Part shown: positions 1-64,000 of the stretch, in pieces
Numbering within the stretch: the stretch's first letter is position 1
How the letters are laid out: every line of letters starts with the position of its first letter
Assembly: GCA_030646035.1 (NCBI GenBank)
Contig: JAUSMY010000046.1
Span: 73,072 to 137,071 of the forward strand
Source: Thermodesulfovibrionia bacterium
GTDB lineage: Bacteria > Nitrospirota > Thermodesulfovibrionia > UBA6902
Length of the DNA: 64,000 bases
Reading direction: 5' to 3'
Notes under the pieces: generated by a model
The model's input: the letters and a program-made list of their open reading frames with translations, nothing else
What the model was told of the DNA's origin: nothing
The model's database searches: none
Translations under genes and position numbers: made by a program

Positions 1-168
1 CCGTTTGAAGCGGTGAACAAGACAAAAAGGCGCAAGATAGCAAATGTCGCGCTTCTTTACCTGAAGAAGCTTAAAGAGACCCCGCCGTGCAGGTTTGACA
101 TTGTCAGCATCTGCTATGAGAATATGAAGCCTGAGATCGAGCTTATCAGGGATGCGTTTGAAGTTTAG
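1..168 (+). CDS. YraN-like (UPF0102) putative endonuclease, C-terminal fragment; the 5' end lies outside the window
   Basis: Frame 1 runs from base 1 to TAG at 166-168 and reads ...[55 protein letters not shown]. The fragment resembles the C-terminus of the YraN family and immediately precedes the tRNAs. Confidence 0.45.
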
Positions 169-215
169 TATCTCCCTTAGAATTTCTTCCTGCGTATATG
201 GTATTATTTCTGTCA

Positions 216-292
216 CGGGGCGTAGCGCAGCCTGGTAGCGCGCACGGTTCGGGACCGTGAGGCCGGAGGTTCGAATCCTCTCGCCCCGACCA
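216..292 (+). tRNA. tRNA-Pro (anticodon CGG)
   Basis: A cloverleaf can be drawn by hand. The acceptor stem is CGGGGCG/CGCCCCG. The D-arm is GCGC...GCGC. The anticodon stem is CACGG/CCGTG with loop TTCGGGA, giving anticodon CGG. The T-arm is GGAGGTTCGAATCCTC with the GTTCGAATC T-loop. A discriminator A and 3' CCA are encoded. Confidence 0.9.
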
Positions 293-313
293 TTAATAGT
301 ATGTTTTATGGCA

Positions 314-390
314 GCCCCCTTAGCTCAGTCGGATAGAGCACAGGTTTCCTAAACCTGGTGTCGCAAGTTCGATTCTTGCAGGGGGCACCA
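314..390 (+). tRNA. tRNA-Arg (anticodon CCT)
   Basis: The acceptor stem is GCCCCCT/AGGGGGC. The D-loop is AGCTCAGTCGGATAGAGC. The anticodon stem is CAGGT/ACCTG with loop TTCCTAA, giving anticodon CCT. The T-arm is GCAAGTTCGATTCTTGC, and CCA is encoded. Confidence 0.9.
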
Positions 391-568
391 TATTTTTTCA
401 GGTTTTAACCATGTCATCTGCCCTTCTTCATACACCTCTCTGCTTGCCAATATTCATAAAAAATGTATTGACAAATTTATCATTTGTTTACATTGTGTCT
501 TATGATATGGCACTATTAACAAGCCCAGATAGAGGCTAATAAATATTTAATCACAATAGGAGGATGTT

Positions 569-823
569 ATGAAAAACATGATACTTTGTTTGTCTTTGCT
601 GTTCGCAGTGGTTGGCTGTGCTACAACTGGAAATGGAGCAAAATGGAGCTGCCGTGCCGAAGGACTTGCGGATTACAGATACAACGGTGCAGGGCGTGCA
701 TATATCCATCTTCAAAGCTATTCAAGTGGACATGATTACAAAGTTATGCTTAATGCACAGGGAACAGAGGCTACAGGTAACACTCAAGATGGAACACCAT
801 TTTCTTGTATTAAGGAAAAATAA
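569..823 (+). CDS. small lipoprotein (84 aa) of unknown function
   Basis: An AGGAGG RBS lies at 559-564. The N-terminus MKNMILCLSLLFAVVGC has a lipobox with Cys, consistent with a signal-peptidase II substrate. Confidence 0.6.
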   Translation: MKNMILCLSLLFAVVGCATTGNGAKWSCRAEGLADYRYNGAGRAYIHLQSYSSGHDYKVMLNAQGTEATGNTQDGTPFSCIKEK

Positions 824-942
824 TACATCAATTAATGGTTTTTATTTGCATTTTAACCATATATAAATCATAACGTTCGCCGGTATGGCAACATTAACAA
901 GCACATAAATCGTAAACATCTTAATTTTTCACAGGAGGCTAA

Positions 943-1140
943 ATGTCTATCAAGAAGAAAGTAGCTAAAGTAGCAAAGGCAGTTGAGAAGAAAACGGCTA
1001 AGGCAGTTAAGGCAACTGAGAAGAAGGTGGCTAAAGTGGCAAAGGTAGTTGAGAAGAAAACAGCTAAGGTAGTGAAGGTAGCTGAGAAGAAAGTAGCGAA
1101 AGCAGTTAAGGTAGTTAAAAAGCAGCTAAAAAGAAAGTAG
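943..1140 (+). CDS. Lys/Ala-rich tandem-repeat basic protein (histone H1/Hc1-like nucleoid protein candidate)
   Basis: The RBS is ggaggctaaATG. The protein is a near-perfect 22-aa (66-nt) repeat, KKVAKVAKAVEKKTAKAVKATE repeated about three times. It is extremely basic with low complexity. Confidence 0.55.
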   Translation: MSIKKKVAKVAKAVEKKTAKAVKATEKKVAKVAKVVEKKTAKVVKVAEKKVAKAVKVVKKQLKRK

Positions 1141-1165
1141 TCTGGGCAGCACATAGGAGGAAGAT

Positions 1166-1369
1166 ATGGGCGTCTGGGAGAATTTAAAGATGGCGAAGAG
1201 GTCTTCTACGGATCGTTTGATCGGCGGCGTGTGCGGAGGATTGGGTGAAGCGACACCAATCCCATCCTGGATGTGGAGAGCCGGGTTTTTATTCTCTATG
1301 CTGGCTTTCGGTGCTGGATTATTGCTGTATGTGGTGTTGTGGATCTGTATGCCCGGGGACAAGAAGTAA
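1166..1369 (+). CDS. pspC: PspC-domain (phage shock protein C-like) small membrane protein
   Basis: An aggagga RBS is present. The RSSTDRLIGGVCGGLGE motif is followed by a single TM helix, which is typical of the PspC domain. Confidence 0.75.
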   Translation: MGVWENLKMAKRSSTDRLIGGVCGGLGEATPIPSWMWRAGFLFSMLAFGAGLLLYVVLWICMPGDKK

Positions 1370-1438
1370 TTTAACTTCTGTCCAAGTAGATAGCCCTTCA
1401 ATGAAAATGTTAAGCTTATCGCAAGGAAATATAATCCA

Positions 1439-1672
1439 ATGTCTTTTGATATCGATAAAATATTTTTTGAGCGGGCTTTTGAATGTCCGCATGATTTCAT
1501 GTGTGAGGATTCCGAAGATCCCTGCCTCTGTGTTATTGATAAACCTCGTTCCGGTTTTCTTCATATTGCCCGAAGAACGCTGGAGGAATGCCCATATATG
1601 AAAACAATGGGTGACGGCCTCATTTGTACCTGTCCTGTAAGAGTTGAAATTTATCGAGTCTATCATAAATAA
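1439..1672 (+). CDS. Cys-rich small protein (77 aa), paralog A
   Basis: It contains seven cysteines in the pattern C-x-HDF-x-C...C-x-C-x-ID...CPY...C-x-CP-x-R-x-E, shared with the neighbouring 1785-2030 ORF. Confidence 0.5.
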   Translation: MSFDIDKIFFERAFECPHDFMCEDSEDPCLCVIDKPRSGFLHIARRTLEECPYMKTMGDGLICTCPVRVEIYRVYHK

Positions 1673-1784
1673 AAGATACTTCTCAGCCTTTTTTATTATC
1701 CAATTATAATTCTCAATACCGCCCCGGCATTTTCTTCTTGTATTTTTTGTAGAAATTTCATACTGTTTACTTATAGGAGCAACA

Positions 1785-2030
1785 ATGCGTTATCCGATAA
1801 GTGAAGAAACAGTCAGGAAAACAAAAAAATGTGACCATGATTTTGCTTGTTTAGACGGTAATTTTGAAAACTGTTCCTGCTCTATAGACCGTTATTTATT
1901 AGGGAACGGCATTTTTCTTAAGGAAAATGAGGCGCTTAAACAGCATTGCCCATACATCCTCTGTTATGGATCTTCTTTCAGCTGTCATTGCCCGACAAGG
2001 ATCGAACTTCTTCAGAAACATAGAGTTTAG
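1785..2030 (+). CDS. Cys-rich small protein (81 aa), paralog B
   Basis: It has its own RBS, aggagcaacaATG, and eight cysteines with spacing collinear to paralog A (CDHDFAC...CSCSID...CPY...CHCPTRIE). A hairpin CCCCTCTtgatAGAGGGG at 2077-2094 follows. Confidence 0.5.
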   Translation: MRYPISEETVRKTKKCDHDFACLDGNFENCSCSIDRYLLGNGIFLKENEALKQHCPYILCYGSSFSCHCPTRIELLQKHRV

Positions 2031-2197
2031 TTCTATAACATAACTTTCTAAGTCCTCTTGATACACACCCCTGCACCCCTCTTGATAGAGGGGAAAAAGA
2101 TAATCAGTCAAAAAAAGAATTAAAACGATGAAGGGCGTATAATAGATAAGCAAAAAAGTTTTCATCAGTAAAAAATACATTCTAAAAGGATGGGTAG

Positions 2198-2593
2198 ATG
2201 AAAAATCAAAGCTATATGGCAAAAAAGGTTCAGATGGATGAAAAGATGAAAGCAGTAGGCCTTGTTTCCAAATGTTTTCCTGATGTTTTGGATATTGTGA
2301 TCCATATGACGTATGACCGGAAGACATCGAGTTCTTTTTCTCTTGAACGCACTCTTAATTTTTCTCAATCCAGTTATGCCTATTTTGATATAAACTGCAT
2401 TATTAAGGATTGTGTTTATGGAAATCTTAACCTGACCCCATTGATCAGTTCTATGGTTAAAGAACATAAAAAGAACGGAACTGGCAGGGAAGTATTCAAG
2501 GTAAGTAAAGATTCATATATCTCAGGCGATGTCGGGATCTCCTATAAGATAAATATCAAGTACAATAATAAAGTTAAGCACTCATCACATTAG
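2198..2593 (+). CDS. hypothetical protein (131 aa)
   Basis: This is a long ORF with a weak RBS and no recognisable motifs. Confidence 0.3.
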   Translation: MKNQSYMAKKVQMDEKMKAVGLVSKCFPDVLDIVIHMTYDRKTSSSFSLERTLNFSQSSYAYFDINCIIKDCVYGNLNLTPLISSMVKEHKKNGTGREVFKVSKDSYISGDVGISYKINIKYNNKVKHSSH

Positions 2594-2679
2594 CTGTTCC
2601 GCAGTGAAATTTACATATTTAGTTTGACGGTTTCATTTAACTTTTTTAAATATTTTCTGGATTAAAAGGAGAGGCGACT

Positions 2680-2859
2680 ATGGCGGTACGCGCGGGCATG
2701 TATGGTGCCAATAAGAGGAGAAAAGAACTGGATCGGAAGAAAAAGCAGGATGAGAAGAGACTGAAACGGAAGAGCAGCGTTAAAGATTCTCCCCAGGAAA
2801 CTGAAGGAGCAGCCGCTATTAATATTGAATCAGAATCCTTAAAGGATCCATTAGATTAA
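2680..2859 (+). CDS. small highly basic hypothetical protein (59 aa), absent from the ORF track
   Basis: The RBS is aaaggagaggcgactATG. The ORF reads MAVRAGMYGANKRRKELDRKKKQDEKRLKRKSSVKDSPQETEGAAAINIESESLKDPLD* and ends right before a strong terminator. Confidence 0.35.
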   Translation: MAVRAGMYGANKRRKELDRKKKQDEKRLKRKSSVKDSPQETEGAAAINIESESLKDPLD

Positions 2860-2870
2860 GAATAAAAAAA

Positions 2871-2902
2871 AGACTCAATGACCGAATGTCATTGAGTCTT
2901 TT
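2871..2902. terminator. bidirectional Rho-independent terminator
   Basis: The hairpin AGACTCAATGAC-cgaat-GTCATTGAGTCT has a perfect 12-bp stem. It is flanked by an A8 run upstream and TTTT downstream. It sits between convergent genes (2680-2859 on the plus strand, ctpA on the minus strand). Confidence 0.7.
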
Positions 2903-2927
2903 GCGGTGTTTAACTTGATGCGTATTG

Positions 2928-4274
2928 CTATGATGCCTTTTTCAAGTCTTTAAATACCTGCCATCCCTTAAGAAGGTCAACCGCACGCTGAAGCTGAATA
3001 TCTTCAGCTTTTTCATCTTTAACAACTGCTTCAGGAGCGTCTTCTTCGGTAATGACTGGATTGTCTGCTGCTTCATCTTTCTTCACTTCTTTGTCTTTAG
3101 TTTTTATTAAATCGTTTTCAAGGTGCCTTGCAAGGTCCTTTTCTCTTACAATAGGGTGGGTACCTGATCCGTTCTCAGACTTTACTGCGATATCAGGCTC
3201 AATACCTGTGGTCTGGATCGACCTGTCCTTGGGTGTGTAATAACGAGCGGTTGTCAGCCTAAGGCCTGAACCGTCACTTAGTTCCATAACAGTCTGCACT
3301 GAACCCTTTCCGAATGTCTTGGTACCCAGGATTACGGCACGTCCCCAGTCTTGCAGAGCGCCTGCAACTATCTCGGAAGCGCTGGCGCTTCCTTCGTTAA
3401 CGAGTACTATCATTGGATAGTCATAAGGTTTATTGCCGTTTTTAGTTTTGTATTCAGTCTTTTCTCCGACCCTTCCCTTAATATAGACGACAAGCTTGTT
3501 TGCCGGGAGGAACTTGCTTGATACATCAACTGCGCTGTTAAGAAGTCCGCCGGGGTTATTTCTCAGGTCAAGAACAAGCCCGGTGATGCCTTTAGTCTTG
3601 GATATTTCCACTAAAGCAGTCTCAAGGTCAGCAGCTGACTGCTCCTGAAACTGCATGAGCCTTACATATCCTATTTCATTATCTATTATTTTATGCTTCA
3701 CGCTCTTTGTCTTTATTATGTCTCTTATGATGGTGAAATCTATCGGTTTATCAAGGCCGGCTCTGACTATTGTAATAGTTACAGAGGTGCCTTTCTCTCC
3801 CCTGAGCTTATTAACTGCTTCCATAAGTGTCAGGTCTTTTGTAGTCTCATTATTTATCTTTATAATAAAGTCGCCTGCCTTGACTCCTGCGACAAAGGCC
3901 GGGGTGTCCTCAATAGGTGCTATAACGGTAAGCATATTGTCTTTCATGCCGATCTGTATGCCGAGCCCTCCGAACTCTCCCTTGGTCTCTATCTGCATCT
4001 CATGATAGGAATCAGGGGTCATGAAGGATGAGTGCGGGTCAAGGGAACTCAGCATTCCTCTTATAGCGCCGTATACCAGTTCCTTGTCATCTACTTCTTC
4101 AACATAATTCTGTTTTACAAGCGACAGCACCTCTACAAAGGTCTTGATCCTTTTATATGCTTCCCCCTCATAAGCGCTCACAGTTTCAACAGCCCCCCAT
4201 TTGCTCAGCACAAGAGGCGTCATCATTAGAAGAAGTATAAGTGCCCACCAGAAATAAGATTTATTTTTCAGCAT
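2928..4274 (-). CDS. ctpA: C-terminal processing peptidase (S41 family, PDZ-containing)
   Basis: The protein is 448 aa with an N-terminal TM or signal sequence, a PDZ region, and the S41 signature ...IVLVNEGSASASEIVAGALQD... Confidence 0.9.
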   Translation of the reverse strand: MLKNKSYFWWALILLLMMTPLVLSKWGAVETVSAYEGEAYKRIKTFVEVLSLVKQNYVEEVDDKELVYGAIRGMLSSLDPHSSFMTPDSYHEMQIETKGEFGGLGIQIGMKDNMLTVIAPIEDTPAFVAGVKAGDFIIKINNETTKDLTLMEAVNKLRGEKGTSVTITIVRAGLDKPIDFTIIRDIIKTKSVKHKIIDNEIGYVRLMQFQEQSAADLETALVEISKTKGITGLVLDLRNNPGGLLNSAVDVSSKFLPANKLVVYIKGRVGEKTEYKTKNGNKPYDYPMIVLVNEGSASASEIVAGALQDWGRAVILGTKTFGKGSVQTVMELSDGSGLRLTTARYYTPKDRSIQTTGIEPDIAVKSENGSGTHPIVREKDLARHLENDLIKTKDKEVKKDEAADNPVITEEDAPEAVVKDEKAEDIQLQRAVDLLKGWQVFKDLKKAS

Positions 4275-4301
4275 TTCCCCTCATAATTACATTAAATGAT
4301 T

Positions 4302-5480
4302 TTATTTTTTTGAAGTCTTATCAATTCGGTTTTTCATCAGCCAATTAACTGGGTCAACAGGCTTTCCTTTATCTCTAATCTCAAAATAAAGAGTGGGAAT
4401 TCCCAGTGACTTTGACATGCCTGCTTTACCAATGACTGAACCCTTTTTTATTATAGCACCTGTTTCATGAAAAATCTCTGACAGCTGCCCGTAGAGAGAG
4501 TGATATCCTCCGCCGTGATCAATAATTACCAGCAGCCCATACCCCTTGAACTTGTCAGCGAATACTATCTTGCCGCCCATTATCGCCTCTACCGGACTCC
4601 CCAGGCTTGTCTTGATCTCCACCCCGTTCTTATAAACAGGGATCTTAAGCTCAGGGTCGATGTATTTGCCAAAAGGAAGAACAATACTGCCGTTTACAGG
4701 CCACGGGAGTCTGCCTTTCATGGAGCTGAAGCCTTTATCTACAGAAGGCTTTGAACTTCCCATTCTTGAAATTCTCTTCATCATTGCTCGCAGCCTCTTT
4801 GATGCCTTTGTCAGCTCCTCAAGCTCTTTTTCGTAATTGCTGCGCCTCTCTTTCACTGATGTGAGCAGGCTGTTTTTTTTGCGTTTCTGCGCCTCTAATT
4901 CTTTCGTCTTTTTACTAAGAATCTTCCTGTCTGACTCAAGGCTGTTCTTAAGGGTCTCAAGCTCCTGTTTGTTAACGTCAAGCTTAACAAGGCCGGCTCT
5001 GATATCTTCGATCAATCTTCGGTCGTACCCGGCAATATATTCCAGATATTTTCTTTTTCTTCCAAAGTCCTGATAGTCTGCCGCAGATACAAAAAACAAT
5101 GCTATTTCATTTTGCCTGAACTTATATATTGTTCTAAGGCGTTCATAAAGATACTCCTTCCTCTTTGCCAGGCCGGCCTGCAGTGAACCGGTGCTTTGAT
5201 TAACAGAATCTATATTGGCTGATTTTTCAGATATCATCTGATTGTATTTACGGATATCATCGGCATTCTTTTTTATTGAGAAGCCTATCGTCTTGAGATT
5301 TGTGGCCAATGACTTTTCTTCCGCTTTGGTCTTTTTAACCTTTTCTTTTCTTTCTTCAATTTTTTTGCTGATATCGGTAAGTTCTTTTTCAGGGGCTGCT
5401 GCATGAAGAAGTGAAAAACAGAAGGCCAACAGTGAGATAGAAACTATAAGAAGGAATGTCTTTGCTTCTCTTATTCCCAT
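4302..5480 (-). CDS. EnvC-like coiled-coil protein with a degenerate LytM/M23 domain (murein hydrolase activator type)
   Basis: The protein has a signal peptide, a long coiled coil and a C-terminal M23 domain (IDHGGGYHSLYG...). The HxH metal site is degenerate (TLYFEIR instead of HLHFEIR), as in the non-catalytic amidase activator EnvC. The gene lies directly downstream of ftsX. Confidence 0.8.
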   Translation of the reverse strand: MGIREAKTFLLIVSISLLAFCFSLLHAAAPEKELTDISKKIEERKEKVKKTKAEEKSLATNLKTIGFSIKKNADDIRKYNQMISEKSANIDSVNQSTGSLQAGLAKRKEYLYERLRTIYKFRQNEIALFFVSAADYQDFGRKRKYLEYIAGYDRRLIEDIRAGLVKLDVNKQELETLKNSLESDRKILSKKTKELEAQKRKKNSLLTSVKERRSNYEKELEELTKASKRLRAMMKRISRMGSSKPSVDKGFSSMKGRLPWPVNGSIVLPFGKYIDPELKIPVYKNGVEIKTSLGSPVEAIMGGKIVFADKFKGYGLLVIIDHGGGYHSLYGQLSEIFHETGAIIKKGSVIGKAGMSKSLGIPTLYFEIRDKGKPVDPVNWLMKNRIDKTSKK

Positions 5481-5483
5481 TTG

Positions 5484-6368
5484 TCAGTATTTAATCTTTT
5501 CGACCGCAATGAAACTGCCTGTAAGGCTTAGCAATGCACCGGCAATGGGGCCAAACAATAACATATCTAAAGGCAGATGGAAGAGGGATGCCCCTATTTC
5601 CGGCAAAAGTTCAATTAATTTTGAGGTAATTAAAGGATAGGAAAACAAGATGACAGATGAGCAGACAGCGCCTCCGAGCGCTCCTATGACAATGCCTTCG
5701 ATCAGAAACGTCAGCCTTATAGACCCTCTTGTTGCGCCAAGCGTCTTCAGGTTATTGACCTCTTCCTCTCTTCTGGAAAAGAGTATCTTTATTGTACTGA
5801 ATGATATAAAGATGACCGCGGTCAATAATGCTGAGCCGATTATCAATGCAAATGCCCTTAATGCCCTGGTGATCCTGATAAAGGATGTGAGCCATTTTTC
5901 TCCTGACTGAACATCATCCACGCCGGGGATTTGAAGTATTGCAGCTGCTTTTCGTTTAACAAAGGCAGGGTTTAACGCCATACGTTTCAGTTTAAGCTCA
6001 AAAGAGGAGGGCAGCGGATTGCTGTCAACAGATTCAAGGAGTGAGTTGTCCGTGCCCAGGGCCTTCTGCAGCTCTGCTAAGGCATCTTCCTTTGATATAT
6101 ACTTTACACTTGATATGTCGCTGTCTTGCCGGAACAATGTTTTGATCGCCTCTTCTTCATCTTTGCCGATGCCTTCATCCATATAGACAATAATGCGGAA
6201 ATCATTAAACCATTTGTTGATAAATGATTCGATGTTGGCTGTTAATATAAGGAATGCGGCGAGTATCAGCATAACCGTGCTTATTGAGAGAGCGGCAAGG
6301 AGGTTTATCCACTTTTCACGCCAGAGATTCTGAAGAGCGGTATCATATGGATTCAGCAGCGTCCTCAT
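5484..6368 (-). CDS. ftsX: cell-division ABC transporter permease FtsX
   Basis: The protein is 294 aa with an N-terminal TM, a periplasmic domain and three C-terminal TMs. It has the FtsX architecture, and no ftsE is adjacent. Confidence 0.8.
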   Translation of the reverse strand: MRTLLNPYDTALQNLWREKWINLLAALSISTVMLILAAFLILTANIESFINKWFNDFRIIVYMDEGIGKDEEEAIKTLFRQDSDISSVKYISKEDALAELQKALGTDNSLLESVDSNPLPSSFELKLKRMALNPAFVKRKAAAILQIPGVDDVQSGEKWLTSFIRITRALRAFALIIGSALLTAVIFISFSTIKILFSRREEEVNNLKTLGATRGSIRLTFLIEGIVIGALGGAVCSSVILFSYPLITSKLIELLPEIGASLFHLPLDMLLFGPIAGALLSLTGSFIAVEKIKY

Positions 6369-6444
6369 ACAGTTATAGTGAATGATATATCAGTGAGTAC
6401 AGCTTCTTTGCCGAAATATTTTGAAACGTTCGAGAAACGGATCA

Positions 6445-7389
6445 TTATCCCAGATACGTCTTTACTGTTTCGACGATCTTTTCAACTGTAAGGCCATGGT
6501 ACGTAAGGAGTTCTGAAGGAAGTCCTGAACATCCGAATGTATCCTGGATACCTATGCGTTTAACTGTTACAGGATGATTTTCCGAAATGAACTCAGCAAC
6601 AGCGCCGCCCAGCCCTCCGATAACAGAATGCTCTTCCGCTGTAACAATTATTTTAGAGCTCTTTGCGGCCTCAAGAAGTACAGCCGCATCAAGAGGTTTG
6701 ATCGTTGACATATTGATGACACCTGCATCTATTCCGTCTTTCCTTAGAATGTCAGCCGCCTTGAGCGCAAGGTCGACCATGATGCCGCAGGCTATAATAT
6801 TTGCATCTTTTCCCATATGAAAGACATATGCCTTGCCGAGAGTGAAGCTGTAATCATCAGGCATCACATACGGCACATTGGACCTGCCGAGCCTTACATA
6901 GACAGGCCCTTTCATGGCTGCTACGGCGTTAATCGCTGAGGTGGTCTCTGCGGCATCCGCAGGAACTACAACGTTCATATTGGGAAGCGCCCTCATAATG
7001 GCAATATCCTCAAGCGCCTGATGTGATGCGCCGTCCTCTCCTACGGTAATGCCTCCATGAGTTGCGACGATCTTTACGTTTGTGCGTGAATAACATAGTG
7101 TAAGCCTTATCTGGTCCCAAGCCCGTCCTGTTGCAAAGACTGCAAATGTTGAAGCAAAGGGAACCTTACCGGTAAGGGAGAGGCCTGCGGCAGTCCCTAT
7201 CATATCCTGCTCGGCTATACCCATGTTAAAGAACCTTTCAGGGAATTCTTTAGCAAACTTGTTTGTTTTTGTAGAACCCGAGAGGTCTGCGTCAAGTGCG
7301 ACTATGTCAGTCCTTTTTCTTCCAAGCTCCAGAAGCGCTTCGCCGTATGCATCTCTCGTTGCCTTAGGTTTTTTTATGGTATCAGACAT
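6445..7389 (-). CDS. transketolase, C-terminal (pyrimidine-binding) subunit of a split transketolase
   Basis: The 314-aa protein matches the transketolase Pyr and C-terminal domains. It overlaps the N-terminal subunit gene by 8 nt. Confidence 0.9.
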   Translation of the reverse strand: MSDTIKKPKATRDAYGEALLELGRKRTDIVALDADLSGSTKTNKFAKEFPERFFNMGIAEQDMIGTAAGLSLTGKVPFASTFAVFATGRAWDQIRLTLCYSRTNVKIVATHGGITVGEDGASHQALEDIAIMRALPNMNVVVPADAAETTSAINAVAAMKGPVYVRLGRSNVPYVMPDDYSFTLGKAYVFHMGKDANIIACGIMVDLALKAADILRKDGIDAGVINMSTIKPLDAAVLLEAAKSSKIIVTAEEHSVIGGLGGAVAEFISENHPVTVKRIGIQDTFGCSGLPSELLTYHGLTVEKIVETVKTYLG

Positions 7390-8230
7390 TGTTTATCTCC
7401 TTAATTGCTTTATCTAATTGCTCAACAGACGGGGTAGTGCCGTGGTACTCGACCTTGCCTTCAAAGAATGACACGCCTTTGCCCTTAACCGTATTGGCGA
7501 TGATCATTGTGGGTTTTCCCCTGGTCTTCTCTGCTTCATTAAGAGCGCCGAGTATCGCTTTTATGTCATGCCCATCGATATTAATGACATGCCAGCCGAA
7601 AGCAGCCCACTTGTCAGTAAGCGGTTCAATCCCCATTACCTTCTCAACAGGACCGTCGATCTGGAGGCCGTTCCTGTCAATGACCGCACACAGATTGTCG
7701 AGGTGATAATGTGCGGATGTCATGGCAGCTTCCCATACCTGGCCTTCCTGTACCTCGCCGTCACCCATAATGCAGTAGATCCTTGCCGGATTTTTATCCA
7801 GCTTCAGTCCCAGCGCCATGCCATTGGAGACAGAAAGCCCCTGGCCGAGAGAACCGGTGGATACCTCAACTCCTGCGAGGCTCTTGCAGCATGGGTGTCC
7901 CTGAAGCGGAGACTCGATCTTCCTCAGGTCATCGAGGATATCTTTTGAAAAGTACCCTGCCTTTGCAAGGACGGCGTACAGCAATGGTGCTGCGTGGCCC
8001 TTGGACATTATGAACCTGTCTCTCTCATTCCATAAAGGATCATGAGGGTTGAATCTCATTTTTGAGAAATATATTGCAACCGCAATATCAGTAGCAGAGA
8101 GTGACCCGCCGGTATGGCCTGAGCCGGCAGATGTGAGCATCTTCAGTATATCGATACGCACCTCTCTGGCGATATTGTCAAGCTTGTTTACATCGGTTAT
8201 CTGTCCGGTTAAGTTCATTAAATCCTCCAA
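7382..8230 (-). CDS. transketolase, N-terminal (TPP-binding) subunit
   Basis: The 282-aa protein carries the GSGHTGGSLS and GDGEVQEG thiamine-diphosphate-binding motifs. Confidence 0.9.
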   Translation of the reverse strand: MEDLMNLTGQITDVNKLDNIAREVRIDILKMLTSAGSGHTGGSLSATDIAVAIYFSKMRFNPHDPLWNERDRFIMSKGHAAPLLYAVLAKAGYFSKDILDDLRKIESPLQGHPCCKSLAGVEVSTGSLGQGLSVSNGMALGLKLDKNPARIYCIMGDGEVQEGQVWEAAMTSAHYHLDNLCAVIDRNGLQIDGPVEKVMGIEPLTDKWAAFGWHVINIDGHDIKAILGALNEAEKTRGKPTMIIANTVKGKGVSFFEGKVEYHGTTPSVEQLDKAIKEINNV

Positions 8231-8499
8231 ATTGTCGGAAATGGTATTTGATAAAATTAAATCAATTTATTCTGAAGGGGTCTAAAAAATACGTGAAATT
8301 ATAATCTTTCAGCACAAACATAAGCAACAGATTAATCGGGTTAATAGAATGGCTGGGGCAGATTCAGCATAACATTGGCTTAACCCGTTAAAAATGTGCT
8401 TGTATTTATTCCATATGAAAATATTTATCAGACAGTGTAAAATATCAATACTAACCAATCAGTTTCTTTGAAAAAACAATAATACAACCGAAAACGATA

Positions 8500-9171
8500 T
8501 TGATGAAAAAAATAGTTATCAGTTTAATTGCTTTTGTTTTTCTTTTGTATGGATGCGCGACTTCACCGGTAAAAGAGATGCCAGTGCCGGAGGGCGGTGC
8601 TGCCAGAAAGTCACCGATACCGCAGGAGGAGCAGGAGACAAAGTCTATTAATGTTTTTCGTGAACTGCTTGATATGTCAGCATCGGCAGATGACAGGGAT
8701 GATGTGCTTCTTGAGATGCAGAAGAAGTATCTTGAGATCATAAATAATTATCCGGATGCGCCGCTTGCTCAGGAAAGTTATTACAGGCTGATCAATATTT
8801 TATTAACTGATTACTACCCGCCTGAATTTGTAAAGGCTGAGTCGCATTATAATGATTTTTTAAAAAGATATCCCAGATCAAAATTTAAATATCTGATTGA
8901 TACAACATTAGGCACGTATTACCTTAAAAGCGGGCAGTGGGAAAAACTTTCAGTGTTGGCCAGAGATGCATTCGATGATTACTCCAAGTCCGGTTCTGCA
9001 GGAAGCCCGACACTCTTATTTATGTATGCAGAATCAAACTACAATCTTAACAATTTAAAAGAAGCTGAAGCCGGGTATAATGCCGTTATCAGGCTGTTTC
9101 CTAATTTCGGTGACGGTATTACCTCTAAAGCAAGGCTGGAAGAAATGAAATCCAGAAAAAATCGGCCATAA
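8500..9171 (+). CDS. lipoprotein, TPR-like helical repeats
   Basis: The N-terminus MMKKIVISLIAFVFLLYGC has a lipobox. The protein is rich in Tyr and Leu in a helical-repeat pattern. The true start may be 8503. Confidence 0.55.
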   Translation: MMKKIVISLIAFVFLLYGCATSPVKEMPVPEGGAARKSPIPQEEQETKSINVFRELLDMSASADDRDDVLLEMQKKYLEIINNYPDAPLAQESYYRLINILLTDYYPPEFVKAESHYNDFLKRYPRSKFKYLIDTTLGTYYLKSGQWEKLSVLARDAFDDYSKSGSAGSPTLLFMYAESNYNLNNLKEAEAGYNAVIRLFPNFGDGITSKARLEEMKSRKNRP

Positions 9172-9309
9172 TTTCAATTTATTGTCATTAGTGTGTGAAA
9201 ACACCCATGTGGGGGCTATTTAAGACTTTTTCTGATATGCTTGTTGAGTTTAACTTGTTGTTTTTATTAGGTTATCCTTTTTGGTATCATTTTTGCTTTA
9301 TTATATTAC

Positions 9310-11682
9310 ATGAAGACCACATATAAACATAAAATACAAAACATTTTTACAATTTCTGCACTAATTTTATTGTCAACCCTTTCTTTTGCCGCTAAAACCC
9401 AAGCAGCGGCCATGCCTGATTATGCCAGGCTGCAGTCGATAAGCAACAAGCTTCAGGCACCTTCAGGTGTAGCTCTTGATGCTTATGATAATTTATATGT
9501 GACTGATTCTAAAAGCAATAAGCTTGTAATCTACAGCAGTGACGGAACATATATTGACACTATTCATGGTTTTAATGAACCCATTAGTGTCGCAGTTGGG
9601 AATGGCATTATTTATGTAGGAGATAGCGGCAGCGGAACAGTGAAGGTTTATGATAAAAACCGTAACTATATAAATAGTATCGGCAATTTCTTAAAGCCTT
9701 CATCTATAGCAGTTGATGCTGCGGGAAAGATTTATGTTGTGGATTCTGAAAGAGATATGGTTTATGTATACAATTCTGATGGCACTTCCAGTTTTTCATT
9801 CGGCGGCTCCGGCAATACTAACGGACTCTTCCACTATCCTACTGCAATGGCTATTAATGCATCAGCCGGTGAGATTATAGTAACTGACCTTCAGGTAATA
9901 TCATCAGCAGCAGGTACCTTTGAAGGTGCAAGGATTCAGGTTTTTGACATGAGTGGGAACCACAAGCGCAGTTTTGGCGATTACGGTATTGGAGCAAGTA
10001 AGCTGTTCAGGCCTTCCGGTGTGGCTGTTGATGAAGAAGGAAGGGTATATGTGACAGATGTATTCCAGAATGTAGTTCAGGTATATAATAATGATGGTAC
10101 TCATCTTGGCGCGCTTTATGACTCTGCTAATCCTATGAGGACGCCTGTTGATATAACGATCAGCAATAGCAATAAAATTTATGTTGCATCATTTTATACT
10201 TACGGTGTAGAGGTTTATAGAATCACAGATGACAAGCCTGCTTACGCAACTGTTGTTCCTCAGTCTCATGATTTTGGTAGTGCATATGTTGGCAGTTCTT
10301 CAACTACCCAGAAATTCACGGTATATAATATAGGTAATGGAGATTTGCAATTAGGGTCTGTTGTGCTTGCCGGTGCAGATGCGGGCGATTTTATTATTCA
10401 GATTGATTCATGTAATGGAAATAATCTTGTTCCTGCAGGTACATGCGATGTAATAGTTGCCATGTCGCCTGTTTCAGTTGCATCGAAGAGTGCTGAAATT
10501 AATATATTCTCCAATGACCCTTCAAGCCCACTTGTGGTTACTCTGAGCGGCAACGGTGTTGCGGCGCCAAATCAGTCTCCTGTAGCTGATGCAGGCGGGC
10601 CTTATAATGTTAATGAGGGAACAACTGCACTGCTTGATGCCTCAGGTTCATCTGATGCTGATGGTTCAATAGGCACATATTCATGGGACCTTGACAACGA
10701 CGGAGTTTATGAAACGATTGGCAACCCTATGGGATTTGATGCAGCTTCGATTGATGGTCCCCTTGGGCCGTTTACAATAGGTCTTAAGGTTACTGATAAT
10801 CTCGGTGCTACAGGCACAGACAGTACCACTATAATGATAAACAATGTTCCTCCTGCGGCAGATGCCGGAGGGCCTTATTCCGGCTTAACAGGTACTGCTG
10901 TTGTTCTTACAGGTTCATCTGCAGATTCCGGCAGTGCTGATGTTCTTGGTTATGCATGGGATCTTAATGGCGATGGTTCATATGAAACATCCGGCAAGGA
11001 TGTGCAGATAACATATAACACTGTCGGTAATTATACAGTTGGGCTTAGGGTTACAGATGATGACGGCGGTGTTGGTATAGATACAGCACATATTACTGTT
11101 ACCGCTGCAGTAGTTGTAGTACCCGGGATTGATATTTCCCTTAATGCCGGATGGAATCTTGTGGGATGGGTAAGCGATATCGGTTATTATAAGGCTGGCT
11201 CGCAGCCTCTGGTCACAGAATATGCTTCAGGTGCAACAATGAATTCCGTGGCAAATATTGATGCTGCAATGACTGACATAGGGTTGTCTTCAGCAGATTA
11301 TCTGCTAATTATCGGGCCTGAAGGAAAGGTTCATATACCGGGATCTCCATTTAATACGCTTAAAAAGCTGCTTCCTGACAGGGCTTACTGGATATATGCA
11401 AATCAGGATATATTAATAACTCTTCCTGGTAATAAGATTTCAAAGGCTGCTACGAGCACACTTGCAGCAGGCTGGGTGCAGGTTGGTTACAGGGGTGATG
11501 AGGGATTGAATCCTGCAGATGCGTTAAGATGTATTGAAGGTAATTACAATATTGTTGTAAGCGGGAAGGGCAAGCTGTTTATTAAGGGATTCCCATATAA
11601 CAATTTAACTTCACTGCACCAGGGGCAGGGTTACTTCATCTATATGACGACAACAGGGACGTTGACGTATGATTGTCCTTAA
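9310..11682 (+). CDS. secreted NHL-repeat beta-propeller protein with PKD domains
   Basis: A signal peptide is present. Six NHL-type blades carry motifs such as LYVTDSKSNKLVIYSSDGT and IYVVDSERDMVYVYNSDGT. Two PKD-like modules follow (VADAGGPYNVNEGTTALLDASGSSDADGSIGTYSWDLDNDGVYE and AADAGGPYSGLTGTAVVLTGSS...). Confidence 0.8.
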   Translation: MKTTYKHKIQNIFTISALILLSTLSFAAKTQAAAMPDYARLQSISNKLQAPSGVALDAYDNLYVTDSKSNKLVIYSSDGTYIDTIHGFNEPISVAVGNGIIYVGDSGSGTVKVYDKNRNYINSIGNFLKPSSIAVDAAGKIYVVDSERDMVYVYNSDGTSSFSFGGSGNTNGLFHYPTAMAINASAGEIIVTDLQVISSAAGTFEGARIQVFDMSGNHKRSFGDYGIGASKLFRPSGVAVDEEGRVYVTDVFQNVVQVYNNDGTHLGALYDSANPMRTPVDITISNSNKIYVASFYTYGVEVYRITDDKPAYATVVPQSHDFGSAYVGSSSTTQKFTVYNIGNGDLQLGSVVLAGADAGDFIIQIDSCNGNNLVPAGTCDVIVAMSPVSVASKSAEINIFSNDPSSPLVVTLSGNGVAAPNQSPVADAGGPYNVNEGTTALLDASGSSDADGSIGTYSWDLDNDGVYETIGNPMGFDAASIDGPLGPFTIGLKVTDNLGATGTDSTTIMINNVPPAADAGGPYSGLTGTAVVLTGSSADSGSADVLGYAWDLNGDGSYETSGKDVQITYNTVGNYTVGLRVTDDDGGVGIDTAHITVTAAVVVVPGIDISLNAGWNLVGWVSDIGYYKAGSQPLVTEYASGATMNSVANIDAAMTDIGLSSADYLLIIGPEGKVHIPGSPFNTLKKLLPDRAYWIYANQDILITLPGNKISKAATSTLAAGWVQVGYRGDEGLNPADALRCIEGNYNIVVSGKGKLFIKGFPYNNLTSLHQGQGYFIYMTTTGTLTYDCP

Positions 11683-11706
11683 AATAAATTGCTAGGAGAT
11701 AATATT

Positions 11707-12171
11707 ATGAAAAAGAGCATGAAAATATCATTATTAATAGCATCAGTATTGCTCTTTATGGCCAGCCCTATTTATGCCGGCAGTTTTGGCAGTCCTGTCT
11801 CTTCTGTTATAAGCATGCATATTGCCGGTTCATTAACAATAAATGGGAATGCGGCAGCTTTTGGTGATGAAGTTGCCATCTTAGACAACAGTGGAAAGGT
11901 TCTGGGGTTGTTTGTTGTGGATGATGAAGGCGCATACGGTGATATGAATATCTCAGGCGATTATTCAGCAAGCTCTGATGATGAAGGTGCCCAAGAAGGT
12001 GAAATTCTTTATATCAGCGTATGGCAGGCATCTACAGATACTCTTTACTCTGGAAGTGGTGTGAGTATCACAGCGCCATCAGTCGGAGATACGATTTACG
12101 CTCCCTATTCTGAATCTGTACTTCATTTTGAGGGAGGCAGTTTTAACCTCCTTAATATTCAAGCCAGATAA
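11707..12171 (+). CDS. small secreted acidic protein of unknown function
   Basis: An aggag RBS lies at about 11692 with ATG at 11707 (MKKSMKISLLIASVLLFMASPIYA signal peptide). The ORF-track start at 11689 would include the RBS. Confidence 0.5.
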   Translation: MKKSMKISLLIASVLLFMASPIYAGSFGSPVSSVISMHIAGSLTINGNAAAFGDEVAILDNSGKVLGLFVVDDEGAYGDMNISGDYSASSDDEGAQEGEILYISVWQASTDTLYSGSGVSITAPSVGDTIYAPYSESVLHFEGGSFNLLNIQAR

Positions 12172-12196
12172 TCTCAGGTAATATGAGGATATAACT

Positions 12197-15100
12197 ATGA
12201 TAAAAAACATCAAAAAAAGGGCAATACTATTACTTGTAATTTGTTTGGCATTAATATCATCTTTTGCATATTCTCTTGACGCTCCGCACTCACCTGCAAA
12301 CCTGCAGGATTGTGCGACTTGTCATGATTTCTCCAGTTCTAATCCTTATCTTATGACTGACTGGACTGGTGGATATACGATGCAAGATGATGATGACACC
12401 CCATTAAATCACCTATGCAGAAGCTGTCATTACGGAGGCGGATCCGCCCCTGCGCATGATACGCATTCCTATCTCGGAGTTGGATATTCATCATCTACCG
12501 CAAGCCCCTATGGAGGCTGGCAGGTTAGATGCTCCACCTGTCATAACCCTCATTACCAAGATCAGGCCAAGGCATACATTAAGACAGGCGATACATACTG
12601 GAAGGTCAAATTGATTGTAGGGACAGTTATTTCATCTGCCACTTCTTCAACCATTCAGGCATCGGTTAATCCTGCTTGGGCTACTAATGCATATGTTGGT
12701 ATGCATGTTATACCTGATGTCAATACAAAGTACCCTGTTTCATATAAAATTACAGCCAATACATCAGATACTTTAACAGTAAAAGGGCCGCTTAACCCTG
12801 CTACAGGATTACCCGGTAAAACATTTGCAATATTTCGTGGAAAGCTTATCAGGAACCAGATAAAGCTTAATGATATTGTCAATCAAGAGGTTTCACAAAC
12901 AGGCAGAATGACTGTCAGGTTCTTTAATGCTTCCGGCACGAAATCATTTGCAGACGGAGATACAACATATGATGGTATATGTGAGGTTTGTCATAATCAG
13001 ACTTCACACTTCAGAAATTCCGGTTCTGCTCCGGATCAAAATCATACTCTTTTAGGCTCAGGCATCCCCGGTCAAAATTGTACCGGTGCTTGTCATGTGT
13101 CAAGTGACGGGTTCCAGCCGTCAGGATGCAGTTCCTGTCATGGCTATCCAGTAGATACAGGCTCATTGATCTCATTGGATAAAACAGGAGCATCTGCTAC
13201 AAGCGATTCTCAGGGCCCTGGCGCGCATATTGCGCATAACACCAAATTTGAATGTACCAACTGTCACACCGGAGGCATGATTGGCGGTGCTTCTCAGGGT
13301 GATGACCTCATTAACATAGGTTTTTATCTTAATAGTAATCTGGGCGGTAATTATGACGGTACTGCATCAAGAACAGTATTTAATTATGTCGGTTCAGCGT
13401 CTACAACGGTTACAACATTAGGGACTTTGCAGTGTTCAAATTTATATTGTCATAGTACGGGGCAGTCTTCAAACGGGGCTTCTCCTATTCCTTCATCTTA
13501 TGCTGCACCGGCATGGAATGGAACCGCAGTCTGCGGCACCTGTCATGCGAAAGCTGAAGGAGAAGGTCTTACCAGCGGATCTCACGGAGCGCATCTTGGA
13601 ACAGCAGGAGTCAACGGCTGTGCTGACTGTCATACCGGAGCGGCAAACGACGCATCTACATATAATTCAGCTAATCACGTAAATAGATTAATAGATGTTG
13701 CAAACACATATGGTGCCGCAGGCGCTCCGGGTAACGGATACGGCACATGTTCAGCAGCAAGCTGTCATTCCAATGTATATACCTCAGGCACAATAGCGAC
13801 ACCGGTATGGGGCAGCACAGACAACGGATGTTCGGCATGTCATACCACAGTGATAGATGCAACAGGCCCGGCAACAGGCGGCCATGCGTTACACGCCGAG
13901 ACAACCTGTACGCTCTGCCATAATGCAGGCACAACTTCAGCAACCATGCCGTCAACTGAACATGCGGATGGAGACATAGACACAAACAATGTCGGTTATT
14001 CAGACAATAAGGCCAAAGGCAGCATATACACAACATGTTCAACAGCAAGCTGCCATGCAAATGTCTACGCATCAGGAACAATACCAACACCGATATGGGG
14101 CAGCACAGGCAACGGATGTTCAGCATGTCATACACCAGCGATAGACCCAACAGGCCCGGCAACAGGCAGCCACAGCGCACACATGTCTGCAACTGTAAAG
14201 GTTAACGGCAGCAGCATCGTCTGCGTCAACTGCCATAACGCAGGCACGACCTCAGCAACCAAGCCGTCAACAGAGCATGCTGACGGAGACATAGACACAT
14301 CAGCCAGCTTAGGCTACACAGACAACAAGGCTAAGGGCAGCGCACCCACAACCTGTTCAACGGCATACTGTCATACAAACGGCCAGGATGCTTCTGGCAC
14401 AACAATTACGCAGAAGGTAACGGCAACATGGGGAACACCAGCCACATGTACAACATGCCATGACTTCAACGGTTCAATGCAGCCCACAACGGCAAATCAT
14501 ACAACACATATAACACGCACAGGAGGCACATGTGTGCAGTGTCATGATGTTTATGGAGATAACACAACAGAGCCTGATCTTAATTCACCTCTTCATATTA
14601 ATAATGTAATCAACGTTGCGCAGGGCGGAGTTGTAACCTTCGGTTATGATGGCAACGGTTCCGGCAATCATGCACCCGGATATGGTTATGGATCATGTTC
14701 AACGGTCTCCTGCCACGGTGGCGGCGCAACAAGAACATGGGGACAGATGGGTGACGCATGTGAAGACTGTCACTCTAACCTTGGCGGGCCTTCAGGCAGC
14801 GACAGGGGTCATGGTTTCCATGTTCAGACAGCATATATTGGAGCAATTACTGCAAGTTCATACGGTGACTATACCGGCAATGACTGGTACGCATATAGCA
14901 ATACAGGCGGAACTCCTGATATGGGTTGCGGATTCTGTCATCCGCAGTCAGACGCTACACATAATAACGGAGTTGTTAACCTGAACTTTGATCCATCAGA
15001 CACAGGGGCTTCTGCCACATTGAAGTTTAAGAATGATGCTTCCTCAACCTATGCTCAAACAGAGCGTACAAGCGTAACCTGCTCGAGCGTGTACTGTCAT

Positions 15101-15772
15101 AGTGACGGTTACGCAAATCCTGGTTATGGATATCAGACATCTCCTGAATGGTTTCTAGGTAACTTTGTCGGTGATAAGTGTGATGACTGTCACGGCAACT
15201 CACCGGCCAGTAATTCACACGACAGCCATGTTGTTGGCATACATTATGAAGGTGTTTACACAGGTTCAACAGGTCTCGCATCTGCCGGATCAGGTAATAC
15301 AAACGCTCACGGAAGTTCATCATACTCAACAACAATAAGCTGCAGCACATGTCACAACAGCACCGTGACACAGACTGCAAATGCCGGAAACAATACTTGT
15401 ACAATATGCCACACTGATACTAATTCACCGGCAACCGGCAACGAGTTCGCTGTTATATACGCTTCCGCCACAACCCATATTAACGGGACGCCGGATATAG
15501 CGTTCAATGCGATCAATGTTAAGTCAAAGGCTCAGCTTAGAGATAACACGCAAATTATTACTGATCTTGATGAGACATGGGTCAGGTCTGGCGCTTATAA
15601 GGTGCCTGGGTCATATGACCTTGCGAATAACGCTCTTAATACTGCCATAATGTTTGACAGGGTAAGCAGCACATGTTCAACAGTCGCCTGTCATAATGGC
15701 AACTCGGTTAAATGGGGCGATACAGGCATAAGCTGTAATAACTGTCACACAGATATCCCAAACTTAAATTAG
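12197..15772 (+). CDS. giant secreted multiheme cytochrome c (about 28 heme motifs), doubled CX4CH...CXXCH (Geobacter-type paired motif) family
   Basis: An N-terminal signal or anchor is present. I count 28 CXXCH-class motifs by eye, including CX3CH (CTGACH) and recurrent CX4CH ... CXXCH pairs, for example CSTASCH followed about 27 aa later by CSACH. Low complexity and a rich Gly/Thr/Ser content suggest an extracellular beta-rich protein. Confidence 0.9.
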   Translation: MIKNIKKRAILLLVICLALISSFAYSLDAPHSPANLQDCATCHDFSSSNPYLMTDWTGGYTMQDDDDTPLNHLCRSCHYGGGSAPAHDTHSYLGVGYSSSTASPYGGWQVRCSTCHNPHYQDQAKAYIKTGDTYWKVKLIVGTVISSATSSTIQASVNPAWATNAYVGMHVIPDVNTKYPVSYKITANTSDTLTVKGPLNPATGLPGKTFAIFRGKLIRNQIKLNDIVNQEVSQTGRMTVRFFNASGTKSFADGDTTYDGICEVCHNQTSHFRNSGSAPDQNHTLLGSGIPGQNCTGACHVSSDGFQPSGCSSCHGYPVDTGSLISLDKTGASATSDSQGPGAHIAHNTKFECTNCHTGGMIGGASQGDDLINIGFYLNSNLGGNYDGTASRTVFNYVGSASTTVTTLGTLQCSNLYCHSTGQSSNGASPIPSSYAAPAWNGTAVCGTCHAKAEGEGLTSGSHGAHLGTAGVNGCADCHTGAANDASTYNSANHVNRLIDVANTYGAAGAPGNGYGTCSAASCHSNVYTSGTIATPVWGSTDNGCSACHTTVIDATGPATGGHALHAETTCTLCHNAGTTSATMPSTEHADGDIDTNNVGYSDNKAKGSIYTTCSTASCHANVYASGTIPTPIWGSTGNGCSACHTPAIDPTGPATGSHSAHMSATVKVNGSSIVCVNCHNAGTTSATKPSTEHADGDIDTSASLGYTDNKAKGSAPTTCSTAYCHTNGQDASGTTITQKVTATWGTPATCTTCHDFNGSMQPTTANHTTHITRTGGTCVQCHDVYGDNTTEPDLNSPLHINNVINVAQGGVVTFGYDGNGSGNHAPGYGYGSCSTVSCHGGGATRTWGQMGDACEDCHSNLGGPSGSDRGHGFHVQTAYIGAITASSYGDYTGNDWYAYSNTGGTPDMGCGFCHPQSDATHNNGVVNLNFDPSDTGASATLKFKNDASSTYAQTERTSVTCSSVYCHSDGYANPGYGYQTSPEWFLGNFVGDKCDDCHGNSPASNSHDSHVVGIHYEGVYTGSTGLASAGSGNTNAHGSSSYSTTISCSTCHNSTVTQTANAGNNTCTICHTDTNSPATGNEFAVIYASATTHINGTPDIAFNAINVKSKAQLRDNTQIITDLDETWVRSGAYKVPGSYDLANNALNTAIMFDRVSSTCSTVACHNGNSVKWGDTGISCNNCHTDIPNLN

Positions 15773-15782
15773 GTGATCTGAG

Positions 15783-18700
15783 ATGATTAAAATAAATAAT
15801 AGATCTAAGGGAAACGGTAAAATGATGAAGACAAAAAGATTCAATAATACAGGGCCGGTGCTATTCATTGTTCTTTCAATGGTTTTGGCTGTTTTCATTA
15901 CCGGTGCGGCTTTTGCTGCAAATCCAGATCTCCCCGTAGGTCCTGAACAGTACGTAAGTAAAGGCGATATAGCAATAACTCAGGGGGGGACAACCGACGA
16001 GAGCACTATCAGGATAAAGGCTTCCGTCTCCGACCCGGATCTTAATAATGTTCAAATCCAGGTTGAGATAATAGATAGTTCAGCCTCATATACTAATACG
16101 CCGAACTGCGCCAGCAGTTTTGTTTTAAATGAAGAGGTCGCAACCGCATCCTGCACCGGCCTTCAAGTGGGAACGTCATATAAATGGCAGGTAAGGGCAA
16201 ATGACGGCACAGGCACAAGTGCCTGGGTTCAGTTTGGAGCTACAAACCCTGATGTTACAATCTCTTCTAACCGTATATTGCATAACAGCGCTAATCTCGG
16301 TAATGCATCATATGGGGCATGGGGTGTTGACGGTGGGAAATATGGTGAGTTTGTCTGCGCGACATGCCATACAAAATCAGGCTCAACAACAAATATAAAG
16401 ATGGTAAAGCAAACCATCACTTCGCCTAATGCCTCGGATACATGGCCGAACGGCAGTATAAATACAGGATCTATAATCTTCACGTCAGCAACTGGTACGT
16501 ACGCTGATACAGGAGACGCAAGCTCTACCGGCGGTTGGACTGGAGTCTGTAATGTTTGTCATGACAATGCAAATCATGATCACTACTCCTATAATTCATC
16601 TGACGGGCATCTCGCGGGGCAGGATTGCAATGAGTGTCACCGTCATTCAGTAGGTTATAAGGTAGCATGTGATACATGTCACGGACAGCCTCCTATTATG
16701 TCAGACACAATCAACACAATGGTAAGTATACCAGGGACAACAGGCTCAGCTATTGCCGGAGCGCATAATTTACACGTAAACACCAAGTCATATATTTGTG
16801 ACACCTGTCACTATAATAATATTTCCTCTGTTGAGCATAATAATGGCGGTTCACGAGATATATCTATTGGATTTTATATTGCAAGCGGCAGTATTCAGGG
16901 TGGAAATTATAATGGCCAGTCAGGCGTAGGATATGACGCTTTAACCACAAGTGCTCCAACTACCGTAACTACACCTGCAACCGGCGCTAAGACATGCACA
17001 GTTTACTGTCATAGTTCTGTTCAGTCTGCTGATGGAAGCTCAACTGAGCCTGCATTTTATGCGGCTCCTGTATGGGACAGTAATGTAGTTTGCGGCGGCT
17101 GTCATAAAACTAATGCTCCATATGAAATGATCGATACAGGCAGTCATGTTCAACATCTAACAATAAGTGGAGTAAATGGTTGCGGAGACTGTCATACAGG
17201 AGCGTCAAATGATGCTTCATCATATGCTTCTTCAACACATGTTAACTTTTTAATTGACGTAGCTAACTCATATTCTGCAGGCGGCGCCCGAGGCAATGGC
17301 TATGGAACATGCGCTGAAGCGGCCTGTCATAATGATGGCACAACTAATTCTCTAAGTTCTCCTACATGGGGAAACATTACACCGATGTGTTCACAATGTC
17401 ATGGCGCTGCACCGGCAACAGGCAGCCATACGGCTCACCTTACTACAACAGTTAATGGCAGCAGTATAGTCTGCGGAAATTGTCATAAAGATGCGGTACA
17501 GTCAGTGTCACCGCCTTCGTCCCCCGACCATCTTGACGGTAATGTTGACGTAAAGGATGTAGTTGACGGTGACCTTGGCTATCCGGCCAATGTAGCAAAG
17601 CATACTTCGGGTTCTGGATATTCAGCATGTACAAACGCAAGTTGCCATGTAAGCGCATACGGTACCGGTATGATAACCACGGAAATATGGGGAACGACCT
17701 CCACTTGTGGAACCTGTCATACAATAGATGTCAATGGCGCGCCTGCTACCGGAAGTCATGATAAACATCTCGCATCCAGCGCATTATGCGGTAACTGCCA
17801 TAATGGCTCTGTAAAGGATACAAGCGGCGGTACAGCGCATATTGACGGCAACATTGATGTAACAAATAACTATGCATCAAATGTCGCAAAACATGCTGCA
17901 GGCTCAGGATATTCATCATGCTCTTCTATATACTGCCACAGCAATGTACAGGCTCCGGGTGGAGCTTCAGGCGCTACAATATTCGCAACGCCTACATGGG
18001 GCTCAGGCGCTTTGTCCTGTTCAAGCTGTCATACAGATATGTCCACAACGGAAGACCTTACTCTCGGCACACATAAGAGGCATACAAATACACCGGGTGT
18101 CGCGCAATTTGCATGTTCTATGTGCCATGGGATCGGATACTCGTCAGCTACTGTAACTTATCCGCCTCATGTTAATAACAATATTGACCTGTCATTCACA
18201 GGCCAGGCCTCAGGGACATACTACTCTCAGGTAGGATCAAATCCTCCGGGCAATGGTTACGGCACCTGTTCAACAAGTAATTGCCATGGCCGCGGGACTA
18301 AGAACTGGGGTTTTTCCACAGAATCTCCGACATGTGAGAAGTGCCATGGTTCAGCAGATACAGCATCAGCAACCTTAGCATTCAAGGATACTGCCGGCAG
18401 CACAGGAAGTGTATATGCCGGCACACACGTATCGCATATTGTAGGTATACATAACTATTCAATACCTATTACATGTGATAAGTGTCATATTACGCCGACA
18501 AACCCGTCTGATGCTGGTCACAATGATACGGCAGTGCCTGCCGAACTCACTTTTGCCAGCATGGCAACGCATAATAGATTGGTTGGAACAGTATATACAT
18601 CTGCAATGGCGCCGACATACTCTGGAAGTCCGACAAGGCAGTGTTCAAATACTTATTGTCATGCAGGAGTTCGTGCAACTAATGATGGCGGTGACGACCT

Positions 18701-20219
18701 CGGGCCTGATGGATCTGGGCCGAGTCCTGTATGGGGAGACCCTGCTTATCTTGGCGGCTCAGGTTGCGGTAAATGTCATGGAAATCCTCCTGCATATCCG
18801 CATGAGAATTATTCAGCAAACTGTACTGCTTGCCATACACATGTGGCAGGTAATAACATTGGATTTACTGATAAGACCAAGCATTTGAACGGCTCTCTGG
18901 AATGGGATGTTGACGCGTGTATAGATTGTCATTCCTTTGAGAGCAGCAGGCCGCTGATCGGCGCGCATGTATTGCACACTGATCCGGATTATATGCTTTC
19001 CACTTTCCAATTCTCCGGAACTGCTACAGGCGGAACTACAACTACACTCGAAGACACTTCGCAGAGTTGGGTTGTTAATATTTTGGTTGGAAAGTATGTC
19101 AGACTAAATAGCGGTTCAAATATCTATGACCAGGCTAAAATCACTGCAAATACAGCTACAACAATAACAATTGCTGCGGCATTGCCTTTCAGTATCGCAA
19201 ATGGCAACACTTATGAAGTACGCGCTGCCAAGCTGTTGACTGCTGGAGATTATGGTGATCCGTCATGGATATATAGCATATCGTACAAGAATGGCTTCCC
19301 GAAATATGCCTGCGGCACATGTCATCCTATGGATGATCCTACAATACGTAATAACGGCATAGTTGAGCTTGACCTGGATCCGTCACATGCAGCAGCAGGG
19401 ACAGTTAAAACGAAGAACGCTCCGATTGGCCCGTACCCGCCGATGAGCAGCACTGGCGAGTGGTTCCAGCGGACTACTGGAGTGAGTGTTATATGTAATG
19501 GTATATATTGCCACAGCAATGGATATGTGACTTCAGGTACTTATGCTTTTAAGGAGACTCCTGACTGGTACGATGTCACAATTACTGCAAGCGGTACAGT
19601 TACTTCTGAGCCATGGAGTTCTGTTGACAGGTGTGCTCAGTGCCACGGCAACTCTCCTAACACCGGAGGGACCGAGGGCTCGACAGCTCACGCAAAGCAT
19701 GTTGTGGGCGTACATTACAAGGATCTATACTCCGGCACTACCGGTGAGATGAGCGCAACCGGCTCGTCAGGCGCGGCACACGGAGATCCATTGTCCTCAA
19801 CAACAATTAACTGTAATATATGCCATAGCAATACGGTTTCAGACGGGTTTAATGACAAGAACACGATTTGTTCAACCTGTCATACTGCTTCTCCAGAGGG
19901 TACTATGTACGTTAAGCTGGATAATCAATCGCACATTAACGGAACAGTTAACGTATCATTTGCAAGCGCCACTACTATAAAGTCAAGGGCGCAGGTACGC
20001 GACTACATTACGACAGTTACCGAGATCAATAACAACTGGACCAGGACTAACGGGTACAAGGCGTCTAATTCATATGATACTACTGAAGCCAGTAAGAGTA
20101 CTCCGAATTACAGTGCGGGCACATGTCTGACAACTGCCTGCCATAATGGCACCCCGATGGAATGGGAGCAGGCCGGTCCGCTCTCCTGTAATGCATGCCA
20201 TAAGGGGCTGGCACAGTAG
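15783..20219 (+). CDS. giant secreted multiheme cytochrome c (about 31 heme motifs)
   Basis: An aggtga RBS is present. I count 31 heme motifs (CATCH, CNVCH, CTVYCH, CAEAACH and others). It shares an N-terminal NRILHNS...GG(K/R)YGEF.C.TCH module with ORF 20283 and a C-terminal C(S/L)T.ACHNG...C.N/ACH module with ORF 12197. Confidence 0.9.
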   Translation: MIKINNRSKGNGKMMKTKRFNNTGPVLFIVLSMVLAVFITGAAFAANPDLPVGPEQYVSKGDIAITQGGTTDESTIRIKASVSDPDLNNVQIQVEIIDSSASYTNTPNCASSFVLNEEVATASCTGLQVGTSYKWQVRANDGTGTSAWVQFGATNPDVTISSNRILHNSANLGNASYGAWGVDGGKYGEFVCATCHTKSGSTTNIKMVKQTITSPNASDTWPNGSINTGSIIFTSATGTYADTGDASSTGGWTGVCNVCHDNANHDHYSYNSSDGHLAGQDCNECHRHSVGYKVACDTCHGQPPIMSDTINTMVSIPGTTGSAIAGAHNLHVNTKSYICDTCHYNNISSVEHNNGGSRDISIGFYIASGSIQGGNYNGQSGVGYDALTTSAPTTVTTPATGAKTCTVYCHSSVQSADGSSTEPAFYAAPVWDSNVVCGGCHKTNAPYEMIDTGSHVQHLTISGVNGCGDCHTGASNDASSYASSTHVNFLIDVANSYSAGGARGNGYGTCAEAACHNDGTTNSLSSPTWGNITPMCSQCHGAAPATGSHTAHLTTTVNGSSIVCGNCHKDAVQSVSPPSSPDHLDGNVDVKDVVDGDLGYPANVAKHTSGSGYSACTNASCHVSAYGTGMITTEIWGTTSTCGTCHTIDVNGAPATGSHDKHLASSALCGNCHNGSVKDTSGGTAHIDGNIDVTNNYASNVAKHAAGSGYSSCSSIYCHSNVQAPGGASGATIFATPTWGSGALSCSSCHTDMSTTEDLTLGTHKRHTNTPGVAQFACSMCHGIGYSSATVTYPPHVNNNIDLSFTGQASGTYYSQVGSNPPGNGYGTCSTSNCHGRGTKNWGFSTESPTCEKCHGSADTASATLAFKDTAGSTGSVYAGTHVSHIVGIHNYSIPITCDKCHITPTNPSDAGHNDTAVPAELTFASMATHNRLVGTVYTSAMAPTYSGSPTRQCSNTYCHAGVRATNDGGDDLGPDGSGPSPVWGDPAYLGGSGCGKCHGNPPAYPHENYSANCTACHTHVAGNNIGFTDKTKHLNGSLEWDVDACIDCHSFESSRPLIGAHVLHTDPDYMLSTFQFSGTATGGTTTTLEDTSQSWVVNILVGKYVRLNSGSNIYDQAKITANTATTITIAAALPFSIANGNTYEVRAAKLLTAGDYGDPSWIYSISYKNGFPKYACGTCHPMDDPTIRNNGIVELDLDPSHAAAGTVKTKNAPIGPYPPMSSTGEWFQRTTGVSVICNGIYCHSNGYVTSGTYAFKETPDWYDVTITASGTVTSEPWSSVDRCAQCHGNSPNTGGTEGSTAHAKHVVGVHYKDLYSGTTGEMSATGSSGAAHGDPLSSTTINCNICHSNTVSDGFNDKNTICSTCHTASPEGTMYVKLDNQSHINGTVNVSFASATTIKSRAQVRDYITTVTEINNNWTRTNGYKASNSYDTTEASKSTPNYSAGTCLTTACHNGTPMEWEQAGPLSCNACHKGLAQ

Positions 20220-20282
20220 GTTTATGACGAATATGCGAATGATAATAATTGAAAATAGAATACAAAGTGAGGAGAGATCAGT

Positions 20283-23200
20283 ATGGGAAGGATAATATCA
20301 AATAAGGTCAGTAGCATGAACTGGATGGCAAAGATCAGTCTCGTGCTGGTCTTCACTATGTTTTTCAGCATTCAAGGTTGGTATAGTCCAAAAATCGTTC
20401 AGGCTGCTATATCGAAACCGTCTAACTGGGCATCACAGTATGCCGCTGTCGCATATCCTGCCGGCACAATAAATGCCGCTTACACGGTAGCCGCTGGCAC
20501 TAACCGCCTGCTGGTTGTGGCTATATCATCCACACAAACCGCGGTCGGCACTGCGCAGACAGTGAGCAGCATCACTTATGGCGGACAGCCTCTTACATTA
20601 GCGGCCGGTGACGGGTCTTCTACTGTTACCTGGAACCATACATATCTCTATTACCTGAATGAGGCCGGTATACAGGCCGCTTCAGGCACAGCTCTTAATG
20701 TCACCATCTCAGGCGGCACATCTTACTATAACTGGGTTTATGCAGCGGTTTATGCAGGCGTGGATCAGACAGGCACACCTTATACTGATGCCAAAAATTT
20801 TAATAGCGTTGCAGCCTCAACAGCTGTAGGCCCTTTTAGTCCGACCCTGACAATAAATGTAAATGACCAGGCGATAGAGATCGTTAACCTTGCCAGAAGT
20901 ACTGCAAACGTAACTGCCCGCACAATTACCACATGGGCTACAGGCTGGACTACTGCAGGAGTTGCTCCTGCGAGTATTGTTACGAGTGGTCCAACAGCAA
21001 CAATGTATATTAGAGACAGAAATCTGCTGACTACCGCTAATGACGGCTCCCAGCATACAGAGAGCAATGCTGCCGCATTCGATTCAATGACAGCAATGAG
21101 CATTCAAGTTGCCCCTGTCGATTCCACACCTCCGAATGTCAGCACTGTGAATGTGGATCCGACATATACTAATGGCCCCACATCATACACAACGAGCGCA
21201 CCTGTTATCACGGCAATACTTACGGATGCTGAATCAACAGTGACAGGGTGTGAATATACAACGAACGGCTCAACATGGGTTACGGGTGTACTTACAGGCT
21301 CAAGCTCACCATGGACCTGCACCGGAAGCCCGACTGGTCTTACCGGTTCTCTTACACTTAATATACGCGGGACATCTTCAGCACCTGGCTATGGCACCGG
21401 CGTATCACAGGCAAGGACAGTGGATGTTGCTGTTCCAATAACAACTGATAGTTTGGTGTCATTTAATTGGGTTTCAACAGAAGATACTGTAACACTATAC
21501 CCGGTTGATGGCGGTTCTGGCGTTACTGCGGCAACAGGCATATATGGATGTTTCGGCACAGGCTGTACACCGGTTGTTCTTGGCGGGAACACTATGACGT
21601 CTGCCTGCGGAGCCGGCAATGAATGTTGGCTTGATGTTAGGTATTATTCCAAGGACAATCTCAATTGGACTGAGTCTACTGTGACATCCGCTTTTCAGGT
21701 ATTGGTTGACAGAGCGGCTCCTGCTGGACTTGCCGCTTCAAGCCCTGCTGATGAGGCATTAGATCTGCCGACCAGCACTACAGTCGATTCTACAACAGCA
21801 ACAGATAACGGAAGCGGTTCTATTGAATATTATTTTGAAGTTGATACAGATCCGGGCTTTTCCGCTCCTCAGACAGGCGGGTGGCAGGCAGGCACAAGCT
21901 ATGCGCCAACTCTTGCAAGCGGCCCGACATATTTCTGGCGCGTAAAGGCACGGGATGTCATTGGAAATGCAACCGCATGGACAACGCCAAGAAGTTTTTC
22001 AACTCTGGCGTCTTGTACGCGCAATGACCCGACTTTAACACTGGAAACTGACACAGGAGCTGTTCAAGGGTTTATCACTACTAACGGCGGCACAAAAGAT
22101 TACATATTAACGGTTATTAATAATGATAACGGTGGATGCGGAGATACAACTTTTGATTTCACTGTAACAGATACTGATGGTGGCAATAACTTTGATGCTC
22201 CCATATTGAGTTCTTTAATTGCTACTCTTGCGCCGGGGGCGCAGACTATCAGGACAGTTACTGTTACAGCTACTGCCGGCAAGACAACAGGGCAGAGCCT
22301 GACGTATGTAAACTATGACGGTATTGATCCAAATCATCTGAATGTTGTTAATTCCAATAATGTTACGACATTCATAAATGTTGTAGATTGCAATGCAAAT
22401 GTGCCATATCTTATCATTGGGCCTGACTCAGGTAATGTGGCAATCGGTGGAGACATTCAATATACTGTTACAGTGCAGAATACTGACACCGGGTCAGGGT
22501 GTTCAGCAGTAATATATAATATAAATATAGACAGTGAAACAAATTCAGCTAACTTTATTCTCCCTTCAACACTAAGTCTTCCGAGCAAGACTCTCTCTCC
22601 GGGACAGAAAGGCAGTGTTACAATTACAGTAACCTCAAAGATTGGAGCTGTACTTGATGAGATCAATATCACTACGATAGGTGTGACAGCTACCGGTCAT
22701 ACATCTCCTGCTGACGCAACTGCAACAACAACAGTGGGTAACCGTATCCTGCATAACTCAATAAATACAGGCTCAACCAAGTGGTCATCATCCGGCGGAT
22801 GGGGTGTTCCGGGCGGCAGATACGGTGAGTTTGACTGCACGACATGCCATACTACATCTGACGCGACTAACATAAAGAAGATCAGCAGTTCCATTACAAC
22901 GCCTAATCCGGCATCAGGAACATTGCCCGGTGACGGTCAGTCTATTGTTTTTACTACAATCAGCGCAGTCTCAGGAACATCCGGAGTGTTAGGTGATGAT
23001 TCAGATGCTACGAGAACGAGTTCAAACAGGATCTGTGAGGTGTGCCATACATATGATGTCTCTGGAGTGAATGGTGTTGTAGTTCATGCGTATGATCAGG
23101 TGACCTATGTTTCAGAATCTGTAACCAATAATCATCAGAACGCAAATGCAACTGACTGCATAGCCTGTCACAAGCATAAAGTCGGATTTATGCCTCCTGA

Positions 23201-25934
23201 CTGCGGAAGCTGTCATGGTAATCCTCCGGGAGCAGGTACTCCCGCGGGTTCGCTTGCCAGCAGTCCAAATACAACAGGTTCTGTGACTGTTGGAGCGCAT
23301 AATACTCATTACACCACACTTGGATATGGATGTTATACTTGCCATACCGGCTCTGTAATGCCTCATGAGAGTACTGCTTTGCCGGGACAGGGAGATATTA
23401 ATATCGGATTTAGCGCTTTTGGCTCAACATCTGGAACATACAGCGGCCAGACAGGTGTAAGCTATAATGATGTTGCAGGTACCGGAGGCCTTAACTGCTC
23501 AGCCTTATATTGTCACGGAGCAACACTTGACGGCACTTCAACCACTGCTCAGTGGAATGGGACGGTCGCATGCGGTAATTGCCATAAGGCAACAGCAGCT
23601 AATACGCCTACACTTGGCAACCATGCACGTCATGCGGGCAGCACTCAGGTGAATATAGCCTGTTCAGATTGTCACGGAGCTAACGGCGCAGGCGGTGGCG
23701 GACATGTTGGCGGAACAGTACAATGGGGTTTGAATACTTCAAGCGCGCTATTTGGAACGAGCGCACAATACAACTCAGCAGCATCCGGTACTAAGAACAA
23801 CTTGGCTCCGAGTTCATCGTATCAGACATGTACGACACTTTATTGCCACAGTAATGCACAGGGCGCAAGCGGGGTCGGAGTTCCTTCATCATATAAGTCG
23901 CCATTATGGGGCGCAGGAACGCTTGGCTGTGCAGGCTGTCATGTTGATATGACAAGCGCATCTGGCACCGCAAGCCATATTAAACATGCAAATTCATATG
24001 GTATGACATGTTCGAATTGCCACACCGGCTATACAGCAAGCACAACAAACGCTTCTGTACATGCAAACAACACTATAAATGTCACATTAGCTTCTGGCAC
24101 CTATTCCGGAGGCACCACACCGGGTGACCATGCTTCGGGCGGCGGATATGGAAGCTGTTCTACCAATAACTGTCACAGCGACGGCAAGGCAACACCATCT
24201 ACTTATACGAATCCCGCATGGGGCGGCACAGCAGCCTGCGGCACATGTCATGGAGTCGCAGCGGCTACACCGCCTGCGTCTACGCCGCATACCAAGCATG
24301 TCGGCACAGCGGCGAATTACAAGTACGCCTGCTACAAGTGTCATACTAATGTAGCTGTAACAGCGGATTCAACAACATCAGCTACTCTTAACGGCACCTA
24401 TACAACAACACATGTGAACGGCACAAGGAATGTTGACTTTGACGCTTCTTCAGTAGGCGGCTCATGGGCAAGCACTCAGTGCTCCAATACCTATTGTCAC
24501 AGCGCTGGCACAACATTCACAGTTGCTTCAGCAACACATTCGGCAATATCATGGAGCGGTACCAAGGATTGCGCTGGTTGTCATACAGGCGGCATATCAA
24601 CAGGACCGAGCTATACAAACAATTCACCTAAGACCAATACGCACGCACAGCATGTGACCACTTCTGGCTATGTCTGCGTTGACTGCCATAGCGGCACGGT
24701 CACCGGCTCTAACACTATCTCTGATACTTCAAAGCATCTTAACAAGGCTTATGATGTTTCAGGCGCAAGTGTGACTACATATTCATATGTATCTGACGGC
24801 GGCACATGTACGACAAAATGCCATGGGACAAAGACTGTGAAGTGGGGTACACAGACAACTGACGCTACATGTGTGAAGTGTCATGGTGTTGTCGGCACGA
24901 CATCAGTCCAGTATGCTTCGATGACAGCTACAGCAGCGCCCGGCTTTAACGGCACAGGGCTTGACACTAATGGCGAAGCCTCTGATACTGACAGTCAGGT
25001 AGGAGCGCATAATTCGCATCTTAACTCAGTAAGCAATTACAGTAGTGATATAGCCTGTAATGAGTGCCATGCGGTTCCTGCATCAGTCAATGCATCAGGG
25101 CATATAGACTCAACTCTTCCTGCTGAATTGACCTTTGGCACACTTGCCTCAACTAACGTGGGTTCAACCACAGCTCCGAACTATGCAAGTCCGAGCTGTA
25201 CAAATACATATTGCCATTATGGTAAATCATGGGGCGGCTATAGTCCTACTACTGCCAATGCAGCAGTCTCATGGATAAATACAGCTTATCTCAGCGGCAC
25301 GCCAAGCCTTGCCGGTGACTGTAATAAGTGTCATGCGTCACCTCCATCGAGCCATGCCGGCGGTATGGTGATAGCTGATTGTATCGGCTGTCATACACAT
25401 TTGAATAATGACGGAACCTTCCTGGATCCTTCTCTGCATATCAATGGTTTAGTTGACGCTGCCGGCGGCGGATGCGGCGGATGCCATGATTATGATAATG
25501 CCGGATCAAACTATGCCGGCGGTGTCTGGACAGGCGGCACCTGGGGCAAACTTCCCCATAGGGACGACCCGACAAATGAAGGATGGGGCGCGCACGCAGA
25601 GCATATAAATCATATTAAGACAAGGCTTGCTATCACATATGTTCTTTCAACATCAAACCAGACCTTTGGTACAGGCGAGCCTGCCAATGTTTGCGGAACC
25701 TGTCATACTAACACGGGCGGCAACCATTCAACAGGCGGCAGCACAGTACGTTCTATTAACTTTGGCGACGGAACATATAAATACGGCGGAGCTTCAGGCA
25801 CCAGCATCGCCTTGATGAGCTCAACCAACCCGACTTATAACGGTGTGAGCGCGACGTCTTCATTGGTGAATCCGAAGACCTGCTCGAACATTAGTTGTCA
25901 TTACAGCACAACCCCGGTATGGGAAGCATTTTAG
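20283..25934 (+). CDS. giant multiheme cytochrome c (about 26 heme motifs) with an ~800-aa non-heme N-terminal beta-rich region
   Basis: A gaggag RBS is present. The N-terminal anchor is MNWMAKISLVLVFTMFFSIQGW. Roughly 800 aa of Thr/Ser/Gly-rich Ig- or fibronectin-like sequence precede the first heme motif. I then count 26 motifs including CX3CH (CTTKCH) and CX4CH. Confidence 0.9.
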   Translation: MGRIISNKVSSMNWMAKISLVLVFTMFFSIQGWYSPKIVQAAISKPSNWASQYAAVAYPAGTINAAYTVAAGTNRLLVVAISSTQTAVGTAQTVSSITYGGQPLTLAAGDGSSTVTWNHTYLYYLNEAGIQAASGTALNVTISGGTSYYNWVYAAVYAGVDQTGTPYTDAKNFNSVAASTAVGPFSPTLTINVNDQAIEIVNLARSTANVTARTITTWATGWTTAGVAPASIVTSGPTATMYIRDRNLLTTANDGSQHTESNAAAFDSMTAMSIQVAPVDSTPPNVSTVNVDPTYTNGPTSYTTSAPVITAILTDAESTVTGCEYTTNGSTWVTGVLTGSSSPWTCTGSPTGLTGSLTLNIRGTSSAPGYGTGVSQARTVDVAVPITTDSLVSFNWVSTEDTVTLYPVDGGSGVTAATGIYGCFGTGCTPVVLGGNTMTSACGAGNECWLDVRYYSKDNLNWTESTVTSAFQVLVDRAAPAGLAASSPADEALDLPTSTTVDSTTATDNGSGSIEYYFEVDTDPGFSAPQTGGWQAGTSYAPTLASGPTYFWRVKARDVIGNATAWTTPRSFSTLASCTRNDPTLTLETDTGAVQGFITTNGGTKDYILTVINNDNGGCGDTTFDFTVTDTDGGNNFDAPILSSLIATLAPGAQTIRTVTVTATAGKTTGQSLTYVNYDGIDPNHLNVVNSNNVTTFINVVDCNANVPYLIIGPDSGNVAIGGDIQYTVTVQNTDTGSGCSAVIYNINIDSETNSANFILPSTLSLPSKTLSPGQKGSVTITVTSKIGAVLDEINITTIGVTATGHTSPADATATTTVGNRILHNSINTGSTKWSSSGGWGVPGGRYGEFDCTTCHTTSDATNIKKISSSITTPNPASGTLPGDGQSIVFTTISAVSGTSGVLGDDSDATRTSSNRICEVCHTYDVSGVNGVVVHAYDQVTYVSESVTNNHQNANATDCIACHKHKVGFMPPDCGSCHGNPPGAGTPAGSLASSPNTTGSVTVGAHNTHYTTLGYGCYTCHTGSVMPHESTALPGQGDINIGFSAFGSTSGTYSGQTGVSYNDVAGTGGLNCSALYCHGATLDGTSTTAQWNGTVACGNCHKATAANTPTLGNHARHAGSTQVNIACSDCHGANGAGGGGHVGGTVQWGLNTSSALFGTSAQYNSAASGTKNNLAPSSSYQTCTTLYCHSNAQGASGVGVPSSYKSPLWGAGTLGCAGCHVDMTSASGTASHIKHANSYGMTCSNCHTGYTASTTNASVHANNTINVTLASGTYSGGTTPGDHASGGGYGSCSTNNCHSDGKATPSTYTNPAWGGTAACGTCHGVAAATPPASTPHTKHVGTAANYKYACYKCHTNVAVTADSTTSATLNGTYTTTHVNGTRNVDFDASSVGGSWASTQCSNTYCHSAGTTFTVASATHSAISWSGTKDCAGCHTGGISTGPSYTNNSPKTNTHAQHVTTSGYVCVDCHSGTVTGSNTISDTSKHLNKAYDVSGASVTTYSYVSDGGTCTTKCHGTKTVKWGTQTTDATCVKCHGVVGTTSVQYASMTATAAPGFNGTGLDTNGEASDTDSQVGAHNSHLNSVSNYSSDIACNECHAVPASVNASGHIDSTLPAELTFGTLASTNVGSTTAPNYASPSCTNTYCHYGKSWGGYSPTTANAAVSWINTAYLSGTPSLAGDCNKCHASPPSSHAGGMVIADCIGCHTHLNNDGTFLDPSLHINGLVDAAGGGCGGCHDYDNAGSNYAGGVWTGGTWGKLPHRDDPTNEGWGAHAEHINHIKTRLAITYVLSTSNQTFGTGEPANVCGTCHTNTGGNHSTGGSTVRSINFGDGTYKYGGASGTSIALMSSTNPTYNGVSATSSLVNPKTCSNISCHYSTTPVWEAF

Positions 25935-25949
25935 AGTGAGGGGTAGAAT

Positions 25950-28900
25950 ATGAAAATTATAAAAGTGAGGGAGATCAACATGAGAGGGACAAAAGATAAA
26001 AAGACCGGAGGCATGAACTTGAGGAAGCCCAAGATCAGTCTCGTGCTGATCTTCACTATAATATTAAGTATCTTTATGCTTCAGGGCTGGATCGGCTTGA
26101 AATCTGCAGATGCGATGCCGCTGGTAAAGAAGGGCACTATTGTAAAGAACACGGCCACCGGCGCGCAGGCTGTCACCGGAGTGGGGTTCCAGCCCAAGGC
26201 TGTGGTGTTCTGGTGGACGAGGCAGAACACATTTAACGCGAACAACGCCGGCATTTCCACAGGTTACGGCTATGCCGCTGCCTTGCCGACAATCACTCAG
26301 GGATCAGTTGCCGCAGCGGCAAGGGATAATCTGGCGACAACTGACAACAATTTCATGGAGTCAATCACATACTCTATCGTTATACTTAATCCCGGCGCTA
26401 CGGGCACGCCGATGGTTGCCAGGGCCTCGGTCACTGCATTCGGAGCTGACGGCTTCACCCTTAACTGGCAAACCAACGAGGCGCAGGCCAACCAGATACA
26501 CTATATGGCTATCGGAGGCGCGGATATAACGGATGCCAGGGTTGGCACCTTTGCCGGACCTGCTGTAGCAGGCTCAGCAGCGGTCACAGGGGTTGGCTTT
26601 CAACCGGACGCGGTGTTGTTTGTTGCGGGCAATAGGACCGGAGTTACATGGGACACAATTGTCGCTGAGGGCGCGCAGACGATAGGCTTCATGTCGTCTG
26701 CCACATCACAAGCGTCAATAGGCTGGTCTGCCAGAGATGCTCAGACCGCGCTATCAAACGCTCATGCATGGTCCGGGGCGCAGGCCATTACAGGGCTCAG
26801 GCGTAACGCCCTTGACCAACAGGCAGCCTTCACCTCCATGGACGCTGACGGATTCACCTTAAACTTCACACAAACAGGCGGTGCTTCTAATTATATTTAT
26901 TTGGCCCTCAAGGGCGGACTTTTTAAAATGGGCACGTTCAATAAAAACACAGCGGCAGGCGCGCAGAGCGTCACCGGCTTAGGATTCCAGCCCAGCGGCC
27001 TGATGCTTTTAAGCGAGAGCGACAACGTGGCAGCGGCCACGGCCCGCGCCAGTGCCAACCCGGCCTCAAACCTCTCCATCGGCGCCACAGACGGCACAAC
27101 ATCCGGTTCGACATGGATGCACTATCGGTCAATCGCCACAACAGACACCAACACATTTACATATAACACGAATATTATGAAGATGGGCATAAATACTAAC
27201 GCCACTGTAACTAACTACGGCGAGGCCACGTTTACGTCCTTCAACACAGACGGATTTACGATAAACTGGACCACCTCAGACGCCACGGCCCGTAACTTAA
27301 TCTATTGGGCCATCGGCGGGGTACTAGGTGATTCAGTGAATGTCGCAGATGGTACTGACCCAGCGAATGCTAACGCAGGCCGCGGCAGTACAAATAATAT
27401 AGCTGACAGCTTTACGATGGTCGCAGTCAATACCCTGGATGGCCTGGCAGATGTAACCGGTGTTACTTCAAGCTTTACAAACAGTGCAAACATCTCGGGC
27501 GTCAGGCTATATAAAGATAACGGGGTTGCAGGGACATATGAGCCCGGGACTGATACGCTGCTTTCGACCGGAACACCCGGTGCATCAGTAAGCTTTACGG
27601 GCTTTACTGAAAACCTTACAACAACAGCGGCAAACTACCTGATTTTAGTTGATATCGCAGGCGGCGCTACTTTGGCGCAGACAATTGATACCTCTGTAAC
27701 CGCTGTTACGGTTACGTCTCCTGATGTGCAGGGCACTATATCAGACGCATCCAATCCAACAAGGCTTACCATTATTGATCTGCCGCATGAAGATGCAGGT
27801 ACGGCATCAAATACAGCAATAGCTGCAAGTCCTCAGCTTGAAGGCGGAACAGGCATTCTGATGCAGCGTTTTCAGGTTTCGAGCGCAACCAGCAGCGCAG
27901 GCGCGCAGGACAATCAGCTTGAGCTTAACTCTCTCGGCATTGACGACCTCGGCACTGCAACCGGAGCCAGGACCGCAAAGGCGTATATTGATACAACAAG
28001 CTCTGCAACGCTTCCCGGAACAGCGGTGCTCATCGGGACTCTCTCTTCATGGACAGGCGCTCCCACAACGATAACCCTGAATCAGGGAACCGCAGGTGAC
28101 AGAACAGTAACTAACGCAACTCCGAGGTACATATATATTGTCTATGATCTGCCGGCAGGCGCGACCCAGACCGTTCAGTCAAGTATCACATCTGTAGGCG
28201 CTGTCAGCCCTGATGCCGGACAGACAGGCCTTACATTGAACTCAAATGCGATCACACTAAGCGCTGACCCGTCAACTATTACATCATGCGCCGGCTGTCA
28301 TGGCTATGGAGCCACACTTACAGATGGCACAGCGCGTAATGTTCCGGATGGCAAGTTCCCCGGTTCTCATAATAAACATGTAAATACTTATGGCAAGGCA
28401 TGTTCAGTATGCCATGCTGTGCCAGCAACTGAAACAGGCGCGAATTATACACACCGTAACAACACCATTGAGATGTCTGGCTCTATTAACGGAACATCCG
28501 GGGCTGTATATGTTAAAGGCACAAGCTGGACACAGACAACCATACCTGCTGCTTATACGGGATGTACCAACACTTATTGCCATAGCAGCGGAGTAGGTGT
28601 TCTCTCCGGCACAATTCCGTCCAACACATCGATAACATGGGGAACAACCGCTACATGCGGCAGTTGTCATGGCACGGCCTTAGATGATGGCAGGCCTAAT
28701 TACACAAACAATAGCCCTAAACGTAATACGCACGGTGATGGCGCAAGCTATGGCGTTACACACAAAGCTACTGCATGTACAACGTGCCATACAGGTGTAT
28801 CAGGGACTGCAGGTTCATATACAGTTGATCCTGCAACACATAACAACGGGGTATATAACCTGTCTGGGACATTTGGATATACGCAGGCTACAGGCACATG

Positions 28901-30245
28901 CTCAACACCCGGCTGCCACGGTTCATCAACCTGGGGCACCTCACTCGGCTGCGTTGACTGCCATGCCTCGGCACAGGGAACTCGTAGTATTATCACCGGC
29001 GCTTCTGGTGAATTCGGTTTGGCATGGGGACATAAGAAATCCGCACGTGGAACTGTGACCGATGCTGATTGTATCGTCTGTCATCTTGAAGGTGCGTATA
29101 CTTCCGGCGTAGGTTCAGCAGTCGCGAAGACAGCCTATCATTCCGGAGCTCCTAATGGCAACATAGACCTGCGTGATCCTGACGGGGCTGGTGAGACTGC
29201 GATCACAAATAATAGCGGCGGTGCATTTACCTTCACTAAGTACTCGATATCATATGCTGCCGGCTCCCGTACGACGACCTTGGGTAACACAATTCCTGAA
29301 GTTATCACGGTTAAGTTCTGTATGAAATGTCATGACAGTAATGGCGCTACCAATACAACCGCACGATCGAACAACGGCGGTACCGGTACTGCTACACAGC
29401 CGTTTGGCGGCATAAGCACCGGATATTCCGTAATTAACGGCGCTGCAGCCGTTAATGGGCTCATCGATGTAAGCACCCAGTTTGCCGCAGCCAACTCTTC
29501 ACGGCATCCTGTAGGCGCTCCGAACTCGAGGAGGTATCCATATTCAACACGGCTCGCTTCTCCATATAATAATATTGGAACAACAAGGGATGCTAATACA
29601 CAAGTTGGCAATACCGCAACGCCACGTGTCGCGGCAAACAGCGTTGTTCTCGTCTGTGATGATTGCCATACCGTAACTACTGCCGCAGGCTCGTTGCCGA
29701 GCTTAACGAATCGTACTATTACGGCACACGGTACTGCTCAAACAGATAACGTGCGTGGTACATTTATGGTTGCGACTCCTGTGTTGTGTCTGTCATGTCA
29801 TGGTGGGACTACTACTCCAAATACAACAACTGCACAGATCGATACCACCAACGGAGATCACAATCCCGGCTCAGCCTATGCGGTCGGCACGACCAGAGTC
29901 AATAGTTTTATAAGTAATTGCGGATACTGCCACTTTAGCGCTTTAACAACACCGGTCAGACCTATCAAGGCTCAGGATATTCACGGCTTCAATGGGATGC
30001 AGACAACAGGCGCAGCATGGGCATGGGGTACTATATCTGGTATGCGGCCGGTTGCATTTATGCGTAACGTAGCTAATTTTGCAACTGCATCACCTCGTCC
30101 TTATAGTGCGACACTTGCAGGCCCGGGCCAGTTTACCCTTGCCGGAGGTCAATCCTCTTGTGCCGGAACAGGCGATCTTACTAATGGCTCTTGTTCTGGT
30201 CAGACAGGTAAGCATACCCCATACTCACCGGGTGGTTCATACTGA
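25950..30245 (+). CDS. giant cytochrome c (about 12 heme motifs) with an N-terminal region of 3-4 internal ~110-aa repeats
   Basis: A gagggg RBS is present. The anchor KISLVLIFTIILSIFMLQGW is homologous to that of ORF 20283. Internal repeats are built around VTG(V/L)GFQP and GFT(L/I)N(W/F)(Q/T)T. The C-terminal half carries 12 heme motifs including CX4CH (CTNTYCH, CSTPGCH). Confidence 0.85.
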   Translation: MKIIKVREINMRGTKDKKTGGMNLRKPKISLVLIFTIILSIFMLQGWIGLKSADAMPLVKKGTIVKNTATGAQAVTGVGFQPKAVVFWWTRQNTFNANNAGISTGYGYAAALPTITQGSVAAAARDNLATTDNNFMESITYSIVILNPGATGTPMVARASVTAFGADGFTLNWQTNEAQANQIHYMAIGGADITDARVGTFAGPAVAGSAAVTGVGFQPDAVLFVAGNRTGVTWDTIVAEGAQTIGFMSSATSQASIGWSARDAQTALSNAHAWSGAQAITGLRRNALDQQAAFTSMDADGFTLNFTQTGGASNYIYLALKGGLFKMGTFNKNTAAGAQSVTGLGFQPSGLMLLSESDNVAAATARASANPASNLSIGATDGTTSGSTWMHYRSIATTDTNTFTYNTNIMKMGINTNATVTNYGEATFTSFNTDGFTINWTTSDATARNLIYWAIGGVLGDSVNVADGTDPANANAGRGSTNNIADSFTMVAVNTLDGLADVTGVTSSFTNSANISGVRLYKDNGVAGTYEPGTDTLLSTGTPGASVSFTGFTENLTTTAANYLILVDIAGGATLAQTIDTSVTAVTVTSPDVQGTISDASNPTRLTIIDLPHEDAGTASNTAIAASPQLEGGTGILMQRFQVSSATSSAGAQDNQLELNSLGIDDLGTATGARTAKAYIDTTSSATLPGTAVLIGTLSSWTGAPTTITLNQGTAGDRTVTNATPRYIYIVYDLPAGATQTVQSSITSVGAVSPDAGQTGLTLNSNAITLSADPSTITSCAGCHGYGATLTDGTARNVPDGKFPGSHNKHVNTYGKACSVCHAVPATETGANYTHRNNTIEMSGSINGTSGAVYVKGTSWTQTTIPAAYTGCTNTYCHSSGVGVLSGTIPSNTSITWGTTATCGSCHGTALDDGRPNYTNNSPKRNTHGDGASYGVTHKATACTTCHTGVSGTAGSYTVDPATHNNGVYNLSGTFGYTQATGTCSTPGCHGSSTWGTSLGCVDCHASAQGTRSIITGASGEFGLAWGHKKSARGTVTDADCIVCHLEGAYTSGVGSAVAKTAYHSGAPNGNIDLRDPDGAGETAITNNSGGAFTFTKYSISYAAGSRTTTLGNTIPEVITVKFCMKCHDSNGATNTTARSNNGGTGTATQPFGGISTGYSVINGAAAVNGLIDVSTQFAAANSSRHPVGAPNSRRYPYSTRLASPYNNIGTTRDANTQVGNTATPRVAANSVVLVCDDCHTVTTAAGSLPSLTNRTITAHGTAQTDNVRGTFMVATPVLCLSCHGGTTTPNTTTAQIDTTNGDHNPGSAYAVGTTRVNSFISNCGYCHFSALTTPVRPIKAQDIHGFNGMQTTGAAWAWGTISGMRPVAFMRNVANFATASPRPYSATLAGPGQFTLAGGQSSCAGTGDLTNGSCSGQTGKHTPYSPGGSY

Positions 30246-30275
30246 TCATATTACTGATGTAGTTTTGTAAGTTGT

Positions 30276-30310
30276 AAAAGCCCCACCTCAATGCAGGTGG
30301 GGCTTTTTTT
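30276..30310 (+). terminator. Rho-independent terminator closing the cytochrome operon
   Basis: The hairpin AAAGCCCCACCT-caatgc-AGGTGGGGCTTTTTTT has a GC-rich 9-10-bp stem followed by T7. Confidence 0.8.
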
Positions 30311-30350
30311 CTGGTAATGAAACGTATAATAGAAGAAGTTGTTTTGTCGT

Positions 30351-30451
30351 CATACCCGTGCTTAAGACACCTACTGTTGGCGAAGGCGGGTATCCAGAAG
30401 TCTTTGTTTTTCAAAGAAACTGGATTCCCGATAAAGGAACTCGGGAATGAC
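30351..30451. repeat. gene-less miniature copy of the palindromic-end element that flanks the GIY-YIG gene
   Basis: It consists of gtcatacccg...cgggtatccag, a 22-bp palindromic spacer, and ctggattcccg...cgggaatgac. The architecture and end motifs (gtcatWcc.../...ggaatgac) match the two ends of the 31899-32256 element. Confidence 0.5.
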
Positions 30452-30501
30452 AAACTAAGACATTTGCAAGAGTCTCAAATAATATTTCGAGAGGTTATTG
30501 T

Positions 30502-31875
30502 ATGGGTTACATGAGGCTGATATTTACATTTATTATTGCTGTTACGGTATTGTTTGTTTCAGGCTGTAATACTTCCACACAGCCGCCCGAAAAATCGCGC
30601 AAGCCCATTGATACGACAGTATCAAGAAAGCTGTCGGTTGTTTCAGCAGCATTTTTATCCCCGGAAATGGAGCAGGCGCGCCAAGAGACGCATAATTCTA
30701 CGATCGAATTTACAAAGGACGGTTCAGGAGTTGTTTATATTGAACCTGTTAAGGATAAATTCCGTGTAGTTCATAACGGCAAAACCGGCAATCCGTATCT
30801 TGCCATTAGTGAGTTGAGCATCAGCAGTGACGGAAAGCGGGTTGCTTACGTTGCACGCATTTCTGATAGTACCTACAAGATGGTTATTGATAGTAAGGAG
30901 GGACTTCCATTTGGTGCAAATGACAACCACTGGTTTACTCCTGACGGTAAGCATCATCTGTCAACTGTTACTGAAGGCGATAACAGATATATTGTCATTG
31001 ACAATAAGGTCAACCATGATTATCGAATGGAGCAAGGTCTTGTCATAAGCCCTGATTCCAGCGCCCTTGCTTTTTCCATCAAGTCTCCTGATGGCAACAG
31101 TAAACAACTTATCATCACAGATATTGAATTAAAGAATAAGAAGGTATTCGATTCCTGCGGAGAGTATATCGTTCCTAATGATGACACCTCACTGCTTGCG
31201 GTTGTTTGTTCCGAAGGTGGTAAAGGCAGCGTTAAGGTAATAGATTTTTTGAATCGCACCGTTATTTCTGACAGCAAATATGATGGGACTATAACTCATT
31301 TGAGGTTTTCCCCGGATAATCGTTCGTGGGCATATACCTATTTCAAAAGCGAAAAACAGAGATACATTGTCTGCAATGGCAGGGAAGAACAGATCCCGGT
31401 GGGAGATGAATTTTTATCAGAGCCGTTAGTATTGTCTGATCCGGAATCTGTCGGCGTCATTATCGGCGATGTTTTTGAGGCACGCCTCCATCGCGCATTT
31501 CAGAAGCAGAATAAAGATGGAAAAGGTTACGGCTACACATCAGATTTTGTCAGCAGCAAAGACAGGCGTCATTATGCGTTTATTGCGGTTAATCATAATG
31601 AAGAGCGGCAGTATATTGTTGTGGATGGGAATGAAGGCATAAAGTTTGACAAGATAGTTTCACCGGTCTTCAGCCCTGATGGTAAATTTCTTGTGTATCG
31701 CGCGAGACAATCGGGAAAGCGGTTTATTGTCATATCTGACCTGAACGGGAAAATTATACGCCAGCATCGGTATTACGACATGGTTTTTCAACCGATTTTT
31801 GTTGATGACGGAAAATCTGTAGCCTATATTGTCCTTGATGGCAATGAGTTCTGGTGGAAAGTTGAAAAGTTGTAG
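30502..31875 (+). CDS. lipoprotein with WD40/PD40-like beta-propeller repeats
   Basis: The lipobox is LFVSGC. Repeated F(S/T)PDG(K/R)...(Y/F) blades are present (FSPDNRSWAYTY, FSPDGKFLVYRAR). Confidence 0.6.
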   Translation: MGYMRLIFTFIIAVTVLFVSGCNTSTQPPEKSRKPIDTTVSRKLSVVSAAFLSPEMEQARQETHNSTIEFTKDGSGVVYIEPVKDKFRVVHNGKTGNPYLAISELSISSDGKRVAYVARISDSTYKMVIDSKEGLPFGANDNHWFTPDGKHHLSTVTEGDNRYIVIDNKVNHDYRMEQGLVISPDSSALAFSIKSPDGNSKQLIITDIELKNKKVFDSCGEYIVPNDDTSLLAVVCSEGGKGSVKVIDFLNRTVISDSKYDGTITHLRFSPDNRSWAYTYFKSEKQRYIVCNGREEQIPVGDEFLSEPLVLSDPESVGVIIGDVFEARLHRAFQKQNKDGKGYGYTSDFVSSKDRRHYAFIAVNHNEERQYIVVDGNEGIKFDKIVSPVFSPDGKFLVYRARQSGKRFIVISDLNGKIIRQHRYYDMVFQPIFVDDGKSVAYIVLDGNEFWWKVEKL

Positions 31876-31898
31876 GCTGGTTACCTAATGTAGTTTTG

Positions 31899-32256
31899 TC
31901 ATTCCTGCGGTCTTTTGAGCAGGAATCCAGAATATTATATGAAGGATTTCTATGTATATATTCTTTCCAATAAGAGAAATGGCACATTGTATACAGGTAT
32001 AACTTCTGACCTTATTAAACGAGTTTATGAGCATAAGAATAATCTTGTTGATGGATTTACCAAAAAACATAATATTCACCGATTAATATGGTATGAAAAC
32101 CATAAATCACCAGAAGCAGCTATCACCAGAGAAAAGCAGATAAAGAAATGGAAAAGGATCTGGAAATTGGAACTTATTGAAAAAGAGAATCCTGAATGGA
32201 ATGATTTATATGAAAACATTTTATTATAACTGGATTCCTGCTTTCGCAGGAATGAC
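31899..32256. mobile_element. putative GIY-YIG mini-element bounded by inverted palindromic ends
   Basis: The left end is gtcattcctgcgg...gcaggaatccag (31899-31930). The right end is ctggattcctgc...gcaggaatgac (32230-32256). The right end is the reverse complement of the left, and each end is itself a hairpin. The only cargo is the GIY-YIG gene. Confidence 0.45.
31939..32229 (+). CDS. GIY-YIG nuclease superfamily protein (YhbQ/UPF0213-like, 96 aa)
   Basis: The protein begins MKDFYVYILSNKRNGTLYTGITSDLIKRVYEHK, a canonical GIY...YTG GIY-YIG core. The ORF-track start at 31915 falls inside the upstream hairpin, so ATG 31939 is preferred. Confidence 0.8.
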   Translation: MKDFYVYILSNKRNGTLYTGITSDLIKRVYEHKNNLVDGFTKKHNIHRLIWYENHKSPEAAITREKQIKKWKRIWKLELIEKENPEWNDLYENILL

Positions 32257-32259
32257 GGC

Positions 32260-33342
32260 ATGACCATACTAAACAATATATATAAATTCCTCTCATCCTA
32301 TAAGCTGGCTATGGCGCTTCTGGTCATTATTCTTGCCTGCTGCCTGTCAGGGGTTACGATATGGCGCGGCGCTGAAGCATGGATGCTGATATTTAATTCG
32401 CTCTGGTTTAACGGACTTCTGTTTCTGCTGGTTATCAATGTAGCCTGCTGCTTTTTTGGCAGGATCTGGGGACGGCGGGTGACGGTCATTTCCTTCGGGA
32501 TGATCCTGTTTCACTTAAGCTTTGTCTGTATGTTCCTTGCTATTGTCTACAATACCCTGTTCTGTTTTCGTGGGGACATCAGGTTAACTGAAGGCGAATC
32601 AATCCCCAGCGGTGACTTGCAAAGTTATGATAGTGTCGAAAAAGGGCTTTTTTTCAATTTTTCGCAACTCCGTGGAGAAACATCTCTTATTAAAATGCAC
32701 GCTGATTATAAAGTTTCGGGAAACGATAAACGCGCTGCCTATGAAATATCAGTTGGAGAAGAGAACAACAAAAAGCAGGGAATTATTTACATAACTCATA
32801 AATTGACCCATCGAGGTTTCGATTATTTTAACGATAAAGAAGGATATTCTTTACTAATAATGCTCTCTGACAAAAGGGGGCAGGATCTGTATGGAGCGCA
32901 TGTCCCACTGCAGAGCATAGTGTTAGGGAAAGACATGTTTGAGTATTCTACCGGCTTCAAAGTTGAAGGTAAGGTCAAGAAGGATGTTATCCCGTTTCCT
33001 GCTCCTCCGGAAACGATCTTTGCCTTGAAGACCGAGTATATTCCATCGAAGGTCAAAGAGCGTGCAGGGGATGTTCACTACCTTCTATATCCACTTAATG
33101 AAGTAGGCCTTCCTAATCTTGACAAGCCGTTAGCAGAAGGCATGGCAGCTATCGGCGAATCATTTGCTGCCGGAGAGTATTTTCTGACAGTCAAAGAGGT
33201 GCGTTACTGGGTTGGTATGAAGGTAAGCTATGAACCGGGCAAGCCGATCGTGCTGACATCCCTCTGGGTTGCTTTGGCAGGGATGATAATTACGACTGTC
33301 GGCAGGATGGTGCGGAGAAAAGGCCCGGTCACTTCCCGTTGA
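32260..33342 (+). CDS. ccsB: cytochrome c biogenesis system II protein CcsB/ResB-like
   Basis: The N-terminus KFLSSYKLAMALLVIILACCLSGVTIW...LWFNGLLFLLVINVACC matches the ResB N-terminal TM pair. The large periplasmic domain, C-terminal TM and pairing with ccsA at 37513 support the call. Confidence 0.65.
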   Translation: MTILNNIYKFLSSYKLAMALLVIILACCLSGVTIWRGAEAWMLIFNSLWFNGLLFLLVINVACCFFGRIWGRRVTVISFGMILFHLSFVCMFLAIVYNTLFCFRGDIRLTEGESIPSGDLQSYDSVEKGLFFNFSQLRGETSLIKMHADYKVSGNDKRAAYEISVGEENNKKQGIIYITHKLTHRGFDYFNDKEGYSLLIMLSDKRGQDLYGAHVPLQSIVLGKDMFEYSTGFKVEGKVKKDVIPFPAPPETIFALKTEYIPSKVKERAGDVHYLLYPLNEVGLPNLDKPLAEGMAAIGESFAAGEYFLTVKEVRYWVGMKVSYEPGKPIVLTSLWVALAGMIITTVGRMVRRKGPVTSR

Positions 33343-33898
33343 TGATCAACACGAGATCCGTTGACAGCTGCCCGGACTTTATGAAGCCGTCTATCCTGGA
33401 ATCTTCTTTTTGAGTCCACACTCCCGGCTCAATAACCACCAGTGCCTTCTCCTGCCCGGGGATATATTTTGAGAGAGGCATGACGTGTACGCGTCCTCCC
33501 TCATGTAAAAAAATATATCCGGTATCAGTAGCAATAAGCGGTACAATTAACTCTTGCCTTGCCATTATCTCTAATACAACTTCAGACCAAAATATATCTG
33601 GAACGATATGGTAGGCTGTTCTCACGATGCCATGACGCATGGCTCTGTCAAGGTAGTCCGTTTCCGGAATAGCAATGCCTGAAAATTGCCTGTTCAGGTG
33701 ACGGGTAAAGAGAACCGCTACTCTGCCATGAACACCGGATGAGTGCCAAATACTGTCAATATCCTCTGCTGATTTGACCGCAACCGTCTTGTCAGGAATG
33801 ATAAATGACCTTTTAGCTGGCCCATATGTAAAAGTCCATACAAGCACGCAGAAGAAGAACAGCATAATTGCCGTTATGCTCAAGTTTCGAAAAGGCAT
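33329..33898 (-). CDS. membrane-anchored hypothetical protein (189 aa)
   Basis: There is an N-terminal TM (ITAIMLFFFCVLVWTF). The gene is translationally coupled to the upstream GT39 gene and has no recognisable motif. Confidence 0.45.
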   Translation of the reverse strand: MPFRNLSITAIMLFFFCVLVWTFTYGPAKRSFIIPDKTVAVKSAEDIDSIWHSSGVHGRVAVLFTRHLNRQFSGIAIPETDYLDRAMRHGIVRTAYHIVPDIFWSEVVLEIMARQELIVPLIATDTGYIFLHEGGRVHVMPLSKYIPGQEKALVVIEPGVWTQKEDSRIDGFIKSGQLSTDLVLIINGK

Positions 33899-35160
33899 CA
33901 GAAGTTACCCATATATCTGACCATGGAAAGTATGGGACGAAAGGGGACAAGGGGAACGAGCCGCGCCGAAACAAGGGGGAACATGTATACTCCCCAGATG
34001 AGTGTGGCTGAGAGGAAACATGTGTAGACCACGATTTCTTTTTTCATCTTTATGGCGCATAGTGTCACTGCCCGGGCAAGTGCAAGATAGGCAAAGGGAA
34101 GCAAAGCTATAGAAGAATAACTGAACATAGGACGCTGCGCCACGAGTACCAGCAGATAGCAACTACCAAACAGCAATGGCGTAAGCAGTTCCCGTGACAA
34201 ATGTTTTTTCCACGCATAGACGGATGCGGCGAATAATGACGGCAGGACGAGCAAGCGAAACGGTGGATTATTGGATTGCAGCAGAAAGACCCCTTCCTCA
34301 TTGTTCAGCAGCCTCTGGTGCCCCCAAAACATCGGCTTGATGAACCATTCCCACGGTTTACCTCCGGCCTCCAGAAAGGCATTGTTGACAAAAGTGCTCA
34401 TACGCTGCAATCCCCAGACTGCATCCATCTTCATCTGAATGAATTCAAAAAACGTATAGCCACGGCCAAACCACTGGGAGTAGGACAGGAGGTAGACGGC
34501 AAAAGGCAATAACAGGAGCGAAACTGTAAAATCTGTAATGACCGGGCGGGTCAGTTCTCCACGTTGGCGAATTCTATACAATGCGTACATCACCACCAGC
34601 GGGATCGCAAAGACAAAATAGGCCTTAAGAGCCATAGTCAGTCCCATGGCGATACCTGCCAGCGGCAGGACTGGCCGTTTGTTTTCAGTATATTCAAGCA
34701 GTAGATACAGATAGAGCAAAAAGAAAAAAGTAACCGGTATTTCCATGAACGTAGTGCGGGAAAGATAGATATGGTACGGATCAAACGCAAGCAGTGCGGT
34801 GGAGATGAGTGGAACTGCGCTGCCGGGATATAGCAGGCTCCCAATCAGAAAGATCAAGGCAACAGAGGCTGTCCCGAAGAATATATTGCTGCTCCGCCAA
34901 CCGACAGGGTTATCGCCAAAAATTAGAATGGTGCCATACATGATCAGGCCGCTCAACTGGGGGTGCTGCCAGTTCCAGTTGTCGGTTGTGCCATATGTGC
35001 CCAGGCTTATCGCATTCGGCACGTGGATGGCCTCATCTTCGATATATTCGTTCAGTTCAAAAGCCCCCCACAATCTTAAAACAGCAGCCAGGATCAGGAT
35101 CAGCAGGGCAAGTTTCCAACTGTTTACAAATAGTGAATCGTTCGAGAGTGCTTTATTCAT
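33898..35160 (-). CDS. GT-C fold glycosyltransferase, family 39/83-like (PMT/ArnT-type, polyprenol-phosphate-sugar dependent)
   Basis: The protein is 420 aa with about 10 TMs. The first periplasmic loop carries the DE motif (NEYIEDEAIHVPNA) characteristic of PMT/ArnT enzymes. It overlaps the GT2 gene by 4 nt. Confidence 0.65.
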   Translation of the reverse strand: MNKALSNDSLFVNSWKLALLILILAAVLRLWGAFELNEYIEDEAIHVPNAISLGTYGTTDNWNWQHPQLSGLIMYGTILIFGDNPVGWRSSNIFFGTASVALIFLIGSLLYPGSAVPLISTALLAFDPYHIYLSRTTFMEIPVTFFFLLYLYLLLEYTENKRPVLPLAGIAMGLTMALKAYFVFAIPLVVMYALYRIRQRGELTRPVITDFTVSLLLLPFAVYLLSYSQWFGRGYTFFEFIQMKMDAVWGLQRMSTFVNNAFLEAGGKPWEWFIKPMFWGHQRLLNNEEGVFLLQSNNPPFRLLVLPSLFAASVYAWKKHLSRELLTPLLFGSCYLLVLVAQRPMFSYSSIALLPFAYLALARAVTLCAIKMKKEIVVYTCFLSATLIWGVYMFPLVSARLVPLVPFRPILSMVRYMGNF

Positions 35161-35897
35161 TGTTCAGATGCAGTGCCGCTGTTTTTTACATCCGGCTTTA
35201 TGATGTGTTTTAAAATATTTATTACATACCGTAACCATACTCTGGTTACGCGCACTTTAGTCTCTCCTCCCTTACGGCGGTATTCGTGGCTGGCGACATT
35301 GATGACACGGTAGCCTCTTGCCAGCGCCTTCATCGTCATCTCCTGCTCTATGGTGGTGCTGTCCTCTCTCATATTGAGGGCTTGCCCTATATCACGAACC
35401 ACCGCGCGAAAGCCGTTCTGGGTATCACTCAAACGCGATTTCCATCGATAATTGATGGCAAGGTTAATGATCATGCTGCCGGTCAGGCGGATAAATTCTT
35501 TGGCATCTGAAAATAGTTCGTCGCTGCCGCCGGTCATGCGACAACCGATGACGATGTCTGCCTGACCGTTACGTATCGGTTCAATTAATTTTGGTATGTC
35601 GGATGCCTCGTGGGACCCGTCTGCATCGATAAAGACCACGATCGGATGGGAGGCAACCTGAAGACCTTGGCGTAGAGCCGCGCCTTTTCCTCTGCCATTA
35701 TCACAGATAACGGTTACTCCCATATCCTCAGCGATCTGTCTTGTCTGGTCGATGGAGTTGCCGTCTATTACCAATAGTTCATCGGCGTAGTTCCTGACGT
35801 CGTTCAGCACCTGTCTGATAGTAGCCTCTTCATTCAGGGCAGGCACAATGACAGTGACCTTCCACGCGCTACGGTTGCTTATAGTTGTTACATCCAT
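35157..35897 (-). CDS. GT2 glycosyltransferase (polyprenol-phosphate sugar synthase, DPM1/ArnC-like)
   Basis: The sequence VIVPALNEEATIRQVL...LLVIDGNSIDQT...VFIDADGSH carries the GT-A DxD-type signature. Confidence 0.85.
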   Translation of the reverse strand: MDVTTISNRSAWKVTVIVPALNEEATIRQVLNDVRNYADELLVIDGNSIDQTRQIAEDMGVTVICDNGRGKGAALRQGLQVASHPIVVFIDADGSHEASDIPKLIEPIRNGQADIVIGCRMTGGSDELFSDAKEFIRLTGSMIINLAINYRWKSRLSDTQNGFRAVVRDIGQALNMREDSTTIEQEMTMKALARGYRVINVASHEYRRKGGETKVRVTRVWLRYVINILKHIIKPDVKNSGTASEQ

Positions 35898-37378
35898 CGT
35901 ATGAATCCATAAAGTTTTGAGATCAGCGCCCAGATGTCGGAAGGGCGTTTAATATGGTTCTTCAGAGTGTTAATAATTCTTTTCGGGGTGAAATACCAGC
36001 GCAGCATGAGTCTGCGGCGGAGTTTCATGATCTCCCTGGCAGTCAGCTGCGGATAGTCAAGAACAGAGCTGTTGTGTTCCCATTGACTCCAATCTGCTGC
36101 GGATAGCCAACTGTTTTGTACGGCATCATTATAAAGCTGCGTCCCGGGATACGGCATTGCACAATAGTATTGCACAAAGTCGAGATTAAGGGAATTAATG
36201 AATTTAGAGGTAGTTGCAATTGTCGCATATGTGTCAGCAGGAAAGCCGATTATGACATGTCCTGTTACTTGCAATCCCGCTTTTTTTGCCAGGGTGACAG
36301 CGTGGCTGATCTGTTCAAGAGATGTCTGTTTGTTGATCTGGTTGAGAATGTTTTGATCGCCTGATTCTATCCCGAAGGCGATGTTCCAGCAGCCTGCATC
36401 TTTTATAGCCTTTAGTGTTTCGGCATCAACGGCATCAACCCGGCTATTGCAGACCCATTTGATTTGCAAGCCCGATCTGATGATAGCCTGACAGAGCTCC
36501 CTGACAAAATTCTTGTCAAGGATGAATTCCTCAGCCCAGAACATGAAGTTCGTGATCCCGAATCGTGTTACATTGTTATGCAGTTCCTGCATGATGCGAC
36601 CTGCACTGTGCCGGCGGGGAGTGCGGCCGTAGTAAACGTAGGCATTACAGAAGATACAGCGGTAGGGGCAACCCCGGTTTGTGTTGACGAGCAGGAACTT
36701 ATCGTTATTCAGGGGGAGACGGTAGTTTTCAGTATTGATGAAAGACCAATCTGGAACCGGCAGGTCGTCAAGATCCTTAATCGGTTCACGAGGTGCCGTT
36801 ACCACCAGCTGCTCTTTATCGTCAAGAAAGGCTATACCTGGTGTGCTGTGAAGTTTGTCTCCGCCAGCAAGTGCTTCAACAAGGTCACGGGCGGCGAATT
36901 CAGGTTCTCCGATGATGCAGTAGTCCACGCCGTTTTCTGCTTGCAGAATTTCTTTATATTGGCATGAGGGATGGATGCCGAAGAGAACAGTAGCTATGGA
37001 GTTAGGGCTCTCTTCTTTTATGCATGCCGCGGCATATATATCGTCCTCAATTGTGGGGGTGGACGTGTTAATAAAGACAATGTGCGGATCAAATGAACGG
37101 ACATTTGTCAGCATGGTGTGAACCGTGTCTGATGTCGCCGGGCAGTCCATAACATTGACTGTGTGTCCCCGTTCTCGCAGCAAGGTCGCTATGGTGACCA
37201 TGGTGACAGGCGCCATGATATAGCCCCAGGCACCTTTGCGCTGCATGCAACGCCCTTCCTTTACCATGACTATATTGTCTCGCCTAGGCGGGTTGAGTAT
37301 CAGGCAGTTCATGAGTACTGAAAATTGTTTTGCATACTTGACATTATCATAATCATGATGTTTGGCACAACCCGCCAT
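35888..37378 (-). CDS. cobalamin-binding (class B) radical SAM protein #1
   Basis: It has an N-terminal B12-binding domain (LILNPP...) and the CxxxCxxC motif NRGCPYRCIFC. The true start is probably the internal ATG at 37312 (MNCLILNPP). Confidence 0.85.
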   Translation of the reverse strand: MAGCAKHHDYDNVKYAKQFSVLMNCLILNPPRRDNIVMVKEGRCMQRKGAWGYIMAPVTMVTIATLLRERGHTVNVMDCPATSDTVHTMLTNVRSFDPHIVFINTSTPTIEDDIYAAACIKEESPNSIATVLFGIHPSCQYKEILQAENGVDYCIIGEPEFAARDLVEALAGGDKLHSTPGIAFLDDKEQLVVTAPREPIKDLDDLPVPDWSFINTENYRLPLNNDKFLLVNTNRGCPYRCIFCNAYVYYGRTPRRHSAGRIMQELHNNVTRFGITNFMFWAEEFILDKNFVRELCQAIIRSGLQIKWVCNSRVDAVDAETLKAIKDAGCWNIAFGIESGDQNILNQINKQTSLEQISHAVTLAKKAGLQVTGHVIIGFPADTYATIATTSKFINSLNLDFVQYYCAMPYPGTQLYNDAVQNSWLSAADWSQWEHNSSVLDYPQLTAREIMKLRRRLMLRWYFTPKRIINTLKNHIKRPSDIWALISKLYGFIRWM

Positions 37379-37512
37379 TTGAGCTGCCGGTATGCCTGAT
37401 AGGCTTGTGTCAAAATTGCCAGTGAACGCTTCAGCCTGTCTTGGAATTGTCTTAGTGTGCTTATTTGTGGTTTAATAAGAAATTAAATAAGTTATCTTTT
37501 TGAGGTGATCAA

Positions 37513-38337
37513 ATGAAGCTCGAATACATGTATTTTTGGATCGCTGTGGGACTCTACGGCGTTAGCGCATGCAGTTATATCTTCGGTCTTATTGCAAAGC
37601 AGGAGAAACTCTTCACATTCGGCCTGTATAGCGCCCTTGCCGGGTTTGTCCCTCATCTTGTTTCCATCGGACGCCGTTGGATGGAGACAGGGGTTGAACC
37701 GTTTATTACGATATCCGAGTCGATCACCTTCGGAATCTTCGTGGCGGTGCTTATCTTCCTGATATTTCAATTCACTACAAAAAAAATACGGCCTCTCGGC
37801 GTGCTTATCATGCCGGTAGCATTTGTCCTCATGGGATGGGCAGGGACACTTATCAAAGACGCGGCAACAAATCTTGTGCCTGCGCTTCAGAGTTGGTGGA
37901 TCTGGGTACATATAATAGGCGCGGCAACAGGCTTCGGTTCAGTTCTGGCAGCAGCGGGCTTGGGCTTGATGTATCTGCTCAAAGATAAATATTCCGGCGG
38001 CATATATGAACAACTGCCGGAGACTCAGATAATTGAAAATCTTAGTTACAGGTTTGTTGCCGGAGGTTTTATCATGTATGGTCTCATGATAGTATCCGGC
38101 GCCTTCTGGTCGAATACGGTGAAGGGCAGTTACTGGAACTGGGACCCGGTTGAGGTCTGGTCTCTTATCTCCTGGCTTACGTACGGGATATATCTCCATT
38201 TGCGGGCGACCTTCGGCTGGCGCGGCAGGAAGCTGGCGTGGTATGCGCTTATCGCGCTGGCAGCGATGATCATCAGTTACTGGGGAATTCCATTCACTGT
38301 GGAGACGTTTCATGCAGGGTTCCGTATTGAACACTAA
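37513..38337 (+). CDS. ccsA: cytochrome c-type biogenesis protein CcsA/ResC (heme export and ligation)
   Basis: The protein is 274 aa and polytopic. It carries the WWD-type motif GSYWNWDPVEVWSLISW and flanking His residues. Confidence 0.85.
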   Translation: MKLEYMYFWIAVGLYGVSACSYIFGLIAKQEKLFTFGLYSALAGFVPHLVSIGRRWMETGVEPFITISESITFGIFVAVLIFLIFQFTTKKIRPLGVLIMPVAFVLMGWAGTLIKDAATNLVPALQSWWIWVHIIGAATGFGSVLAAAGLGLMYLLKDKYSGGIYEQLPETQIIENLSYRFVAGGFIMYGLMIVSGAFWSNTVKGSYWNWDPVEVWSLISWLTYGIYLHLRATFGWRGRKLAWYALIALAAMIISYWGIPFTVETFHAGFRIEH

Positions 38338-38356
38338 AAAACAGACATAACTGATA

Positions 38357-38449
38357 ACCCCTCTGTATCTCCCCTTGTAAAGGGGCGAATTGTAAATCCC
38401 CTCTTTACCAAGGGGCCAACAGTAGGTGCTTTAAGCAGGGTAGGGGAGG
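38357..38449 (+). repeat. 93-bp structured intergenic repeat, copy 1
   Basis: cccctctgtatctccccttgtaaaggggcgaattgtaaatcccctctttaccaaggggccaacagtaggtgctttaagcagggtaggggagg. It has about 97% identity to copy 2 and contains the hairpin CCCCTT-GTAA-AGGGG and mutually exclusive alternative stems. Confidence 0.75.
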
Positions 38450-38502
38450 TTAATAATAATGTTAATGATATTAAATGAAAAGCTGATGGCTAATAGCTGC
38501 TA

Positions 38503-39849
38503 ATGAAATTAGCGATTATCTTCCCTCCGTTGCCTTTCGGCTGGACGCCTGTGGCGCCTCCGATACTTGAATATCTGGCAGCGCTTACACGTAGAGCTGA
38601 TCCGAGTATTGAGATCGAGCTGATCAGCGCCAGCGCCACTCCTGATGCCTTTGACAAGCTTGAGTGTGACCTCGCAGCCATCAGCATCCTGACTCCTACG
38701 GCAGTGCCGGGTTATCGAATCGCTGAGAAGCTTCGGGCGCGTGGAATTAAAGTTGTCTTCGGCAATATGCACGCTTCTGCCATGCCTGAGGAGGCCAAGC
38801 ATCATGGAGATGCGGTGGTGATAGGCGAGGCAGAATCTGTCTGGCCTGAGGTGCTGCGTGATTTCCGCGCCGGTAAGATGAAGCCGTTTTACCGTGGTGA
38901 ACAGATCTCTCTTGATGACCTGCCCACACCTCTTTACGGGCTTTTGCAAGGTAGCCGCAAACATCAATTCAGGATAGTGAATACATCCCGGGGCTGTCCG
39001 TACAACTGCACCTTTTGCTCGGTCAAACCCTTCTACGGCTCAAAGATACGTTTCCGTCCCATTGAACATGTGGTGCGCGATGTGGCTGCTATTCCTGAGA
39101 AGATGTATATAAACGGTGACGAGAACATCTGGTGGGCAGGCAAGGAGCAGAGGGCGATAGACCTCTTCACAGCGCTCAAGGGAAGCGGCAAGAAGTGGAT
39201 GGGCTTCGGCAGTCTCCGCCCTGTGCAGTCGCCTGCGGGGAAGCGAATGCTGAACGCGGCCCGTGAGAGTGGCATGCTATCTCTGTGGGTCGGTTGGGAT
39301 TCCATCTCAGACGAAGGGTTGAAGGGATATGCAGCCGACGGCAAGATCGGTGTTGACCGCGAGGCAGCGCTGCGCACTCTCAGGGATCATGGAATTGATG
39401 TGTCGCTGTTTTACATGCTTGGGTCGCGTGAGGATTCTCTTGATGATTTCAAGCGTTCCATAGAGGTTGCAGACCGGCTCGGAGTAAGCATGCATCCGTC
39501 ATTGGTTGTGCCTTATCCCGGGACAAAACTTCGTGAGCAGTATGAACCTTATCTTTATAAGGAGCTTGGCTGGGAATATTATACCGGCGCATACGCGCTT
39601 TTCGAGCATCCTGACCCCGCTATGACGCCTGAGGTGCGTGAGCAAAAGTTCTATGAAAGCGCGCTTGAAATTTTGAGCCTGCCGAGGGTGTTGCGCCATA
39701 TGTTCAAGGTTCCATTGGCCGGCTTTCCTCATGCCCACATCCTTTCACTCATGTCCCAAATACCTGTACGGCATGGCATGAAGATTGCGTATAATAAATG
39801 GAAAGATTCAAAAGAATCTGTAAATAAAAAGAGATTTAGTTACAGATAG
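38503..39849 (+). CDS. cobalamin-binding (class B) radical SAM protein #2
   Basis: The N-terminus MKLAIIFPPLP is a B12-domain start. The CxxxCxxC motif is TSRGCPYNCTFC. Confidence 0.85.
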   Translation: MKLAIIFPPLPFGWTPVAPPILEYLAALTRRADPSIEIELISASATPDAFDKLECDLAAISILTPTAVPGYRIAEKLRARGIKVVFGNMHASAMPEEAKHHGDAVVIGEAESVWPEVLRDFRAGKMKPFYRGEQISLDDLPTPLYGLLQGSRKHQFRIVNTSRGCPYNCTFCSVKPFYGSKIRFRPIEHVVRDVAAIPEKMYINGDENIWWAGKEQRAIDLFTALKGSGKKWMGFGSLRPVQSPAGKRMLNAARESGMLSLWVGWDSISDEGLKGYAADGKIGVDREAALRTLRDHGIDVSLFYMLGSREDSLDDFKRSIEVADRLGVSMHPSLVVPYPGTKLREQYEPYLYKELGWEYYTGAYALFEHPDPAMTPEVREQKFYESALEILSLPRVLRHMFKVPLAGFPHAHILSLMSQIPVRHGMKIAYNKWKDSKESVNKKRFSYR

Positions 39850-39949
39850 TAGGAATTGGCTTACAATTATGTAACAATTTTGTTGTTATGTATGACAGGT
39901 TTGTGTTCTAACTGAATTTATTGCCTTGGGAATTAAAGGAGAACCTATT

Positions 39950-41446
39950 ATGACCAATAAAGATATGGAGAATGAACGTCATCGCCTGACAGAAGATGTC
40001 CTCAGATTTATAGAAGCCGGGGTTGATGCCGATATTCCGGATTTTAATGATTACTGCATGAGGATGTTCGCCATGCACTATGAGAGCAATAAAATATTCC
40101 GTGAGTTCTGCGACGTGAAGAAGGTCAAGCCTGGCGACATCAGCCGATGGGAAGATGTTCCCATGGTCTATAACGATATGTTCAAGACGCATCTTGTTGC
40201 CTCATTTCCTCTGGAGCAGTCTGTTATGTCCTGTCTTACAGGAGGGACAACAAGCCTTACCCAGCGTGGACGCATCTTCCGGGATGAGGATGGCAAGCGC
40301 CTCGTATTTGCGGCAAACAAGATGATGACCGGTTCTTATCTGTTTCCTGATTTCGAAGATGGGAAGCGCTGCCGTATCCTTATCCTTGCACCGAGCCCGG
40401 AGCTTGCTCCGTCAATGGGAATGGCGATAGGCATGGACCAGACGCGCAGAGCTTTCGGAACGCCTGACAGTATGTTTTTGTTAGGCAAGTCAGGGATACA
40501 TATCAATGAACTTTTAAAGGCCCTGCGGGAGTCTGAAGCGAGCGGAGTGCCGGTTGCGCTGATAGGAGCGACATCTGCATATGTGTACTTTTTTCAGGCA
40601 TGCCGCAGAAAGAAGATGAAGTTCTGCCTGCCGCCCGGAAGCCGCATATGCGACGGGGGAGGATACCGCGGCAGATTCGGGCCTGTTAGCCGTGAGGATT
40701 ATTACGGGATGGTGCAGGAGATACTTAACATACCGGAATCCCATTGTGTAAATGTTTTAGGTGAAGCTGAGACTGCGACCAACCTTTTTGACGATGCTTT
40801 GCGCCGCCACATAAAGGGACTTCCGCCGCGCAAGCGCACGAGGCCTGTGCCGCCATGGGCGCGTGTCCGGGCAATGAGTATTGACGACCTCAGCCCTCTG
40901 CCGGATGGTGAGGTCGGCCTCTTTGCGCATTGGGATCTTGCAAATGTTCCTACTGTTCTGGCAGTGATCACTGATAACCTCGGCTATACGACAGATGACG
41001 GCCGCGGCTGCGAGATGGTGGGCCGCGCGAAGATCGAGGGAGGTAAGGTATCTCCGCTGCCTGATGAGGAGGCCGCAAGCCCGATGGGAGATTCGGCCAT
41101 CTTCCGTATGCTTGAGAAGTATGTGCATTTCACGATCGACCTTAAGATGCAGATGGCAAAGGACCCTAAGGTTGAACCGAGCGTGCGTGAGGAGATAGAG
41201 GCGAGGCCCGGTTCTGTCGCGTCATGCCCGCAGGTTGTTGACGAGATACTTGTAGCGCAGGCTGATGCCGAGGCAGCCGAACTCAGGGACAGATCTCTGG
41301 GCGCATTTAAGGATCAGACCGAGCGTCCTCTGGACTGGTATGCTGATGAGGAGAAGAAGCAGGTGCTTGCAGACCATCCTGCCGGTCTAAAGTCTGAGAA
41401 GCATGAGAAAGACGCTTCGAAGAATAAGGCAAAGAATAAAGAATAA
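39950..41446 (+). CDS. LuxE-like acyl-protein synthetase / adenylate-forming enzyme with a Lys/Glu-rich tail
   Basis: An aaggag RBS lies 7 nt before ATG 39950. The motifs WEDVPMVYNDMFK, CLTGGTTS and DGGGYRG parallel the LuxE motifs IPVFPTSVFK, SSGTxG and GGGWK. Confidence 0.55.
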   Translation: MTNKDMENERHRLTEDVLRFIEAGVDADIPDFNDYCMRMFAMHYESNKIFREFCDVKKVKPGDISRWEDVPMVYNDMFKTHLVASFPLEQSVMSCLTGGTTSLTQRGRIFRDEDGKRLVFAANKMMTGSYLFPDFEDGKRCRILILAPSPELAPSMGMAIGMDQTRRAFGTPDSMFLLGKSGIHINELLKALRESEASGVPVALIGATSAYVYFFQACRRKKMKFCLPPGSRICDGGGYRGRFGPVSREDYYGMVQEILNIPESHCVNVLGEAETATNLFDDALRRHIKGLPPRKRTRPVPPWARVRAMSIDDLSPLPDGEVGLFAHWDLANVPTVLAVITDNLGYTTDDGRGCEMVGRAKIEGGKVSPLPDEEAASPMGDSAIFRMLEKYVHFTIDLKMQMAKDPKVEPSVREEIEARPGSVASCPQVVDEILVAQADAEAAELRDRSLGAFKDQTERPLDWYADEEKKQVLADHPAGLKSEKHEKDASKNKAKNKE

Positions 41447-41456
41447 AGAAAAGACA

Positions 41457-41549
41457 CCCCTCTGTATCTCCCCTTGTAAAGGGGCGAATTGTAAATCCCC
41501 TCTTATCCAAGGGGCCAACAGTAGGTGCTTTAAGCAGGGCAGGGGAGGT
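41457..41549 (+). repeat. 93-bp structured intergenic repeat, copy 2
   Basis: It has the same sequence as copy 1 apart from three substitutions (cttatcc for ctttacc, gggcagg for gggtagg). It lies 32 nt upstream of ORF 41581. Confidence 0.75.
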
Positions 41550-41580
41550 TTAGGATAATGTATTTGGTCTTTATTGAACT

Positions 41581-41922
41581 ATGAAAAAAACATTGACCAT
41601 AATTATCGGTTTTGTGCATGACTTTGCTGCCGGCTGCTGGGCAGCGACTGTTCTTGCGATATATTGGCTAAGCAGTCATTCCTTTCCGGTTGAAGTCAGC
41701 GGCATAATGTTTGAACTGAAAAAGCAGCTCTTCTGGGCAGGGATAGCATGTGTTGTTATAGTTTTTGCCACAGGCACGGGCAGATCTTTTACCTATGTTG
41801 ATAATGTCTACGGCAAGGATGCGGAAAAGGCAAGAAGAAGGCTGCTGATCATAAAACACGTTATCCTTATTGTTGTTTTTGGCTCCGGTATTTTCTGGCA
41901 GTACACGATGGTTTTTTGGTAG
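41581..41922 (+). CDS. small 3-TM membrane protein, hypothetical
   Basis: The protein is 113 aa with three hydrophobic helices. It is followed by rSAM #3. Confidence 0.45.
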   Translation: MKKTLTIIIGFVHDFAAGCWAATVLAIYWLSSHSFPVEVSGIMFELKKQLFWAGIACVVIVFATGTGRSFTYVDNVYGKDAEKARRRLLIIKHVILIVVFGSGIFWQYTMVFW

Positions 41923-42007
41923 AGCACTCCTATCTTCCTAAAACATTATCAAACCACCGGTCATTTACTTGCTCAATGGTATCTGAATTGCTTAAAATAG
42001 TGACACT

Positions 42008-43468
42008 ATGAAAAAGATAAGAAAAGTTATGCTTATTACTCCGCCTTACCACTCCGGAGTTGTTGAATCCGCAGGTGTCTGGCTGAATGTTGGTTTTGTC
42101 TATATTGCAGGGAGCCTCAGGGTTGCGGGATATGACCCGATTTATTATGATGCCATGAGCCACTGGCATGGATATGATGAGATCGGGAAGAGGATTAGAG
42201 AAGAGAAACCTGATGTTATTGGGACAACCGCTTTTACCGCAGAGATCGTTGAGGCGCTAAACCTCCTGAAGTTTTCCAAAGAGATAGACCCTAATATTAT
42301 TACTGTGATCGGCAATGTTCACCCTACGTTCTGCTACGATGAGATATTCAAAGACCACCACTCATGCGTTGATTATATTGTGCGTGGTGAGGGTGAAGAG
42401 ACGATGGTGGAGCTTCTGGATGCGCTTAATTCCAATGGCGACCTGTCAAAGGTAAGGGGCGTAGTATACATGGATAAGGGGAAGGTCGTGGTCAATGATT
42501 CAAGGCCGTACATACATGACCTTGACAGCCTGCCCATGGCATGGGACCTGGTCGATTGGCCGATTTATAAATACAAGGCCATGGAGAATTCCATAATGGC
42601 TATTGTCAGCTCTTCAAGGGGATGCAACCAGCAGTGCAGCTTCTGCTCGCAGCAGCTCTTCTGGCAGAGAAACTGGAGGGGCCGAAGCGCTGAGAACTTT
42701 GTAGCCGAACTTGAGCACCTGAGAGACACCTATGGCGTAAATGTCGTGATGCTTGCTGATGAGACTCCCACGCTTTCAAGAACAAGGTGGGAGAAGATAC
42801 TGGATCTTCTCATTGAGAGGAAGGTAGGCGTGAAGCTGCTTCTTGAGACGCGCGTTGATGACATAATCAGGGACGAAGATATCATGTGGAAATACCGGGA
42901 TGCCCTTGTAGACCATATTTATCTCGGAGTGGAATCGACCTCACAGGAGGCGCTTGATAAGTTTAAAAAGAATATTAAAGTAGAGGAATCAAAGCGCGCG
43001 CTTGACCTTATAAACTCGTATGATATTGTCACAGAGACATCTTTTGTGCTCGGTATGCCTGGTGATACTGTTGAGAGTATAAGGGAGACGGTTGAGCTTG
43101 CCAAGTTCTATAATCCTGACCTTGCGTTCTTCCTTGCAATAGCCCCATGGCCTTATTCAGAGATATATCCTGAGCTTAAGGACTTTGTGGTGACAAACGA
43201 CTACAGTAAATATAATCTTGTTGAGCCTGTGGTAAAACCGAAGAATATGACCATCGATGAATTGAGGGATGAACTTGGAAGGGCGTCAAGGGTGTATTAC
43301 ATGCACAAGCTTGAGACCCTTGACTCGATGACCGAGAAGAAACGTGAGTTCATGATAAAGGTCATTCATATCATCTCTACAAGCTCTTACCTTGCGGAGA
43401 CGATGAAGGGCACATCAATGCCTGAGGATATAAAGAAACTGCTTGCGAAACTGCACCATAAAACTTAA
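42008..43468 (+). CDS. cobalamin-binding (class B) radical SAM protein #3
   Basis: The N-terminus MKKIRKVMLITPPYHSG is a B12-domain start. The CxxxCxxC motif is SSRGCNQQCSFC. Confidence 0.85.
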   Translation: MKKIRKVMLITPPYHSGVVESAGVWLNVGFVYIAGSLRVAGYDPIYYDAMSHWHGYDEIGKRIREEKPDVIGTTAFTAEIVEALNLLKFSKEIDPNIITVIGNVHPTFCYDEIFKDHHSCVDYIVRGEGEETMVELLDALNSNGDLSKVRGVVYMDKGKVVVNDSRPYIHDLDSLPMAWDLVDWPIYKYKAMENSIMAIVSSSRGCNQQCSFCSQQLFWQRNWRGRSAENFVAELEHLRDTYGVNVVMLADETPTLSRTRWEKILDLLIERKVGVKLLLETRVDDIIRDEDIMWKYRDALVDHIYLGVESTSQEALDKFKKNIKVEESKRALDLINSYDIVTETSFVLGMPGDTVESIRETVELAKFYNPDLAFFLAIAPWPYSEIYPELKDFVVTNDYSKYNLVEPVVKPKNMTIDELRDELGRASRVYYMHKLETLDSMTEKKREFMIKVIHIISTSSYLAETMKGTSMPEDIKKLLAKLHHKT

Positions 43469-43559
43469 TTCTCCCCTTGTAATTTTTCATAGATGATATA
43501 TGATGTAAATAATCAAGTTGAGTATTAATTCAGATATAAAATAAAAAGGGGGAAACGCA

Positions 43560-44099
43560 ATGAGAAAGAGATCAGGGAATCAGGGTTTTACATTGATCGA
43601 GGTAATTGTTGTTGCCGGCATAATAGCCATACTTGCAGGTGTATTGGTGCCGATGATCCTGAAGGAGATTGATGAAACAAGGATAACAAGGGCAAGTGCT
43701 GATATAAGGTCCATATCAAACGCCATACTGATATTTAAAAAAGATACAGCACAGTGGCCTGTGATGGACGGGACATGCAGCCCTAATCTGACCTTGTTAA
43801 CCGGCGGCGGCAACGCTCCTGACGGTATTGGGGCCAACGGCTGGGACAACACTGCGTCCGCAATGATCGACAGTCACCTTATGTATGATGATGACGGCTG
43901 CTATAATAACTGGAATGGTTCATATCTGCCTGTTACAAGTGCTGATCCCTGGGGGAAGCAATATGTAATTAATACCGGTAATTTTGGAGTATCCGGTTCA
44001 CCTGTGTGGATAATGTCAGCAGGGCCGAATGGAACACTTGACTCAAATGCAAACTCAACTTCCAGCGGCGGGGATGATATTGGCTTAAGGATTAAATAA
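43560..44099 (+). CDS. type IV pilin / pseudopilin (prepilin-type N-terminal methylation domain)
   Basis: The N-terminus MRKRSGNQGFTLIEVIVVAGIIAILAG has the GFTLIE prepilin-peptidase site followed by a hydrophobic helix. Confidence 0.8.
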   Translation: MRKRSGNQGFTLIEVIVVAGIIAILAGVLVPMILKEIDETRITRASADIRSISNAILIFKKDTAQWPVMDGTCSPNLTLLTGGGNAPDGIGANGWDNTASAMIDSHLMYDDDGCYNNWNGSYLPVTSADPWGKQYVINTGNFGVSGSPVWIMSAGPNGTLDSNANSTSSGGDDIGLRIK

Positions 44100-44120
44100 A
44101 TACACTGTCTTGTTATATAA

Positions 44121-44156
44121 AAAAGGAGGGGTGGATGAACCGCCCCTCCTTTTTTA
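44121..44156. terminator. bidirectional Rho-independent terminator
   Basis: The hairpin AAAAAGGAGGGGTGG-atgaa-CCGCCCCTCCTTTTTT lies between the convergent pilin gene (plus strand) and secretin gene (minus strand). Confidence 0.75.
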
Positions 44157-44163
44157 TTCAGAT

Positions 44164-45792
44164 CTATATCTCTGAGTTAACTCTTCTCAGTTCAGGTATT
44201 GCCTCGAAATCTCTTCCTGCTCTCTTCAGTCTTTCCTCGTGTTCTTTTCTTATCTCCTCGATAGACTTATTATTCAGGATATACGGTGTCAGGAATATGA
44301 CAAGCTCTGACTTTTTCTTATCGTGGATTACCTGCTGGAACAATTTGCCGAATAATGGAAGATCTCCAAGGAAAGGCACCTTTCTGATATTTTCAATTAT
44401 CTTATCAGTGATAAGCCCTGCTATTACTATGGTCTGGCCGTTGCTCACACTGACCATTGTATCCAGCTCTCTTGTATTTATGACTGGTTTTGAGTTGTCC
44501 TCAAGCGGGGAGATGGATTCCCCGATCTTTTCAGAAATACTGGGATGGACTTGCATTGTGATTATCCCGCTGTCATTGATCTGCGGTGTAACATCCAGAA
44601 ATAGCCCTACTTCATCAATCTGGGGATTCGTGTATTGAGTCAGGATTTTCCCATCAGCATTGTATGTGGTGGTGGTTATCCATGAGACTTCATTTGTAGT
44701 GAGCTTCATTACTGCTCTCTGATTATTCATTGTGGAGACTTTCGGACTCGAAAGCACATTGACCTGGCCCTGTTCCTGCATCGCATTAAGAAGGGCGGTT
44801 ATCTTTTTGTTTGATAGTTTAATGCTGAAAACATTGGTATCAGGGGCAATAAGCTGAGAGAATGAGAAAAGCTCGCCGGTTACTTCTGTTCCGCTGTCCG
44901 TGGTGATTGCTCCATTGCCAGTGCCTGTGAGGAGATTCCAGTCTATGCCGAATTTGTACCCGTCATCAAGAGAGACCTCAACTATGTGTGCCTGGATCAT
45001 AACCTGTTTGCTCACAGACATTTCGACATCGTTAAGAAAATCTTCTATCCTCTCCATGTTGTCTGAATAATCTGTGATATGTACAACTCCTGCAAGTTCG
45101 TTGATAACGAGTTTTTTGCCATCCTTGCCGGATTTTGCATCGCCGTCAAATATGATCATCTCAAGGCCTGCCTTCATCTCTTTCCAGAAATCAGACGTAC
45201 CGGAGGTGGTTATGTTAACGTTCCCCTGTCCGGATGACGACGACCCGGTTCCGGAAGTTGAACTGGAGACAGTAGTGCTTCCGCTGCTTGTCCCTGATGA
45301 TGAACCGCTGCTCGTTGACATCGACGCATTGATGCTGCTTGAAGATGCCCTTTTCCCGGTAATATAGTCGATCTTAAATGACCTTGTCTCAAGCACAGGG
45401 CTGGTTACCCTGATAAATCCCTTGTCCATCCTGAATGTGTAGCCAAGCTGTCTTGTGATCGCATAAAGCGCGCTGTTCAGGTCAAGGTCAGAGAAATCAA
45501 TGGAGAGATTTCCTGTCACATCCCTGTCTGCGATTATATTAATGCCGCTGTCTTTTGAAAGGAGCAGCAGCAGGTCCCTGACATTTGCATCCCTTACGCT
45601 TAAAGAGAATAGTCTTTCCTTGGCGGATGCCGGGATCTCTTCAGGCACGGCAACAGGAGTCTCAGTCACAGGTATAGCGATTTGAGGCGGCTCCTTTAAA
45701 ATCATCGTCTCTGAGACGCCTGCGATCTGATGGCTTGCACAGCCGTAGCTCAAAAGAACTGTCAAAAATATTATCGAGCAGAATTTCCTCAT
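44164..45792 (-). CDS. pilQ: type IV pilus / T2SS secretin (PilQ/GspD family)
   Basis: It has an N-terminal STN-like domain and a Ser/Thr/Gly-rich linker. The C-terminal secretin domain carries VVIGGL...VPFLGDLPLFGKLF...ELVIFLTPYIL. Confidence 0.9.
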   Translation of the reverse strand: MRKFCSIIFLTVLLSYGCASHQIAGVSETMILKEPPQIAIPVTETPVAVPEEIPASAKERLFSLSVRDANVRDLLLLLSKDSGINIIADRDVTGNLSIDFSDLDLNSALYAITRQLGYTFRMDKGFIRVTSPVLETRSFKIDYITGKRASSSSINASMSTSSGSSSGTSSGSTTVSSSTSGTGSSSSGQGNVNITTSGTSDFWKEMKAGLEMIIFDGDAKSGKDGKKLVINELAGVVHITDYSDNMERIEDFLNDVEMSVSKQVMIQAHIVEVSLDDGYKFGIDWNLLTGTGNGAITTDSGTEVTGELFSFSQLIAPDTNVFSIKLSNKKITALLNAMQEQGQVNVLSSPKVSTMNNQRAVMKLTTNEVSWITTTTYNADGKILTQYTNPQIDEVGLFLDVTPQINDSGIITMQVHPSISEKIGESISPLEDNSKPVINTRELDTMVSVSNGQTIVIAGLITDKIIENIRKVPFLGDLPLFGKLFQQVIHDKKKSELVIFLTPYILNNKSIEEIRKEHEERLKRAGRDFEAIPELRRVNSEI

Positions 45793-46229
45793 TTTGTTGT
45801 CTCCTTGATATCGCTTTGATTAGATAAATATATTTCTTTAATAATTCCATTGGTAGAGAGAACAACACTCTCTTTTTTTATATCCCTTATCACGCTGCTG
45901 CCTATGGCATCATTTACGCTGTAAACCCTTCCGTTTATCAGCGCATGGCTTTTACCGTTTCTTCTGATTATGCCGATAACCGTGATCTCGCTTTTGCCCT
46001 CAGTCTTTTCTATAGAGAAAGGGTCTTTCCACGGGCTGGTGTCTTTGCTGATGACAGCTCTCTCCGGAATAACGCTTTTATCATATAGTGATGTTGATGG
46101 CAATTGAGAGACGGCTTTTTTTACCTCTGTCTGAGCGGCATTCTTAGAAGAGAAAAATTTGATGTTATATGCCGCCACCAGGAAGAGAAACGCAAATATG
46201 GCAAAAATAAAATACTTATTTGAGAGCAT
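45789..46229 (-). CDS. PilP-like pilus assembly protein (candidate)
   Basis: The protein is 146 aa and membrane-anchored. It sits in the conserved pilMNOPQ order and overlaps the secretin gene start by 4 nt. Confidence 0.4.
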   Translation of the reverse strand: MLSNKYFIFAIFAFLFLVAAYNIKFFSSKNAAQTEVKKAVSQLPSTSLYDKSVIPERAVISKDTSPWKDPFSIEKTEGKSEITVIGIIRRNGKSHALINGRVYSVNDAIGSSVIRDIKKESVVLSTNGIIKEIYLSNQSDIKETTK

Positions 46230-46767
46230 TGGTCTCCTCTGCTGAATAAATATTTACAACCATCTCTACGGCAAGCGATGTCATCCGGTTTTGAACTTTA
46301 AGGCTTTCAATCTTTACAAGCCTCTTGAGGTCCTGAAGTTCCCTTATGAATTCGGCAGTGTTTCTGTAGTCAGAGTTAAAATTGATCTTTACGGAATCGC
46401 GGTATATTATTTTGGGCATTACACCTGAGGAGGGGAGTGCCTTCAATATCTTTCCTGTATCAAGGCTGATAAATGCCCTGTCCTTGTAATTGAATTCAAT
46501 ATCATCAATAGCATATCTGCTTGAGATCATGTATGCGCTTTCAATGAATTCCGCTGTGCTGCCCGGCCTGGGGAAGAGGTCATTTAGGAAATTAAGGTCT
46601 TCCTGTCCTGCCGAAGCTGTAATTTCATTGCTTACATTCATTTGTGCAATGCCGGCATTCAGCGTTCTGATAGTGCTTAATTTTGACTTCATAAAGAACG
46701 CAAACAGGATCCCTGAAACAACTATTAAGGCGATGACTGTGATAAAGGCGGGGCTGAGTTTTTTCAA
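46216..46767 (-). CDS. PilO-like pilus assembly protein (candidate)
   Basis: The protein is 183 aa with a single N-terminal TM and a coiled-coil/periplasmic domain. Gene order supports the call. Confidence 0.45.
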   Translation of the reverse strand: MKKLSPAFITVIALIVVSGILFAFFMKSKLSTIRTLNAGIAQMNVSNEITASAGQEDLNFLNDLFPRPGSTAEFIESAYMISSRYAIDDIEFNYKDRAFISLDTGKILKALPSSGVMPKIIYRDSVKINFNSDYRNTAEFIRELQDLKRLVKIESLKVQNRMTSLAVEMVVNIYSAEETNALK

Positions 46768-48209
46768 TTCACCACCTCATAGCTTGACCTTACCGATATA
46801 ATACTTTCTTTATCTGAAGTGCTTGACGTGGCTATTGCAGGGATGGATATGCTCTTGAGCCTTTCTGAACTTTCAAGAGCTGAAAGGAATTTTGTGAGGA
46901 GAGCTTTATTATAGCTTTCGCTGCTGTTATTTATGGCTGCATCGACAGTTAATATCGCGGTATCTTTTTCTATCCGCATATCTATTTTTTCAAGCCGTAC
47001 GCCAGCAGGGGTTAGGTTGGCTATATCGCTGAAGACTCCGTACAGGCTTGGACTGGCAGAAATCATATTGAAGAGAGTGTTTTTGCCGGCCCGGTATATA
47101 TCGTTATCGTTTCCGGCATGTGCGGCAGTTGTGCTTATAGTAACTTCTTTGTTTTTTATATATGTCCTGAGGTCGTTTTCTGTTTTGTTGATTGATAGAT
47201 AAGCTGTAATAAGTATGGCTAAATAAACAGCTGCACAGGCTGCGATGATACCGCCGAAAATAAGGTTTTTCTTCTTCTGCAGAAGAGAGGGCGGTATGAA
47301 ATTGGCTATCTCCCTGTATGAGGCAAGGTTTGAAATCCCTGACAGTGCGCTGAAGGCGCCCCTGTTATTGTAAGTGTTATCAAGATCGCTGAGCAGGCTT
47401 GTTGTTATGCCGAATCCGCTTGCTATGGCATCAGTGATACCCGTCAATCCGGAGCCTATTCCGCAGACCCAGAGAGTGGAAAGCCCTTCGGCTCCTGAGC
47501 CTTTTATGTATGACGTGATTGAATTAAAAAGAACATCCACTATTTTGTAGATCTTTATCTTTGAAGCCTGCTCTTCTTTGCTCTCATCACCGGCATCGGA
47601 TTCGGTAAAGTCAATTAGCAGGGGAAGTTTCTCGTAATCAATAAGGTTTCCGTTGTTTATGATGAGGATCTCAATATATCCGGCGCCAATATCTATTATT
47701 GCTTCGTTGCCGCTTGTTTCCGGCCGCAGCCTTTTAAATAACTGGATGTTGCCTTCAAGGCTGCTGGTAATTATATCAGGGTTGAGCCCGCATTCCTTAA
47801 GAAGCGAGAGGTAGTTGCTTAAGTCCTTGTTCTGCACGTATTCCAGTAAAATATTTTGTGTGCCTGATGACCTGCTCTTTTTACGCTCTGCTATCTCTCT
47901 GAACCCGAAGGTGAATTCCTCTTTGGGTAATTCCCTGACTATCATGCGCCTCAGGATCATTGATATGTCATCAGCTCCGGCGCGCGGGATCTGCTGTATG
48001 GAATGGTTGACCGTATCCTGCGGAAGGATTATGTTTATCCTGCCGTGTTTTCCTGAAGCCCCGCTTATCTCTGCTGAAAGCGTATCTTTTGCAGAGGGCA
48101 GGTCAGTTATGGCGAAATGACTGATAAGGTTTGCGCTGACGACTTTATCGTCTTTTATCTTTAAAACCCTGAGTGAATTATCTCTGAAATCTATATTTAG
48201 TGAGTTCAT
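46764..48209 (-). CDS. PilM-PilN fusion-like protein (actin-like ATPase domain, TM, periplasmic domain)
   Basis: The protein is 481 aa. The N-terminal ~320 aa are cytoplasmic (IDIGAGYIEILII). A TM (LIFGGIIAACAAVYLAILITAYL) and a periplasmic tail follow. Confidence 0.55.
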   Translation of the reverse strand: MNSLNIDFRDNSLRVLKIKDDKVVSANLISHFAITDLPSAKDTLSAEISGASGKHGRINIILPQDTVNHSIQQIPRAGADDISMILRRMIVRELPKEEFTFGFREIAERKKSRSSGTQNILLEYVQNKDLSNYLSLLKECGLNPDIITSSLEGNIQLFKRLRPETSGNEAIIDIGAGYIEILIINNGNLIDYEKLPLLIDFTESDAGDESKEEQASKIKIYKIVDVLFNSITSYIKGSGAEGLSTLWVCGIGSGLTGITDAIASGFGITTSLLSDLDNTYNNRGAFSALSGISNLASYREIANFIPPSLLQKKKNLIFGGIIAACAAVYLAILITAYLSINKTENDLRTYIKNKEVTISTTAAHAGNDNDIYRAGKNTLFNMISASPSLYGVFSDIANLTPAGVRLEKIDMRIEKDTAILTVDAAINNSSESYNKALLTKFLSALESSERLKSISIPAIATSSTSDKESIISVRSSYEVVN

Positions 48210-48216
48210 AGAAAAT

Positions 48217-49077
48217 TTATTCTACAGATACCGACAGGTTATCAATATGTATGGATGACAGCCTGTCACTGATAGTTATATATGCTGACGGCCCGGCAGT
48301 TGCGGGAGCCAGAAGATTGCCTGAACTGTTTCTGTCAATATCAGCCCATACCCTTGCGATACCGATGGGGAGATTCTGTGCAAGGGCCGAACTCAGGCCG
48401 AAAATATAATTATTCTGGGGGTTGCCCACATTGCCGGTAATTGTGACAGGCGTGATAAATGTCTGGTCTGCGTCAACTCCCTCGCCGTTTTTATATGCGA
48501 TGTGAAGAGTAAGGTTCGCATTAAAAGTGGTTGCAGGAGAAGTTATGTACCTGACGATAGCATTGCATGAGACAGCTGATACAGGCATGGCCTCGTTGGC
48601 ATCAATGTTTATCTGTATATCTTCCGCTGTATCTATTCCACCTGCGGCGTTGTCAGAGCCGAGGCTAATTATTGTTGCTGATTCTCTTCTACTGAAGGCG
48701 TCGGTCGTGTAGCTGTATGTCAGGTCATAACCCCAGGAGTCCTTCTTGAATGACTGGGTGCTTACGCCTCCGCCCAAGTATGGGCCGAATGTCCCGTTTT
48801 CATTTGCATAGCTTATCAGGGCGTCAAGATCCGGCGGCAGTTGTCCGAGGTCGCCAGTGAATCCGAAGGAGTTTCTTGTGCCGTTGCTCATCAGTGACGG
48901 GTTGCCTATCATAGCCTCTTTAATATAAGTAAGTTTCTTCTCTGTTGCTTCGATCTCCTGCCCCTCCCATACCCTGAAAACTATCGGAACCATGATCCCG
49001 ACCAGCAGGGAGATGATCGCCATTACCACGATAACCTCAACAAGGGTGAATCCCTTTTCACGCTCCGCCATTCTCAT
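48217..49077 (-). CDS. large pseudopilin (prepilin-type N-terminal domain protein)
   Basis: The N-terminus MRMAEREKGFTLVEVIVVMAIISLLVG is a prepilin site. The protein is 286 aa. Confidence 0.75.
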   Translation of the reverse strand: MRMAEREKGFTLVEVIVVMAIISLLVGIMVPIVFRVWEGQEIEATEKKLTYIKEAMIGNPSLMSNGTRNSFGFTGDLGQLPPDLDALISYANENGTFGPYLGGGVSTQSFKKDSWGYDLTYSYTTDAFSRRESATIISLGSDNAAGGIDTAEDIQINIDANEAMPVSAVSCNAIVRYITSPATTFNANLTLHIAYKNGEGVDADQTFITPVTITGNVGNPQNNYIFGLSSALAQNLPIGIARVWADIDRNSSGNLLAPATAGPSAYITISDRLSSIHIDNLSVSVE

Positions 49078-50270
49078 CTGCGTATGCTGCCCACCACCTT
49101 ATAGAGAGGCAGGAAGAATGAGGAAATGGTCAAGAGGACTACTATCCCGAGTAAGAAGATCATTACAGGTTCAATTATAACAAATATCTTTTTAACGGTT
49201 TCAGGCACATCCCTGTCATAGATATCGCTGATGTTGAGTATTGAGGAGTCGAGGGTTCCGGTCTTTTCTCCTATCTCAATGATGTTCACTATTAATGGCG
49301 GGAAGTCGCCTGTCTTGCTGAAAGATGTACTGAGAAGTTCTCCGCCGAGCACCGCATTGTTGATATTCTCGAATGTGTCAGCGATGGATGTGTTCTTTAC
49401 AACGCTCGTAGATATTTCGAGAGTCTTGTCCATGCTCATACCTGATTTAAAGAGAGTAGAAAATGTCCTGAAATACCTGGAGTGGTCAAACTTTTTTAAC
49501 AGCGGGCCTATGATAGGAACTTTCAGGATGAATCTGTCAATAAGCCTTCTGCCGGAATAGGATCTGTAAGATAAATTCAGTGCAACCGGAATAGCTATAA
49601 CAGCAAGCAGTATCAATGGCCAGTAATCCCTGGCGATCTCAACAGTTGATATCAAAACTCGTGTTACAAGTGGAAGCTCTGCATTCATTGTGGTAAGGAC
49701 AGCCACAAGTTTAGGCAGGACAAATATAAAGAGTATGCCCATCAGGCTGAAGACAGCTATCATCACTATCAATGGGTATACAAATGCCATTCCTATCTCT
49801 TTTTTTAAATTGATCTTCCATTTTAGATATGCCATTGCATCATCAAGCACCTGATCCATATTGCCGGATACCTCTCCTGCCCTTATGAGGCTTACATAAA
49901 TGTCAGGGAACAGGTCAGGGTGTTCAAGCATTGAGCCGTAAATGGATTTGCCTGATTCTATCTTATCATGGAGGATAGCCGCAGCCCTTGAGACGTTGCT
50001 GTTTGAAGATTGCATGCCTATGCTGTTTAAGCCGTCAAGCAGTGACATTCCTGAAGTGAATATCAGTTTCAAAAAATAAGTGAGGCTGAGCAGGTCGCTT
50101 TCATTAAGCTTTAAACGTGTTTTAAATTCAAAGGACTTTTTAGAAGCATTTATGAGTGTTAACCCCCTTGAGCCAAGCCTCTCTTCAAGCTCGTTCTCAT
50201 TAGATGCGTCTATCTGGTCATTGATAATTTGTGACTCCTTATTTATTGCCCTGTAACTGTAGGTAGCCAT
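49074..50270 (-). CDS. type II secretion / type IV pilus platform protein (GspF/PilC family)
   Basis: The protein is 398 aa and shows the duplicated GspF domain topology. Confidence 0.9.
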   Translation of the reverse strand: MATYSYRAINKESQIINDQIDASNENELEERLGSRGLTLINASKKSFEFKTRLKLNESDLLSLTYFLKLIFTSGMSLLDGLNSIGMQSSNSNVSRAAAILHDKIESGKSIYGSMLEHPDLFPDIYVSLIRAGEVSGNMDQVLDDAMAYLKWKINLKKEIGMAFVYPLIVMIAVFSLMGILFIFVLPKLVAVLTTMNAELPLVTRVLISTVEIARDYWPLILLAVIAIPVALNLSYRSYSGRRLIDRFILKVPIIGPLLKKFDHSRYFRTFSTLFKSGMSMDKTLEISTSVVKNTSIADTFENINNAVLGGELLSTSFSKTGDFPPLIVNIIEIGEKTGTLDSSILNISDIYDRDVPETVKKIFVIIEPVMIFLLGIVVLLTISSFFLPLYKVVGSIRR

Positions 50271-51733
50271 CAGGATGCAGTCCTTGTAGTGCTGAGCACT
50301 TCTTCCAATGAGGTCTTGCCGGAGATGACCTTATTTATGCCGACATCAAACATTGTGCGCATTCCGCTCTTCTTTGCTGCTGCTGCGATAGTGTCGGAAC
50401 TTGCCTTATTTATAACAAGCTCTTTTATGGCTTGATTCATCTTCATGATCTCGTATATAACGGTCCTGCCGCGGTAGCCGCTGTCATTGCATTTCTCACA
50501 TCCCTTAGCCCTGTAGAAGACAGCTCCATCAGGGATCTTGATATCAGAACCTTCAATGAAATTAGTTGGAGGAGAATAGGCCTCTTTGCAGTGATCGCAT
50601 AACAGCCTTATCAGCCTCTGTGAGATGACCGTATCTACAGTTGAAGCAAGAAGGAATGGTTCAATCCCCATGTCTATGAGCCTGGGCAGGCTTGACGCTG
50701 CGTCGTTAGTATGAAGGGTAGAGAAGACCAGATGTCCTGTGAGAGAAGACCTTATCGCAAGTTCTGCTGTTTCAAAATCCCTCATCTCTCCTATGAGTAT
50801 TACATCAGGATCCTGCCTTAATATCGAACGTAAACCGGATGCAAAGGTAAGGCCTGCTTTTACGTTTATTTGCGATTGCCTTATGAGCGGCAGGTGATAC
50901 TCGATAGGGTCTTCAATAGTAAAAATATTTTTATAGACGCTGTTGATTATTGATAAAGCGGAATAGAGCGTTGTTGTCTTGCCTGAACCTGTAGGCCCGC
51001 TCATGAGTATCATCCCATACGGCATGCTCAATGAATGATTCAGCGTCGCAATATCCGCTTTCTCAAAGCCCAGATTTTCAAGTCCTAATATAAGCTGAGA
51101 CTTGTTGAGCAGCCTCATAACGATGTTTTCCCCATCGACGATCGGGAAGGTCGATATTCTTACATCAAATTTCATGTTTTGTCTTGAGATCATCGTGCCC
51201 CCATCCTGAGGCACCCTGTTTTCCGCTATGTTCATTGAACCCATTATCTTTACCCTTGAAACGATCGCAGACAATAAACTTTTCGGCAGGTACATCGCAT
51301 GGCGAAGCCGCCCATCGATCCTGAACCTGACCCTTGTGCCCCTGGTATCAGGCCCTATATGGATATCTGTTGCGCCCATATCAATGGCAGAGAAGATAAT
51401 GTTTTCAACAAGCCTTACAATAGGCACCAGAGATACATCAACCTTGGTTCCGGCGGTCCGGTCTTCTGAACGGAGCGCTGTTGTGCTTTTCCTTACTATA
51501 TCTTCTATATCATCAGGGATATCTATCTCTTCTTTCTGCTCGGCAGTATCGCCGGTATGCGACATGGATAGTACTTTAAGAAGGTCTTGCTGGCTTATAA
51601 AGCCTTTACTGAAGAGGATAGCGCCTATAAGCTCCCCGGTTTTTTTCTGCTCGTCAAGCGCAATTTTCAGCTGCTCTTCTGAGATGAGGCCGGTCTCTAT
51701 CAGGCGTTCGCCTATCTTTTTGTAAAACGGCAT
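50270..51733 (-). CDS. type II/IV secretion ATPase (GspE/PilB family)
   Basis: It has an N-terminal GSPII_E domain and Walker A SGPTGSGKTT. The C-terminus carries a tetracysteine CDHC...CEKC zinc motif. Confidence 0.95.
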   Translation of the reverse strand: MPFYKKIGERLIETGLISEEQLKIALDEQKKTGELIGAILFSKGFISQQDLLKVLSMSHTGDTAEQKEEIDIPDDIEDIVRKSTTALRSEDRTAGTKVDVSLVPIVRLVENIIFSAIDMGATDIHIGPDTRGTRVRFRIDGRLRHAMYLPKSLLSAIVSRVKIMGSMNIAENRVPQDGGTMISRQNMKFDVRISTFPIVDGENIVMRLLNKSQLILGLENLGFEKADIATLNHSLSMPYGMILMSGPTGSGKTTTLYSALSIINSVYKNIFTIEDPIEYHLPLIRQSQINVKAGLTFASGLRSILRQDPDVILIGEMRDFETAELAIRSSLTGHLVFSTLHTNDAASSLPRLIDMGIEPFLLASTVDTVISQRLIRLLCDHCKEAYSPPTNFIEGSDIKIPDGAVFYRAKGCEKCNDSGYRGRTVIYEIMKMNQAIKELVINKASSDTIAAAAKKSGMRTMFDVGINKVISGKTSLEEVLSTTRTAS

Positions 51734-51867
51734 AATTGGTTAACCTGCCTTTGTATAGTAATAAGATACTATTACATTATAACCAATTATTTCTAAGATG
51801 CAATAGAAATTTGGAAGCTGATTTTTGAAAAAACCGGTAATCGATATATTGATGAGTGTCAGCTTTG

Positions 51868-52989
51868 TCAGTTCTTTTTGAGCCGTTTACTGTCTGTCAT
51901 TGTTACTATGATATAAAATGCGACCAGGAAAGTTATTGTGACGGCAAGCGCGCCTGTCCATCCTAACAGGTCAGGCAGGAAAATATTACTGCCGGTGATC
52001 TTTATTCTTGAAGACATGAAAGGCATCCACAAACCAACCGCAAGCATTGCGCCTAATATTGCAAAGAAATGTTTGATATGTCCCTCGGCTGACCGCCGGA
52101 GAATTCCGACTACTCACCCGTCTGACAGCACCATGCCGAATCCGAATATCATGCCGCCTATTATGCTGTGCAGCCCGGCAGGCATTACGAATGTTGAGGC
52201 CGGTTTTAATGAAGAAGCTTTGATAATGCTGAAACCGATAACGCCTATGATAAGGCTTATTATCACTCCGCGCATCATTTCATAATTCCGTGAAATGAAC
52301 AAGTCCCGGAACGCTGATGAAAAACCAAAGGAGGCGCGCTGAAATACCAATCCAAATGCCATACCGAAGATCAATATGCCTGCGAGGCTGCCTTTGCCGT
52401 TTACAGAGTAGGCCACGATAATTATAGAAATTAAAATGATGACAAGAAATCCTATTAAAGGTGTTCGTGATAAAGATTTGTTATTGCTGACACAAGATGC
52501 CGGGCTTCCTTGCTTCTTTGATAACAGGAGTTTACCACCGAGATATCCGCCTGCGATCAAACCAACCATCATGTAGAACCCGCTTAATGACAGAGCCATG
52601 ATCGATGAAAAAAAACCACCGACAATACAGGAGCCTGCGATCAGGCTGCCGATTCCCATCAGCACACCGCCTGTGAAACTTTTAGAACATTCACCTGCAC
52701 CGGATTTCGTAATTTTAAATTCTCTTGAAAGCAGGGCGCCGACCAATGCGCCTAAAAACAAGCCGACCGTTATAAGGTTCTTAATATCATATTGCGCCGG
52801 TTCCAGAGGACCCCATGGTGATTCAATATTTATACCTGCAAGCTTGTAAGTCCAAATTCCCCATGTCCCCATTGCGGGATACACAGCTCCCAGCGGCATT
52901 AAATATATAAAGAAGGCGATGTTGAGCAATCCCAACAGCACACCGCCAACCCACTTGGGCCATTGTTTCGTAAATAATTTATTATACAT
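51868..52989 (-). CDS. YeeE/YedE-family (sulfur/selenium transport) membrane protein with an in-frame TGA at 52114-52116, a putative selenocysteine codon (373 aa if read through)
   Basis: The first half carries the family motif AGSCIVGG. The 291-aa ORF stops at TGA exactly where the second repeat's equivalent motif would be (SDG-U-VVGIL). The reading frame then continues uninterrupted for 81 more TM-like residues with no RBS or start codon. A hairpin CUCCGGC-GGUCA-GCCGAGG begins about 12 nt downstream of the UGA. Confidence 0.55.
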
Positions 52990-53039
52990 ATGTATTCAGA
53001 GCCTCCTTTGTTTTATTTCTATTGTTTCTACCATAAAAG

Positions 53040-53303
53040 TTATGGACTCTTATTAGTATCTTTCAGGATCTCCGCCTTTAATTCATCGTATGTAACAGTG
53101 CCGTTCTGCACGATGAAACGATCGTTGAGCATAACAGAAGGGCATGGCGGCGGATCTTTTTCCATCCAATATTCATTGGATGACTTTTTAATCACAACAA
53201 CATCTACGCCGAACTCTTGATTTGCCTTCCAGGCAACCTGAGTGTTCTGCTGTCAACGAGTACCCATCGGTTCGTTTACATATAGCTTAATGGTGTTTTT
53301 CAT
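53040..53303 (-). CDS. small thioredoxin-fold (ArsC/Spx- or glutaredoxin-like) protein with an in-frame TGA at 53253-53255, a putative selenoprotein (87 aa)
   Basis: A strong GGAGGA RBS is present. The protein reads MKNTIKLYVNEPMGTR-[TGA]-QQNTQVAWKANQEFGVDVVVIKK...PPPCPSVMLNDRFIVQNGTVTYDELKAEILK. The TGA sits in the loop after beta-strand 1, where redox-active Cys/Sec residues of this fold are found. A hairpin begins about 12 nt after the UGA. Confidence 0.4.
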
Positions 53304-53330
53304 TTTCATTTCCTCCTTTAAATTGTGTAA

Positions 53331-54590
53331 CTAAAATTCATATCTCATTTGCCAGTAAATATTATCGTTCTTATCCAACTGCCCGAACTGATTCCATTCT
53401 TCTCCGCCTCCGAAGATATTTGCTCCAACCGCCGCCCATATGGAATCGGAGAAGTTGTACTTAACCTCAGGGTTTAAGAGGTAATCGCTGTCAGTCGGGC
53501 TGTAGAAAGAGAAGAGGGAGAGCCTTAGGGTTTGATGTATCAAAAATTGTGTCAGCCTCACAGAGGCAAGATCATGCAGCTTATTCTCGTGCGGAAATCC
53601 GGCAGGGAGGTACTTCTCGTACTCCGGATATTTGTGCATATATTCGCCGTAATATTGAAGACCGATGGTAAAGTCTTCCCACATCTGTCTCTGGAAGCCG
53701 ACAAGGAATTTCGTTTGTGAATTTGGCATCATCGGGTCTGTGCCGTCACTATCCTGTCTTGAATCGTAATATCCCGCCTCAAGGCTCAGGACACCATCCA
53801 ATGCTCTCCCCTGTAAGCTTGCTCCATAAACAGATAGTTCAGGGTAAAAGAACTCGATCTTTGTCGGAGCAGTCATGCTGTCCGGAAGCATGGAAGGCTG
53901 TCTGGAAAACCCGCGATAAAAATACAGAGACGCATCAAAACCTGAAACATCACGATATATCCTGAATGCAACTTCAGTATTTTCAAGAGTTGCGGTTGGC
54001 TCTTTCTCCACACGATTTGCAATAGACGGCATCGGGTCGAACATGTGGAATCTCTTCTGCTCAGGGAAATTGTTCGGTTCAAAAAATGGAACGATAACCA
54101 ATTCCGCAGAGGCAAAGGATGGATACACGCCGATCTTTATACCATCGACACCTTTTTTTAAATACTCCATTGGCCTGCCTGAGAAGAACGCCTCATAGTC
54201 TTTTGGAAATACATCGTTTATAAAAATCAAATCTCCAAGCCCCCACGTGATGACCTGTCTGCCAAGCCTCATATCCCACATGGAAGAAGTGTAATCAACA
54301 TATCCTTCCCTTAACTCTATTTCGGCTTCTTCATCAACATGGTCATAAAAGGCGTCTGTCTTCAGAAAGAGATGGAATGCTTCTTTATTCGCATCAAGTT
54401 TGATCTGCAATCTTTCCTCAGCCCATTTGAAGTCCTTGCCGTCAGGATTTGATGAGTTGGTGTCTACAGAATAGTTTCCCTGTAAGAAGCCATGCAGTGA
54501 AATATCATCTGCTGTTGCAAACGATGATGATAGCGCAAAGAAAAAGCACGATACGAAACAACCGATAAAAAATCTGTTTTTATTTTTCAT
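53331..54590 (-). CDS. putative outer-membrane beta-barrel protein
   Basis: A signal peptide follows MKNKNRFFIGCFVSCFFFALSSSFA. Alternating amphipathic strands are present, and the C-terminus is ...YWQMRYEF with a terminal Phe, the OMP signature. The start is placed at 54590 to avoid overlap with the methyltransferase gene. Confidence 0.5.
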   Translation of the reverse strand: MKNKNRFFIGCFVSCFFFALSSSFATADDISLHGFLQGNYSVDTNSSNPDGKDFKWAEERLQIKLDANKEAFHLFLKTDAFYDHVDEEAEIELREGYVDYTSSMWDMRLGRQVITWGLGDLIFINDVFPKDYEAFFSGRPMEYLKKGVDGIKIGVYPSFASAELVIVPFFEPNNFPEQKRFHMFDPMPSIANRVEKEPTATLENTEVAFRIYRDVSGFDASLYFYRGFSRQPSMLPDSMTAPTKIEFFYPELSVYGASLQGRALDGVLSLEAGYYDSRQDSDGTDPMMPNSQTKFLVGFQRQMWEDFTIGLQYYGEYMHKYPEYEKYLPAGFPHENKLHDLASVRLTQFLIHQTLRLSLFSFYSPTDSDYLLNPEVKYNFSDSIWAAVGANIFGGGEEWNQFGQLDKNDNIYWQMRYEF

Positions 54591-54597
54591 TTTGCGC

Positions 54598-55260
54598 CTA
54601 TACTGATTTGTCTGCCCGGATACAAACAAAACCCGCATCTTTTACCAATCTGTTATTTGCAACTTCTTTCCCAGGCTTAACTGATGGAGGCTGACATAAT
54701 GTTGACGAATACGAATCAACTCTCAAGCCTGCCTTCTCTATCATCTCTTTAACTTCATTGACGCTATAAAACTTTGCATACTTGTATATAGAGTGTCCTT
54801 CTGCTTTTTTTCTCGCATACAGCTGACCCCATAAACTTTCCTTGTTTATTATCCCGGCGATAAGCCCTCCGTTTTTCTTCAAAACCCTTTTTGCCTCAGA
54901 GATCACCTTCTCAGGATTTTCCACAAAGCAGAGCGTAAACAGTATAAATACGCCTCCAAAAGATTCATCTTTAAAAGGCAGTTTATCTCCTGAAGCTGTC
55001 TCGGCCTTTATCCCGCGCATCTCCGCTATCTTTAAAACTTCTTTAGAAGGATCAATGCCGTACTCAATACCCAATGCTTCTGCAAATCGTCCCGTTCCTA
55101 CTCCGATTTCGAGGAAGGGATGTTCAAGTCCTTTCATCAAAAGCCTTGCTGACGCGGCCTCCAGTTCAAAAAGCACTTTGCCTTCCGCACTATCAAACCA
55201 CTTATCGTAATCCCCGGCATGCTTGTCAAAGGCTTCAACATCAGAACTCATTCCACCCAC
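54598..55260 (-). CDS. class I SAM-dependent methyltransferase
   Basis: Motif I is LEIGVGTGRFAEAL. The protein is 220 aa. Confidence 0.8.
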   Translation of the reverse strand: MGGMSSDVEAFDKHAGDYDKWFDSAEGKVLFELEAASARLLMKGLEHPFLEIGVGTGRFAEALGIEYGIDPSKEVLKIAEMRGIKAETASGDKLPFKDESFGGVFILFTLCFVENPEKVISEAKRVLKKNGGLIAGIINKESLWGQLYARKKAEGHSIYKYAKFYSVNEVKEMIEKAGLRVDSYSSTLCQPPSVKPGKEVANNRLVKDAGFVCIRADKSV

Positions 55261-56036
55261 TTCTTCGGCGGCTGCTTTAAGAATCGTTCGCTGAACAGGC
55301 TGTCTTCTATCCCGATGTTGTAATCCGTTTTCGTATAGGTAACCTCTGTCCTGTGTCCGCTTGCCAGGTTTTTCATCGCTCTCTTTGTGATTGTCGGAAT
55401 ACCTTTAACATCTTGTATTTCATCAGCGCTGAAGACTCTGTAGAGTTCGCCTTTTTTGTCATAATACTCTTCTTTCAGCGGCAGGAAACTGACCTTGTCA
55501 ATCCATGAGAGTTTGTAACTGTAATCAACATCCTGAGCCTTTGGAGAGCTTTTTATAACATAGCACTCTTTTGTATCAAGTCTTTCCTCTTTTGCAATAG
55601 CATGGTTATCATCTTCCACATCCCGTCCCGAAACATCTTCATATGTAAAATCAGAGCCGACAAAGCTTGAGCTTTTGTCCTGCGCGGCAATCCGTCGAAC
55701 CATGTTGATCGCAGGCACAAAGAGCCACCTGTCATCGTCTTTAGCAGGGAATTTGTAAACCATGAACGTCATGTCTTTCACGTCAGCAGGCTGATAGAAG
55801 TACATGAAATATTTCTGCTCTCCGCCAGACGCGCCGTAATTCTTTCTCAGCATTGTAAGTTCCCTGACTCTCTCCTGTCCGCTTTTGCTGATAAGCTTCA
55901 TCATGACCCTTGCCTTGAAATCCTTGCCTTGATAGAAGAAAGCTTCCTGAGATTTTTTAACAGCTTCCTCCGCAGTCAGGGCAAAGACATTTAACGGCAT
56001 TAACAGTACAACCAATAACATCAGATATCGCTTCAT
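55248..56036 (-). CDS. LolA-like periplasmic lipoprotein-carrier-fold protein (outer membrane lipoprotein-sorting-like)
   Basis: A gggagag RBS and the signal peptide MKRYLMLLVVLLMPLNVFA are present. The gene is immediately downstream of the RND exporter gene, a common pairing. Confidence 0.55.
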   Translation of the reverse strand: MKRYLMLLVVLLMPLNVFALTAEEAVKKSQEAFFYQGKDFKARVMMKLISKSGQERVRELTMLRKNYGASGGEQKYFMYFYQPADVKDMTFMVYKFPAKDDDRWLFVPAINMVRRIAAQDKSSSFVGSDFTYEDVSGRDVEDDNHAIAKEERLDTKECYVIKSSPKAQDVDYSYKLSWIDKVSFLPLKEEYYDKKGELYRVFSADEIQDVKGIPTITKRAMKNLASGHRTEVTYTKTDYNIGIEDSLFSERFLKQPPKKWVE

Positions 56037-56037
56037 T

Positions 56038-58353
56038 TTAACTCTCCCTTTTGAAAAGCCAGCCTTGCAGTAAAACAATAAGAGCTGGCAGATAAATTAT
56101 TGTCATTATCGCGCTGAGCAGCATCATGCTGACAATGAAAGCGCCCACAGTTATATACGGGGTTAACGGCGCGAATATCATTACGGCAAAGGATGCTGCA
56201 AAGAGTATTGCGTTGCGCATTATCCCTTTCCCGGGACGCGCTGCTGTCCAGAGCAATGCGTCAGAAAGAGTTTCGCTCCCCTTCGTTTCGGTCATGCGTT
56301 GCCTGAGCCTGCTCACAAAATGGATAGCAAAGTCCACCGCCATGCCGAGAGAGAGGCAGGAAAGAACAGAGATCGGCATATCAAAGTCCTTGCCGATAAA
56401 GCCGACAACTCCATAGATAAACAGTATTGTGAAGAGAAGCGGGGTATATCCGACAATAGCCCATTTGACGGATCGGAAGTCAAAGGCAAGGATGGCAAAT
56501 ACGGCTATCAATGCAATAATAAAGCCCGTTACCATGTCCCATAACACCTCATCATTCCAGACAAGGTTGAAGTAGGCGATACCCGACGGCTTCAATTCCA
56601 TAGCAACAGGATGGGCAGTCTTGTACTCATCCATCGCCTTTATCACCTCCCTCATTGCCTGCGCGTCCCATGTCTTCAACTGCACCCAGATGTTCGCTTT
56701 TCTGAACGGGTAGTCCACAACATTGTCCAGATCAGCGGGCTTTGCAGACATTGAGAAGAGGAAGATATACTGCCCGATCATCTCCTTTGTCTCAGGGACA
56801 ACATCATATTTAGGGTCATTGTCATGAAGGACAAGGTTAATCCGCTTCACGTAGTCAACAACCGAAGTTGTCTTGCCGACAACAGAGAGTTTTTCAAGGT
56901 GCTGCTGAAGCCCCTCGATATAGCGCATCGCCTCAGGGGTTTTTATGAAATCATCTTCTTCTGCAGTCGCGACGACATATGCCATTGAGGTGCCGCCGAG
57001 AGAACTGTTTATGACCGTATCGGCTATACGAACATCGCTGTCCTTCTTGAACCATTCCACCAGATTATTATTGACATTCATTTTTGTTACCCCGACAATT
57101 GCTATCGCACAAAGCACAAGGCCGGCGATGACCGTAGCCTTTGGACTATGCGTGCCTATTGAGGCAAGCTTCTGTAATAAACTCGAAGTCCTGCTTGAGC
57201 CGATGTCTTCCGCATGAGCGATCTTTTCTATCTGCTCATCTTTCACAAAGGTGAACATGGCCGGGATAAAGCTGAAACTCAAGATCCGCAGGACGATAGT
57301 GCCGAATGCCACAACACCGCCAAAGACCTGTACCGGGATAATATTCATAAAAAGAAGCACGCCGAAACCGACGGCTGTTGCCAATGCGGTGTTGCGGACA
57401 GGGCGGCTCACAGCTCGCATTGTCTCGATTATTGCGGCCTTTTTGTCTTTCTTCTCCCTGTAGCGGAAGTAGAACTCGTTGAATATATGCATGCTGTCTG
57501 TTGCGATAGCCATAAGAAAGACAGGCGCCATTGAACTCATGATATGAATAGGGTAGCCAAGGCCAATAAGAAGTCCCATGCTCCAGACGATGCTGACCAT
57601 GGCGTCCATCATCAGCGTAATGGAGAGGAAAAGGTCTCTGAACATGAGATACCTGACAAGAAGCATGACCATTCCTGCAATCGGGGCAAAGATCGCCATG
57701 AGCTTGAACATCTCAGCTCCGAAAGTATCCCGTGCTACAGGATCGCCTGCTACGTAATATTTTTCATCGCCTGTTTCTTTCTTCAATATCTTTTTTATCT
57801 CATCGGCGATCTCTTTTCCGTTTGATCCTTTTTCAAGAGGGACATATATGGCGGTAGTCTTTCCATCCTTTGAGATAATTTTGTCAATGAATAGCGGGTT
57901 TTCAAACAGCATCTTCCTGAGTGACTCTATCTCCGCCTCACTTTTTGGAACTTCTGTCATGAGAGGAGCGACCCGCAGCGTGCCTGCTTCGGCAGTTACA
58001 TTGGTAATAGTCGGAAAGCTGTTTACATCTCTGGCAGCAACGCCCTTAAGTTTTAATATTTCATCTGTGATCCTCTGGACCTTTCCGAGGGTATCTTTGT
58101 TGAGAACGCCTTTTTCATTCACAATCCCGACCACGATCATGTCTTCATAAAGGCTGAAGGTCTTTTCTACTTCGTCATTCCACATCCTGACATCTGATGT
58201 CTCAGGGAGCATGCTTTTGGGGTTCGTGTCAGTCTTGATCTTCGTAAACTGGGTCGCAAACGCAAGTGTGATGATAATCGTAAGCAGTACGATTAGTTTT
58301 GGATGTTCAACAGAAAATTCAACAAGGGAAAACTTACGCATGCATACCTCCAC
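56038..58353 (-). CDS. RND-superfamily exporter (MMPL/SSD-type, 12 TM, two large periplasmic loops)
   Basis: The protein is 771 aa with two 6-TM bundles in the classical RND/MMPL arrangement. Confidence 0.85.
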   Translation of the reverse strand: MEVCMRKFSLVEFSVEHPKLIVLLTIIITLAFATQFTKIKTDTNPKSMLPETSDVRMWNDEVEKTFSLYEDMIVVGIVNEKGVLNKDTLGKVQRITDEILKLKGVAARDVNSFPTITNVTAEAGTLRVAPLMTEVPKSEAEIESLRKMLFENPLFIDKIISKDGKTTAIYVPLEKGSNGKEIADEIKKILKKETGDEKYYVAGDPVARDTFGAEMFKLMAIFAPIAGMVMLLVRYLMFRDLFLSITLMMDAMVSIVWSMGLLIGLGYPIHIMSSMAPVFLMAIATDSMHIFNEFYFRYREKKDKKAAIIETMRAVSRPVRNTALATAVGFGVLLFMNIIPVQVFGGVVAFGTIVLRILSFSFIPAMFTFVKDEQIEKIAHAEDIGSSRTSSLLQKLASIGTHSPKATVIAGLVLCAIAIVGVTKMNVNNNLVEWFKKDSDVRIADTVINSSLGGTSMAYVVATAEEDDFIKTPEAMRYIEGLQQHLEKLSVVGKTTSVVDYVKRINLVLHDNDPKYDVVPETKEMIGQYIFLFSMSAKPADLDNVVDYPFRKANIWVQLKTWDAQAMREVIKAMDEYKTAHPVAMELKPSGIAYFNLVWNDEVLWDMVTGFIIALIAVFAILAFDFRSVKWAIVGYTPLLFTILFIYGVVGFIGKDFDMPISVLSCLSLGMAVDFAIHFVSRLRQRMTETKGSETLSDALLWTAARPGKGIMRNAILFAASFAVMIFAPLTPYITVGAFIVSMMLLSAIMTIIYLPALIVLLQGWLFKRES

Positions 58354-58392
58354 CTATTTACGCAGGAATGATAATATTCGCAAGCTGCTTAC

Positions 58393-58815
58393 TTAAAACG
58401 TCAGATTCATATCCGCCTTGATAACAACATCTTTATAATATGTGGCCGGGTCAGCTACCTCTACACCATCAACAAAATCCTGCTTGGTCATGCCAAAGAG
58501 CGGGACGTTCAAGGGACATGCAAGCAGCTTCGCTCCCTCTTTGTAGAGCATGAAAAGCAGATCTTCAACCGACGGGAGGTTCATTTCATCCATCCTCGCC
58601 ATAACAGCATCGCCTTCTTCTTTAGGTTGGTCCGGCAGGCAGACAAGTGTGTTTACCTTGTCCTTATGAAGGGCGTTGACCCCGCGCGACCCGAAGAACA
58701 TTGTGACATTAGAACCCTCTTTCAGGAGGCTGTACGCGGTCATGAGGGCATTGTAAACCTGGCACAGTTCATCGTGGAAACACATAATCGAAACGTTTTT
58801 GATAACCTTTTCCAT
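58393..58815 (-). CDS. DsrE/DsrF-like family protein
   Basis: VSIMCFHDELCQVYNALMTAYSLLKEGSNVTMFFGSRGVNAL resembles the DsrE-fold N-terminal motif. Confidence 0.65.
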   Translation of the reverse strand: MEKVIKNVSIMCFHDELCQVYNALMTAYSLLKEGSNVTMFFGSRGVNALHKDKVNTLVCLPDQPKEEGDAVMARMDEMNLPSVEDLLFMLYKEGAKLLACPLNVPLFGMTKQDFVDGVEVADPATYYKDVVIKADMNLTF

Positions 58816-58851
58816 TTTATCCCTCCTTAATTTTTTAAAGCCAACTGTTAT

Positions 58852-59592
58852 TTATTTTCCCGTCAATATCTGGTACCACATTCTTAGACCTGTTATTGCG
58901 ATAATAACGGCAATTGCCAGGCGGAGGTATTTGGTATTTACTTTCTTACTCATCTTCCCGCCGAATTGCGCCCCCGGTATTGTGCCGATGACAAGCGCTA
59001 TCGCATATGGCCATAGTATCTGTCCGGTAGTCATCTTGCCTATGGTTCCCATGAGTGCGCCCAGAAAGACGATTCCAAGCGTACTGCCTATTACAATGCG
59101 TGTCGGAATGTTAAGCAGATATATCATTGCCGGGATGTAGATGAAAGCTCCCGGCGCACCGACCATGCCGCCGAAAGTGCCTATCAAAAGGCTTAAGAAT
59201 ATCGCAAGCGGTTTGTTATATTGAAGGTCATCAGGTGAGATATCCTCTCCCTGCTCACGCTTTGGAATGAACATTGTCACTGCAGCTATAACAGCCATTG
59301 TAGCAAAGATAGCTAACAGGAAAGAGCTTTTGGAAGTTTTTGAGAAGAGAGAACCTGCAAGATTACCTATGGCATTGCATACTCCCATGTAGAGAAGGAG
59401 AGACTTGCTCACAAAACGGTTTTTATTATGAACGATAACAGCTGTCAGGGATGCTGACAGCACCTGCACCATACTGATGGCGGCAACCTGCTTCATGTCA
59501 AACTGCCCGACACCGACCAGGCCGAGCAGTCCGGATAAGAAACCTCCGCCAAGACCGAGTATTACGAGTGTGATCAATAATTGTATTTCCAT
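58852..59592 (-). CDS. TauE/SafE (TSUP, DUF81) sulfite/organosulfur exporter family membrane protein
   Basis: The protein is 246 aa with a 4+4 TM repeat and Gly-rich helices. Confidence 0.85.
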   Translation of the reverse strand: MEIQLLITLVILGLGGGFLSGLLGLVGVGQFDMKQVAAISMVQVLSASLTAVIVHNKNRFVSKSLLLYMGVCNAIGNLAGSLFSKTSKSSFLLAIFATMAVIAAVTMFIPKREQGEDISPDDLQYNKPLAIFLSLLIGTFGGMVGAPGAFIYIPAMIYLLNIPTRIVIGSTLGIVFLGALMGTIGKMTTGQILWPYAIALVIGTIPGAQFGGKMSKKVNTKYLRLAIAVIIAITGLRMWYQILTGK

Positions 59593-59636
59593 AGTTTTTT
59601 TATCTCTCCTATAGAGTTAATTTGTATATAGATATC

Positions 59637-60882
59637 TCAACGCCGTATTTTTTTGTAATCACCGTACATGGTCTTTTCAAGAAGCATGGCCATTGGTTTT
59701 TTTAAAAACGATTCTGACAGCCAGTGTTTTTCAAATATGACCTTTCCTAAATGCCACAATGGAGAAGGCTTGCGCATTTTTACCTGTGGATTCGGAGTAG
59801 CGTAGAAATTCCCGGAGCCGAACCCGGCTGTACCATCTCCGATCTCTATGAAACAGCCTCCTTCTCCCGTATATTCCGCTTTTTCTCCGATCCCCAAAAT
59901 CTCATTTGCAATATTTTCAGCCACAACTTTTGCTTCAAAATGGGCAAAAACCCCTGCCTTGGGAAGCATCAGAGGCATACCCGGCTTCCACTCTGGGTAT
60001 CTTGACCTTGGCTACATCTCCTATGGCGTAGACATTTTCAAATTGAGTTTTTAATGTATCTTTATCCGCTGGTATCCAGTCATCAGTCAATCCTGATTCT
60101 CTGATGACCTTGGGGGATTTGTGAGGAGGAACTACCAATAATAGATCATAGTTTGCCTTCCCTTTGTCAAAAGTTATTTCCTTTTGTTCTGCATCTATTG
60201 AGGCAACCTTGTGCTCAAAATTGTATTCTATTCCCGCTTCTCCAAGCATCTCTTTTATCATATTTCCCACAGCAGGCCCGGCAACCGGCATTGGCAGTGG
60301 TTCGGGAGCAAATATTTTCACATTAACATTATTTTCAAGGCCTCTCTTTCTAAAGATATCTTTCAGCAGGAAGGCGGTTTCATAGGGTGCAGCCGGACAT
60401 TTGTAAGGCATGGAAGAAACAAGGACTACTATGTTCCCGCCGGAGAAGTTCTTTATACTGTCTCTCGCTTTCAGTATCCCGTCTAATGTGTAAATATTGC
60501 AGGCATCTTTTTTTAAGGCGTCTTCAAGGCCTGGCACTGCATCGGGAAATAATGAAGCGCCGAGAGAGATCACAAGGTAATCATAGGCGATCTCTTTCTT
60601 TTCGGTTTTGACTGTTTTGTTTTGAGTATCGATCTTTACGATATCTTCATTTATAAGATCAATGCCGCTCTCGATCAGTCTTGAGATGTCTTTTTTGATT
60701 TCTTCCGGTTGTCTGTCTCCGCACATTACCCAGAGAAAGGAAGAGGCAGATATATGCTCTTTGCTTTTATCTACTATTATTATCTTGTGTTCATTTCCTA
60801 ATTTCTTCCTGAGATCATTAGCCGTAGTCAATCCGCCAACTCCTCCGCCTAAGACTACGATCGTTTTTCCATCGCTTCCCAT
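59637..60882 (-). pseudogene. sqr: sulfide:quinone oxidoreductase-like FAD-dependent pyridine-nucleotide-disulfide oxidoreductase, interrupted by a single frameshift near 59960-59985
   Basis: The N-terminal ORF (60882..59935) carries VVLGGGVGGLT FAD binding and ...AIGDVAKVKIP. The C-terminal ORF (59978..59637) begins ...LPKAGVFAHFEAKVVAENIA...GEGGCFIEIGDG, the conserved SQR C-terminal region, in the +1 frame. Together they give a full-length enzyme of about 415 aa. Confidence 0.7.
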
Positions 60883-60924
60883 CTTTCCTCCTTTAATTTA
60901 TAAATGCATTATTGATCAGGATTA

Positions 60925-61272
60925 TTATCTCTTTCTTTTCCCGGGGTAGGTACCTTTTTTTGACACAGGGCAGCATTTGGGCCCGGGTAGATCCTCGGAA
61001 TATTCCTTATTTAATATATGAATGATATCCAATGCTAATGGACTCTTCAGGAAGTAGCATCTTAATCTGCCGTCAATAAAAAAATCGATGATCCCGGCGC
61101 TCCTGAGCTTTGACAGGTGCTGAGATATATTTGGCTGACTCACATTGTCAAGAAAGTCTTCGAAATCGCTTACGCACTTAACACCATTGGAGAGTTCGGT
61201 CAGGATTTTTATTCTGACAGGATGGGTAATGGCCTTGAGTATCTCAATACGCAACAATATATCTTTTGTCAT
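60925..61272 (-). CDS. ArsR/SmtB-family transcriptional regulator (SqrR/BigR-like sulfide-responsive repressor candidate)
   Basis: The wHTH is HPVRIKILTELSNG...SQPNISQHLSKLRSAGII. Cys residues lie in the DNA-binding domain and the C-terminal tail. The gene heads the sqr-tauE-dsrE gene string. Confidence 0.8.
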   Translation of the reverse strand: MTKDILLRIEILKAITHPVRIKILTELSNGVKCVSDFEDFLDNVSQPNISQHLSKLRSAGIIDFFIDGRLRCYFLKSPLALDIIHILNKEYSEDLPGPKCCPVSKKGTYPGKRKR

Positions 61273-61275
61273 ATT

Positions 61276-61293
61276 CAAATATTACGATATTTG
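61276..61293. promoter_or_regulatory. palindromic putative operator at the ArsR-family gene start
   Basis: CAAATAT-tacg-ATATTTG is a perfect 7-bp inverted repeat at the 5' end of the regulator gene, lying in the divergent promoter region shared with mlaE. Confidence 0.4.
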
Positions 61294-61494
61294 CATATGA
61301 TTGTCAACTATATAATTTTTCGGGTGGCAAATCGGTGAAGAGGCTTTGATTACGAACGAATACTCCTGATCTATTTGCGATTTAATAATGCTTGATATTA
61401 TGTGTTGAATGCTTTATTCTTGTGTTCCATATAGAATATGAGAATATTTATTTTGTATAATAATTCAGTTTATTAATACAGCAAGGAGAATTCT

Positions 61495-62280
61495 TTGAAC
61501 TTTTTTGAGAAAATCGGTGACATGGTAATCTATTACCTTGATCAAGCAGGGATGATGGTCATATTTCTCTTTCAATCCCTTTATGCCTGCATCAAGCCGC
61601 CTTACAAAATAGCTCCTGTAGTAAAGCAGATATATGTTATCGGCGCTCTTTCCGTCTTTGTAGTTATTTTCACAGGACTTTTTTCCGGGATGGTGCTCGG
61701 TCTTCAGGGATTCAACACACTGAAAAAGTTCGGAGCTGAGGGGCTTTTGGGCTCAGCTGTTGCGCTCAGTCTGATAAGGGAACTGGGCCCTGTCTTAACC
61801 GCGCTTATGGTTACCGGACGGGCTGGCTCTGCTATCTGTGCTGAGATCGGCATAATGAGGAACTCCGAGCAGATAGACGCTCTTGAGTGTATGGCTATCG
61901 ATCCGTATAAATTCATAATATCTCCCAAGTTCATTGCAGGGATAATCTCCTTGCCGCTTTTGACAGCCATGTTTGATATTGTAGGGATATTCGGAGGATA
62001 CCTTGTAGGCGTCAAGCTCCTGGGCACGAATCAGGGGGCATTCTTTAATACGATGCTCACTGATGTGAAGTTTGACGATATTTATATGGGACTCGTGAAG
62101 TCTCTATCCTTCGGCCTCATTATTGTTTGGATCTCTTCTGCAATGGGTTACTTTGTTCATATGACAAGAGGAGGGGGCTTTGGAGCAGAGGGTGTAAGCA
62201 GGGTCACTACAAATGCTGTCGTCCTCTCGTCAGTCTCTGTTCTGGTCTTTGATTATTTCCTGACTTCCATGCTGATCTGA
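61495..62280 (+). CDS. mlaE: phospholipid ABC transporter permease MlaE
   Basis: The protein is 261 aa and matches the MlaE/Ttg2B topology and conserved segments. Confidence 0.9.
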   Translation: MNFFEKIGDMVIYYLDQAGMMVIFLFQSLYACIKPPYKIAPVVKQIYVIGALSVFVVIFTGLFSGMVLGLQGFNTLKKFGAEGLLGSAVALSLIRELGPVLTALMVTGRAGSAICAEIGIMRNSEQIDALECMAIDPYKFIISPKFIAGIISLPLLTAMFDIVGIFGGYLVGVKLLGTNQGAFFNTMLTDVKFDDIYMGLVKSLSFGLIIVWISSAMGYFVHMTRGGGFGAEGVSRVTTNAVVLSSVSVLVFDYFLTSMLI

Positions 62281-63059
62281 TGATTGATAACAATTATATA
62301 ATACAACTGGTAGATGTTGAGAAATCTTTTGGTACTCAAAAGATACTCAAGGGCCTTAACCTCTCTGTAGTTGAGGGCAGGACTTCTGTTATCGTGGGCG
62401 GAAGCGGCCAAGGTAAGAGCCTAACCATAAAGCACATCCTCGGCCTGATGAAGCCTACAAGCGGCAACGTTTTTGTATATGGCAAGGATATTAACAAGAT
62501 AAGCAAAAAAGAGCTTAAGGATATAAGGTCTGAATTCGGCGTTCTCTTTCAGAACTCGGCACTTTTTGATTCAATGACGATATTTGATAACGTCGCCCTT
62601 CCTCTGAGAGAGCGAACAAAGATGTCAGAGGCTGAGATAAAAGATACTGTTAATGAATATCTGGAACTCATGGAGGTCAGGGGAGCGCATGAAAAGTTTC
62701 CTGCACAGGTCAGCGGGGGAATGAAGAAGAGGGTAGGGCTTGCGAGGGCGCTTGTTCTTAAACCCAAGATTATGTTCTTTGACGAGCCTACCACAGGCCT
62801 TGATGTGGCGATGAGCAATGAGATATACCGTATCTTTTTCCGCACACAGGCAAAGCTCGGGTATACAGCCATTATCGTCAGCCATGATGTGCCGAAGATA
62901 TTCAAACTGGCTGACTATGTCCTTCTCTTCCACGATGGTATTGTTGAAGAGAACCTTACTCCTGAGGAATTTCAGCTTTCAGACAAGCCTGTTATAAGAC
63001 AATTTGTCGAGACAACAATGGGAAGATTATATTCAAGTGAAATGGAGGATATTCAATGA
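62280..63059 (+). CDS. mlaF: phospholipid ABC transporter ATP-binding protein MlaF
   Basis: Walker A GGSGQGKS, the ABC signature SGGMKKRVGLARAL and Walker B are present. Confidence 0.9.
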   Translation: MIDNNYIIQLVDVEKSFGTQKILKGLNLSVVEGRTSVIVGGSGQGKSLTIKHILGLMKPTSGNVFVYGKDINKISKKELKDIRSEFGVLFQNSALFDSMTIFDNVALPLRERTKMSEAEIKDTVNEYLELMEVRGAHEKFPAQVSGGMKKRVGLARALVLKPKIMFFDEPTTGLDVAMSNEIYRIFFRTQAKLGYTAIIVSHDVPKIFKLADYVLLFHDGIVEENLTPEEFQLSDKPVIRQFVETTMGRLYSSEMEDIQ

Positions 63060-63502
63060 AGAAAATAAGCATAGAGACAATTGTAGGAATATTTCTGGTG
63101 TTGGGATTGGTCGCACTTGCTTACATGTCAGTGACGCTGGGCGGGGTAAGCCTTTTCGGCACAGACCAGTATAAGGTCAGTGCCCAGTTTGGAAACATCT
63201 CCGGCCTTACCAAGGACGCCACTGTAGAGATTGCCGGCGTCATTGTGGGGAAGGTAGCAAGTGTCAGTCTTAATGGTGATGACTATCAGGCAAAAGTGGA
63301 GATGCTTATAAACCCTAATGTGAAACTTCAGGAAGACACGATCGCGTCTATCAGAACGCAGGGGATAATAGGCGACAAGTATGTAAAACTTTCACCGGGC
63401 GCTTCTGAAGATCTTATAAAGGACGGCGGAGAGATAGTTGAGACGGAATCATCGCTTGTGCTTGAAGAGCTTGTAAGTAAATACATGTTTGATAAAAAGT
63501 AA
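63056..63502 (+). CDS. mlaD: MCE-domain protein MlaD
   Basis: The protein is 148 aa with an N-terminal TM and an MCE domain. Confidence 0.85.
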   Translation: MKKISIETIVGIFLVLGLVALAYMSVTLGGVSLFGTDQYKVSAQFGNISGLTKDATVEIAGVIVGKVASVSLNGDDYQAKVEMLINPNVKLQEDTIASIRTQGIIGDKYVKLSPGASEDLIKDGGEIVETESSLVLEELVSKYMFDKK

Positions 63503-63527
63503 ATTCTAATTATATTGAGGTGTGAGT

Positions 63528-64000
63528 ATGAAACTGGTCAGGTTGATTTTAATAAGTACTGTTTTTGTTTTTTCGCTTCAGATGTTTTCTTATTCGTTCG
63601 CAGGTGATTCTCCCAAGGCATCTTTGCAGACGACAATAGACGCTATTCTAGCTCTCTTGAGGGATAAATCACTTTCAACTTCTGACAAGAAGGAAGTCAG
63701 GCGTGAAAAGATAAGGGCTTTGCTGAATGAGCGCTTTGATTTTGCCGAGATGGGCAAACGCTCTCTTGCCAATCACTGGAAGGAACGCACGCCTGCTGAG
63801 CAGAATGAGTTTGTTTCTATATTTTCAGATCTCTTGGAGGCATCTTATATCGGCAAGATAGAGGGATATACAAATGAGAAGGTGACCTATGACAGTGAGA
63901 AGATAAAAAGCGAAGGCAAATATGGAGAGGTTGAGACATCCATAGTCACAGAAAAAGTTGATATCCCTATTTATTATAAGCTGATAAATAAAGACGGCAA
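63528..64000 (+). CDS. mlaC: MlaC/Ttg2D-family periplasmic phospholipid-binding protein; the 3' end lies outside the window
   Basis: It has a signal peptide and the Ttg2D-like sequence ...KEVRREKIRALLNERFDFAEMGKRSLANHWKERTPAEQNEFVSIFSDLLEASYIGKIE.... Confidence 0.75.
   Translation, partial: MKLVRLILISTVFVFSLQMFSYSFAGDSPKASLQTTIDAILALLRDKSLSTSDKKEVRREKIRALLNERFDFAEMGKRSLANHWKERTPAEQNEFVSIFSDLLEASYIGKIEGYTNEKVTYDSEKIKSEGKYGEVETSIVTEKVDIPIYYKLINKDG

Follow-up and report, generated by a model that had tools for sequence, protein, structure and literature searches.

ORF calling in the 64-kb window (the whole stretch of DNA analysed here) yielded six co-oriented genes, all on the + strand, at 9310–30245. 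This ~21 kb run encodes a secreted β-propeller protein, a small secreted protein and four putative multihaem cytochromes (c1, c2, c3 and c4), which have a combined length of 5,983 amino acids and chains of 120–190 kDa. The host is a groundwater-type Nitrospirota bacterium; its MAG is labelled 'Thermodesulfovibrionia bacterium' at NCBI, where the cluster proteins are MDO8282422–28. The features of the locus and its surroundings are as follows.

8500–9171, + strand: TPR lipoprotein, 223 aa, lipobox LLYGC, Pfam TPR_6/TPR_2
9310–11682, + strand: NHL/PKD propeller protein, 790 aa
11707–12171, + strand: small secreted protein, 154 aa from ATG 11707 (the ORF at 11689–12171, 160 aa, opens at TTG 11689)
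12197–15772, + strand: cytochrome 1 (c1), 1191 aa, 28 haem motifs, MDO8282424
15783–20219, + strand: cytochrome 2 (c2), 1478 aa, 31 haem motifs (1465 aa from the PGAP start at 15822)
20283–25934, + strand: cytochrome 3 (c3), 1883 aa, 26 haem motifs
25950–30245, + strand: cytochrome 4 (c4), 1431 aa, 12 haem motifs (1421 aa from ATG 25980)
30276–30310, + strand: intrinsic terminator closing the operon, with a 13-bp stem (seven G-C pairs), a 6-nt loop and a T-run (stem to T-run, 30276–30307)
30502–31875, + strand: PD40/TolB-like β-propeller lipoprotein, 457 aa, lipobox VSGC, Pfam PD40
32260–33342, + strand: ResB-like (CcsB-type) cytochrome c biogenesis protein, short (360 aa), Pfam ResB 6.9e-12, no NCBIfam match
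37513–38337, + strand: CcsA-type haem lyase/exporter subunit (System II), Pfam Cytochrom_C_asm 3e-33
43560–51733, mixed strands: T2SS/T4P-like (MSHA-like) machinery, with one pseudopilin on the + strand and the rest on the − strand

The likely true start of the small secreted protein is ATG 11707. For c4 the likely start is ATG 25980, which fits the family leader and has a GAGGGAG ribosome-binding site; both versions of this start are on record. The intergenic gaps, in order from the TPR–NHL gap onwards, are 138, 6, 25, 10, 63 and 15 nt. No terminator was predicted in the 138-nt gap, and the TPR lipoprotein gene may be co-transcribed with the NHL gene. The site at 30276 was the top-ranked terminator-like site within 27500–33000, and the operon-internal sites, all of them weak, did not exceed shuffle expectation (12 versus 16.0 expected). 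A preliminary description had given six plus-strand genes at 9310–30245, short gaps next to a 138-nt one, and a strong terminator at 30276 with none inside; ORF calling, the measured gaps and the terminator scan agree with it throughout. Its view of a single operon behind a secreted NHL/PKD propeller is supported by the gaps, the single terminator and synteny, and domain searches recovered the NHL/PKD, TPR lipoprotein, ResB-like, CcsA and T2SS/T4P-like genes as described there.

Haem-binding motifs were counted by pattern. The numbers of CXXCH, CX3CH and CX4CH motifs were 20, 1 and 7 in c1, 23, 1 and 7 in c2, 19, 1 and 6 in c3, and 10, 0 and 2 in c4, giving CX2–4CH totals of 28, 31, 26 and 12, respectively, and 97 overall, identical to an earlier count by eye. 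Composition-preserving shuffles gave 0.03–0.40 motifs per protein and never more than 4. Nearly every cysteine lies inside a motif (56/57 in c1, 62/64 in c2, 52/62 in c3 and 24/26 in c4). The motifs follow a repeating 4-2-2 order, i.e. CX4CH-CXXCH-CXXCH trihaem units, and the CX4CH motifs number seven, seven, six and two in c1–c4, respectively. Histidines outside the motifs outnumber the haems in each protein (31 versus 28 in c1, 38 versus 31 in c2, 36 versus 26 in c3 and 17 versus 12 in c4). When c2 was compared with six orthologs (63–80% identity), the motif residues were invariant at 93 of 93 positions and the non-motif histidines at 35 of 38, against a background invariance of 44% overall; because both sets are so well kept, one distal histidine per haem is indicated. 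The motif scan of c1–c4 found no CXXCK and no other catalytic-type or open-site motif. The haems are thus predicted to be of the electron-transfer (bis-His) rather than the catalytic type. Haem would be loaded at these motifs, and the sequences support c1–c4 as genuine c-type multihaem cytochromes of the electron-wire type.

All four proteins scored above the curated cut-offs of three family models. For TIGR01904 (cut-off 27) the scores were 136.2, 161.3, 119.9 and 34.5 bits for c1, c2, c3 and c4, over seven, eight, six and two stretches, respectively; for PF09698 (cut-off 21.7) they were 54.3, 43.4, 43.7 and 28.2 bits, and for PF14522 (Cytochrome_C7; cut-off 24.8) 72.6, 63.0, 87.8 and 45.5 bits. 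As judged from these profiles, c1–c4 belong to the CxxxxCH/CxxCH family (TIGR01904/PF09698), and PGAP names all four 'CxxxxCH/CxxCH domain-containing protein' (TIGR01904). The TIGR01904, NHL and PKD searches proposed in the preliminary description all returned matches. A TIGR01904-type cluster is a known, already annotated kind that is biochemically uncharacterised. The MtrC/MtrF domain II/IV model PF22113 (cut-off 30) matched one segment each of c1 (44.1 bits) and c4 (38.6 bits), neither of which has a lipobox. TIGR04257 (nanowire_3heme) reached 17.4 bits, under its cut-off of 40, and TIGR03508 (DmsE family) matched c2 only, at 17.9 bits versus a cut-off of 192.2, so that no MtrA/DmsE-type decahaem protein was recognized among the four. 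A PDB sequence search found no chain matching c1, c3 or c4 at E ≤ 0.01.

The four paralogs share only 26–36% mutual amino-acid identity. All operon proteins, c1–c4 included, have Sec-type signal peptides, and no canonical lipobox was found in any of the cytochromes. In c1 the signal peptide is followed by the N-terminal MtrC/MtrF II/IV-like segment and then by repeated 4-2-2 trihaem units, whereas c2 has an FN3-like domain (FN3/Pur_ac_phosph_N-like match) behind its signal peptide. Haem-free N-terminal regions of ~770–830 aa are present in c3 and c4. That of c3 consists of an extended leader, which is conserved, an orphan ~240-aa N-terminal domain (20403–21137) and an Ig/FN3-like stalk to ~22770, beyond which the haem motifs lie at residues 852–1872; in c4, ~770 haem-free residues including three ~140-aa repeats precede 12 haem motifs at residues 780–1328, which include the MtrC/MtrF II/IV-like segment. 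A confident model of the c3 N-terminal region is all-β, with ~7 β-sandwich domains resembling those of adhesins and S-layer proteins, while the AlphaFold model of c1 had a pLDDT of 34. Haem-free proteins whose annotation places them in Chloroflexota or Actinomycetota also have the first domain of c3, and the N-terminal Ig/FN3-like modules of c3 and c4 are 50–65% identical to haem-free surface proteins of these phyla. Since such modules are common to surface proteins, exposure of c3 and c4 at the surface is plausible. The composition is rich in Thr, Ser, Gly and Asn and poor in Lys, Arg and Glu; the hematite-binding S/T-P-S/T motif is not enriched.

The TPR lipoprotein gave weak BamD/YbgF-like NCBIfam matches. 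The NHL protein consists of a secreted six-bladed β-propeller (residues ~45–305), Ig-like and PKD domains (residues ~313–600) and a C-terminal part of ~190 aa; the Pfam matches were NHL (1.9e-26), PKD_4 (2.5e-24), a K319L-like PKD and a HYDIN-like Ig domain, with an NCBIfam choice-of-anchor D domain, and the PDB matches were the NHL propellers of TRIM71, Pizza and PknD and the PKD domain of ColH. Its signal peptide is kept in orthologs of 790–818 aa and is lost with the PGAP start (756 aa). The small secreted protein (PGAP hypothetical protein MDO8282423) is acidic and Ser/Gly-rich, with no match in Pfam, NCBIfam or the PDB. The PD40 lipoprotein matched TmcD_fam at 3e-20 (72.5 bits, far under the cut-off of 440) and TolB at 2.6e-9, with TolB as its PDB match; its gene lies beyond the terminator, yet is kept 3′ of c4 in relatives (L001 and L008, 7e-77).

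At least five further Nitrospirota MAGs contain orthologous clusters, and the synteny check suggested in the preliminary description showed gene order to be conserved. The orders tkt-TPR-NHL-small-c1 and c1-c2-c3-c4-PD40 recur across relatives (GCA_003358065.1, GCA_016213935.1, GCA_016207885.1, GCA_016215115.1 and several metagenome contigs). Orthologs of the TPR lipoprotein occupy the same position, directly 5′ of the NHL gene, in loci L038, L039 and L040; in L039 and L040 the linkage of NHL to c1 is also conserved, with the small secreted protein kept between them (6e-51 and 1e-59, respectively). The c1 orthologs in L039 have 28 motifs. Those of c4 are shorter than c4 itself: L001 has one of 900 aa and 12 motifs, and L003 one of 802 aa and 14 motifs. 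A secreted NHL propeller thus sits beside multihaem cytochromes with a conserved linkage to c1. β-Propeller proteins (NHL, FG-GAP, SBBP) also flank giant cytochromes of the TIGR01904 family in the independent loci L009, L010, L011, L022 and L025, and the NHL–cytochrome pairing itself recurs in L009, L022 and L025.

The ResB-like and CcsA genes both lie within 8 kb of the operon, 4 kb apart with opposite-strand genes between them; CcsA scored 174.7 bits against TIGR03144 (cut-off 187.6). Both an export signal and a haem-attachment system (ResB-like/CcsA, System II) therefore appear to be available for c1–c4. A 13-kb stretch with unrelated genes separates the operon from the secretion cluster. 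The − strand of this cluster encodes a secretin, PilO-like, PilM/N-like and GspF-like proteins and a second pseudopilin, as well as a GspE-like ATPase whose c-di-GMP-binding N-terminus is of the MshE type. Scores were below the equivalog cut-offs (GspE 516/630, GspF 287/424, GspD 191/351 and GspG 62/89 bits), and the secretin scored best against MshL; the cluster looks as MSHA-pilus-like as T2SS and is tied to the cytochromes by proximity only. No β-barrel porin, MtrA-like periplasmic cytochrome or quinol oxidase/inner-membrane quinol dehydrogenase was found in the 64-kb window, and no porin-like family in the cluster genes or adjacent ORFs. The sole barrel-like match in the window was a DUF1302 protein (53331–54638) inside an MMPL/LolA-like cluster. 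Sulfur-handling genes (YeeE-like, DsrE-like, TauE and FCSD-like) lie at 52–61 kb of the window.

The closest likeness by family is to the giant cytochromes of Geobacter and Geotalea (GSU2884/OmcA, OmcG, OmcH, the 53-haem protein of G. daltonii and the Geobacter sp. OR-1 array), which share TIGR01904/PF09698 above the curated cut-offs and match c2 at 25–30% identity across ~60% of its length. Both groups have CX4CH/CXXCH repeats, tandem paralog arrays and flanking propeller/Ig proteins, and in both each protein is predicted to form one long chain resembling a nanowire (PMC11492766); GSU2884/OmcA, OmcG and OmcH are predicted to be extracellular (PMC11492766). The present cluster differs in its occurrence in Nitrospirota, in fewer haems per chain and per array, in the ~800-aa haem-free N-terminal regions of c3 and c4, and in a conserved front module (TPR, NHL and small protein) that occupies a constant position on the chromosome, beside tkt. 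GSU2884 is part of a porin–cytochrome operon (PMC11492766), whereas no porin was found here. The preliminary description implied an exceptional size, which did not survive comparison: four-adjacent-gene arrays of the same family in Geobacter and other Nitrospirota carry 134–175 haem motifs versus 97 here (44+35+38+17 in Geobacter sp. OR-1, locus L012; 39+56+35+45 in an uncultured Geobacter; 39+53+29+13 in a groundwater Nitrospirae MAG), and single chains in Desulfuromonadia are reported to have up to 87 (PMC11492766). The cluster is a real, conserved Nitrospirota member of a known cytochrome-array type.

Other systems are alike in part. The GSU1996-type dodecahaem 'nanowire' (c7-type trihaem domains) is likewise one polypeptide of repeated trihaem modules, a likeness seen in the Cytochrome_C7 scores and the trihaem periodicity of c1–c4; here, however, the first motif of the unit is CX4CH, TIGR04257 is under its cut-off, there is no PDB sequence match and the chains are 2–3 times longer. 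Porin–cytochrome conduits (MtrCAB, PccABC/Ext and the Gallionellaceae PCC3) presumably do the same job, moving electrons across the envelope via multihaem proteins, and PCC3 combines periplasmic chains of 21–27 haems with extracellular chains of 10–35 haems (PMC9900912). The II/IV-like segments of c1 and c4 recall MtrC, but neither the cluster nor the window has the porin gene or MtrA/DmsE-type decahaem protein of such conduits. Polymerized filaments (OmcS, OmcE, OmcZ and the archaeal tetrahaem filaments) have the same presumed output, a long continuous extracellular haem chain; they are homopolymers of 4–8-haem subunits, whereas here length would come from covalent repetition within chains, and the PDB sequence search with c1, c3 and c4 matched none of the solved filament subunits. 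In domain and placement, the propeller gene resembles secreted six-bladed NHL proteins directly beside extracytoplasmic multihaem cytochromes: GSU2505, which adjoins omcS/omcT, encoding outer-surface cytochromes of Geobacter (PMC9070056), DFE_0451/DFE_0463 beside outer-surface cytochromes in D. ferrophilus (PMC9769857), and UetH/UetI beside the cytochromes of the Uet system (PMC9900912). Unlike these, the propeller here is fused to Ig/PKD domains (790 aa).

We consider it probable that the operon encodes a module for long-range electron transfer (EET-type), part of which is exposed at the surface, with β-propeller proteins as helpers. Each cytochrome would be exported via Sec, receive its haem through the System II (ResB/CcsA) machinery and take on an elongated shape, a chain of repeated trihaem units whose haems lie close together and are mostly bis-His and low-spin. 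Together the 97 haems could provide an electron path of tens of nanometres, at perhaps ~0.8–1 nm per haem as in solved multihaem wires. As almost pure haem wire, c1 and c2 could bridge the periplasm; c3 and c4 would most likely be displayed on or beyond the outer membrane because of their long Ig/FN3-type stalks and an N-terminal module common to surface proteins of single-membrane bacteria. The β-propeller proteins may act as assembly or anchoring partners, and the net function would be to let the cell exchange electrons over long distances with something outside it, such as a mineral, a syntrophic partner cell or humics. The electron conduit of the preliminary description stands in so far as it consists of Sec-secreted multihaem cytochromes of the wire type in a conserved arrangement. 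The idea of a self-contained EET locus does not, given the lack of a porin, an MtrA-like cytochrome and a quinol oxidase in 64 kb, the split ccs genes and the distant, ambiguous secretion cluster.

A purely periplasmic role, in which the chains are periplasm-spanning wires and/or electron-storage capacitors buffering respiration (e.g. of sulfur compounds), is unlikely. The lack of a porin and of lipoprotein anchors on the cytochromes would suit it, a chain of 26–31 haems might roughly equal the width of the periplasm, such spanning and capacitor roles have been discussed for 21–27-haem proteins (PMC11492766, PMC9900912), and the PD40 lipoprotein resembles TolB/TmcD-type periplasmic proteins. 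However, Ig-like stalk amounting to ~1,600 aa is difficult to account for within the periplasm, the stalk is adhesin- and S-layer-protein-like, it and the N-terminal domains of c3 and c4 are common to surface proteins of single-membrane bacteria, and an extracellular location is predicted for the Geobacter homologs (PMC11492766).

The same hardware could run in reverse and feed sulfate/sulfur reduction, the electrons coming from Fe(II) minerals, from a surface that acts like a cathode or from a syntrophic donor cell. Multihaem wires can conduct either way, NHL-containing Uet and PCC3-type clusters have been assigned to uptake in iron oxidizers and electroautotrophs (PMC9900912), and the sulfur-handling genes of the window would be compatible with this direction. 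The sequence sets no direction, however, and no Cyc2/MtoA-type iron-oxidation markers occur in the window. We give uptake a slim chance, and it is a variant of the long-range electron-transfer module rather than an alternative structure.

That c1–c4 are catalytic multihaem enzymes (e.g. sulfur, nitrogen or metal-oxyanion reductases) is very improbable. Thermodesulfovibrionia do have such enzymes, for example MccSep (PMC13510729), but c1–c4 lack CXXCK or another special ligand motif, the excess of conserved non-motif histidines over haems points to six-coordinate electron-transfer haems, no resemblance to NrfA, HAO, MccA or OTR structures emerged from the PDB sequence search with c1, c3 and c4, and the repeat architecture is modular and varies in length among relatives, unlike that of enzymes. 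An assembly artefact, with collapsed or chimeric repeats producing spurious giant ORFs, might be suspected for paralogous, internally repetitive genes from a MAG, and a misassembled repeat had been named in the preliminary description as grounds for rejection; it is effectively refuted, as the cluster DNA is free of tandem repeats and its longest direct repeat measures 147 nt (84% identity), the paralogs share only 26–36% identity, a 39-kb contig of an independent Logan assembly carries identical proteins and the orthologous gene order recurs in at least five other assemblies.

The ORF list gives seven co-oriented genes on the plus strand, from the TPR lipoprotein to the last of the four giant multihaem cytochromes, c1–c4.

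8500-9171, plus strand, TPR lipoprotein, 223 aa
9310-11682, plus strand, NHL/PKD protein, 790 aa
11689-12171, plus strand, small protein, 160 aa
12197-15772, plus strand, cytochrome c1, 1191 aa
15783-20219, plus strand, cytochrome c2, 1478 aa
20283-25934, plus strand, cytochrome c3, 1883 aa
25950-30245, plus strand, cytochrome c4, 1431 aa

The gaps between these genes, in order from the TPR lipoprotein, are 138, 6, 25, 10, 63 and 15 nt. Terminator-like sites within the operon are all weak and number 12, against 16.0 expected from shuffles, and a terminator with a 13-bp stem and a T-run lies 3' of the operon at 30276-30307. For the small protein the most likely start is the ATG at 11707 (the PGAP start, with an RBS); PGAP starts c2 at 15822. 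The start of c4 is more likely to be 25980 than 25950, as judged from a GAGGGAG RBS at the former and a leader there that matches that of homologues. The NHL/PKD start at 9310 should probably be retained, since the signal peptide encoded in 9310-9411 is conserved in orthologues of 790-818 aa and is removed by the PGAP start at Met35 (756 aa), which is likely to be a start-codon mis-call in the public record. No riboswitch, c-di-GMP (GEMM) or other, was found 5' of the operon at the Rfam gathering threshold (whole window) or at E ≤ 1 (8150-9400); GEMM riboswitches have been reported ahead of some Geobacter cytochrome genes. The G+C content rises from 0.38-0.43 in the flanks to 0.45-0.53 over the cytochrome genes (12000-30000), with its peak in c4, and may reflect either a composition rich in Gly, Ala, Thr, Cys and His or a foreign origin of some domains.

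The regular expression CX2-4CH matched 28, 31, 26 and 12 times in c1–c4, a total of 97 motifs in 5,983 aa, which reproduces exactly the counts of the preliminary description. Composition-preserving shuffles gave fewer than 0.4 motifs per protein (maximum 4). Nearly every cysteine lies inside a motif in c1 (56 of 57), c2 (62 of 64) and c4 (24 of 26), as do 52 of the 62 in c3, and a repeated 4-2-2 motif order defines trihaem units of ~100 aa each. When c2 was aligned with five orthologues (63-80% identity), 93 of 93 motif residues were invariant, compared with 44% of all positions, and so were 35 of its 38 non-motif histidines. Histidines outside the motifs exceed the haem count in the cytochromes, and the CXXCK motif is absent from c1–c4; this surplus of conserved histidines and the missing CXXCK point to six-coordinate haems that would serve electron transfer rather than form catalytic sites. 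The hematite-binding motif S/T-P-S/T is not enriched (0, 5, 7 and 0 occurrences in c1–c4, against 2.6-5.4 expected from shuffles).

All four cytochromes score above the NCBIfam cut-off for TIGR01904 (7, 8, 6 and 2 copies in c1–c4), all match PF09698 and Cytochrome_C7 in Pfam, and c1 and c4 contain a segment like MtrC/MtrF domain II/IV. PGAP names each a 'CxxxxCH/CxxCH domain-containing protein'. The cytochromes thus belong to a known, already annotated and biochemically uncharacterised family and represent no new kind of system; their earlier reading as multihaem electron-transfer proteins is supported. A sequence search of the PDB with c1, c3 and c4 returned no similar chain, so this family is without a solved structure. 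An AlphaFold2 model of full-length c1, built from a 20-sequence paralogue alignment, had a mean pLDDT of 34.2 and was set aside for both fold and length.

The first haem motif falls at residue 852 in c3 and 780 in c4, which sets both apart from c1 and c2. Residues 41-830 of c3, modelled from 31 aligned sequences (mean pLDDT 84.8), form a string of about seven β-sandwich domains. The first of these regions, an orphan domain of ~240 aa directly after the signal peptide (aa 41-285, window 20403-21137), has no match in Pfam, and its fold was assigned as far as 'β-sandwich'. At 50-65% identity the same domain directly follows the signal peptide both in other CxxxxCH/CxxCH cytochromes (e.g. in Geobacter sp. 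DSM 9736) and in Ig-rich proteins that have no haem motifs and carry a Chloroflexota or Actinomycetota annotation. It is rare: a full HMMER scan matched 316 representative clusters among 1.84 billion, and 42 of the best 150 of these 316 carry at least three haem motifs. An extended leader, MGK....K..GMSW.K.SL.L.FTL.....YQGW followed by AxA, is common to c3, c4 and many cytochrome homologues from Geobacter and Nitrospirota; the DNA encoding it in c3 (20283-20410) and c4 (25980-26110) is 82% identical (repeat D9). Most haem-free homologues with the same N-terminal domain have ordinary leaders. The extended leader may be a dedicated targeting signal. The N-terminal region of c4 contains three tandem repeats of ~140 aa (window 26115-27300, aa ~55-450) with the motifs GT..K.TA.GAQ.VTG.GFQP and DGFTLNW/DGFTINW, to which the Pfam and family search gave no assignment; c4 orthologues of 800-900 aa in relatives are without most of this region. 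In two other loci (L028 and L029, from Desulfuromonas and Deltaproteobacteria MAGs), a family cytochrome with 42-43 motifs lies upstream of three to four large proteins of 645-1702 aa with 0-1 haem motifs, and of one more with 7 motifs (2044 aa). The c3 stalk and the FN3-like domain of c2 have homologues in these downstream proteins, so that stalk modules exist also as separate genes beside giant cytochromes.

Orthologous clusters with 60-88% identity were found in GCA_016215115.1, GCA_003358065.1, GCA_016213935.1, GCA_016207885.1 and several metagenome contigs. Three other MAGs carry the front module tkt-TPR-NHL-small-c1 at the same chromosomal site, and the back module c1-c2-c3-c4 is conserved in other relatives, followed by the PD40 lipoprotein gene where contigs extend that far. 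The cytochromes downstream in the cluster differ in number and type between relatives: GCA_016215115.1 has an additional 283-aa gene and a c3 with 37 motifs, and in GCA_003358065.1 c1 is followed by an unrelated 1908-aa protein with 11 motifs. The ORFs and the terminator search confirm the six-gene plus-strand arrangement described earlier, with its short gaps, lack of an internal terminator and closing terminator, and the claim of a dedicated operon is borne out by the tight gaps, the single closing terminator and the conserved order in relatives. In the NHL/PKD protein, Ig and PKD domains come after a six-bladed propeller, and the small protein has no match in Pfam, NCBIfam or the PDB. The PD40 protein (30502-31875) is a lipoprotein with TolB-like repeats that is conserved 3' of c4 in relatives; its similarity to the TmcD family is weak (72.5 bits versus a cut-off of 440). 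In Desulfovibrio, TmcD is one of the subunits of the electron-transfer complex Tmc.

The preliminary description had also presented the locus as self-contained for extracellular electron transfer, with haem-ligation and export genes as neighbours. This was overstated, as no porin, MtrA-like cytochrome or quinol dehydrogenase was found within the 64-kb window. The neighbouring genes are present, but the ResB-like gene (at 32260) and ccsA (at 37513) are separated by opposite-strand genes, and all components of the pilus/T2SS-like cluster (43560-51733) fall below equivalog cut-offs. The secretin of this cluster matches MshL best and the N-terminal domain of its ATPase is of the c-di-GMP-binding MshE type, so the cluster may encode an MSHA-like pilus and not a T2SS.

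Sequence analysis thus describes four proteins with predicted Sec export and 97 conserved haem-attachment sites in trihaem repeats, encoded together with propeller and TPR helpers in a conserved operon, two of the cytochromes bearing adhesin-like stalks. We consider it probable that they constitute an envelope-spanning or extracellular electron wire module, in which case c3 and c4 would, with somewhat less assurance, be surface-exposed. Haems would be loaded by System II, and each cytochrome would form an extended haem chain. Solved multihaem wires measure ~0.8-1 nm per haem, from which the chains would be ~20-30 nm long for c1, c2 and c3 and ~10 nm for c4. The periplasm could be bridged by c1 and c2, and c3 and c4 would stand on or outside the outer membrane, carried by stalks that are related to surface proteins of bacteria with a single membrane. 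Assembly or anchoring would be aided by the NHL/PKD, TPR and PD40 proteins, and the unit's partner in electron exchange would be a mineral or another cell outside.

That the whole unit is a purely periplasmic bridge or capacitor is unlikely. Also doubtful is a more specific arrangement, in which c1–c4, the NHL/PKD protein and the small protein build a heteromeric structure of fixed length that is anchored to the cell, either a haem fibre or a redox-active surface coat, and that crosses the outer membrane without a dedicated porin. Its route may be, for example, through the nearby MSHA/T2SS-like secretin, and the orphan domain and leader of c3/c4 may serve as a module for export, anchoring or docking that had gone unrecognised, one that cytochromes share with haem-free adhesin-like proteins across phyla. 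If true, sulfate/sulfur-reducing Thermodesulfovibrionia would gain a path to direct interspecies electron transfer or to the respiration of minerals. Uptake of electrons instead of their export would run through identical hardware in the opposite direction; this variant, contained within the wire module reading, appears improbable. A catalytic multihaem enzyme is very improbable given the missing CXXCK and the conserved non-motif histidines that outnumber the haems.

An assembly artefact has next to no probability as the source of the cytochrome genes. Mis-assembly or a collapsed repeat, which the preliminary description had named as a danger to its reading, was ruled out by comparison of repeats and of an independent assembly, and the genes are real: tandem repeats are absent, direct DNA repeats reach at most 147 nt (at 84% identity), c1–c4 are old paralogues with 26-36% amino-acid identity, and identical protein sequences occur in a 39-kb contig of an independent Logan assembly. 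The proteins are on record as MDO8282422-MDO8282428, on a 142-kb contig of the NCBI MAG 'Thermodesulfovibrionia bacterium'.

To our knowledge, none of the giant single-chain multihaem cytochromes, which are widespread among bacteria of the subsurface, has been purified or solved; they may serve as periplasmic bridges, capacitors or extracellular wires. The present locus provides a clean and conserved case from outside the Desulfuromonadia, and its conserved features suggest experiments, namely the fixed helper module (TPR lipoprotein, NHL/PKD propeller and small protein) and the two stalk-fused cytochromes. On genomic grounds it lends further weight to the view that uncultured groundwater Thermodesulfovibrionia may pass electrons to or from minerals or other cells. 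Species-representative genomes scanned with the c2 alignment gave 29 loci, and a metagenome scan with c1 gave only two distant ones. Among the annotated loci, tandem arrays of the CxxxxCH/CxxCH family are common and often exceed the 97 motifs of the window.

Haem motifs in adjacent genes of larger arrays
L009, groundwater Nitrospirae MAG: NHL gene, then 4, 8, 39, 53, 29, 13
L012, Geobacter sp. OR-1: 44+35+38+17
L013, uncultured Geobacter: 39+56+35+45
L014, Geobacteraceae MAG: 44+35+57
L016, uncultured Geobacter: 43+35+57

With these five arrays for comparison, the cluster is not unusually large for its family and the exceptional size first ascribed to it was overstated. In L009, L010, L011, L022 and L025 the giant cytochromes have as neighbours β-propeller proteins (NHL, FG-GAP, SBBP) that often carry Ig domains. 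Most of what the cluster shows is already covered in the literature. In Desulfuromonadia, chains reach 87 haem motifs with prevalence peaks at 27, 35 and 56, and GSU2884/OmcA, OmcG and OmcH have been predicted to form long nanowire-like chains outside the cell (PMC11492766). NHL genes lie beside surface cytochromes in Geobacter (GSU2505; PMC9070056), in D. ferrophilus (PMC9769857) and in the Uet system, and in Gallionellaceae PCC3 a porin goes together with proteins of 21-27 and of 10-35 haems (PMC9900912). The sulfur reductase MccSep of Thermodesulfovibrionia is a pentahaem selenoenzyme of different architecture, and a link to it was rejected on that ground. The most original features are the conserved TPR-NHL-small-c1 module, the adhesin-like stalks on c3 and c4, and the rare orphan domain with its extended leader, the domain being shared with haem-free surface proteins.

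Several further elements were observed around the operon. Between its terminator and the PD40 gene, 30345-30455 contains nested inverted repeats (GTCATACCCG...CGGGTATCCAG...CTGGATTCCCGA...TCGGGAATGAC) with an MFE of -39.2 kcal/mol (z-score -2.8); this element is single-copy in the window, has no match in Rfam and may be REP/MITE-like. Upstream, at 5484-7389, ftsX directly precedes the split transketolase genes and ftsE is missing from this junction, as in the 88%-identical relative L038; the more distant L039 and L040 have a 220-aa ABC ATPase (FtsE-like) at this junction. An ORF of 104 aa with a GIY-YIG nuclease domain (31915-32229) lies between the PD40 and ResB-like genes. The ResB-like gene, ccsA and the pilus/T2SS cluster are set apart from one another by a block of genes at 33898-43468, among them three for B12-binding radical SAM proteins and one each for a LuxE-like acyl-protein synthetase, a PMT/ArnT-like glycosyltransferase and a GT2 glycosyltransferase. 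On the minus strand, 52114-60882 carries sulfur-handling genes (a YeeE/YedE-like transporter, a DsrE-like protein, a TauE/SafE exporter and an FCSD/SQR-like flavoprotein), among which lies a DUF1302/DUF1329(LolA-like)/MMPL trio.

Follow-up and report, generated by a model that had tools for sequence, protein, structure and literature searches.

The 64,000-nucleotide stretch of Thermodesulfovibrionia DNA analyzed here (hereafter, the window) contains four co-directional cytochrome ORFs at 12197–30245, each with a signal peptide. With a probability of roughly 0.8, we read this region as encoding four Sec-exported giant cytochromes of the CxxxxCH/CxxCH family (TIGR01904/PF09698) that are composed of tri-haem modules, matured by System II, and function as haem wires. 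Haem would be attached covalently at every motif site, including the CX4CH sites, and the resulting long wires would most likely move electrons through the periplasm or past the outer membrane.

Table 1. Coordinates of the cytochrome ORFs and neighboring genes in the window.
Feature	Position (nt)	Strand	Description
ORF1	12197–15772	+	1191 aa, secreted multihaem cytochrome c; 28 motifs: 20 CXXCH, 1 CX3CH, 7 CX4CH
ORF2	15783–20219	+	1478 aa, multihaem cytochrome c; 31 motifs: 23 CXXCH, 1 CX3CH, 7 CX4CH
ORF3	20283–25934	+	1883 aa; 26 motifs: 19 CXXCH, 1 CX3CH, 6 CX4CH
ORF4	25950–30245	+	1431 aa; 12 motifs: 10 CXXCH, 0 CX3CH, 2 CX4CH
NHL-repeat beta-propeller and PKD-domain protein, secreted	9310–11682	+	Directly upstream of the cytochromes
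PD40/WD40-like beta-propeller lipoprotein	30502–31875	+	Lipobox VSGC; between the cytochromes and ResB, conserved there
Short ResB/CcsB-like System II biogenesis protein	32260–33342	+	360 aa; PF05140, 45.4 bits versus 24.6
CcsA/ResC-like haem-handling protein	37513–38337	+	274 aa; PF01578, 115.7 bits versus 29.9
B12-binding radical SAM enzyme	38503–39849	+	Conserved cassette member; profile match; 82% identity to G. pickeringii
LuxE-like acyl-protein synthetase/adenylate-forming enzyme	39926–41446	+	Conserved cassette member; profile match; 80% identity to G. pickeringii
Type II secretion genes	43560–51733		Pseudopilins, secretin, GspF, GspE; neighborhood

Haem motifs of the four cytochromes

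The four translations contain 97 C-Xn-CH motifs, comprising 72 CXXCH, 22 CX4CH and 3 CX3CH, of which 25 (26%) are therefore non-canonical. When the residues were shuffled 2,000 times, each motif type occurred on average only ~0.3 times (maximum 3–4). All of the motif strings listed in an earlier, sequence-only reading of this DNA were present in the translations, and its two CX3CH motifs lay where it had placed them (CTGACH at nt 13079–13096 and CTTKCH at nt 24807–24824). Its list of CX4CH motifs required two corrections: CTVYCH (ORF2 residue 405) is a CX3CH motif, and three CX4CH motifs of ORF1 (CSTVSCH, CSSVYCH and CSTVACH) had been omitted.

The motifs amount to a haem density of ~40 residues per haem. 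In ORF3 all of them follow a haem-free N-terminal region of ~850 amino acids, for which we found no confident match in Pfam, and in ORF4 they follow a haem-free region of ~780 amino acids. Outside the C-Xn-CH motifs, and with signal peptides and haem-free N-terminal domains set aside, the only cysteines are residues 1404 and 1415 of ORF4, the final two of that protein. Histidines total 59, 69, 62 and 29 in ORF1 through ORF4, compared with 28, 31, 26 and 12 motifs.

Wide and canonical motifs recur in threes

The sequence-only reading had described a doubled motif, in which each wide motif is typically followed 25–35 amino acids later by a canonical one. A CXXCH indeed lay downstream of 24 of the 25 non-canonical motifs (the exception being C-terminal), but the distance ranged from 16 to 46 amino acids, with a median of 27, and fell within 25–35 in only 14 of the 24 cases. 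The periodicity itself was statistically supported, although its period was three and not two. Writing N for a CX3CH or CX4CH motif and c for a CXXCH motif, we observed the order NccN 17 times, compared with 3.2 ± 1.6 times after shuffling the labels, and none of 20,000 shuffles reached 17. The repeat unit is a triad of CX4CH, CXXCH and CXXCH spanning ~100 amino acids. It opens with GYG[ST]-C[ST]xx[YSA]CH, which includes the CX4CH site of haem 1, continues through a conserved P-x-W-G to the CxxCH of haem 2 and then through TGSHxxH to the CxxCH of haem 3, and closes with H-x-DG-x-ID.

When 17 and 66 unit sequences were aligned, the columns that proved invariant in each unit were the motif cysteines and histidines, one tryptophan and three further histidines; the first cysteine of the wide motif was merely near-invariant in the 66-unit alignment because the length of the loop varies. 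The wide spacing belongs to one fixed position, the first of the module, rather than being a scattered anomaly. The three additional histidines would be enough for bis-histidine ligation of three haems, and we predict that they supply the distal ligands of all three haems of the module.

A regular period of this kind might also be produced by recent tandem duplication of DNA without the spacing class being under selection, and the proteins are plainly repetitive and of low complexity, with G, S, T, A and N making up 51–57% of their residues. We regard this as the least credible of the explanations considered, as the units have diverged within each protein, orthologues down to 61% identity and ~30%-identity homologues from other phyla retain the spacing class position by position, and the unit profile matches 4,715 cluster representatives. 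Conservation in orthologues and across the family already contradicts it.

Loop length varies at the first haem site

Conservation of the motifs was complete in ORF2, for which five orthologues of 61–79% identity retained all 31 at their positions; the X residues varied while the C...CH residues did not, and a CX5CH motif occurred in an orthologue. Among 501 homologous units, haem site 1 had an X4 loop in ~75%, X3 in ~13% and X2 in ~11%, and 120 homologues together contained 3,208 CXXCH, 961 CX4CH, 135 CX3CH and 5 CX5CH motifs. In the alignment each of the three CX3CH motifs was a one-residue indel variant, two derived from a CX4CH site and one from a CXXCH site, so that CX3CH does not form a separate class. 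Because the CX3CH and CX5CH motifs are indel variants, the chemistry of attachment would have to tolerate loops from X2 to X5, provided that haem is bound covalently at these sites.

These observations also bear on whether the cysteines of the CX4CH and CX3CH motifs are haem ligands at all, or instead form disulphides or bind metal, with haem confined to the CXXCH sites. In favor of that idea, searching the PDB by sequence and by profile turned up no solved relative of the CxxxxCH/CxxCH domain, only weak matches driven by CXXCH, and two AlphaFold models had pLDDT values of 39.6 and 45.2, which made them unusable. Nevertheless, the histidine that follows the second cysteine is invariant at all such sites, both in orthologues and in the 66 diverse units, and each unit has exactly three additional invariant histidines for its three motifs. 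Moreover, the homologous site interchanges among CX4CH, CX3CH, CX5CH and plain CXXCH, as expected of a single haem site whose loop varies in length but not of a disulphide. Finally, haem attachment at CX3CH and CX4CH was established crystallographically in Desulfovibrio cytochromes c3, according to the works given as references 6 and 7 of PMC11492766. We consider it very improbable that the wide motifs lack haem.

Membership of a curated family

All four ORFs show the tandem CX4CH-then-CXXCH arrangement of the TIGR01904/PF09698 family, and all pass both models, with scores of 136.2, 161.3, 119.9 and 34.5 bits for TIGR01904 (cut-off 27) and 54.3, 43.4, 43.7 and 28.2 bits for PF09698 (cut-off 21.7) in ORF1 through ORF4, respectively. 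The number of stretches matched by TIGR01904 (7, 8, 6 and 2) tracks the number of CX3CH and CX4CH sites. The Geobacter-type family proposed in the sequence-only reading was thus the right one, except that the unit holds three haems rather than two. That reading had also conflated TIGR01904 with a different model, Paired_CXXCH_1 (PF09699), which gave a single sub-threshold match (ORF1 residues 31–78, 20.4 bits versus a cut-off of 20.6) and no match in ORF2–ORF4; the doubled-CXXCH model TIGR01905 was likewise absent from the NCBIfam matches of the four ORFs. The Pfam models Cytochrome_C7 and Cytochrom_c3_2 matched above their cut-offs (45–88 bits versus 24.8 for PF14522, and 29–48 bits versus 25 for PF14537), which, together with one predicted distal histidine per haem, places the proteins with the class III (c3/c7-type) cytochromes.

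The combination of CX4CH with CXXCH is a known signature that defines a family curated by TIGRFAMs and Pfam, and ORF2 is 100% identical to an NCBI entry that already bears the family name, 'CxxxxCH/CxxCH domain-containing protein [Thermodesulfovibrionia bacterium]' (1465 amino acids, which fits a start at Met14, nt 15822). Observing the combination therefore adds little by itself, and counting CX3CH and CX4CH as haem sites is already routine. What is gained is the recognition of a tri-haem module in which the wide motif takes a fixed first place, the drift from X2 to X5 at that position, and the reading of CX3CH as no class of its own. The searchable literature yielded no haem-peptide data for the family.

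A conserved cassette accompanies the cytochromes

As the sequence-only reading had noted, a System II pair is encoded near the cytochromes: the window holds both a ResB-family protein and a CcsA-family protein with a WWD domain, the motif of which (WNWDPVEVWS) could be seen directly in the sequence. The CcsA-like protein scored 174.7 bits against the TIGR03144 equivalog, just below the cut-off of 187.6. Four opposite-strand genes separate ResB from CcsA in the window. The type II secretion genes may provide a path by which extracellular cytochromes are exported.

The gene set and its order match those of a Geobacter pickeringii locus (L002). ResB had 704 homologues, and 41 related loci had enough upstream sequence to be assessed. 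Multihaem ORFs with CX3CH or CX4CH motifs lay upstream on the same strand in 33 of these, the PD40 gene lay directly upstream of ResB in 31, and only 3 lacked both; many related loci had a cytochrome ORF with the same 10/0/2 motif count as ORF4 directly upstream of PD40. A radical SAM gene accompanied ResB on its downstream side in 34 of 47 loci. Related loci in Nitrospirota, Geobacteraceae and Myxococcota retain much of the cassette. At one locus (L066), an NHL gene adjoins a cytochrome gene.

Identity to the G. pickeringii proteins is 63% for ResB and 73% for CcsA (the two enzymes are given in Table 1), compared with only 26–43% between the cytochromes and their Geobacter counterparts; at the upper end, the C-terminal 500 amino acids of ORF4 are 43% identical to the C terminus of a G. 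pickeringii cytochrome. Between a Nitrospirota genome and Geobacter the cassette is 63–82% identical.

System II most likely attaches the haems, as suggested by the short ResB and CcsA in a conserved cassette with the cytochromes. We regard the cassette as the most interesting lead from this work. A tentative reading, which we think rather unlikely as it stands, is that ResB, CcsA, a protein of ~180 amino acids, the B12-radical-SAM enzyme and the LuxE-like enzyme together form a horizontally mobile system devoted to maturing the giant CxxxxCH/CxxCH cytochromes, in which a System II lyase would be adapted to the wide motif and the radical-SAM and acyl-adenylate enzymes would modify the cytochrome, its haem or an anchor.

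The sequence-only reading stated that the motifs require a tolerant System II lyase. Alternatively, the wide motifs could bind haem with no special lyase, and ResB and CcsA would then be an additional copy of the general System II, co-regulated for capacity and not adapted to CX4CH. We give this slightly less than even odds. Within 10 kb of three other TIGR01904 loci (in a Nitrospiraceae genome, G. uraniireducens and G. daltonii), neither ResB nor CcsA was encoded, and ordinary CXXCH motifs make up three-quarters of the total. General machinery also copes with wide motifs elsewhere: System I matures the Desulfovibrio cytochromes c3, including their CX4CH sites, and the Ccm system of E. coli accepts CX3CH and CX4CH variants. 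Furthermore, one of the four ResB/ResC pairs of Geobacter adjoins ppcA and other smaller cytochromes with 3–11 haem sites (PMC2700814). A general copy fits less well with the linkage of ResB to CX3/4CH cytochromes at 33 of 41 loci, where only 3 lacked both cytochromes and PD40, or with the conservation of ResB and CcsA so far above that of the cytochromes. There is also a precedent for specialization in Wolinella succinogenes, the dedicated System II lyases of which, NrfI for CXXCK and the isoenzyme CcsA1 for the CX15CH motif of MccA, are encoded beside their substrates.

Comparison with known systems

The Geobacter cytochromes described by TIGR01904/PF09698 ('GSu_C4xC__C2xCH'), among them GSU2887 with 27 haems, OmcN (GSU2898), GSU2899 and GSU0702, have the same domain, the same tandem order of CX4CH then CXXCH, the same size class and the same haem density. 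Their clusters share the NHL, ResB, ResC/CcsA, radical SAM, acyl-protein synthetase and GT2 companions, and the window has the giant cytochromes, ResB-like, ResC-like, radical SAM, acyl-protein synthetase and NHL genes of the Geobacter 'cytochrome c biogenesis gene cluster #3' (GSU2880–2899/Gmet_0571–0601; Aklujkar, 2009, PMC2700814). That study tabulates the same gene set and suggests dedicated biogenesis; GSU2893 is the counterpart of the LuxE-like enzyme, and GSU2885 and GSU0617 are the NHL proteins of the Geobacter clusters (PMC2700814). In G. sulfurreducens, proteomes have detected GSU2887, OmcN, GSU2899, GSU0702 and the ResB-like GSU2891 as proteins (PMC8691401). The window differs in its host, which belongs to Nitrospirota (Thermodesulfovibrionia) rather than Desulfuromonadia, in the ~800-amino-acid haem-free N-terminal regions of ORF3 and ORF4, and in the four genes inserted between ResB and CcsA.

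The PCC3 clusters of Fe(II) oxidizers likewise encode giant, G/S/T/A-rich repeat cytochromes with 20–60 haems that were proposed to act as molecular wires, and the study describing them also counts CX3CH and CX4CH as haem sites (He et al., 2017, PMC5566968). The cytochromes of the window resemble them in being very large, rich in the same residues and built of repeats. However, the defining features of PCC3 are a porin and a five-helix protein of the inner membrane, and neither was recognized among the neighbors in the window. Porin–cytochrome conduits in general (Mtr, OmbB/OmaB/OmcB and PCC3) are marked by a gene for an outer-membrane beta-barrel porin; Pfam and NCBIfam matched no porin family among the neighbors, which include unannotated ORFs of 160, 189 and 481 amino acids.

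As described in the crystallographic work cited above, the Desulfovibrio tetrahaem c3 and poly-c3 proteins are bis-histidine, low-spin multihaem cytochromes in which CX4CH (once CX3CH) binds haem beside CXXCH. The module of the window differs in having three haems, the wide motif first, a conserved tryptophan and an HxxH element, and the c3 chains in the PDB gave no significant sequence match to its cytochromes.

As in Wolinella, a System II haem-lyase gene adjoins cytochrome genes with an unusual attachment motif. In Wolinella the specificity of the lyases was demonstrated genetically, whereas here the tie is one of conserved gene linkage alone, and CX4CH is a far smaller departure than CX15CH or a lysine ligand. 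Conserved over three phyla, at identities far above those of the cytochromes, the cassette offers a handle on the maturation of proteins with 30 to >100 haems and on the question of whether isoforms of System II lyases that are specific to particular motifs exist outside Wolinella.

Motif content of the four cytochromes

The four giant multihaem cytochromes are encoded by ORFs in the same direction within 12197-30245, and all four begin with a Sec-type signal peptide. Translation followed by motif mapping located 97 C-Xn-CH motifs in ORF1-ORF4, comprising 72 CXXCH, 22 CX4CH and 3 CX3CH, at a density of one motif per 40-55 residues; G, S, T, A and N make up 51-57% of the haem regions. The sequence-only reading had described heavy use of wide motifs (CX4CH or CX3CH) in paired arrangement with CXXCH. 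Every motif string that it named was found in the translated ORFs, and it had placed two CX3CH motifs correctly (CTGACH at nt 13079 and CTTKCH at nt 24807). CTVYCH, which it counted as CX4CH, is a CX3CH motif, and its CX4CH list, the other entries of which are present, overlooked CSTVSCH, CSSVYCH and CSTVACH in ORF1. Shuffling the residues of the four proteins yielded ~0.3 occurrences per motif type, versus 72/3/22 observed (CXXCH/CX3CH/CX4CH), which excludes chance as the source of the motif counts.

The NCBI protein corresponding to ORF2 has 1465 aa, 13 residues fewer than the longest ORF, which fits a start at Met14 (window 15822, versus 15783); the signal peptide comes after either candidate start. 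ORF3 and ORF4 have long haem-free N-terminal regions, for which a search for a confident Pfam match found none, and that of ORF4 contains three visible repeats of ~120 aa each (GVGFQP...DGFTLNW). These regions may be surface-exposed or binding domains.

Features of the window discussed in the text
Feature	Position	Strand	Details
tRNA-Pro(CGG), tRNA-Arg(CCT)	216-390		window start
ORF1	12197-15772	+	1191 aa; 28 motifs; 59 His; TIGR01904 136 bits, 7 matched stretches
ORF2	15783-20219	+	1478 aa; 31 motifs; 69 His; TIGR01904 161 bits, 8 matched stretches
ORF3	20283-25934	+	1883 aa; 26 motifs; 62 His; TIGR01904 120 bits, 6 matched stretches
ORF3 haem-free region	20283-22830	+	aa 1-850
ORF4	25950-30245	+	1431 aa; 12 motifs; 29 His; TIGR01904 34.5 bits, 2 matched stretches
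ORF4 haem-free region	25950-28280	+	aa 1-780
Small ORF with GIY-YIG nuclease domain	31915-32229		104 aa; between PD40 gene and ResB
Short ResB-like protein	32260-33342		3' of cytochromes
Four genes splitting ResB from CcsA	33329-37378	-	189-aa unknown, PMT-like glycosyltransferase, GT2, 496-aa B12-radical-SAM
CcsA-like protein with WWD motif	37513-38337		3' of cytochromes
Radical-SAM and LuxE-like genes	38503-41446		3' of cytochromes
Type II secretion set	43560-51733		two pseudopilins, secretin, GspF, GspE, PilN-like 481-aa ORF; directly after cassette
Sulphur-related genes and MMPL transporter	52114-60882	-	Sulf_transp, TauE/SafE exporter, FCSD-like flavoprotein

A tri-haem repeat

When each motif was reduced to its type (N for a wide motif, c for CXXCH), the resulting strings ran ...NccNccNcc..., and the order NccN occurred 17 times, versus 3.2 +/- 1.6 in label shuffles, none of 20,000 of which reached 17. 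The order is non-random and the proposed pairing real, with a period of three motifs (~100 aa) and not two. The spacing of ~25-35 aa proposed between a wide motif and the following CXXCH holds for 14 of 24 cases, within a full spread of 16-46 aa and a median of 27. Every wide motif shares the flank pattern GYG[ST]-C[ST][TN]x[YSA]CH, 8-30 residues, P-x-W-G, 4-8 residues, CxxCH.

We aligned homologous repeat units at two scales, using 17 sequences over three units and 66 diverse sequences over one unit. Invariant in both were all motif Cys and His, a single Trp, the HxxH pair following motif 2 and a His following motif 3; the one exception was the first Cys of the wide motif, which is only near-invariant (>=90%) among the 66 sequences because the loop length varies. 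The alignments thereby contain three extra invariant His per three motifs, the number that bis-His ligation of three haems would need. The overall His numbers of ORF1-ORF4 (59, 69, 62 and 29, for 28, 31, 26 and 12 motifs) are in accord with this. The tri-haem module as the structural repeat is a refinement that comes from this check, as are the indel origin of CX3CH and the conserved cassette described below.

Probable haem binding at the wide motifs

Several lines of evidence support haem binding at the wide motifs: the His after the second Cys of each wide motif is invariant, the extra invariant His equal the motifs in number, the haem regions have no spare Cys between motifs, loops of X2 to X5 interchange at one homologous site, and solved structures of Desulfovibrio cytochromes c3 show haem bound at CX3CH and CX4CH (PMC11492766 with its references 6 and 7). 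In the haem-bearing parts, non-motif Cys are limited to Cys1404 and Cys1415 of ORF4, both past the last motif; elsewhere, such Cys occur in the signal peptide of ORF1, close to the N terminus of ORF2 (aa 109 and 124) and in the haem-free N-terminal part of ORF3. The alternative that the wide-motif Cys form disulphides is very unlikely given the invariant His, the His count and the interchangeable loops. Taken together, the comparisons constitute strong indirect evidence that the wide motifs would be haem sites, as heme-counting pipelines already assume for both CX3CH and CX4CH (PMC5566968, PMC10734462).

Orthologues illustrate the loop variation. All 31 ORF2 motifs are in place in five orthologues of 61-79% identity, in which the X residues vary and the C...CH remains constant. 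Opposite CTVYCH of ORF2, two of them have CSTVYCH and CSNLYCH, and one orthologue has a CX5CH (CSTAGLCH) at a different CX4CH site. Among paralogues, CTTKCH aligned as a CSTxxCH site minus one residue, and CTGACH as a CXXCH site plus one residue (opposite CN-ECH and CI-ACH). These alignments indicate that CX3CH is an indel variant of either class, CX4CH or CXXCH. At the first site of 501 homologous units, X4 accounted for about three-quarters and X3 or X2 for the remainder, and a tally of 120 homologues gave 3,208 CXXCH, 961 CX4CH, 135 CX3CH and 5 CX5CH.

Searches of the PDB with the ORF1 and ORF2 sequences, and with a profile built from the unit alignment, returned just weak, CXXCH-driven matches and no solved relative. 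AlphaFold2 models of a three-unit segment (341 aa, 17 sequences; pLDDT 39.6) and a one-unit segment (143 aa, 66 sequences; pLDDT 45.2) were unusable; the three-unit model gave a low-confidence hint that CX4CH may lie in the first strand of a beta-hairpin that ends at the conserved Trp.

Membership in a large family

All four proteins passed TIGR01904 (cut-off 27 bits), with numbers of matched stretches that follow those of wide motifs, and also passed PF09698 and the c7 and c3_2 models. Paired_CXXCH_1 (PF09699), which had been named alongside TIGR01904, is a different model and was rejected as the family: its single match, at the ORF1 N terminus, fell below threshold (20.4 vs 20.6). The unit profile matched 4,715 representatives of 50%-identity clusters, 1,266 of them at E <= 1e-30, with protein lengths of up to 5,341 aa and up to 62 matched stretches; the largest homologues (P0242, P0371 and others, 5,264-5,341 aa, up to 62 tri-haem unit matches) would each carry well over 100 haem sites on one polypeptide chain. 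Within so large a family the window cytochromes are unremarkable. NCBI already lists the ORF2 product (100% identity, from a Thermodesulfovibrionia MAG) under the name 'CxxxxCH/CxxCH domain-containing protein'. The wide motifs are the defining feature of this curated, widespread family; their novelty is low. The sequence-only observation holds up, with firm statistical support, and its interpretation was essentially right.

A conserved maturation cassette

The sequence-only reading had also placed a System II haem lyase nearby, and we found both a ResB-like and a CcsA-like protein, in a linkage that is conserved. This type of ResB counts 704 homologues; its identity to Geobacter proteins is 63%. 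The gene order in Geobacter pickeringii is cytochrome, cytochrome, PD40, 120-aa gene, ResB, CcsA, 184-aa gene, B12-radical-SAM and LuxE-like; ResB and CcsA adjoin there, unlike in the window. A metagenomic contig keeps this order despite insertions of toxin-antitoxin genes.

A scan of species-representative genomes yielded 61 loci in Nitrospirota, Geobacteraceae/Desulfuromonadales and Myxococcota. For 41 loci the sequence extends 5 kb or more upstream; among these, same-strand multihaem ORFs with CX3/4CH were present in 33 and a PD40 gene lay directly upstream of ResB in 31, with just 3 having neither CX3/4CH cytochrome ORFs nor PD40. Downstream, the 47 loci with enough sequence contained CcsA (31), radical SAM (34) and LuxE-like genes (21). 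Where the window has its small GIY-YIG ORF, related loci have unrelated small ORFs or toxin-antitoxin modules (as in L003), and five loci (L005, L006, L008, L009, L010) have homologues of the 189-aa and PMT-like proteins after ResB, mostly with GT2 and/or radical SAM.

Identity between the window and G. pickeringii was 82% for radical SAM, 80% for LuxE-like, 73% for CcsA, 63% for ResB, 33% for PD40 and 26-43% for the cytochromes. Such high identity of the first four across phyla, next to much more diverged cytochromes, suggests either horizontal transfer or extreme constraint. The best-conserved cytochrome segment is the C-terminal ~500 aa of ORF4, and its sequence, motif count and gene order hint at a specific pairing of cytochrome and propeller (PD40). 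ORF4 aa 918-1431 (28700-30245) is 43% identical to the C terminus of the 1839-aa G. pickeringii cytochrome (L002, 2500-8019), whose gene directly precedes PD40. In many loci PD40 is preceded by cytochrome ORFs with the motif count of ORF4 (10 CXXCH and 2 CX4CH), and an orthologous Nitrospirae locus keeps the cytochrome-then-PD40 order.

The requirement for such a lyase that the sequence-only reading attached to the wide motifs is putative. A lyase of its own is not a property of every TIGR01904 locus: in three additional loci, neither ResB nor CcsA occurs within 10 kb. In other systems CX4CH is matured by general machinery. No functional study turned up in a literature search that covered the Geobacter cassette genes and CcsBA with CX3CH/CX4CH. 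Of the features described here, the highly conserved maturation cassette most merits follow-up.

Two genes for secreted proteins lie upstream of the cytochromes, one of the NHL/PKD type and one of 160 aa, and the gene context would fit export to the cell surface. Homologues of the pseudopilins likewise come after the cassette in L011, L015 and L042. We considered a PCC3-type or porin-cytochrome reading, but found no recognisable porin or five-helix inner-membrane protein among the neighbours. The downstream sulphur-related genes fit a sulphur-cycling host and are unrelated to the cytochrome finding.

Comparison with Geobacter cluster #3

The window resembles 'cluster #3' of a 2009 Geobacter table in its set of cytochromes, ResB, CcsA/ResC, radical SAM and acyl-protein synthetase/LuxE-like genes. 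That cluster, which has the same gene set as the window, comprises GSU2887 (27 haems), GSU2888 (radical SAM), GSU2890 (ResC), GSU2891 (ResB) and GSU2893 (acyl-protein synthetase), together with OmcN, NHL proteins and GT2 (PMC2700814). Members of the family have been detected at the protein level in G. sulfurreducens (PMC8691401), and for Geobacter it was suggested that each ResB/ResC pair may specifically serve the cytochromes with which it is clustered (PMC2700814).

Follow-up and report, generated by a model that had tools for sequence, protein, structure and literature searches.

Ssn nucleases are single-domain GIY-YIG enzymes of ~95 amino acids, of which homologues from Neisseria and Wolbachia have been studied (Chenal et al., Nat Commun 2025; PMC11893778). 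SsnA, the 94-aa product of N. meningitidis NMV_0044/NMB0047, belongs to the CDD group cd10448 (GIY-YIG_unchar_3). Its homologues are flanked by short repeats, with at least one nearby in 71% of cases and repeats on both sides in 42%. In Neisseria this repeat, known as NTS, has the sequence CGTCATTCCCGCGMAVGCGGGAATCYRG, and the wider class to which it belongs has been termed Ssn-related motifs (SRM). Binding of the hairpin by SsnA and three homologues requires single-stranded DNA (ssDNA), and these enzymes cut the hairpin-bearing strand a few nucleotides 5′ of it. The enzyme reads the stem sequence together with an oriented GTC tag and C tail; cutting depends most on the three nucleotides before the palindrome and binding most on the C after it. 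The Neisseria enzyme lost its cutting activity on stem changes that left the hairpin intact, and cutting was also abolished by mutation of Y6, Y17 and E64 in SsnA. The IS-like architecture of ssn cassettes was noted in the same study, where mobility was raised as a possibility and not demonstrated (PMC11893778).

Repeats of this kind had been catalogued earlier as CGTC-tagged REPs, found mostly as inverted dimers (Di Nocera et al., BMC Genomics 2013; PMC3733652). One family, CGTC-1, takes in the dRS3 repeats of Neisseria and RPE-6 of Rickettsia. CGTC-REPs were reported to 'apparently lack a dedicated transposase', and many REPs have been argued to act as RNA elements (PMC3733652).

The locus described here was found in a 64-kb window (the whole stretch of DNA analysed) from a Thermodesulfovibrionia (Nitrospirota) MAG. 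Judged by sequence comparison, it very probably comprises an SRM-ssn-SRM cassette of the Ssn system and, 1.5 kb upstream, a REP dimer of the same hairpin superfamily. The cassette is a fresh example of the system described in 2025 and no new kind of mobile element. An earlier note on this DNA had called such elements poorly characterised, a description that does not survive a reading of the literature: the Ssn nuclease with its SRM/NTS hairpins has been published (PMC11893778) and the hairpins are the CGTC-REPs of the earlier catalogue (PMC3733652). The system, the repeat association and the analogy with mobile elements are all already in print; the residual novelty is whether the cassettes transpose.

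The nuclease gene and four neighbouring hairpins

The ssn gene (31939-32229, plus strand) encodes a 96-aa protein whose residues 4-74 are spanned by the Pfam GIY-YIG domain (PF01541, E 3e-15), with no second domain. Compared by BLASTP with the SsnA orthologue of N. gonorrhoeae, used here in place of the N. meningitidis sequence, the product shows 56% identity and 82% positives over 90 aa (E 2e-41, 118 bits), and tblastn against a plasmid collection returned the same orthologue at E 5e-30; the homology criterion applied in PMC11893778 was E < 1e-10. The gonococcal frame matched has 94 codons and is taken to be the SsnA orthologue because Tyr6, Tyr17 and Glu64 fall at the positions mutated in that study. 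In the BLASTP alignment, Y7, Y18 and E65 of the window protein align with Y6, Y17 and E64 of SsnA. A 100% identical protein, 'GIY-YIG nuclease family protein [Thermodesulfovibrionia bacterium]', is present among 5.8 billion proteins searched, the next relative being 82% identical. NCBIfam holds no model for the Ssn family, none of the PADLOC defence models matches and no Rfam family reaches threshold; viral contigs yielded no ssn relatives and the phage search two weak matches only. The tblastn matches came from two N. gonorrhoeae chromosomes misfiled as plasmids. In PLSDB, the record NZ_CP119142 (locus L082, 1489-1773) is listed among plasmids although it is a 2.17-Mb chromosome; its SsnA orthologue opens with an in-frame ATT, a nearby ATG being out of frame, and this gonococcal copy may be start-defective.

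Two other identities have to be weighed for so small a GIY-YIG protein. A free-standing, I-TevI-like homing endonuclease, cutting a double-stranded target and spread by homing, could be suspected from a weak match to the group I intron endonuclease model TIGR01453 of NCBIfam (E 0.0019). However, the score of 18.3 bits is far under the cut-off of 56, the 96-aa protein is without a DNA-binding domain, an intron or intein context is absent and SsnA, at 118 bits, is far closer; homing is thus very improbable. A housekeeping protein of the UPF0213/YhbQ type, with hairpins that merely regulate its expression, is suggested by the sole match to a solved structure, UPF0213 protein BH0048 (1ZG2, E 4.6e-5), but that match reaches only 27 bits against the score for SsnA. 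The gene is also missing in syntenic relatives and foreign in composition, as set out below, and the same hairpins occur in gene-less pairs as well, all of which leaves a housekeeping role very improbable. Assignment to the Ssn family is preferred over both.

Hairpins were sought across the 64-kb window with the pattern GTCATNCCNG...CNGGNATCCAG, using 100 dinucleotide-preserving shuffles as a control. Exactly four sites were found, against none in the shuffles, and all four sit no more than 1.9 kb from ssn; a search that tolerated up to three mismatches to the consensus gave no fifth copy anywhere in the window. Two of the hairpins enclose the gene. The earlier note had placed the GIY-YIG ORF between inverted, hairpin-forming ends, and this is borne out: the flanking arms are exact reverse complements across 12 and 13 nt and both ends fold significantly as ssDNA. 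The left hairpin, likewise real, starts one nucleotide before the 31899 originally given (31898-31930, plus strand). It was recovered by the pattern search in the form (T)GTC-ATTCCTGC-10-nt loop-GCAGGAAT-CCAG, a long-loop subtype, and folds at -6.8 kcal/mol (z -3.35); its loop subtype, GCAGTCCTTTGAGC, recurs in loci L015, L020, L021, L031 and L039. The right hairpin (32230-32256, minus strand), recovered by the pattern and mismatch searches, reads (C)GTC-ATTCCTGC-GAAA-GCAGGAAT-CCAG on the minus strand and folds at -7.8 kcal/mol (z -4.96). It begins right behind the ssn stop codon and its end lies 3 nt upstream of the ATG of the next gene. Its minus strand, CGTCATTCCTGCGAAAGCAGGAATCCAG, is the NTS consensus save for one compensatory pair, C:G having become T:A.

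The gene-less inverted pair reported upstream, with its 22-nt spacer, is also present, its start corrected from 30351 to 30349. The left member (30349-30397, plus strand), found by the pattern search, has the form GTC-ATACCCG...CGGGTAT-CCAG, whose stem differs from those of the other copies by a compensatory A:T swap. With a long loop insert its fold is weak when taken alone (z -0.6, not significant). This extra stretch of ~21 nt (TGCTTAAGACACCTACTGTTG, 30359-30379) stands between the 5′ arm and an otherwise canonical GCGAAGGCGGGTATCCAG half, and looks like a small insertion into the loop. The right member (30420-30451, minus strand), from the same search, reads (T)GTC-ATTCCCGA-loop-TCGGGAAT-CCAG on the minus strand and folds at -6.8 kcal/mol (z -5.0); its CCCGA...TCGGG subtype also occurs in hairpin pairs of other Nitrospirota genomes (L002, L013, L017, L023). 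Between the two, the spacer (30398-30419, 22 nt) has a small palindrome of its own, TCTTTG-TTTTT-CAAAGA, read directly from the sequence, which forms a third small stem when the whole pair is folded (-21.8 kcal/mol, z -4.0).

Three of the four window copies form 8-bp ssDNA hairpins (z -3.4 to -5.0), and all four retain the GTC tag and the C that follows the palindrome. The right cassette hairpin fits the CGTC-1 form (C/T-GTC tag, 8-bp stem beginning AT, 4-nt loop, CCA tail); the other three keep tag, stem and tail, with loops longer than in that form. The published SRM string, HGTCWYN(0-2)YYVSBRHN(0-5)WNVSBRGN(0-2)RNCYNB, is matched exactly by one of the four, the left cassette hairpin (31898-31930). 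Two others miss it by 2 substitutions, which in the right cassette hairpin are exactly the two sides of one base pair, and the last cannot fit, its loop being too long. As a control, the canonical gonococcal NTS matches the string, which occurs 8 times in a 3.3-kb part of the gonococcal locus. By their sequence, the hairpins are CGTC-tagged REPs (Di Nocera et al., 2013), alias NTS/SRM repeats, and are predicted ssDNA recognition sites of the nuclease rather than the terminal inverted repeats (TIRs) of a classical transposon. Specificity of the window enzyme for the T:A-variant and long-loop hairpins is assumed.

Genomic setting and relatives

The surroundings of the cassette are those of a multihaem-cytochrome cluster. 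Four consecutive giant multihaem cytochrome genes (12197-30245; 1191, 1478, 1883 and 1431 aa) are followed by genes for a PD40-repeat protein and for cytochrome maturation of the ResB/CcsA type. The gene order of the cluster is conserved in relatives, and the ResB-like protein shares 62-63% identity with its Geobacter/Geotalea counterparts. Seven syntenic contigs of relatives were fetched via the downstream ResB-like protein (72-81% identity), and all seven share the order giant cytochrome, PD40-repeat protein, ResB-like protein, small minus-strand ORF and PMT-family glycosyltransferase. In each of the seven, the PD40-ResB gap measures 26-194 nt and holds neither ssn nor a hairpin; the cytochrome-PD40 gap, home of the gene-less pair in the window, is likewise free of hairpins in all of them. 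The comparison of orthologous loci for presence or absence, put forward in the earlier note, has given a clear difference. In composition, too, the gene stands apart: the ssn ORF has a GC content of 29% (GC3 28%) against 45.5% for the window, which places it in the lowest 0.16% of 291-nt windows. Because it is absent from the seven syntenic contigs and its gene differs so far in GC content, the cassette was acquired horizontally and inserted between the PD40-repeat and ResB-like genes of this Thermodesulfovibrionia (Nitrospirota) cluster. Cassette and gene-less pair are both lineage-specific additions, and the cassette looks foreign.

The junction with the ResB-like gene shows some further features. 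The 3′ arm of the right hairpin (GCAGGAAT) provides an AGGA Shine-Dalgarno-like motif 8 nt before the ResB-like ATG at 32260 (region 32242-32262). As the hairpin stops 3 nt short of this ATG, insertion of the cassette may have given the ResB-like gene its present ribosome-binding site, which the hairpin could sequester in mRNA. The ResB-like ORF (32260-33342, 360 aa) is without the N-terminal extension of ~25 aa (…FPVEPRYHPIHKIP…) found in most of the 380-385-aa homologues. Truncation of the gene by the cassette is unsupported: no remnant is found upstream, and two homologues are also short at the N-terminus, namely P0144 (355 aa), which has nearly the same start as the window ORF, and P0127 (366 aa).

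A scan of species-representative genomes returned 378 ssn relatives; the 80 best of these, which are 60-80% identical and represent more than 12 phyla, were analysed. A relaxed detector (GTC tag, stem of at least 7 bp, then C) located at least one hairpin in 76 of these 80 loci. In 48 of the same best 80 of 378, a plus-strand hairpin upstream and a minus-strand hairpin downstream of the gene have their GTCAT tags facing outward. Beside the gene, hairpins reach a density of 7.2/kb, which falls to 0.21/kb at distances above 500 bp and compares with 0.03/kb in shuffled sequence; the enrichment next to the gene is ~34-fold across phyla. When a stricter detector was applied, the upstream hairpin typically lay 4-20 nt from the start codon and the downstream one 0-5 nt behind the stop, so that a unit spans ~350-400 bp. 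Outside the tag there is no conservation except for a pyrimidine at -1, and gene-less inverted (+,-) pairs are common near the relatives. Outward-facing tags are the majority form among close relatives of the window cassette; this orientation is not universal, as the nearest hairpins at the gonococcal ssnA locus face inward, opposite to those of the window.

A detector that selects for pairing gives a count that leans towards it, and this circularity was avoided by retrieving hairpins beside the 80 homologues by their anchors only (GTC, 20 nt, CCAG). Pairing in the hairpins so retrieved amounts to 98.8%, and most stem positions show double-sided, compensatory changes. At least 7 of the 8 stem pairs are kept in each of the 41 distinct sequences, and T:A occurs in 14 where C:G occurs in 24. 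Within the loops of some SRMs lies a nested insert of 40-60 nt that starts with TGGAGTTTAYCCC (or its reverse complement), seen in several unrelated genomes (L008, L018, L021, L044, L047, L063 at 3293-3373, and L064); this insert may represent another small element, one with the hairpin loop as its target. What had appeared to be a 2.9-kb insertion in the right hairpin of L063 was rejected, being a nested loop insert of only ~57 nt.

These data bear on whether the hairpins are ordinary REP, terminator or mRNA-stabilising stem-loops that happen to adjoin a GIY-YIG gene. The hairpins are intergenic and one pair falls just after a terminator (30276-30307), whilst many REPs have been argued to be RNA elements (PMC3733652). 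That terminator, after the cytochrome gene, is the only convincing one in the scan, which otherwise gave two unrelated sites. Against a coincidence, the terminator scan passes over all four hairpins, none of which has a T-run; all four cluster near ssn; the enrichment beside homologous genes extends across phyla; and the association of gene and repeat is in print (PMC11893778). The earlier note had allowed that the palindromes might prove to be terminator hairpins with no tie to GIY-YIG genes, a doubt that these observations dispel, and chance adjacency is scarcely credible.

Possible mobility of the cassette

By analogy with the studied homologues, the window Ssn would cut the strand bearing these hairpins a few nucleotides 5′ of the tag. 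Because the hairpins are inverted with their tags outward, the predicted cuts would fall just outside the cassette and on opposite strands, with the top strand cut on the left and the bottom strand on the right. Such cuts could be made whenever the region is single-stranded, during replication, repair, DNA uptake or transfer. The enzyme would most likely serve to process or restrict ssDNA that bears such hairpins, and the cassette and the loose hairpin pairs would persist as a nuclease-repeat partnership of a RAYT/REPIN-like kind, either semi-selfish or domesticated.

It may further be hypothesised that the cassette moves autonomously. In its general form, the proposal is that SRM-ssn-SRM cassettes are, or recently were, autonomous ssDNA mobile elements with a hydrolytic GIY-YIG end-cleaver, and that CGTC-REP pairs are their non-autonomous progeny; we advance this tentatively. 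In its active form, which extends the explanation preferred above, Ssn would cleave the ends and host repair or ligation would complete the move, the gene-less pairs being REPIN- or MITE-like copies or landing pads; this is possible, although on present evidence rather doubtful. The insertion polymorphism, the GC outlier, the outward tags and the within-genome paralogues fit an autonomous element without proving it. The cassette is present here and at no syntenic site in the relatives, and discrete units of ~350-450 bp recur inside single genomes in different contexts. In genomes with two cassettes, homology is confined to roughly the unit, with 73-86% identity in three genomes, and in an Acetothermia MAG the cassettes L058 and L065 share 97% identity across 451 bp. 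In 60% of relatives (48/80, best of 378) the cassette lies between the predicted cleavage sites, flanks are unconserved outside the tag but for the pyrimidine at -1, and gene-less (+,-) pairs are frequent. The IS-like architecture noted for ssn cassettes (PMC11893778) and the want of a known transposase for CGTC-REPs (PMC3733652) point the same way.

Several observations tell against this proposal. Target-site duplications, which the earlier note had suggested looking for, did not materialise: no direct repeat flanks the window cassette or the gene-less pair, and across 50 cassettes the distribution of best direct repeats equals the shuffled null. GIY-YIG chemistry alone cannot perform strand transfer. 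GIY-YIG enzymes act on DNA by hydrolysis, without a covalent intermediate; rejoining would need host functions, and strand-transfer chemistry is not known in this enzyme family. The ends would be cut on opposite strands, unlike those of IS200/IS605 elements, and the 64-kb window has a single ssn gene and only four hairpins. No recent spread of the window copy is visible, its nearest homologue among the 5.8 billion proteins being only 82% identical. The pair hairpins differ in subtype from those of the cassette and so give no sign of recent derivation. The gene-less pair had been read as a MITE-like derivative of the cassette; its origin by deletion from the resident cassette was rejected, as its stems (ATACCCG and ATTCCCGA versus ATTCCTGC) and its loops both differ from those of the cassette ends.

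The sole near-identical paralogue pair sits in a larger element with its own outer inverted repeats. In the Acetothermia MAG, the shared unit (L058 2895-3344, L065 2935-3385) runs 33-39 nt past the hairpins and ends in outer inverted repeats (GGWTCWTCTCC..AAAWWGTTGCA), on either side of which lie direct repeats of ~9 nt. This larger unit, with its own outer and direct repeats, suggests that the Acetothermia cassettes have been mobilised by another system. Each of the two ORFs seems to be damaged, through a stop codon in one case and a frameshift in the other. The same outer motif also flanks cassettes of Nitrospira-related MAGs (L024, L026 and L016 are listed with the Acetothermia copies). Inverted repeats beyond the hairpins were found only in this subset (Acetothermia, some Nitrospira), and neither in the window nor at most loci. 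A 15-nt near-repeat, CT[GA]ATGTAGTTTTGT, stands after the cytochrome stop codon (30254-30268) and again just before the left hairpin (31885-31899). It was considered as a target duplication and set aside, the first copy being native and partly conserved in hairpin-free relatives; the near-repeat is probably due to chance.

The description of the locus in the earlier note as a tiny mobile unit is therefore upheld in part. It is a discrete unit, with counterparts in 48 of the 80 relatives, and it was acquired; its ends are not the TIRs of a classical transposon and no target-site duplication accompanies it. No follow-up paper demonstrating mobility of ssn cassettes was found in the literature searched. 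The results leave current understanding of the Ssn system unchanged, whilst providing comparative data on a question left by the 2025 paper, namely whether the cassettes move. The locus adds to the Ssn nuclease family a Nitrospirota example with a compensatory stem variant. As sequence-specific ssDNA cutters these enzymes are of biotechnological interest, each enzyme-hairpin pair being a potential new specificity. Were the cassettes autonomous, they would supply the 'missing transposase' of the CGTC-REPs and constitute a second, convergent REPIN/RAYT-like system.

Comparison with known systems

Intrinsic terminators consist of a GC-rich stem and then a T-run, which the four window hairpins do not have. 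Unlike a MITE or classical TIR transposon, neither cassette nor pair is flanked by a target-site duplication. Homing endonucleases of the I-TevI type join a nuclease domain, a linker and a DNA-binding domain, in contrast to the 96 aa of the window protein. Some features are shared with IS200/IS605, in which subterminal hairpins are recognised as ssDNA, the element is very small and the target is not duplicated. There, however, the hairpins lie on the same strand and an HUH TnpA acts through covalent intermediates, whereas the window hairpins are on opposite strands and the enzyme is unrelated, with no HUH domain.

The RAYT/REPIN system (REPtron; Nunvar 2010; Bertels & Rainey 2011) resembles the locus in plan. 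In both, one small nuclease gene stands between inverted short hairpin repeats, the same repeats occur elsewhere as inverted doublets, recognition is of ssDNA and target-site duplication is absent. The likeness is one of architecture only, as RAYT is an HUH-Y1 tyrosine transposase and the window enzyme a hydrolytic GIY-YIG nuclease, and the window repeats are tagged (C/T)GTC instead of GTAG. With the CGTC-1 REPs, the resemblance extends to the sequence: a Y-GTC tag, an 8-bp stem starting AT, a 4-nt loop and a CCA tail, all exact in the right hairpin. These REPs are also frequently inverted dimers, often heterodimers, with spacers of 20-100 bp, as in the window pair (30349-30451). The 2013 survey (PMC3733652) described them without a dedicated enzyme, whereas in the window and in the 2025 paper such repeats bracket a GIY-YIG gene.

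The closest counterpart is the Ssn/SRM system itself (PMC11893778). The two share a single-domain GIY-YIG protein of ~95 aa with the catalytic Tyr/Tyr/Glu conserved, a gene flanked left and right by GTCAT-stem-loop-stem-CCAG hairpins almost identical to the NTS consensus, and extra hairpins clustered nearby. They differ in that the window host is a Thermodesulfovibrionia (Nitrospirota) MAG and the system is known here from its sequence alone, that a T:A pair replaces the C:G of the NTS stem and long loops are found in three of the four hairpins, and that the tags face outward in the window and inward at gonococcal ssnA. Four hairpins are present in the 64-kb window, compared with hundreds per Neisseria genome.
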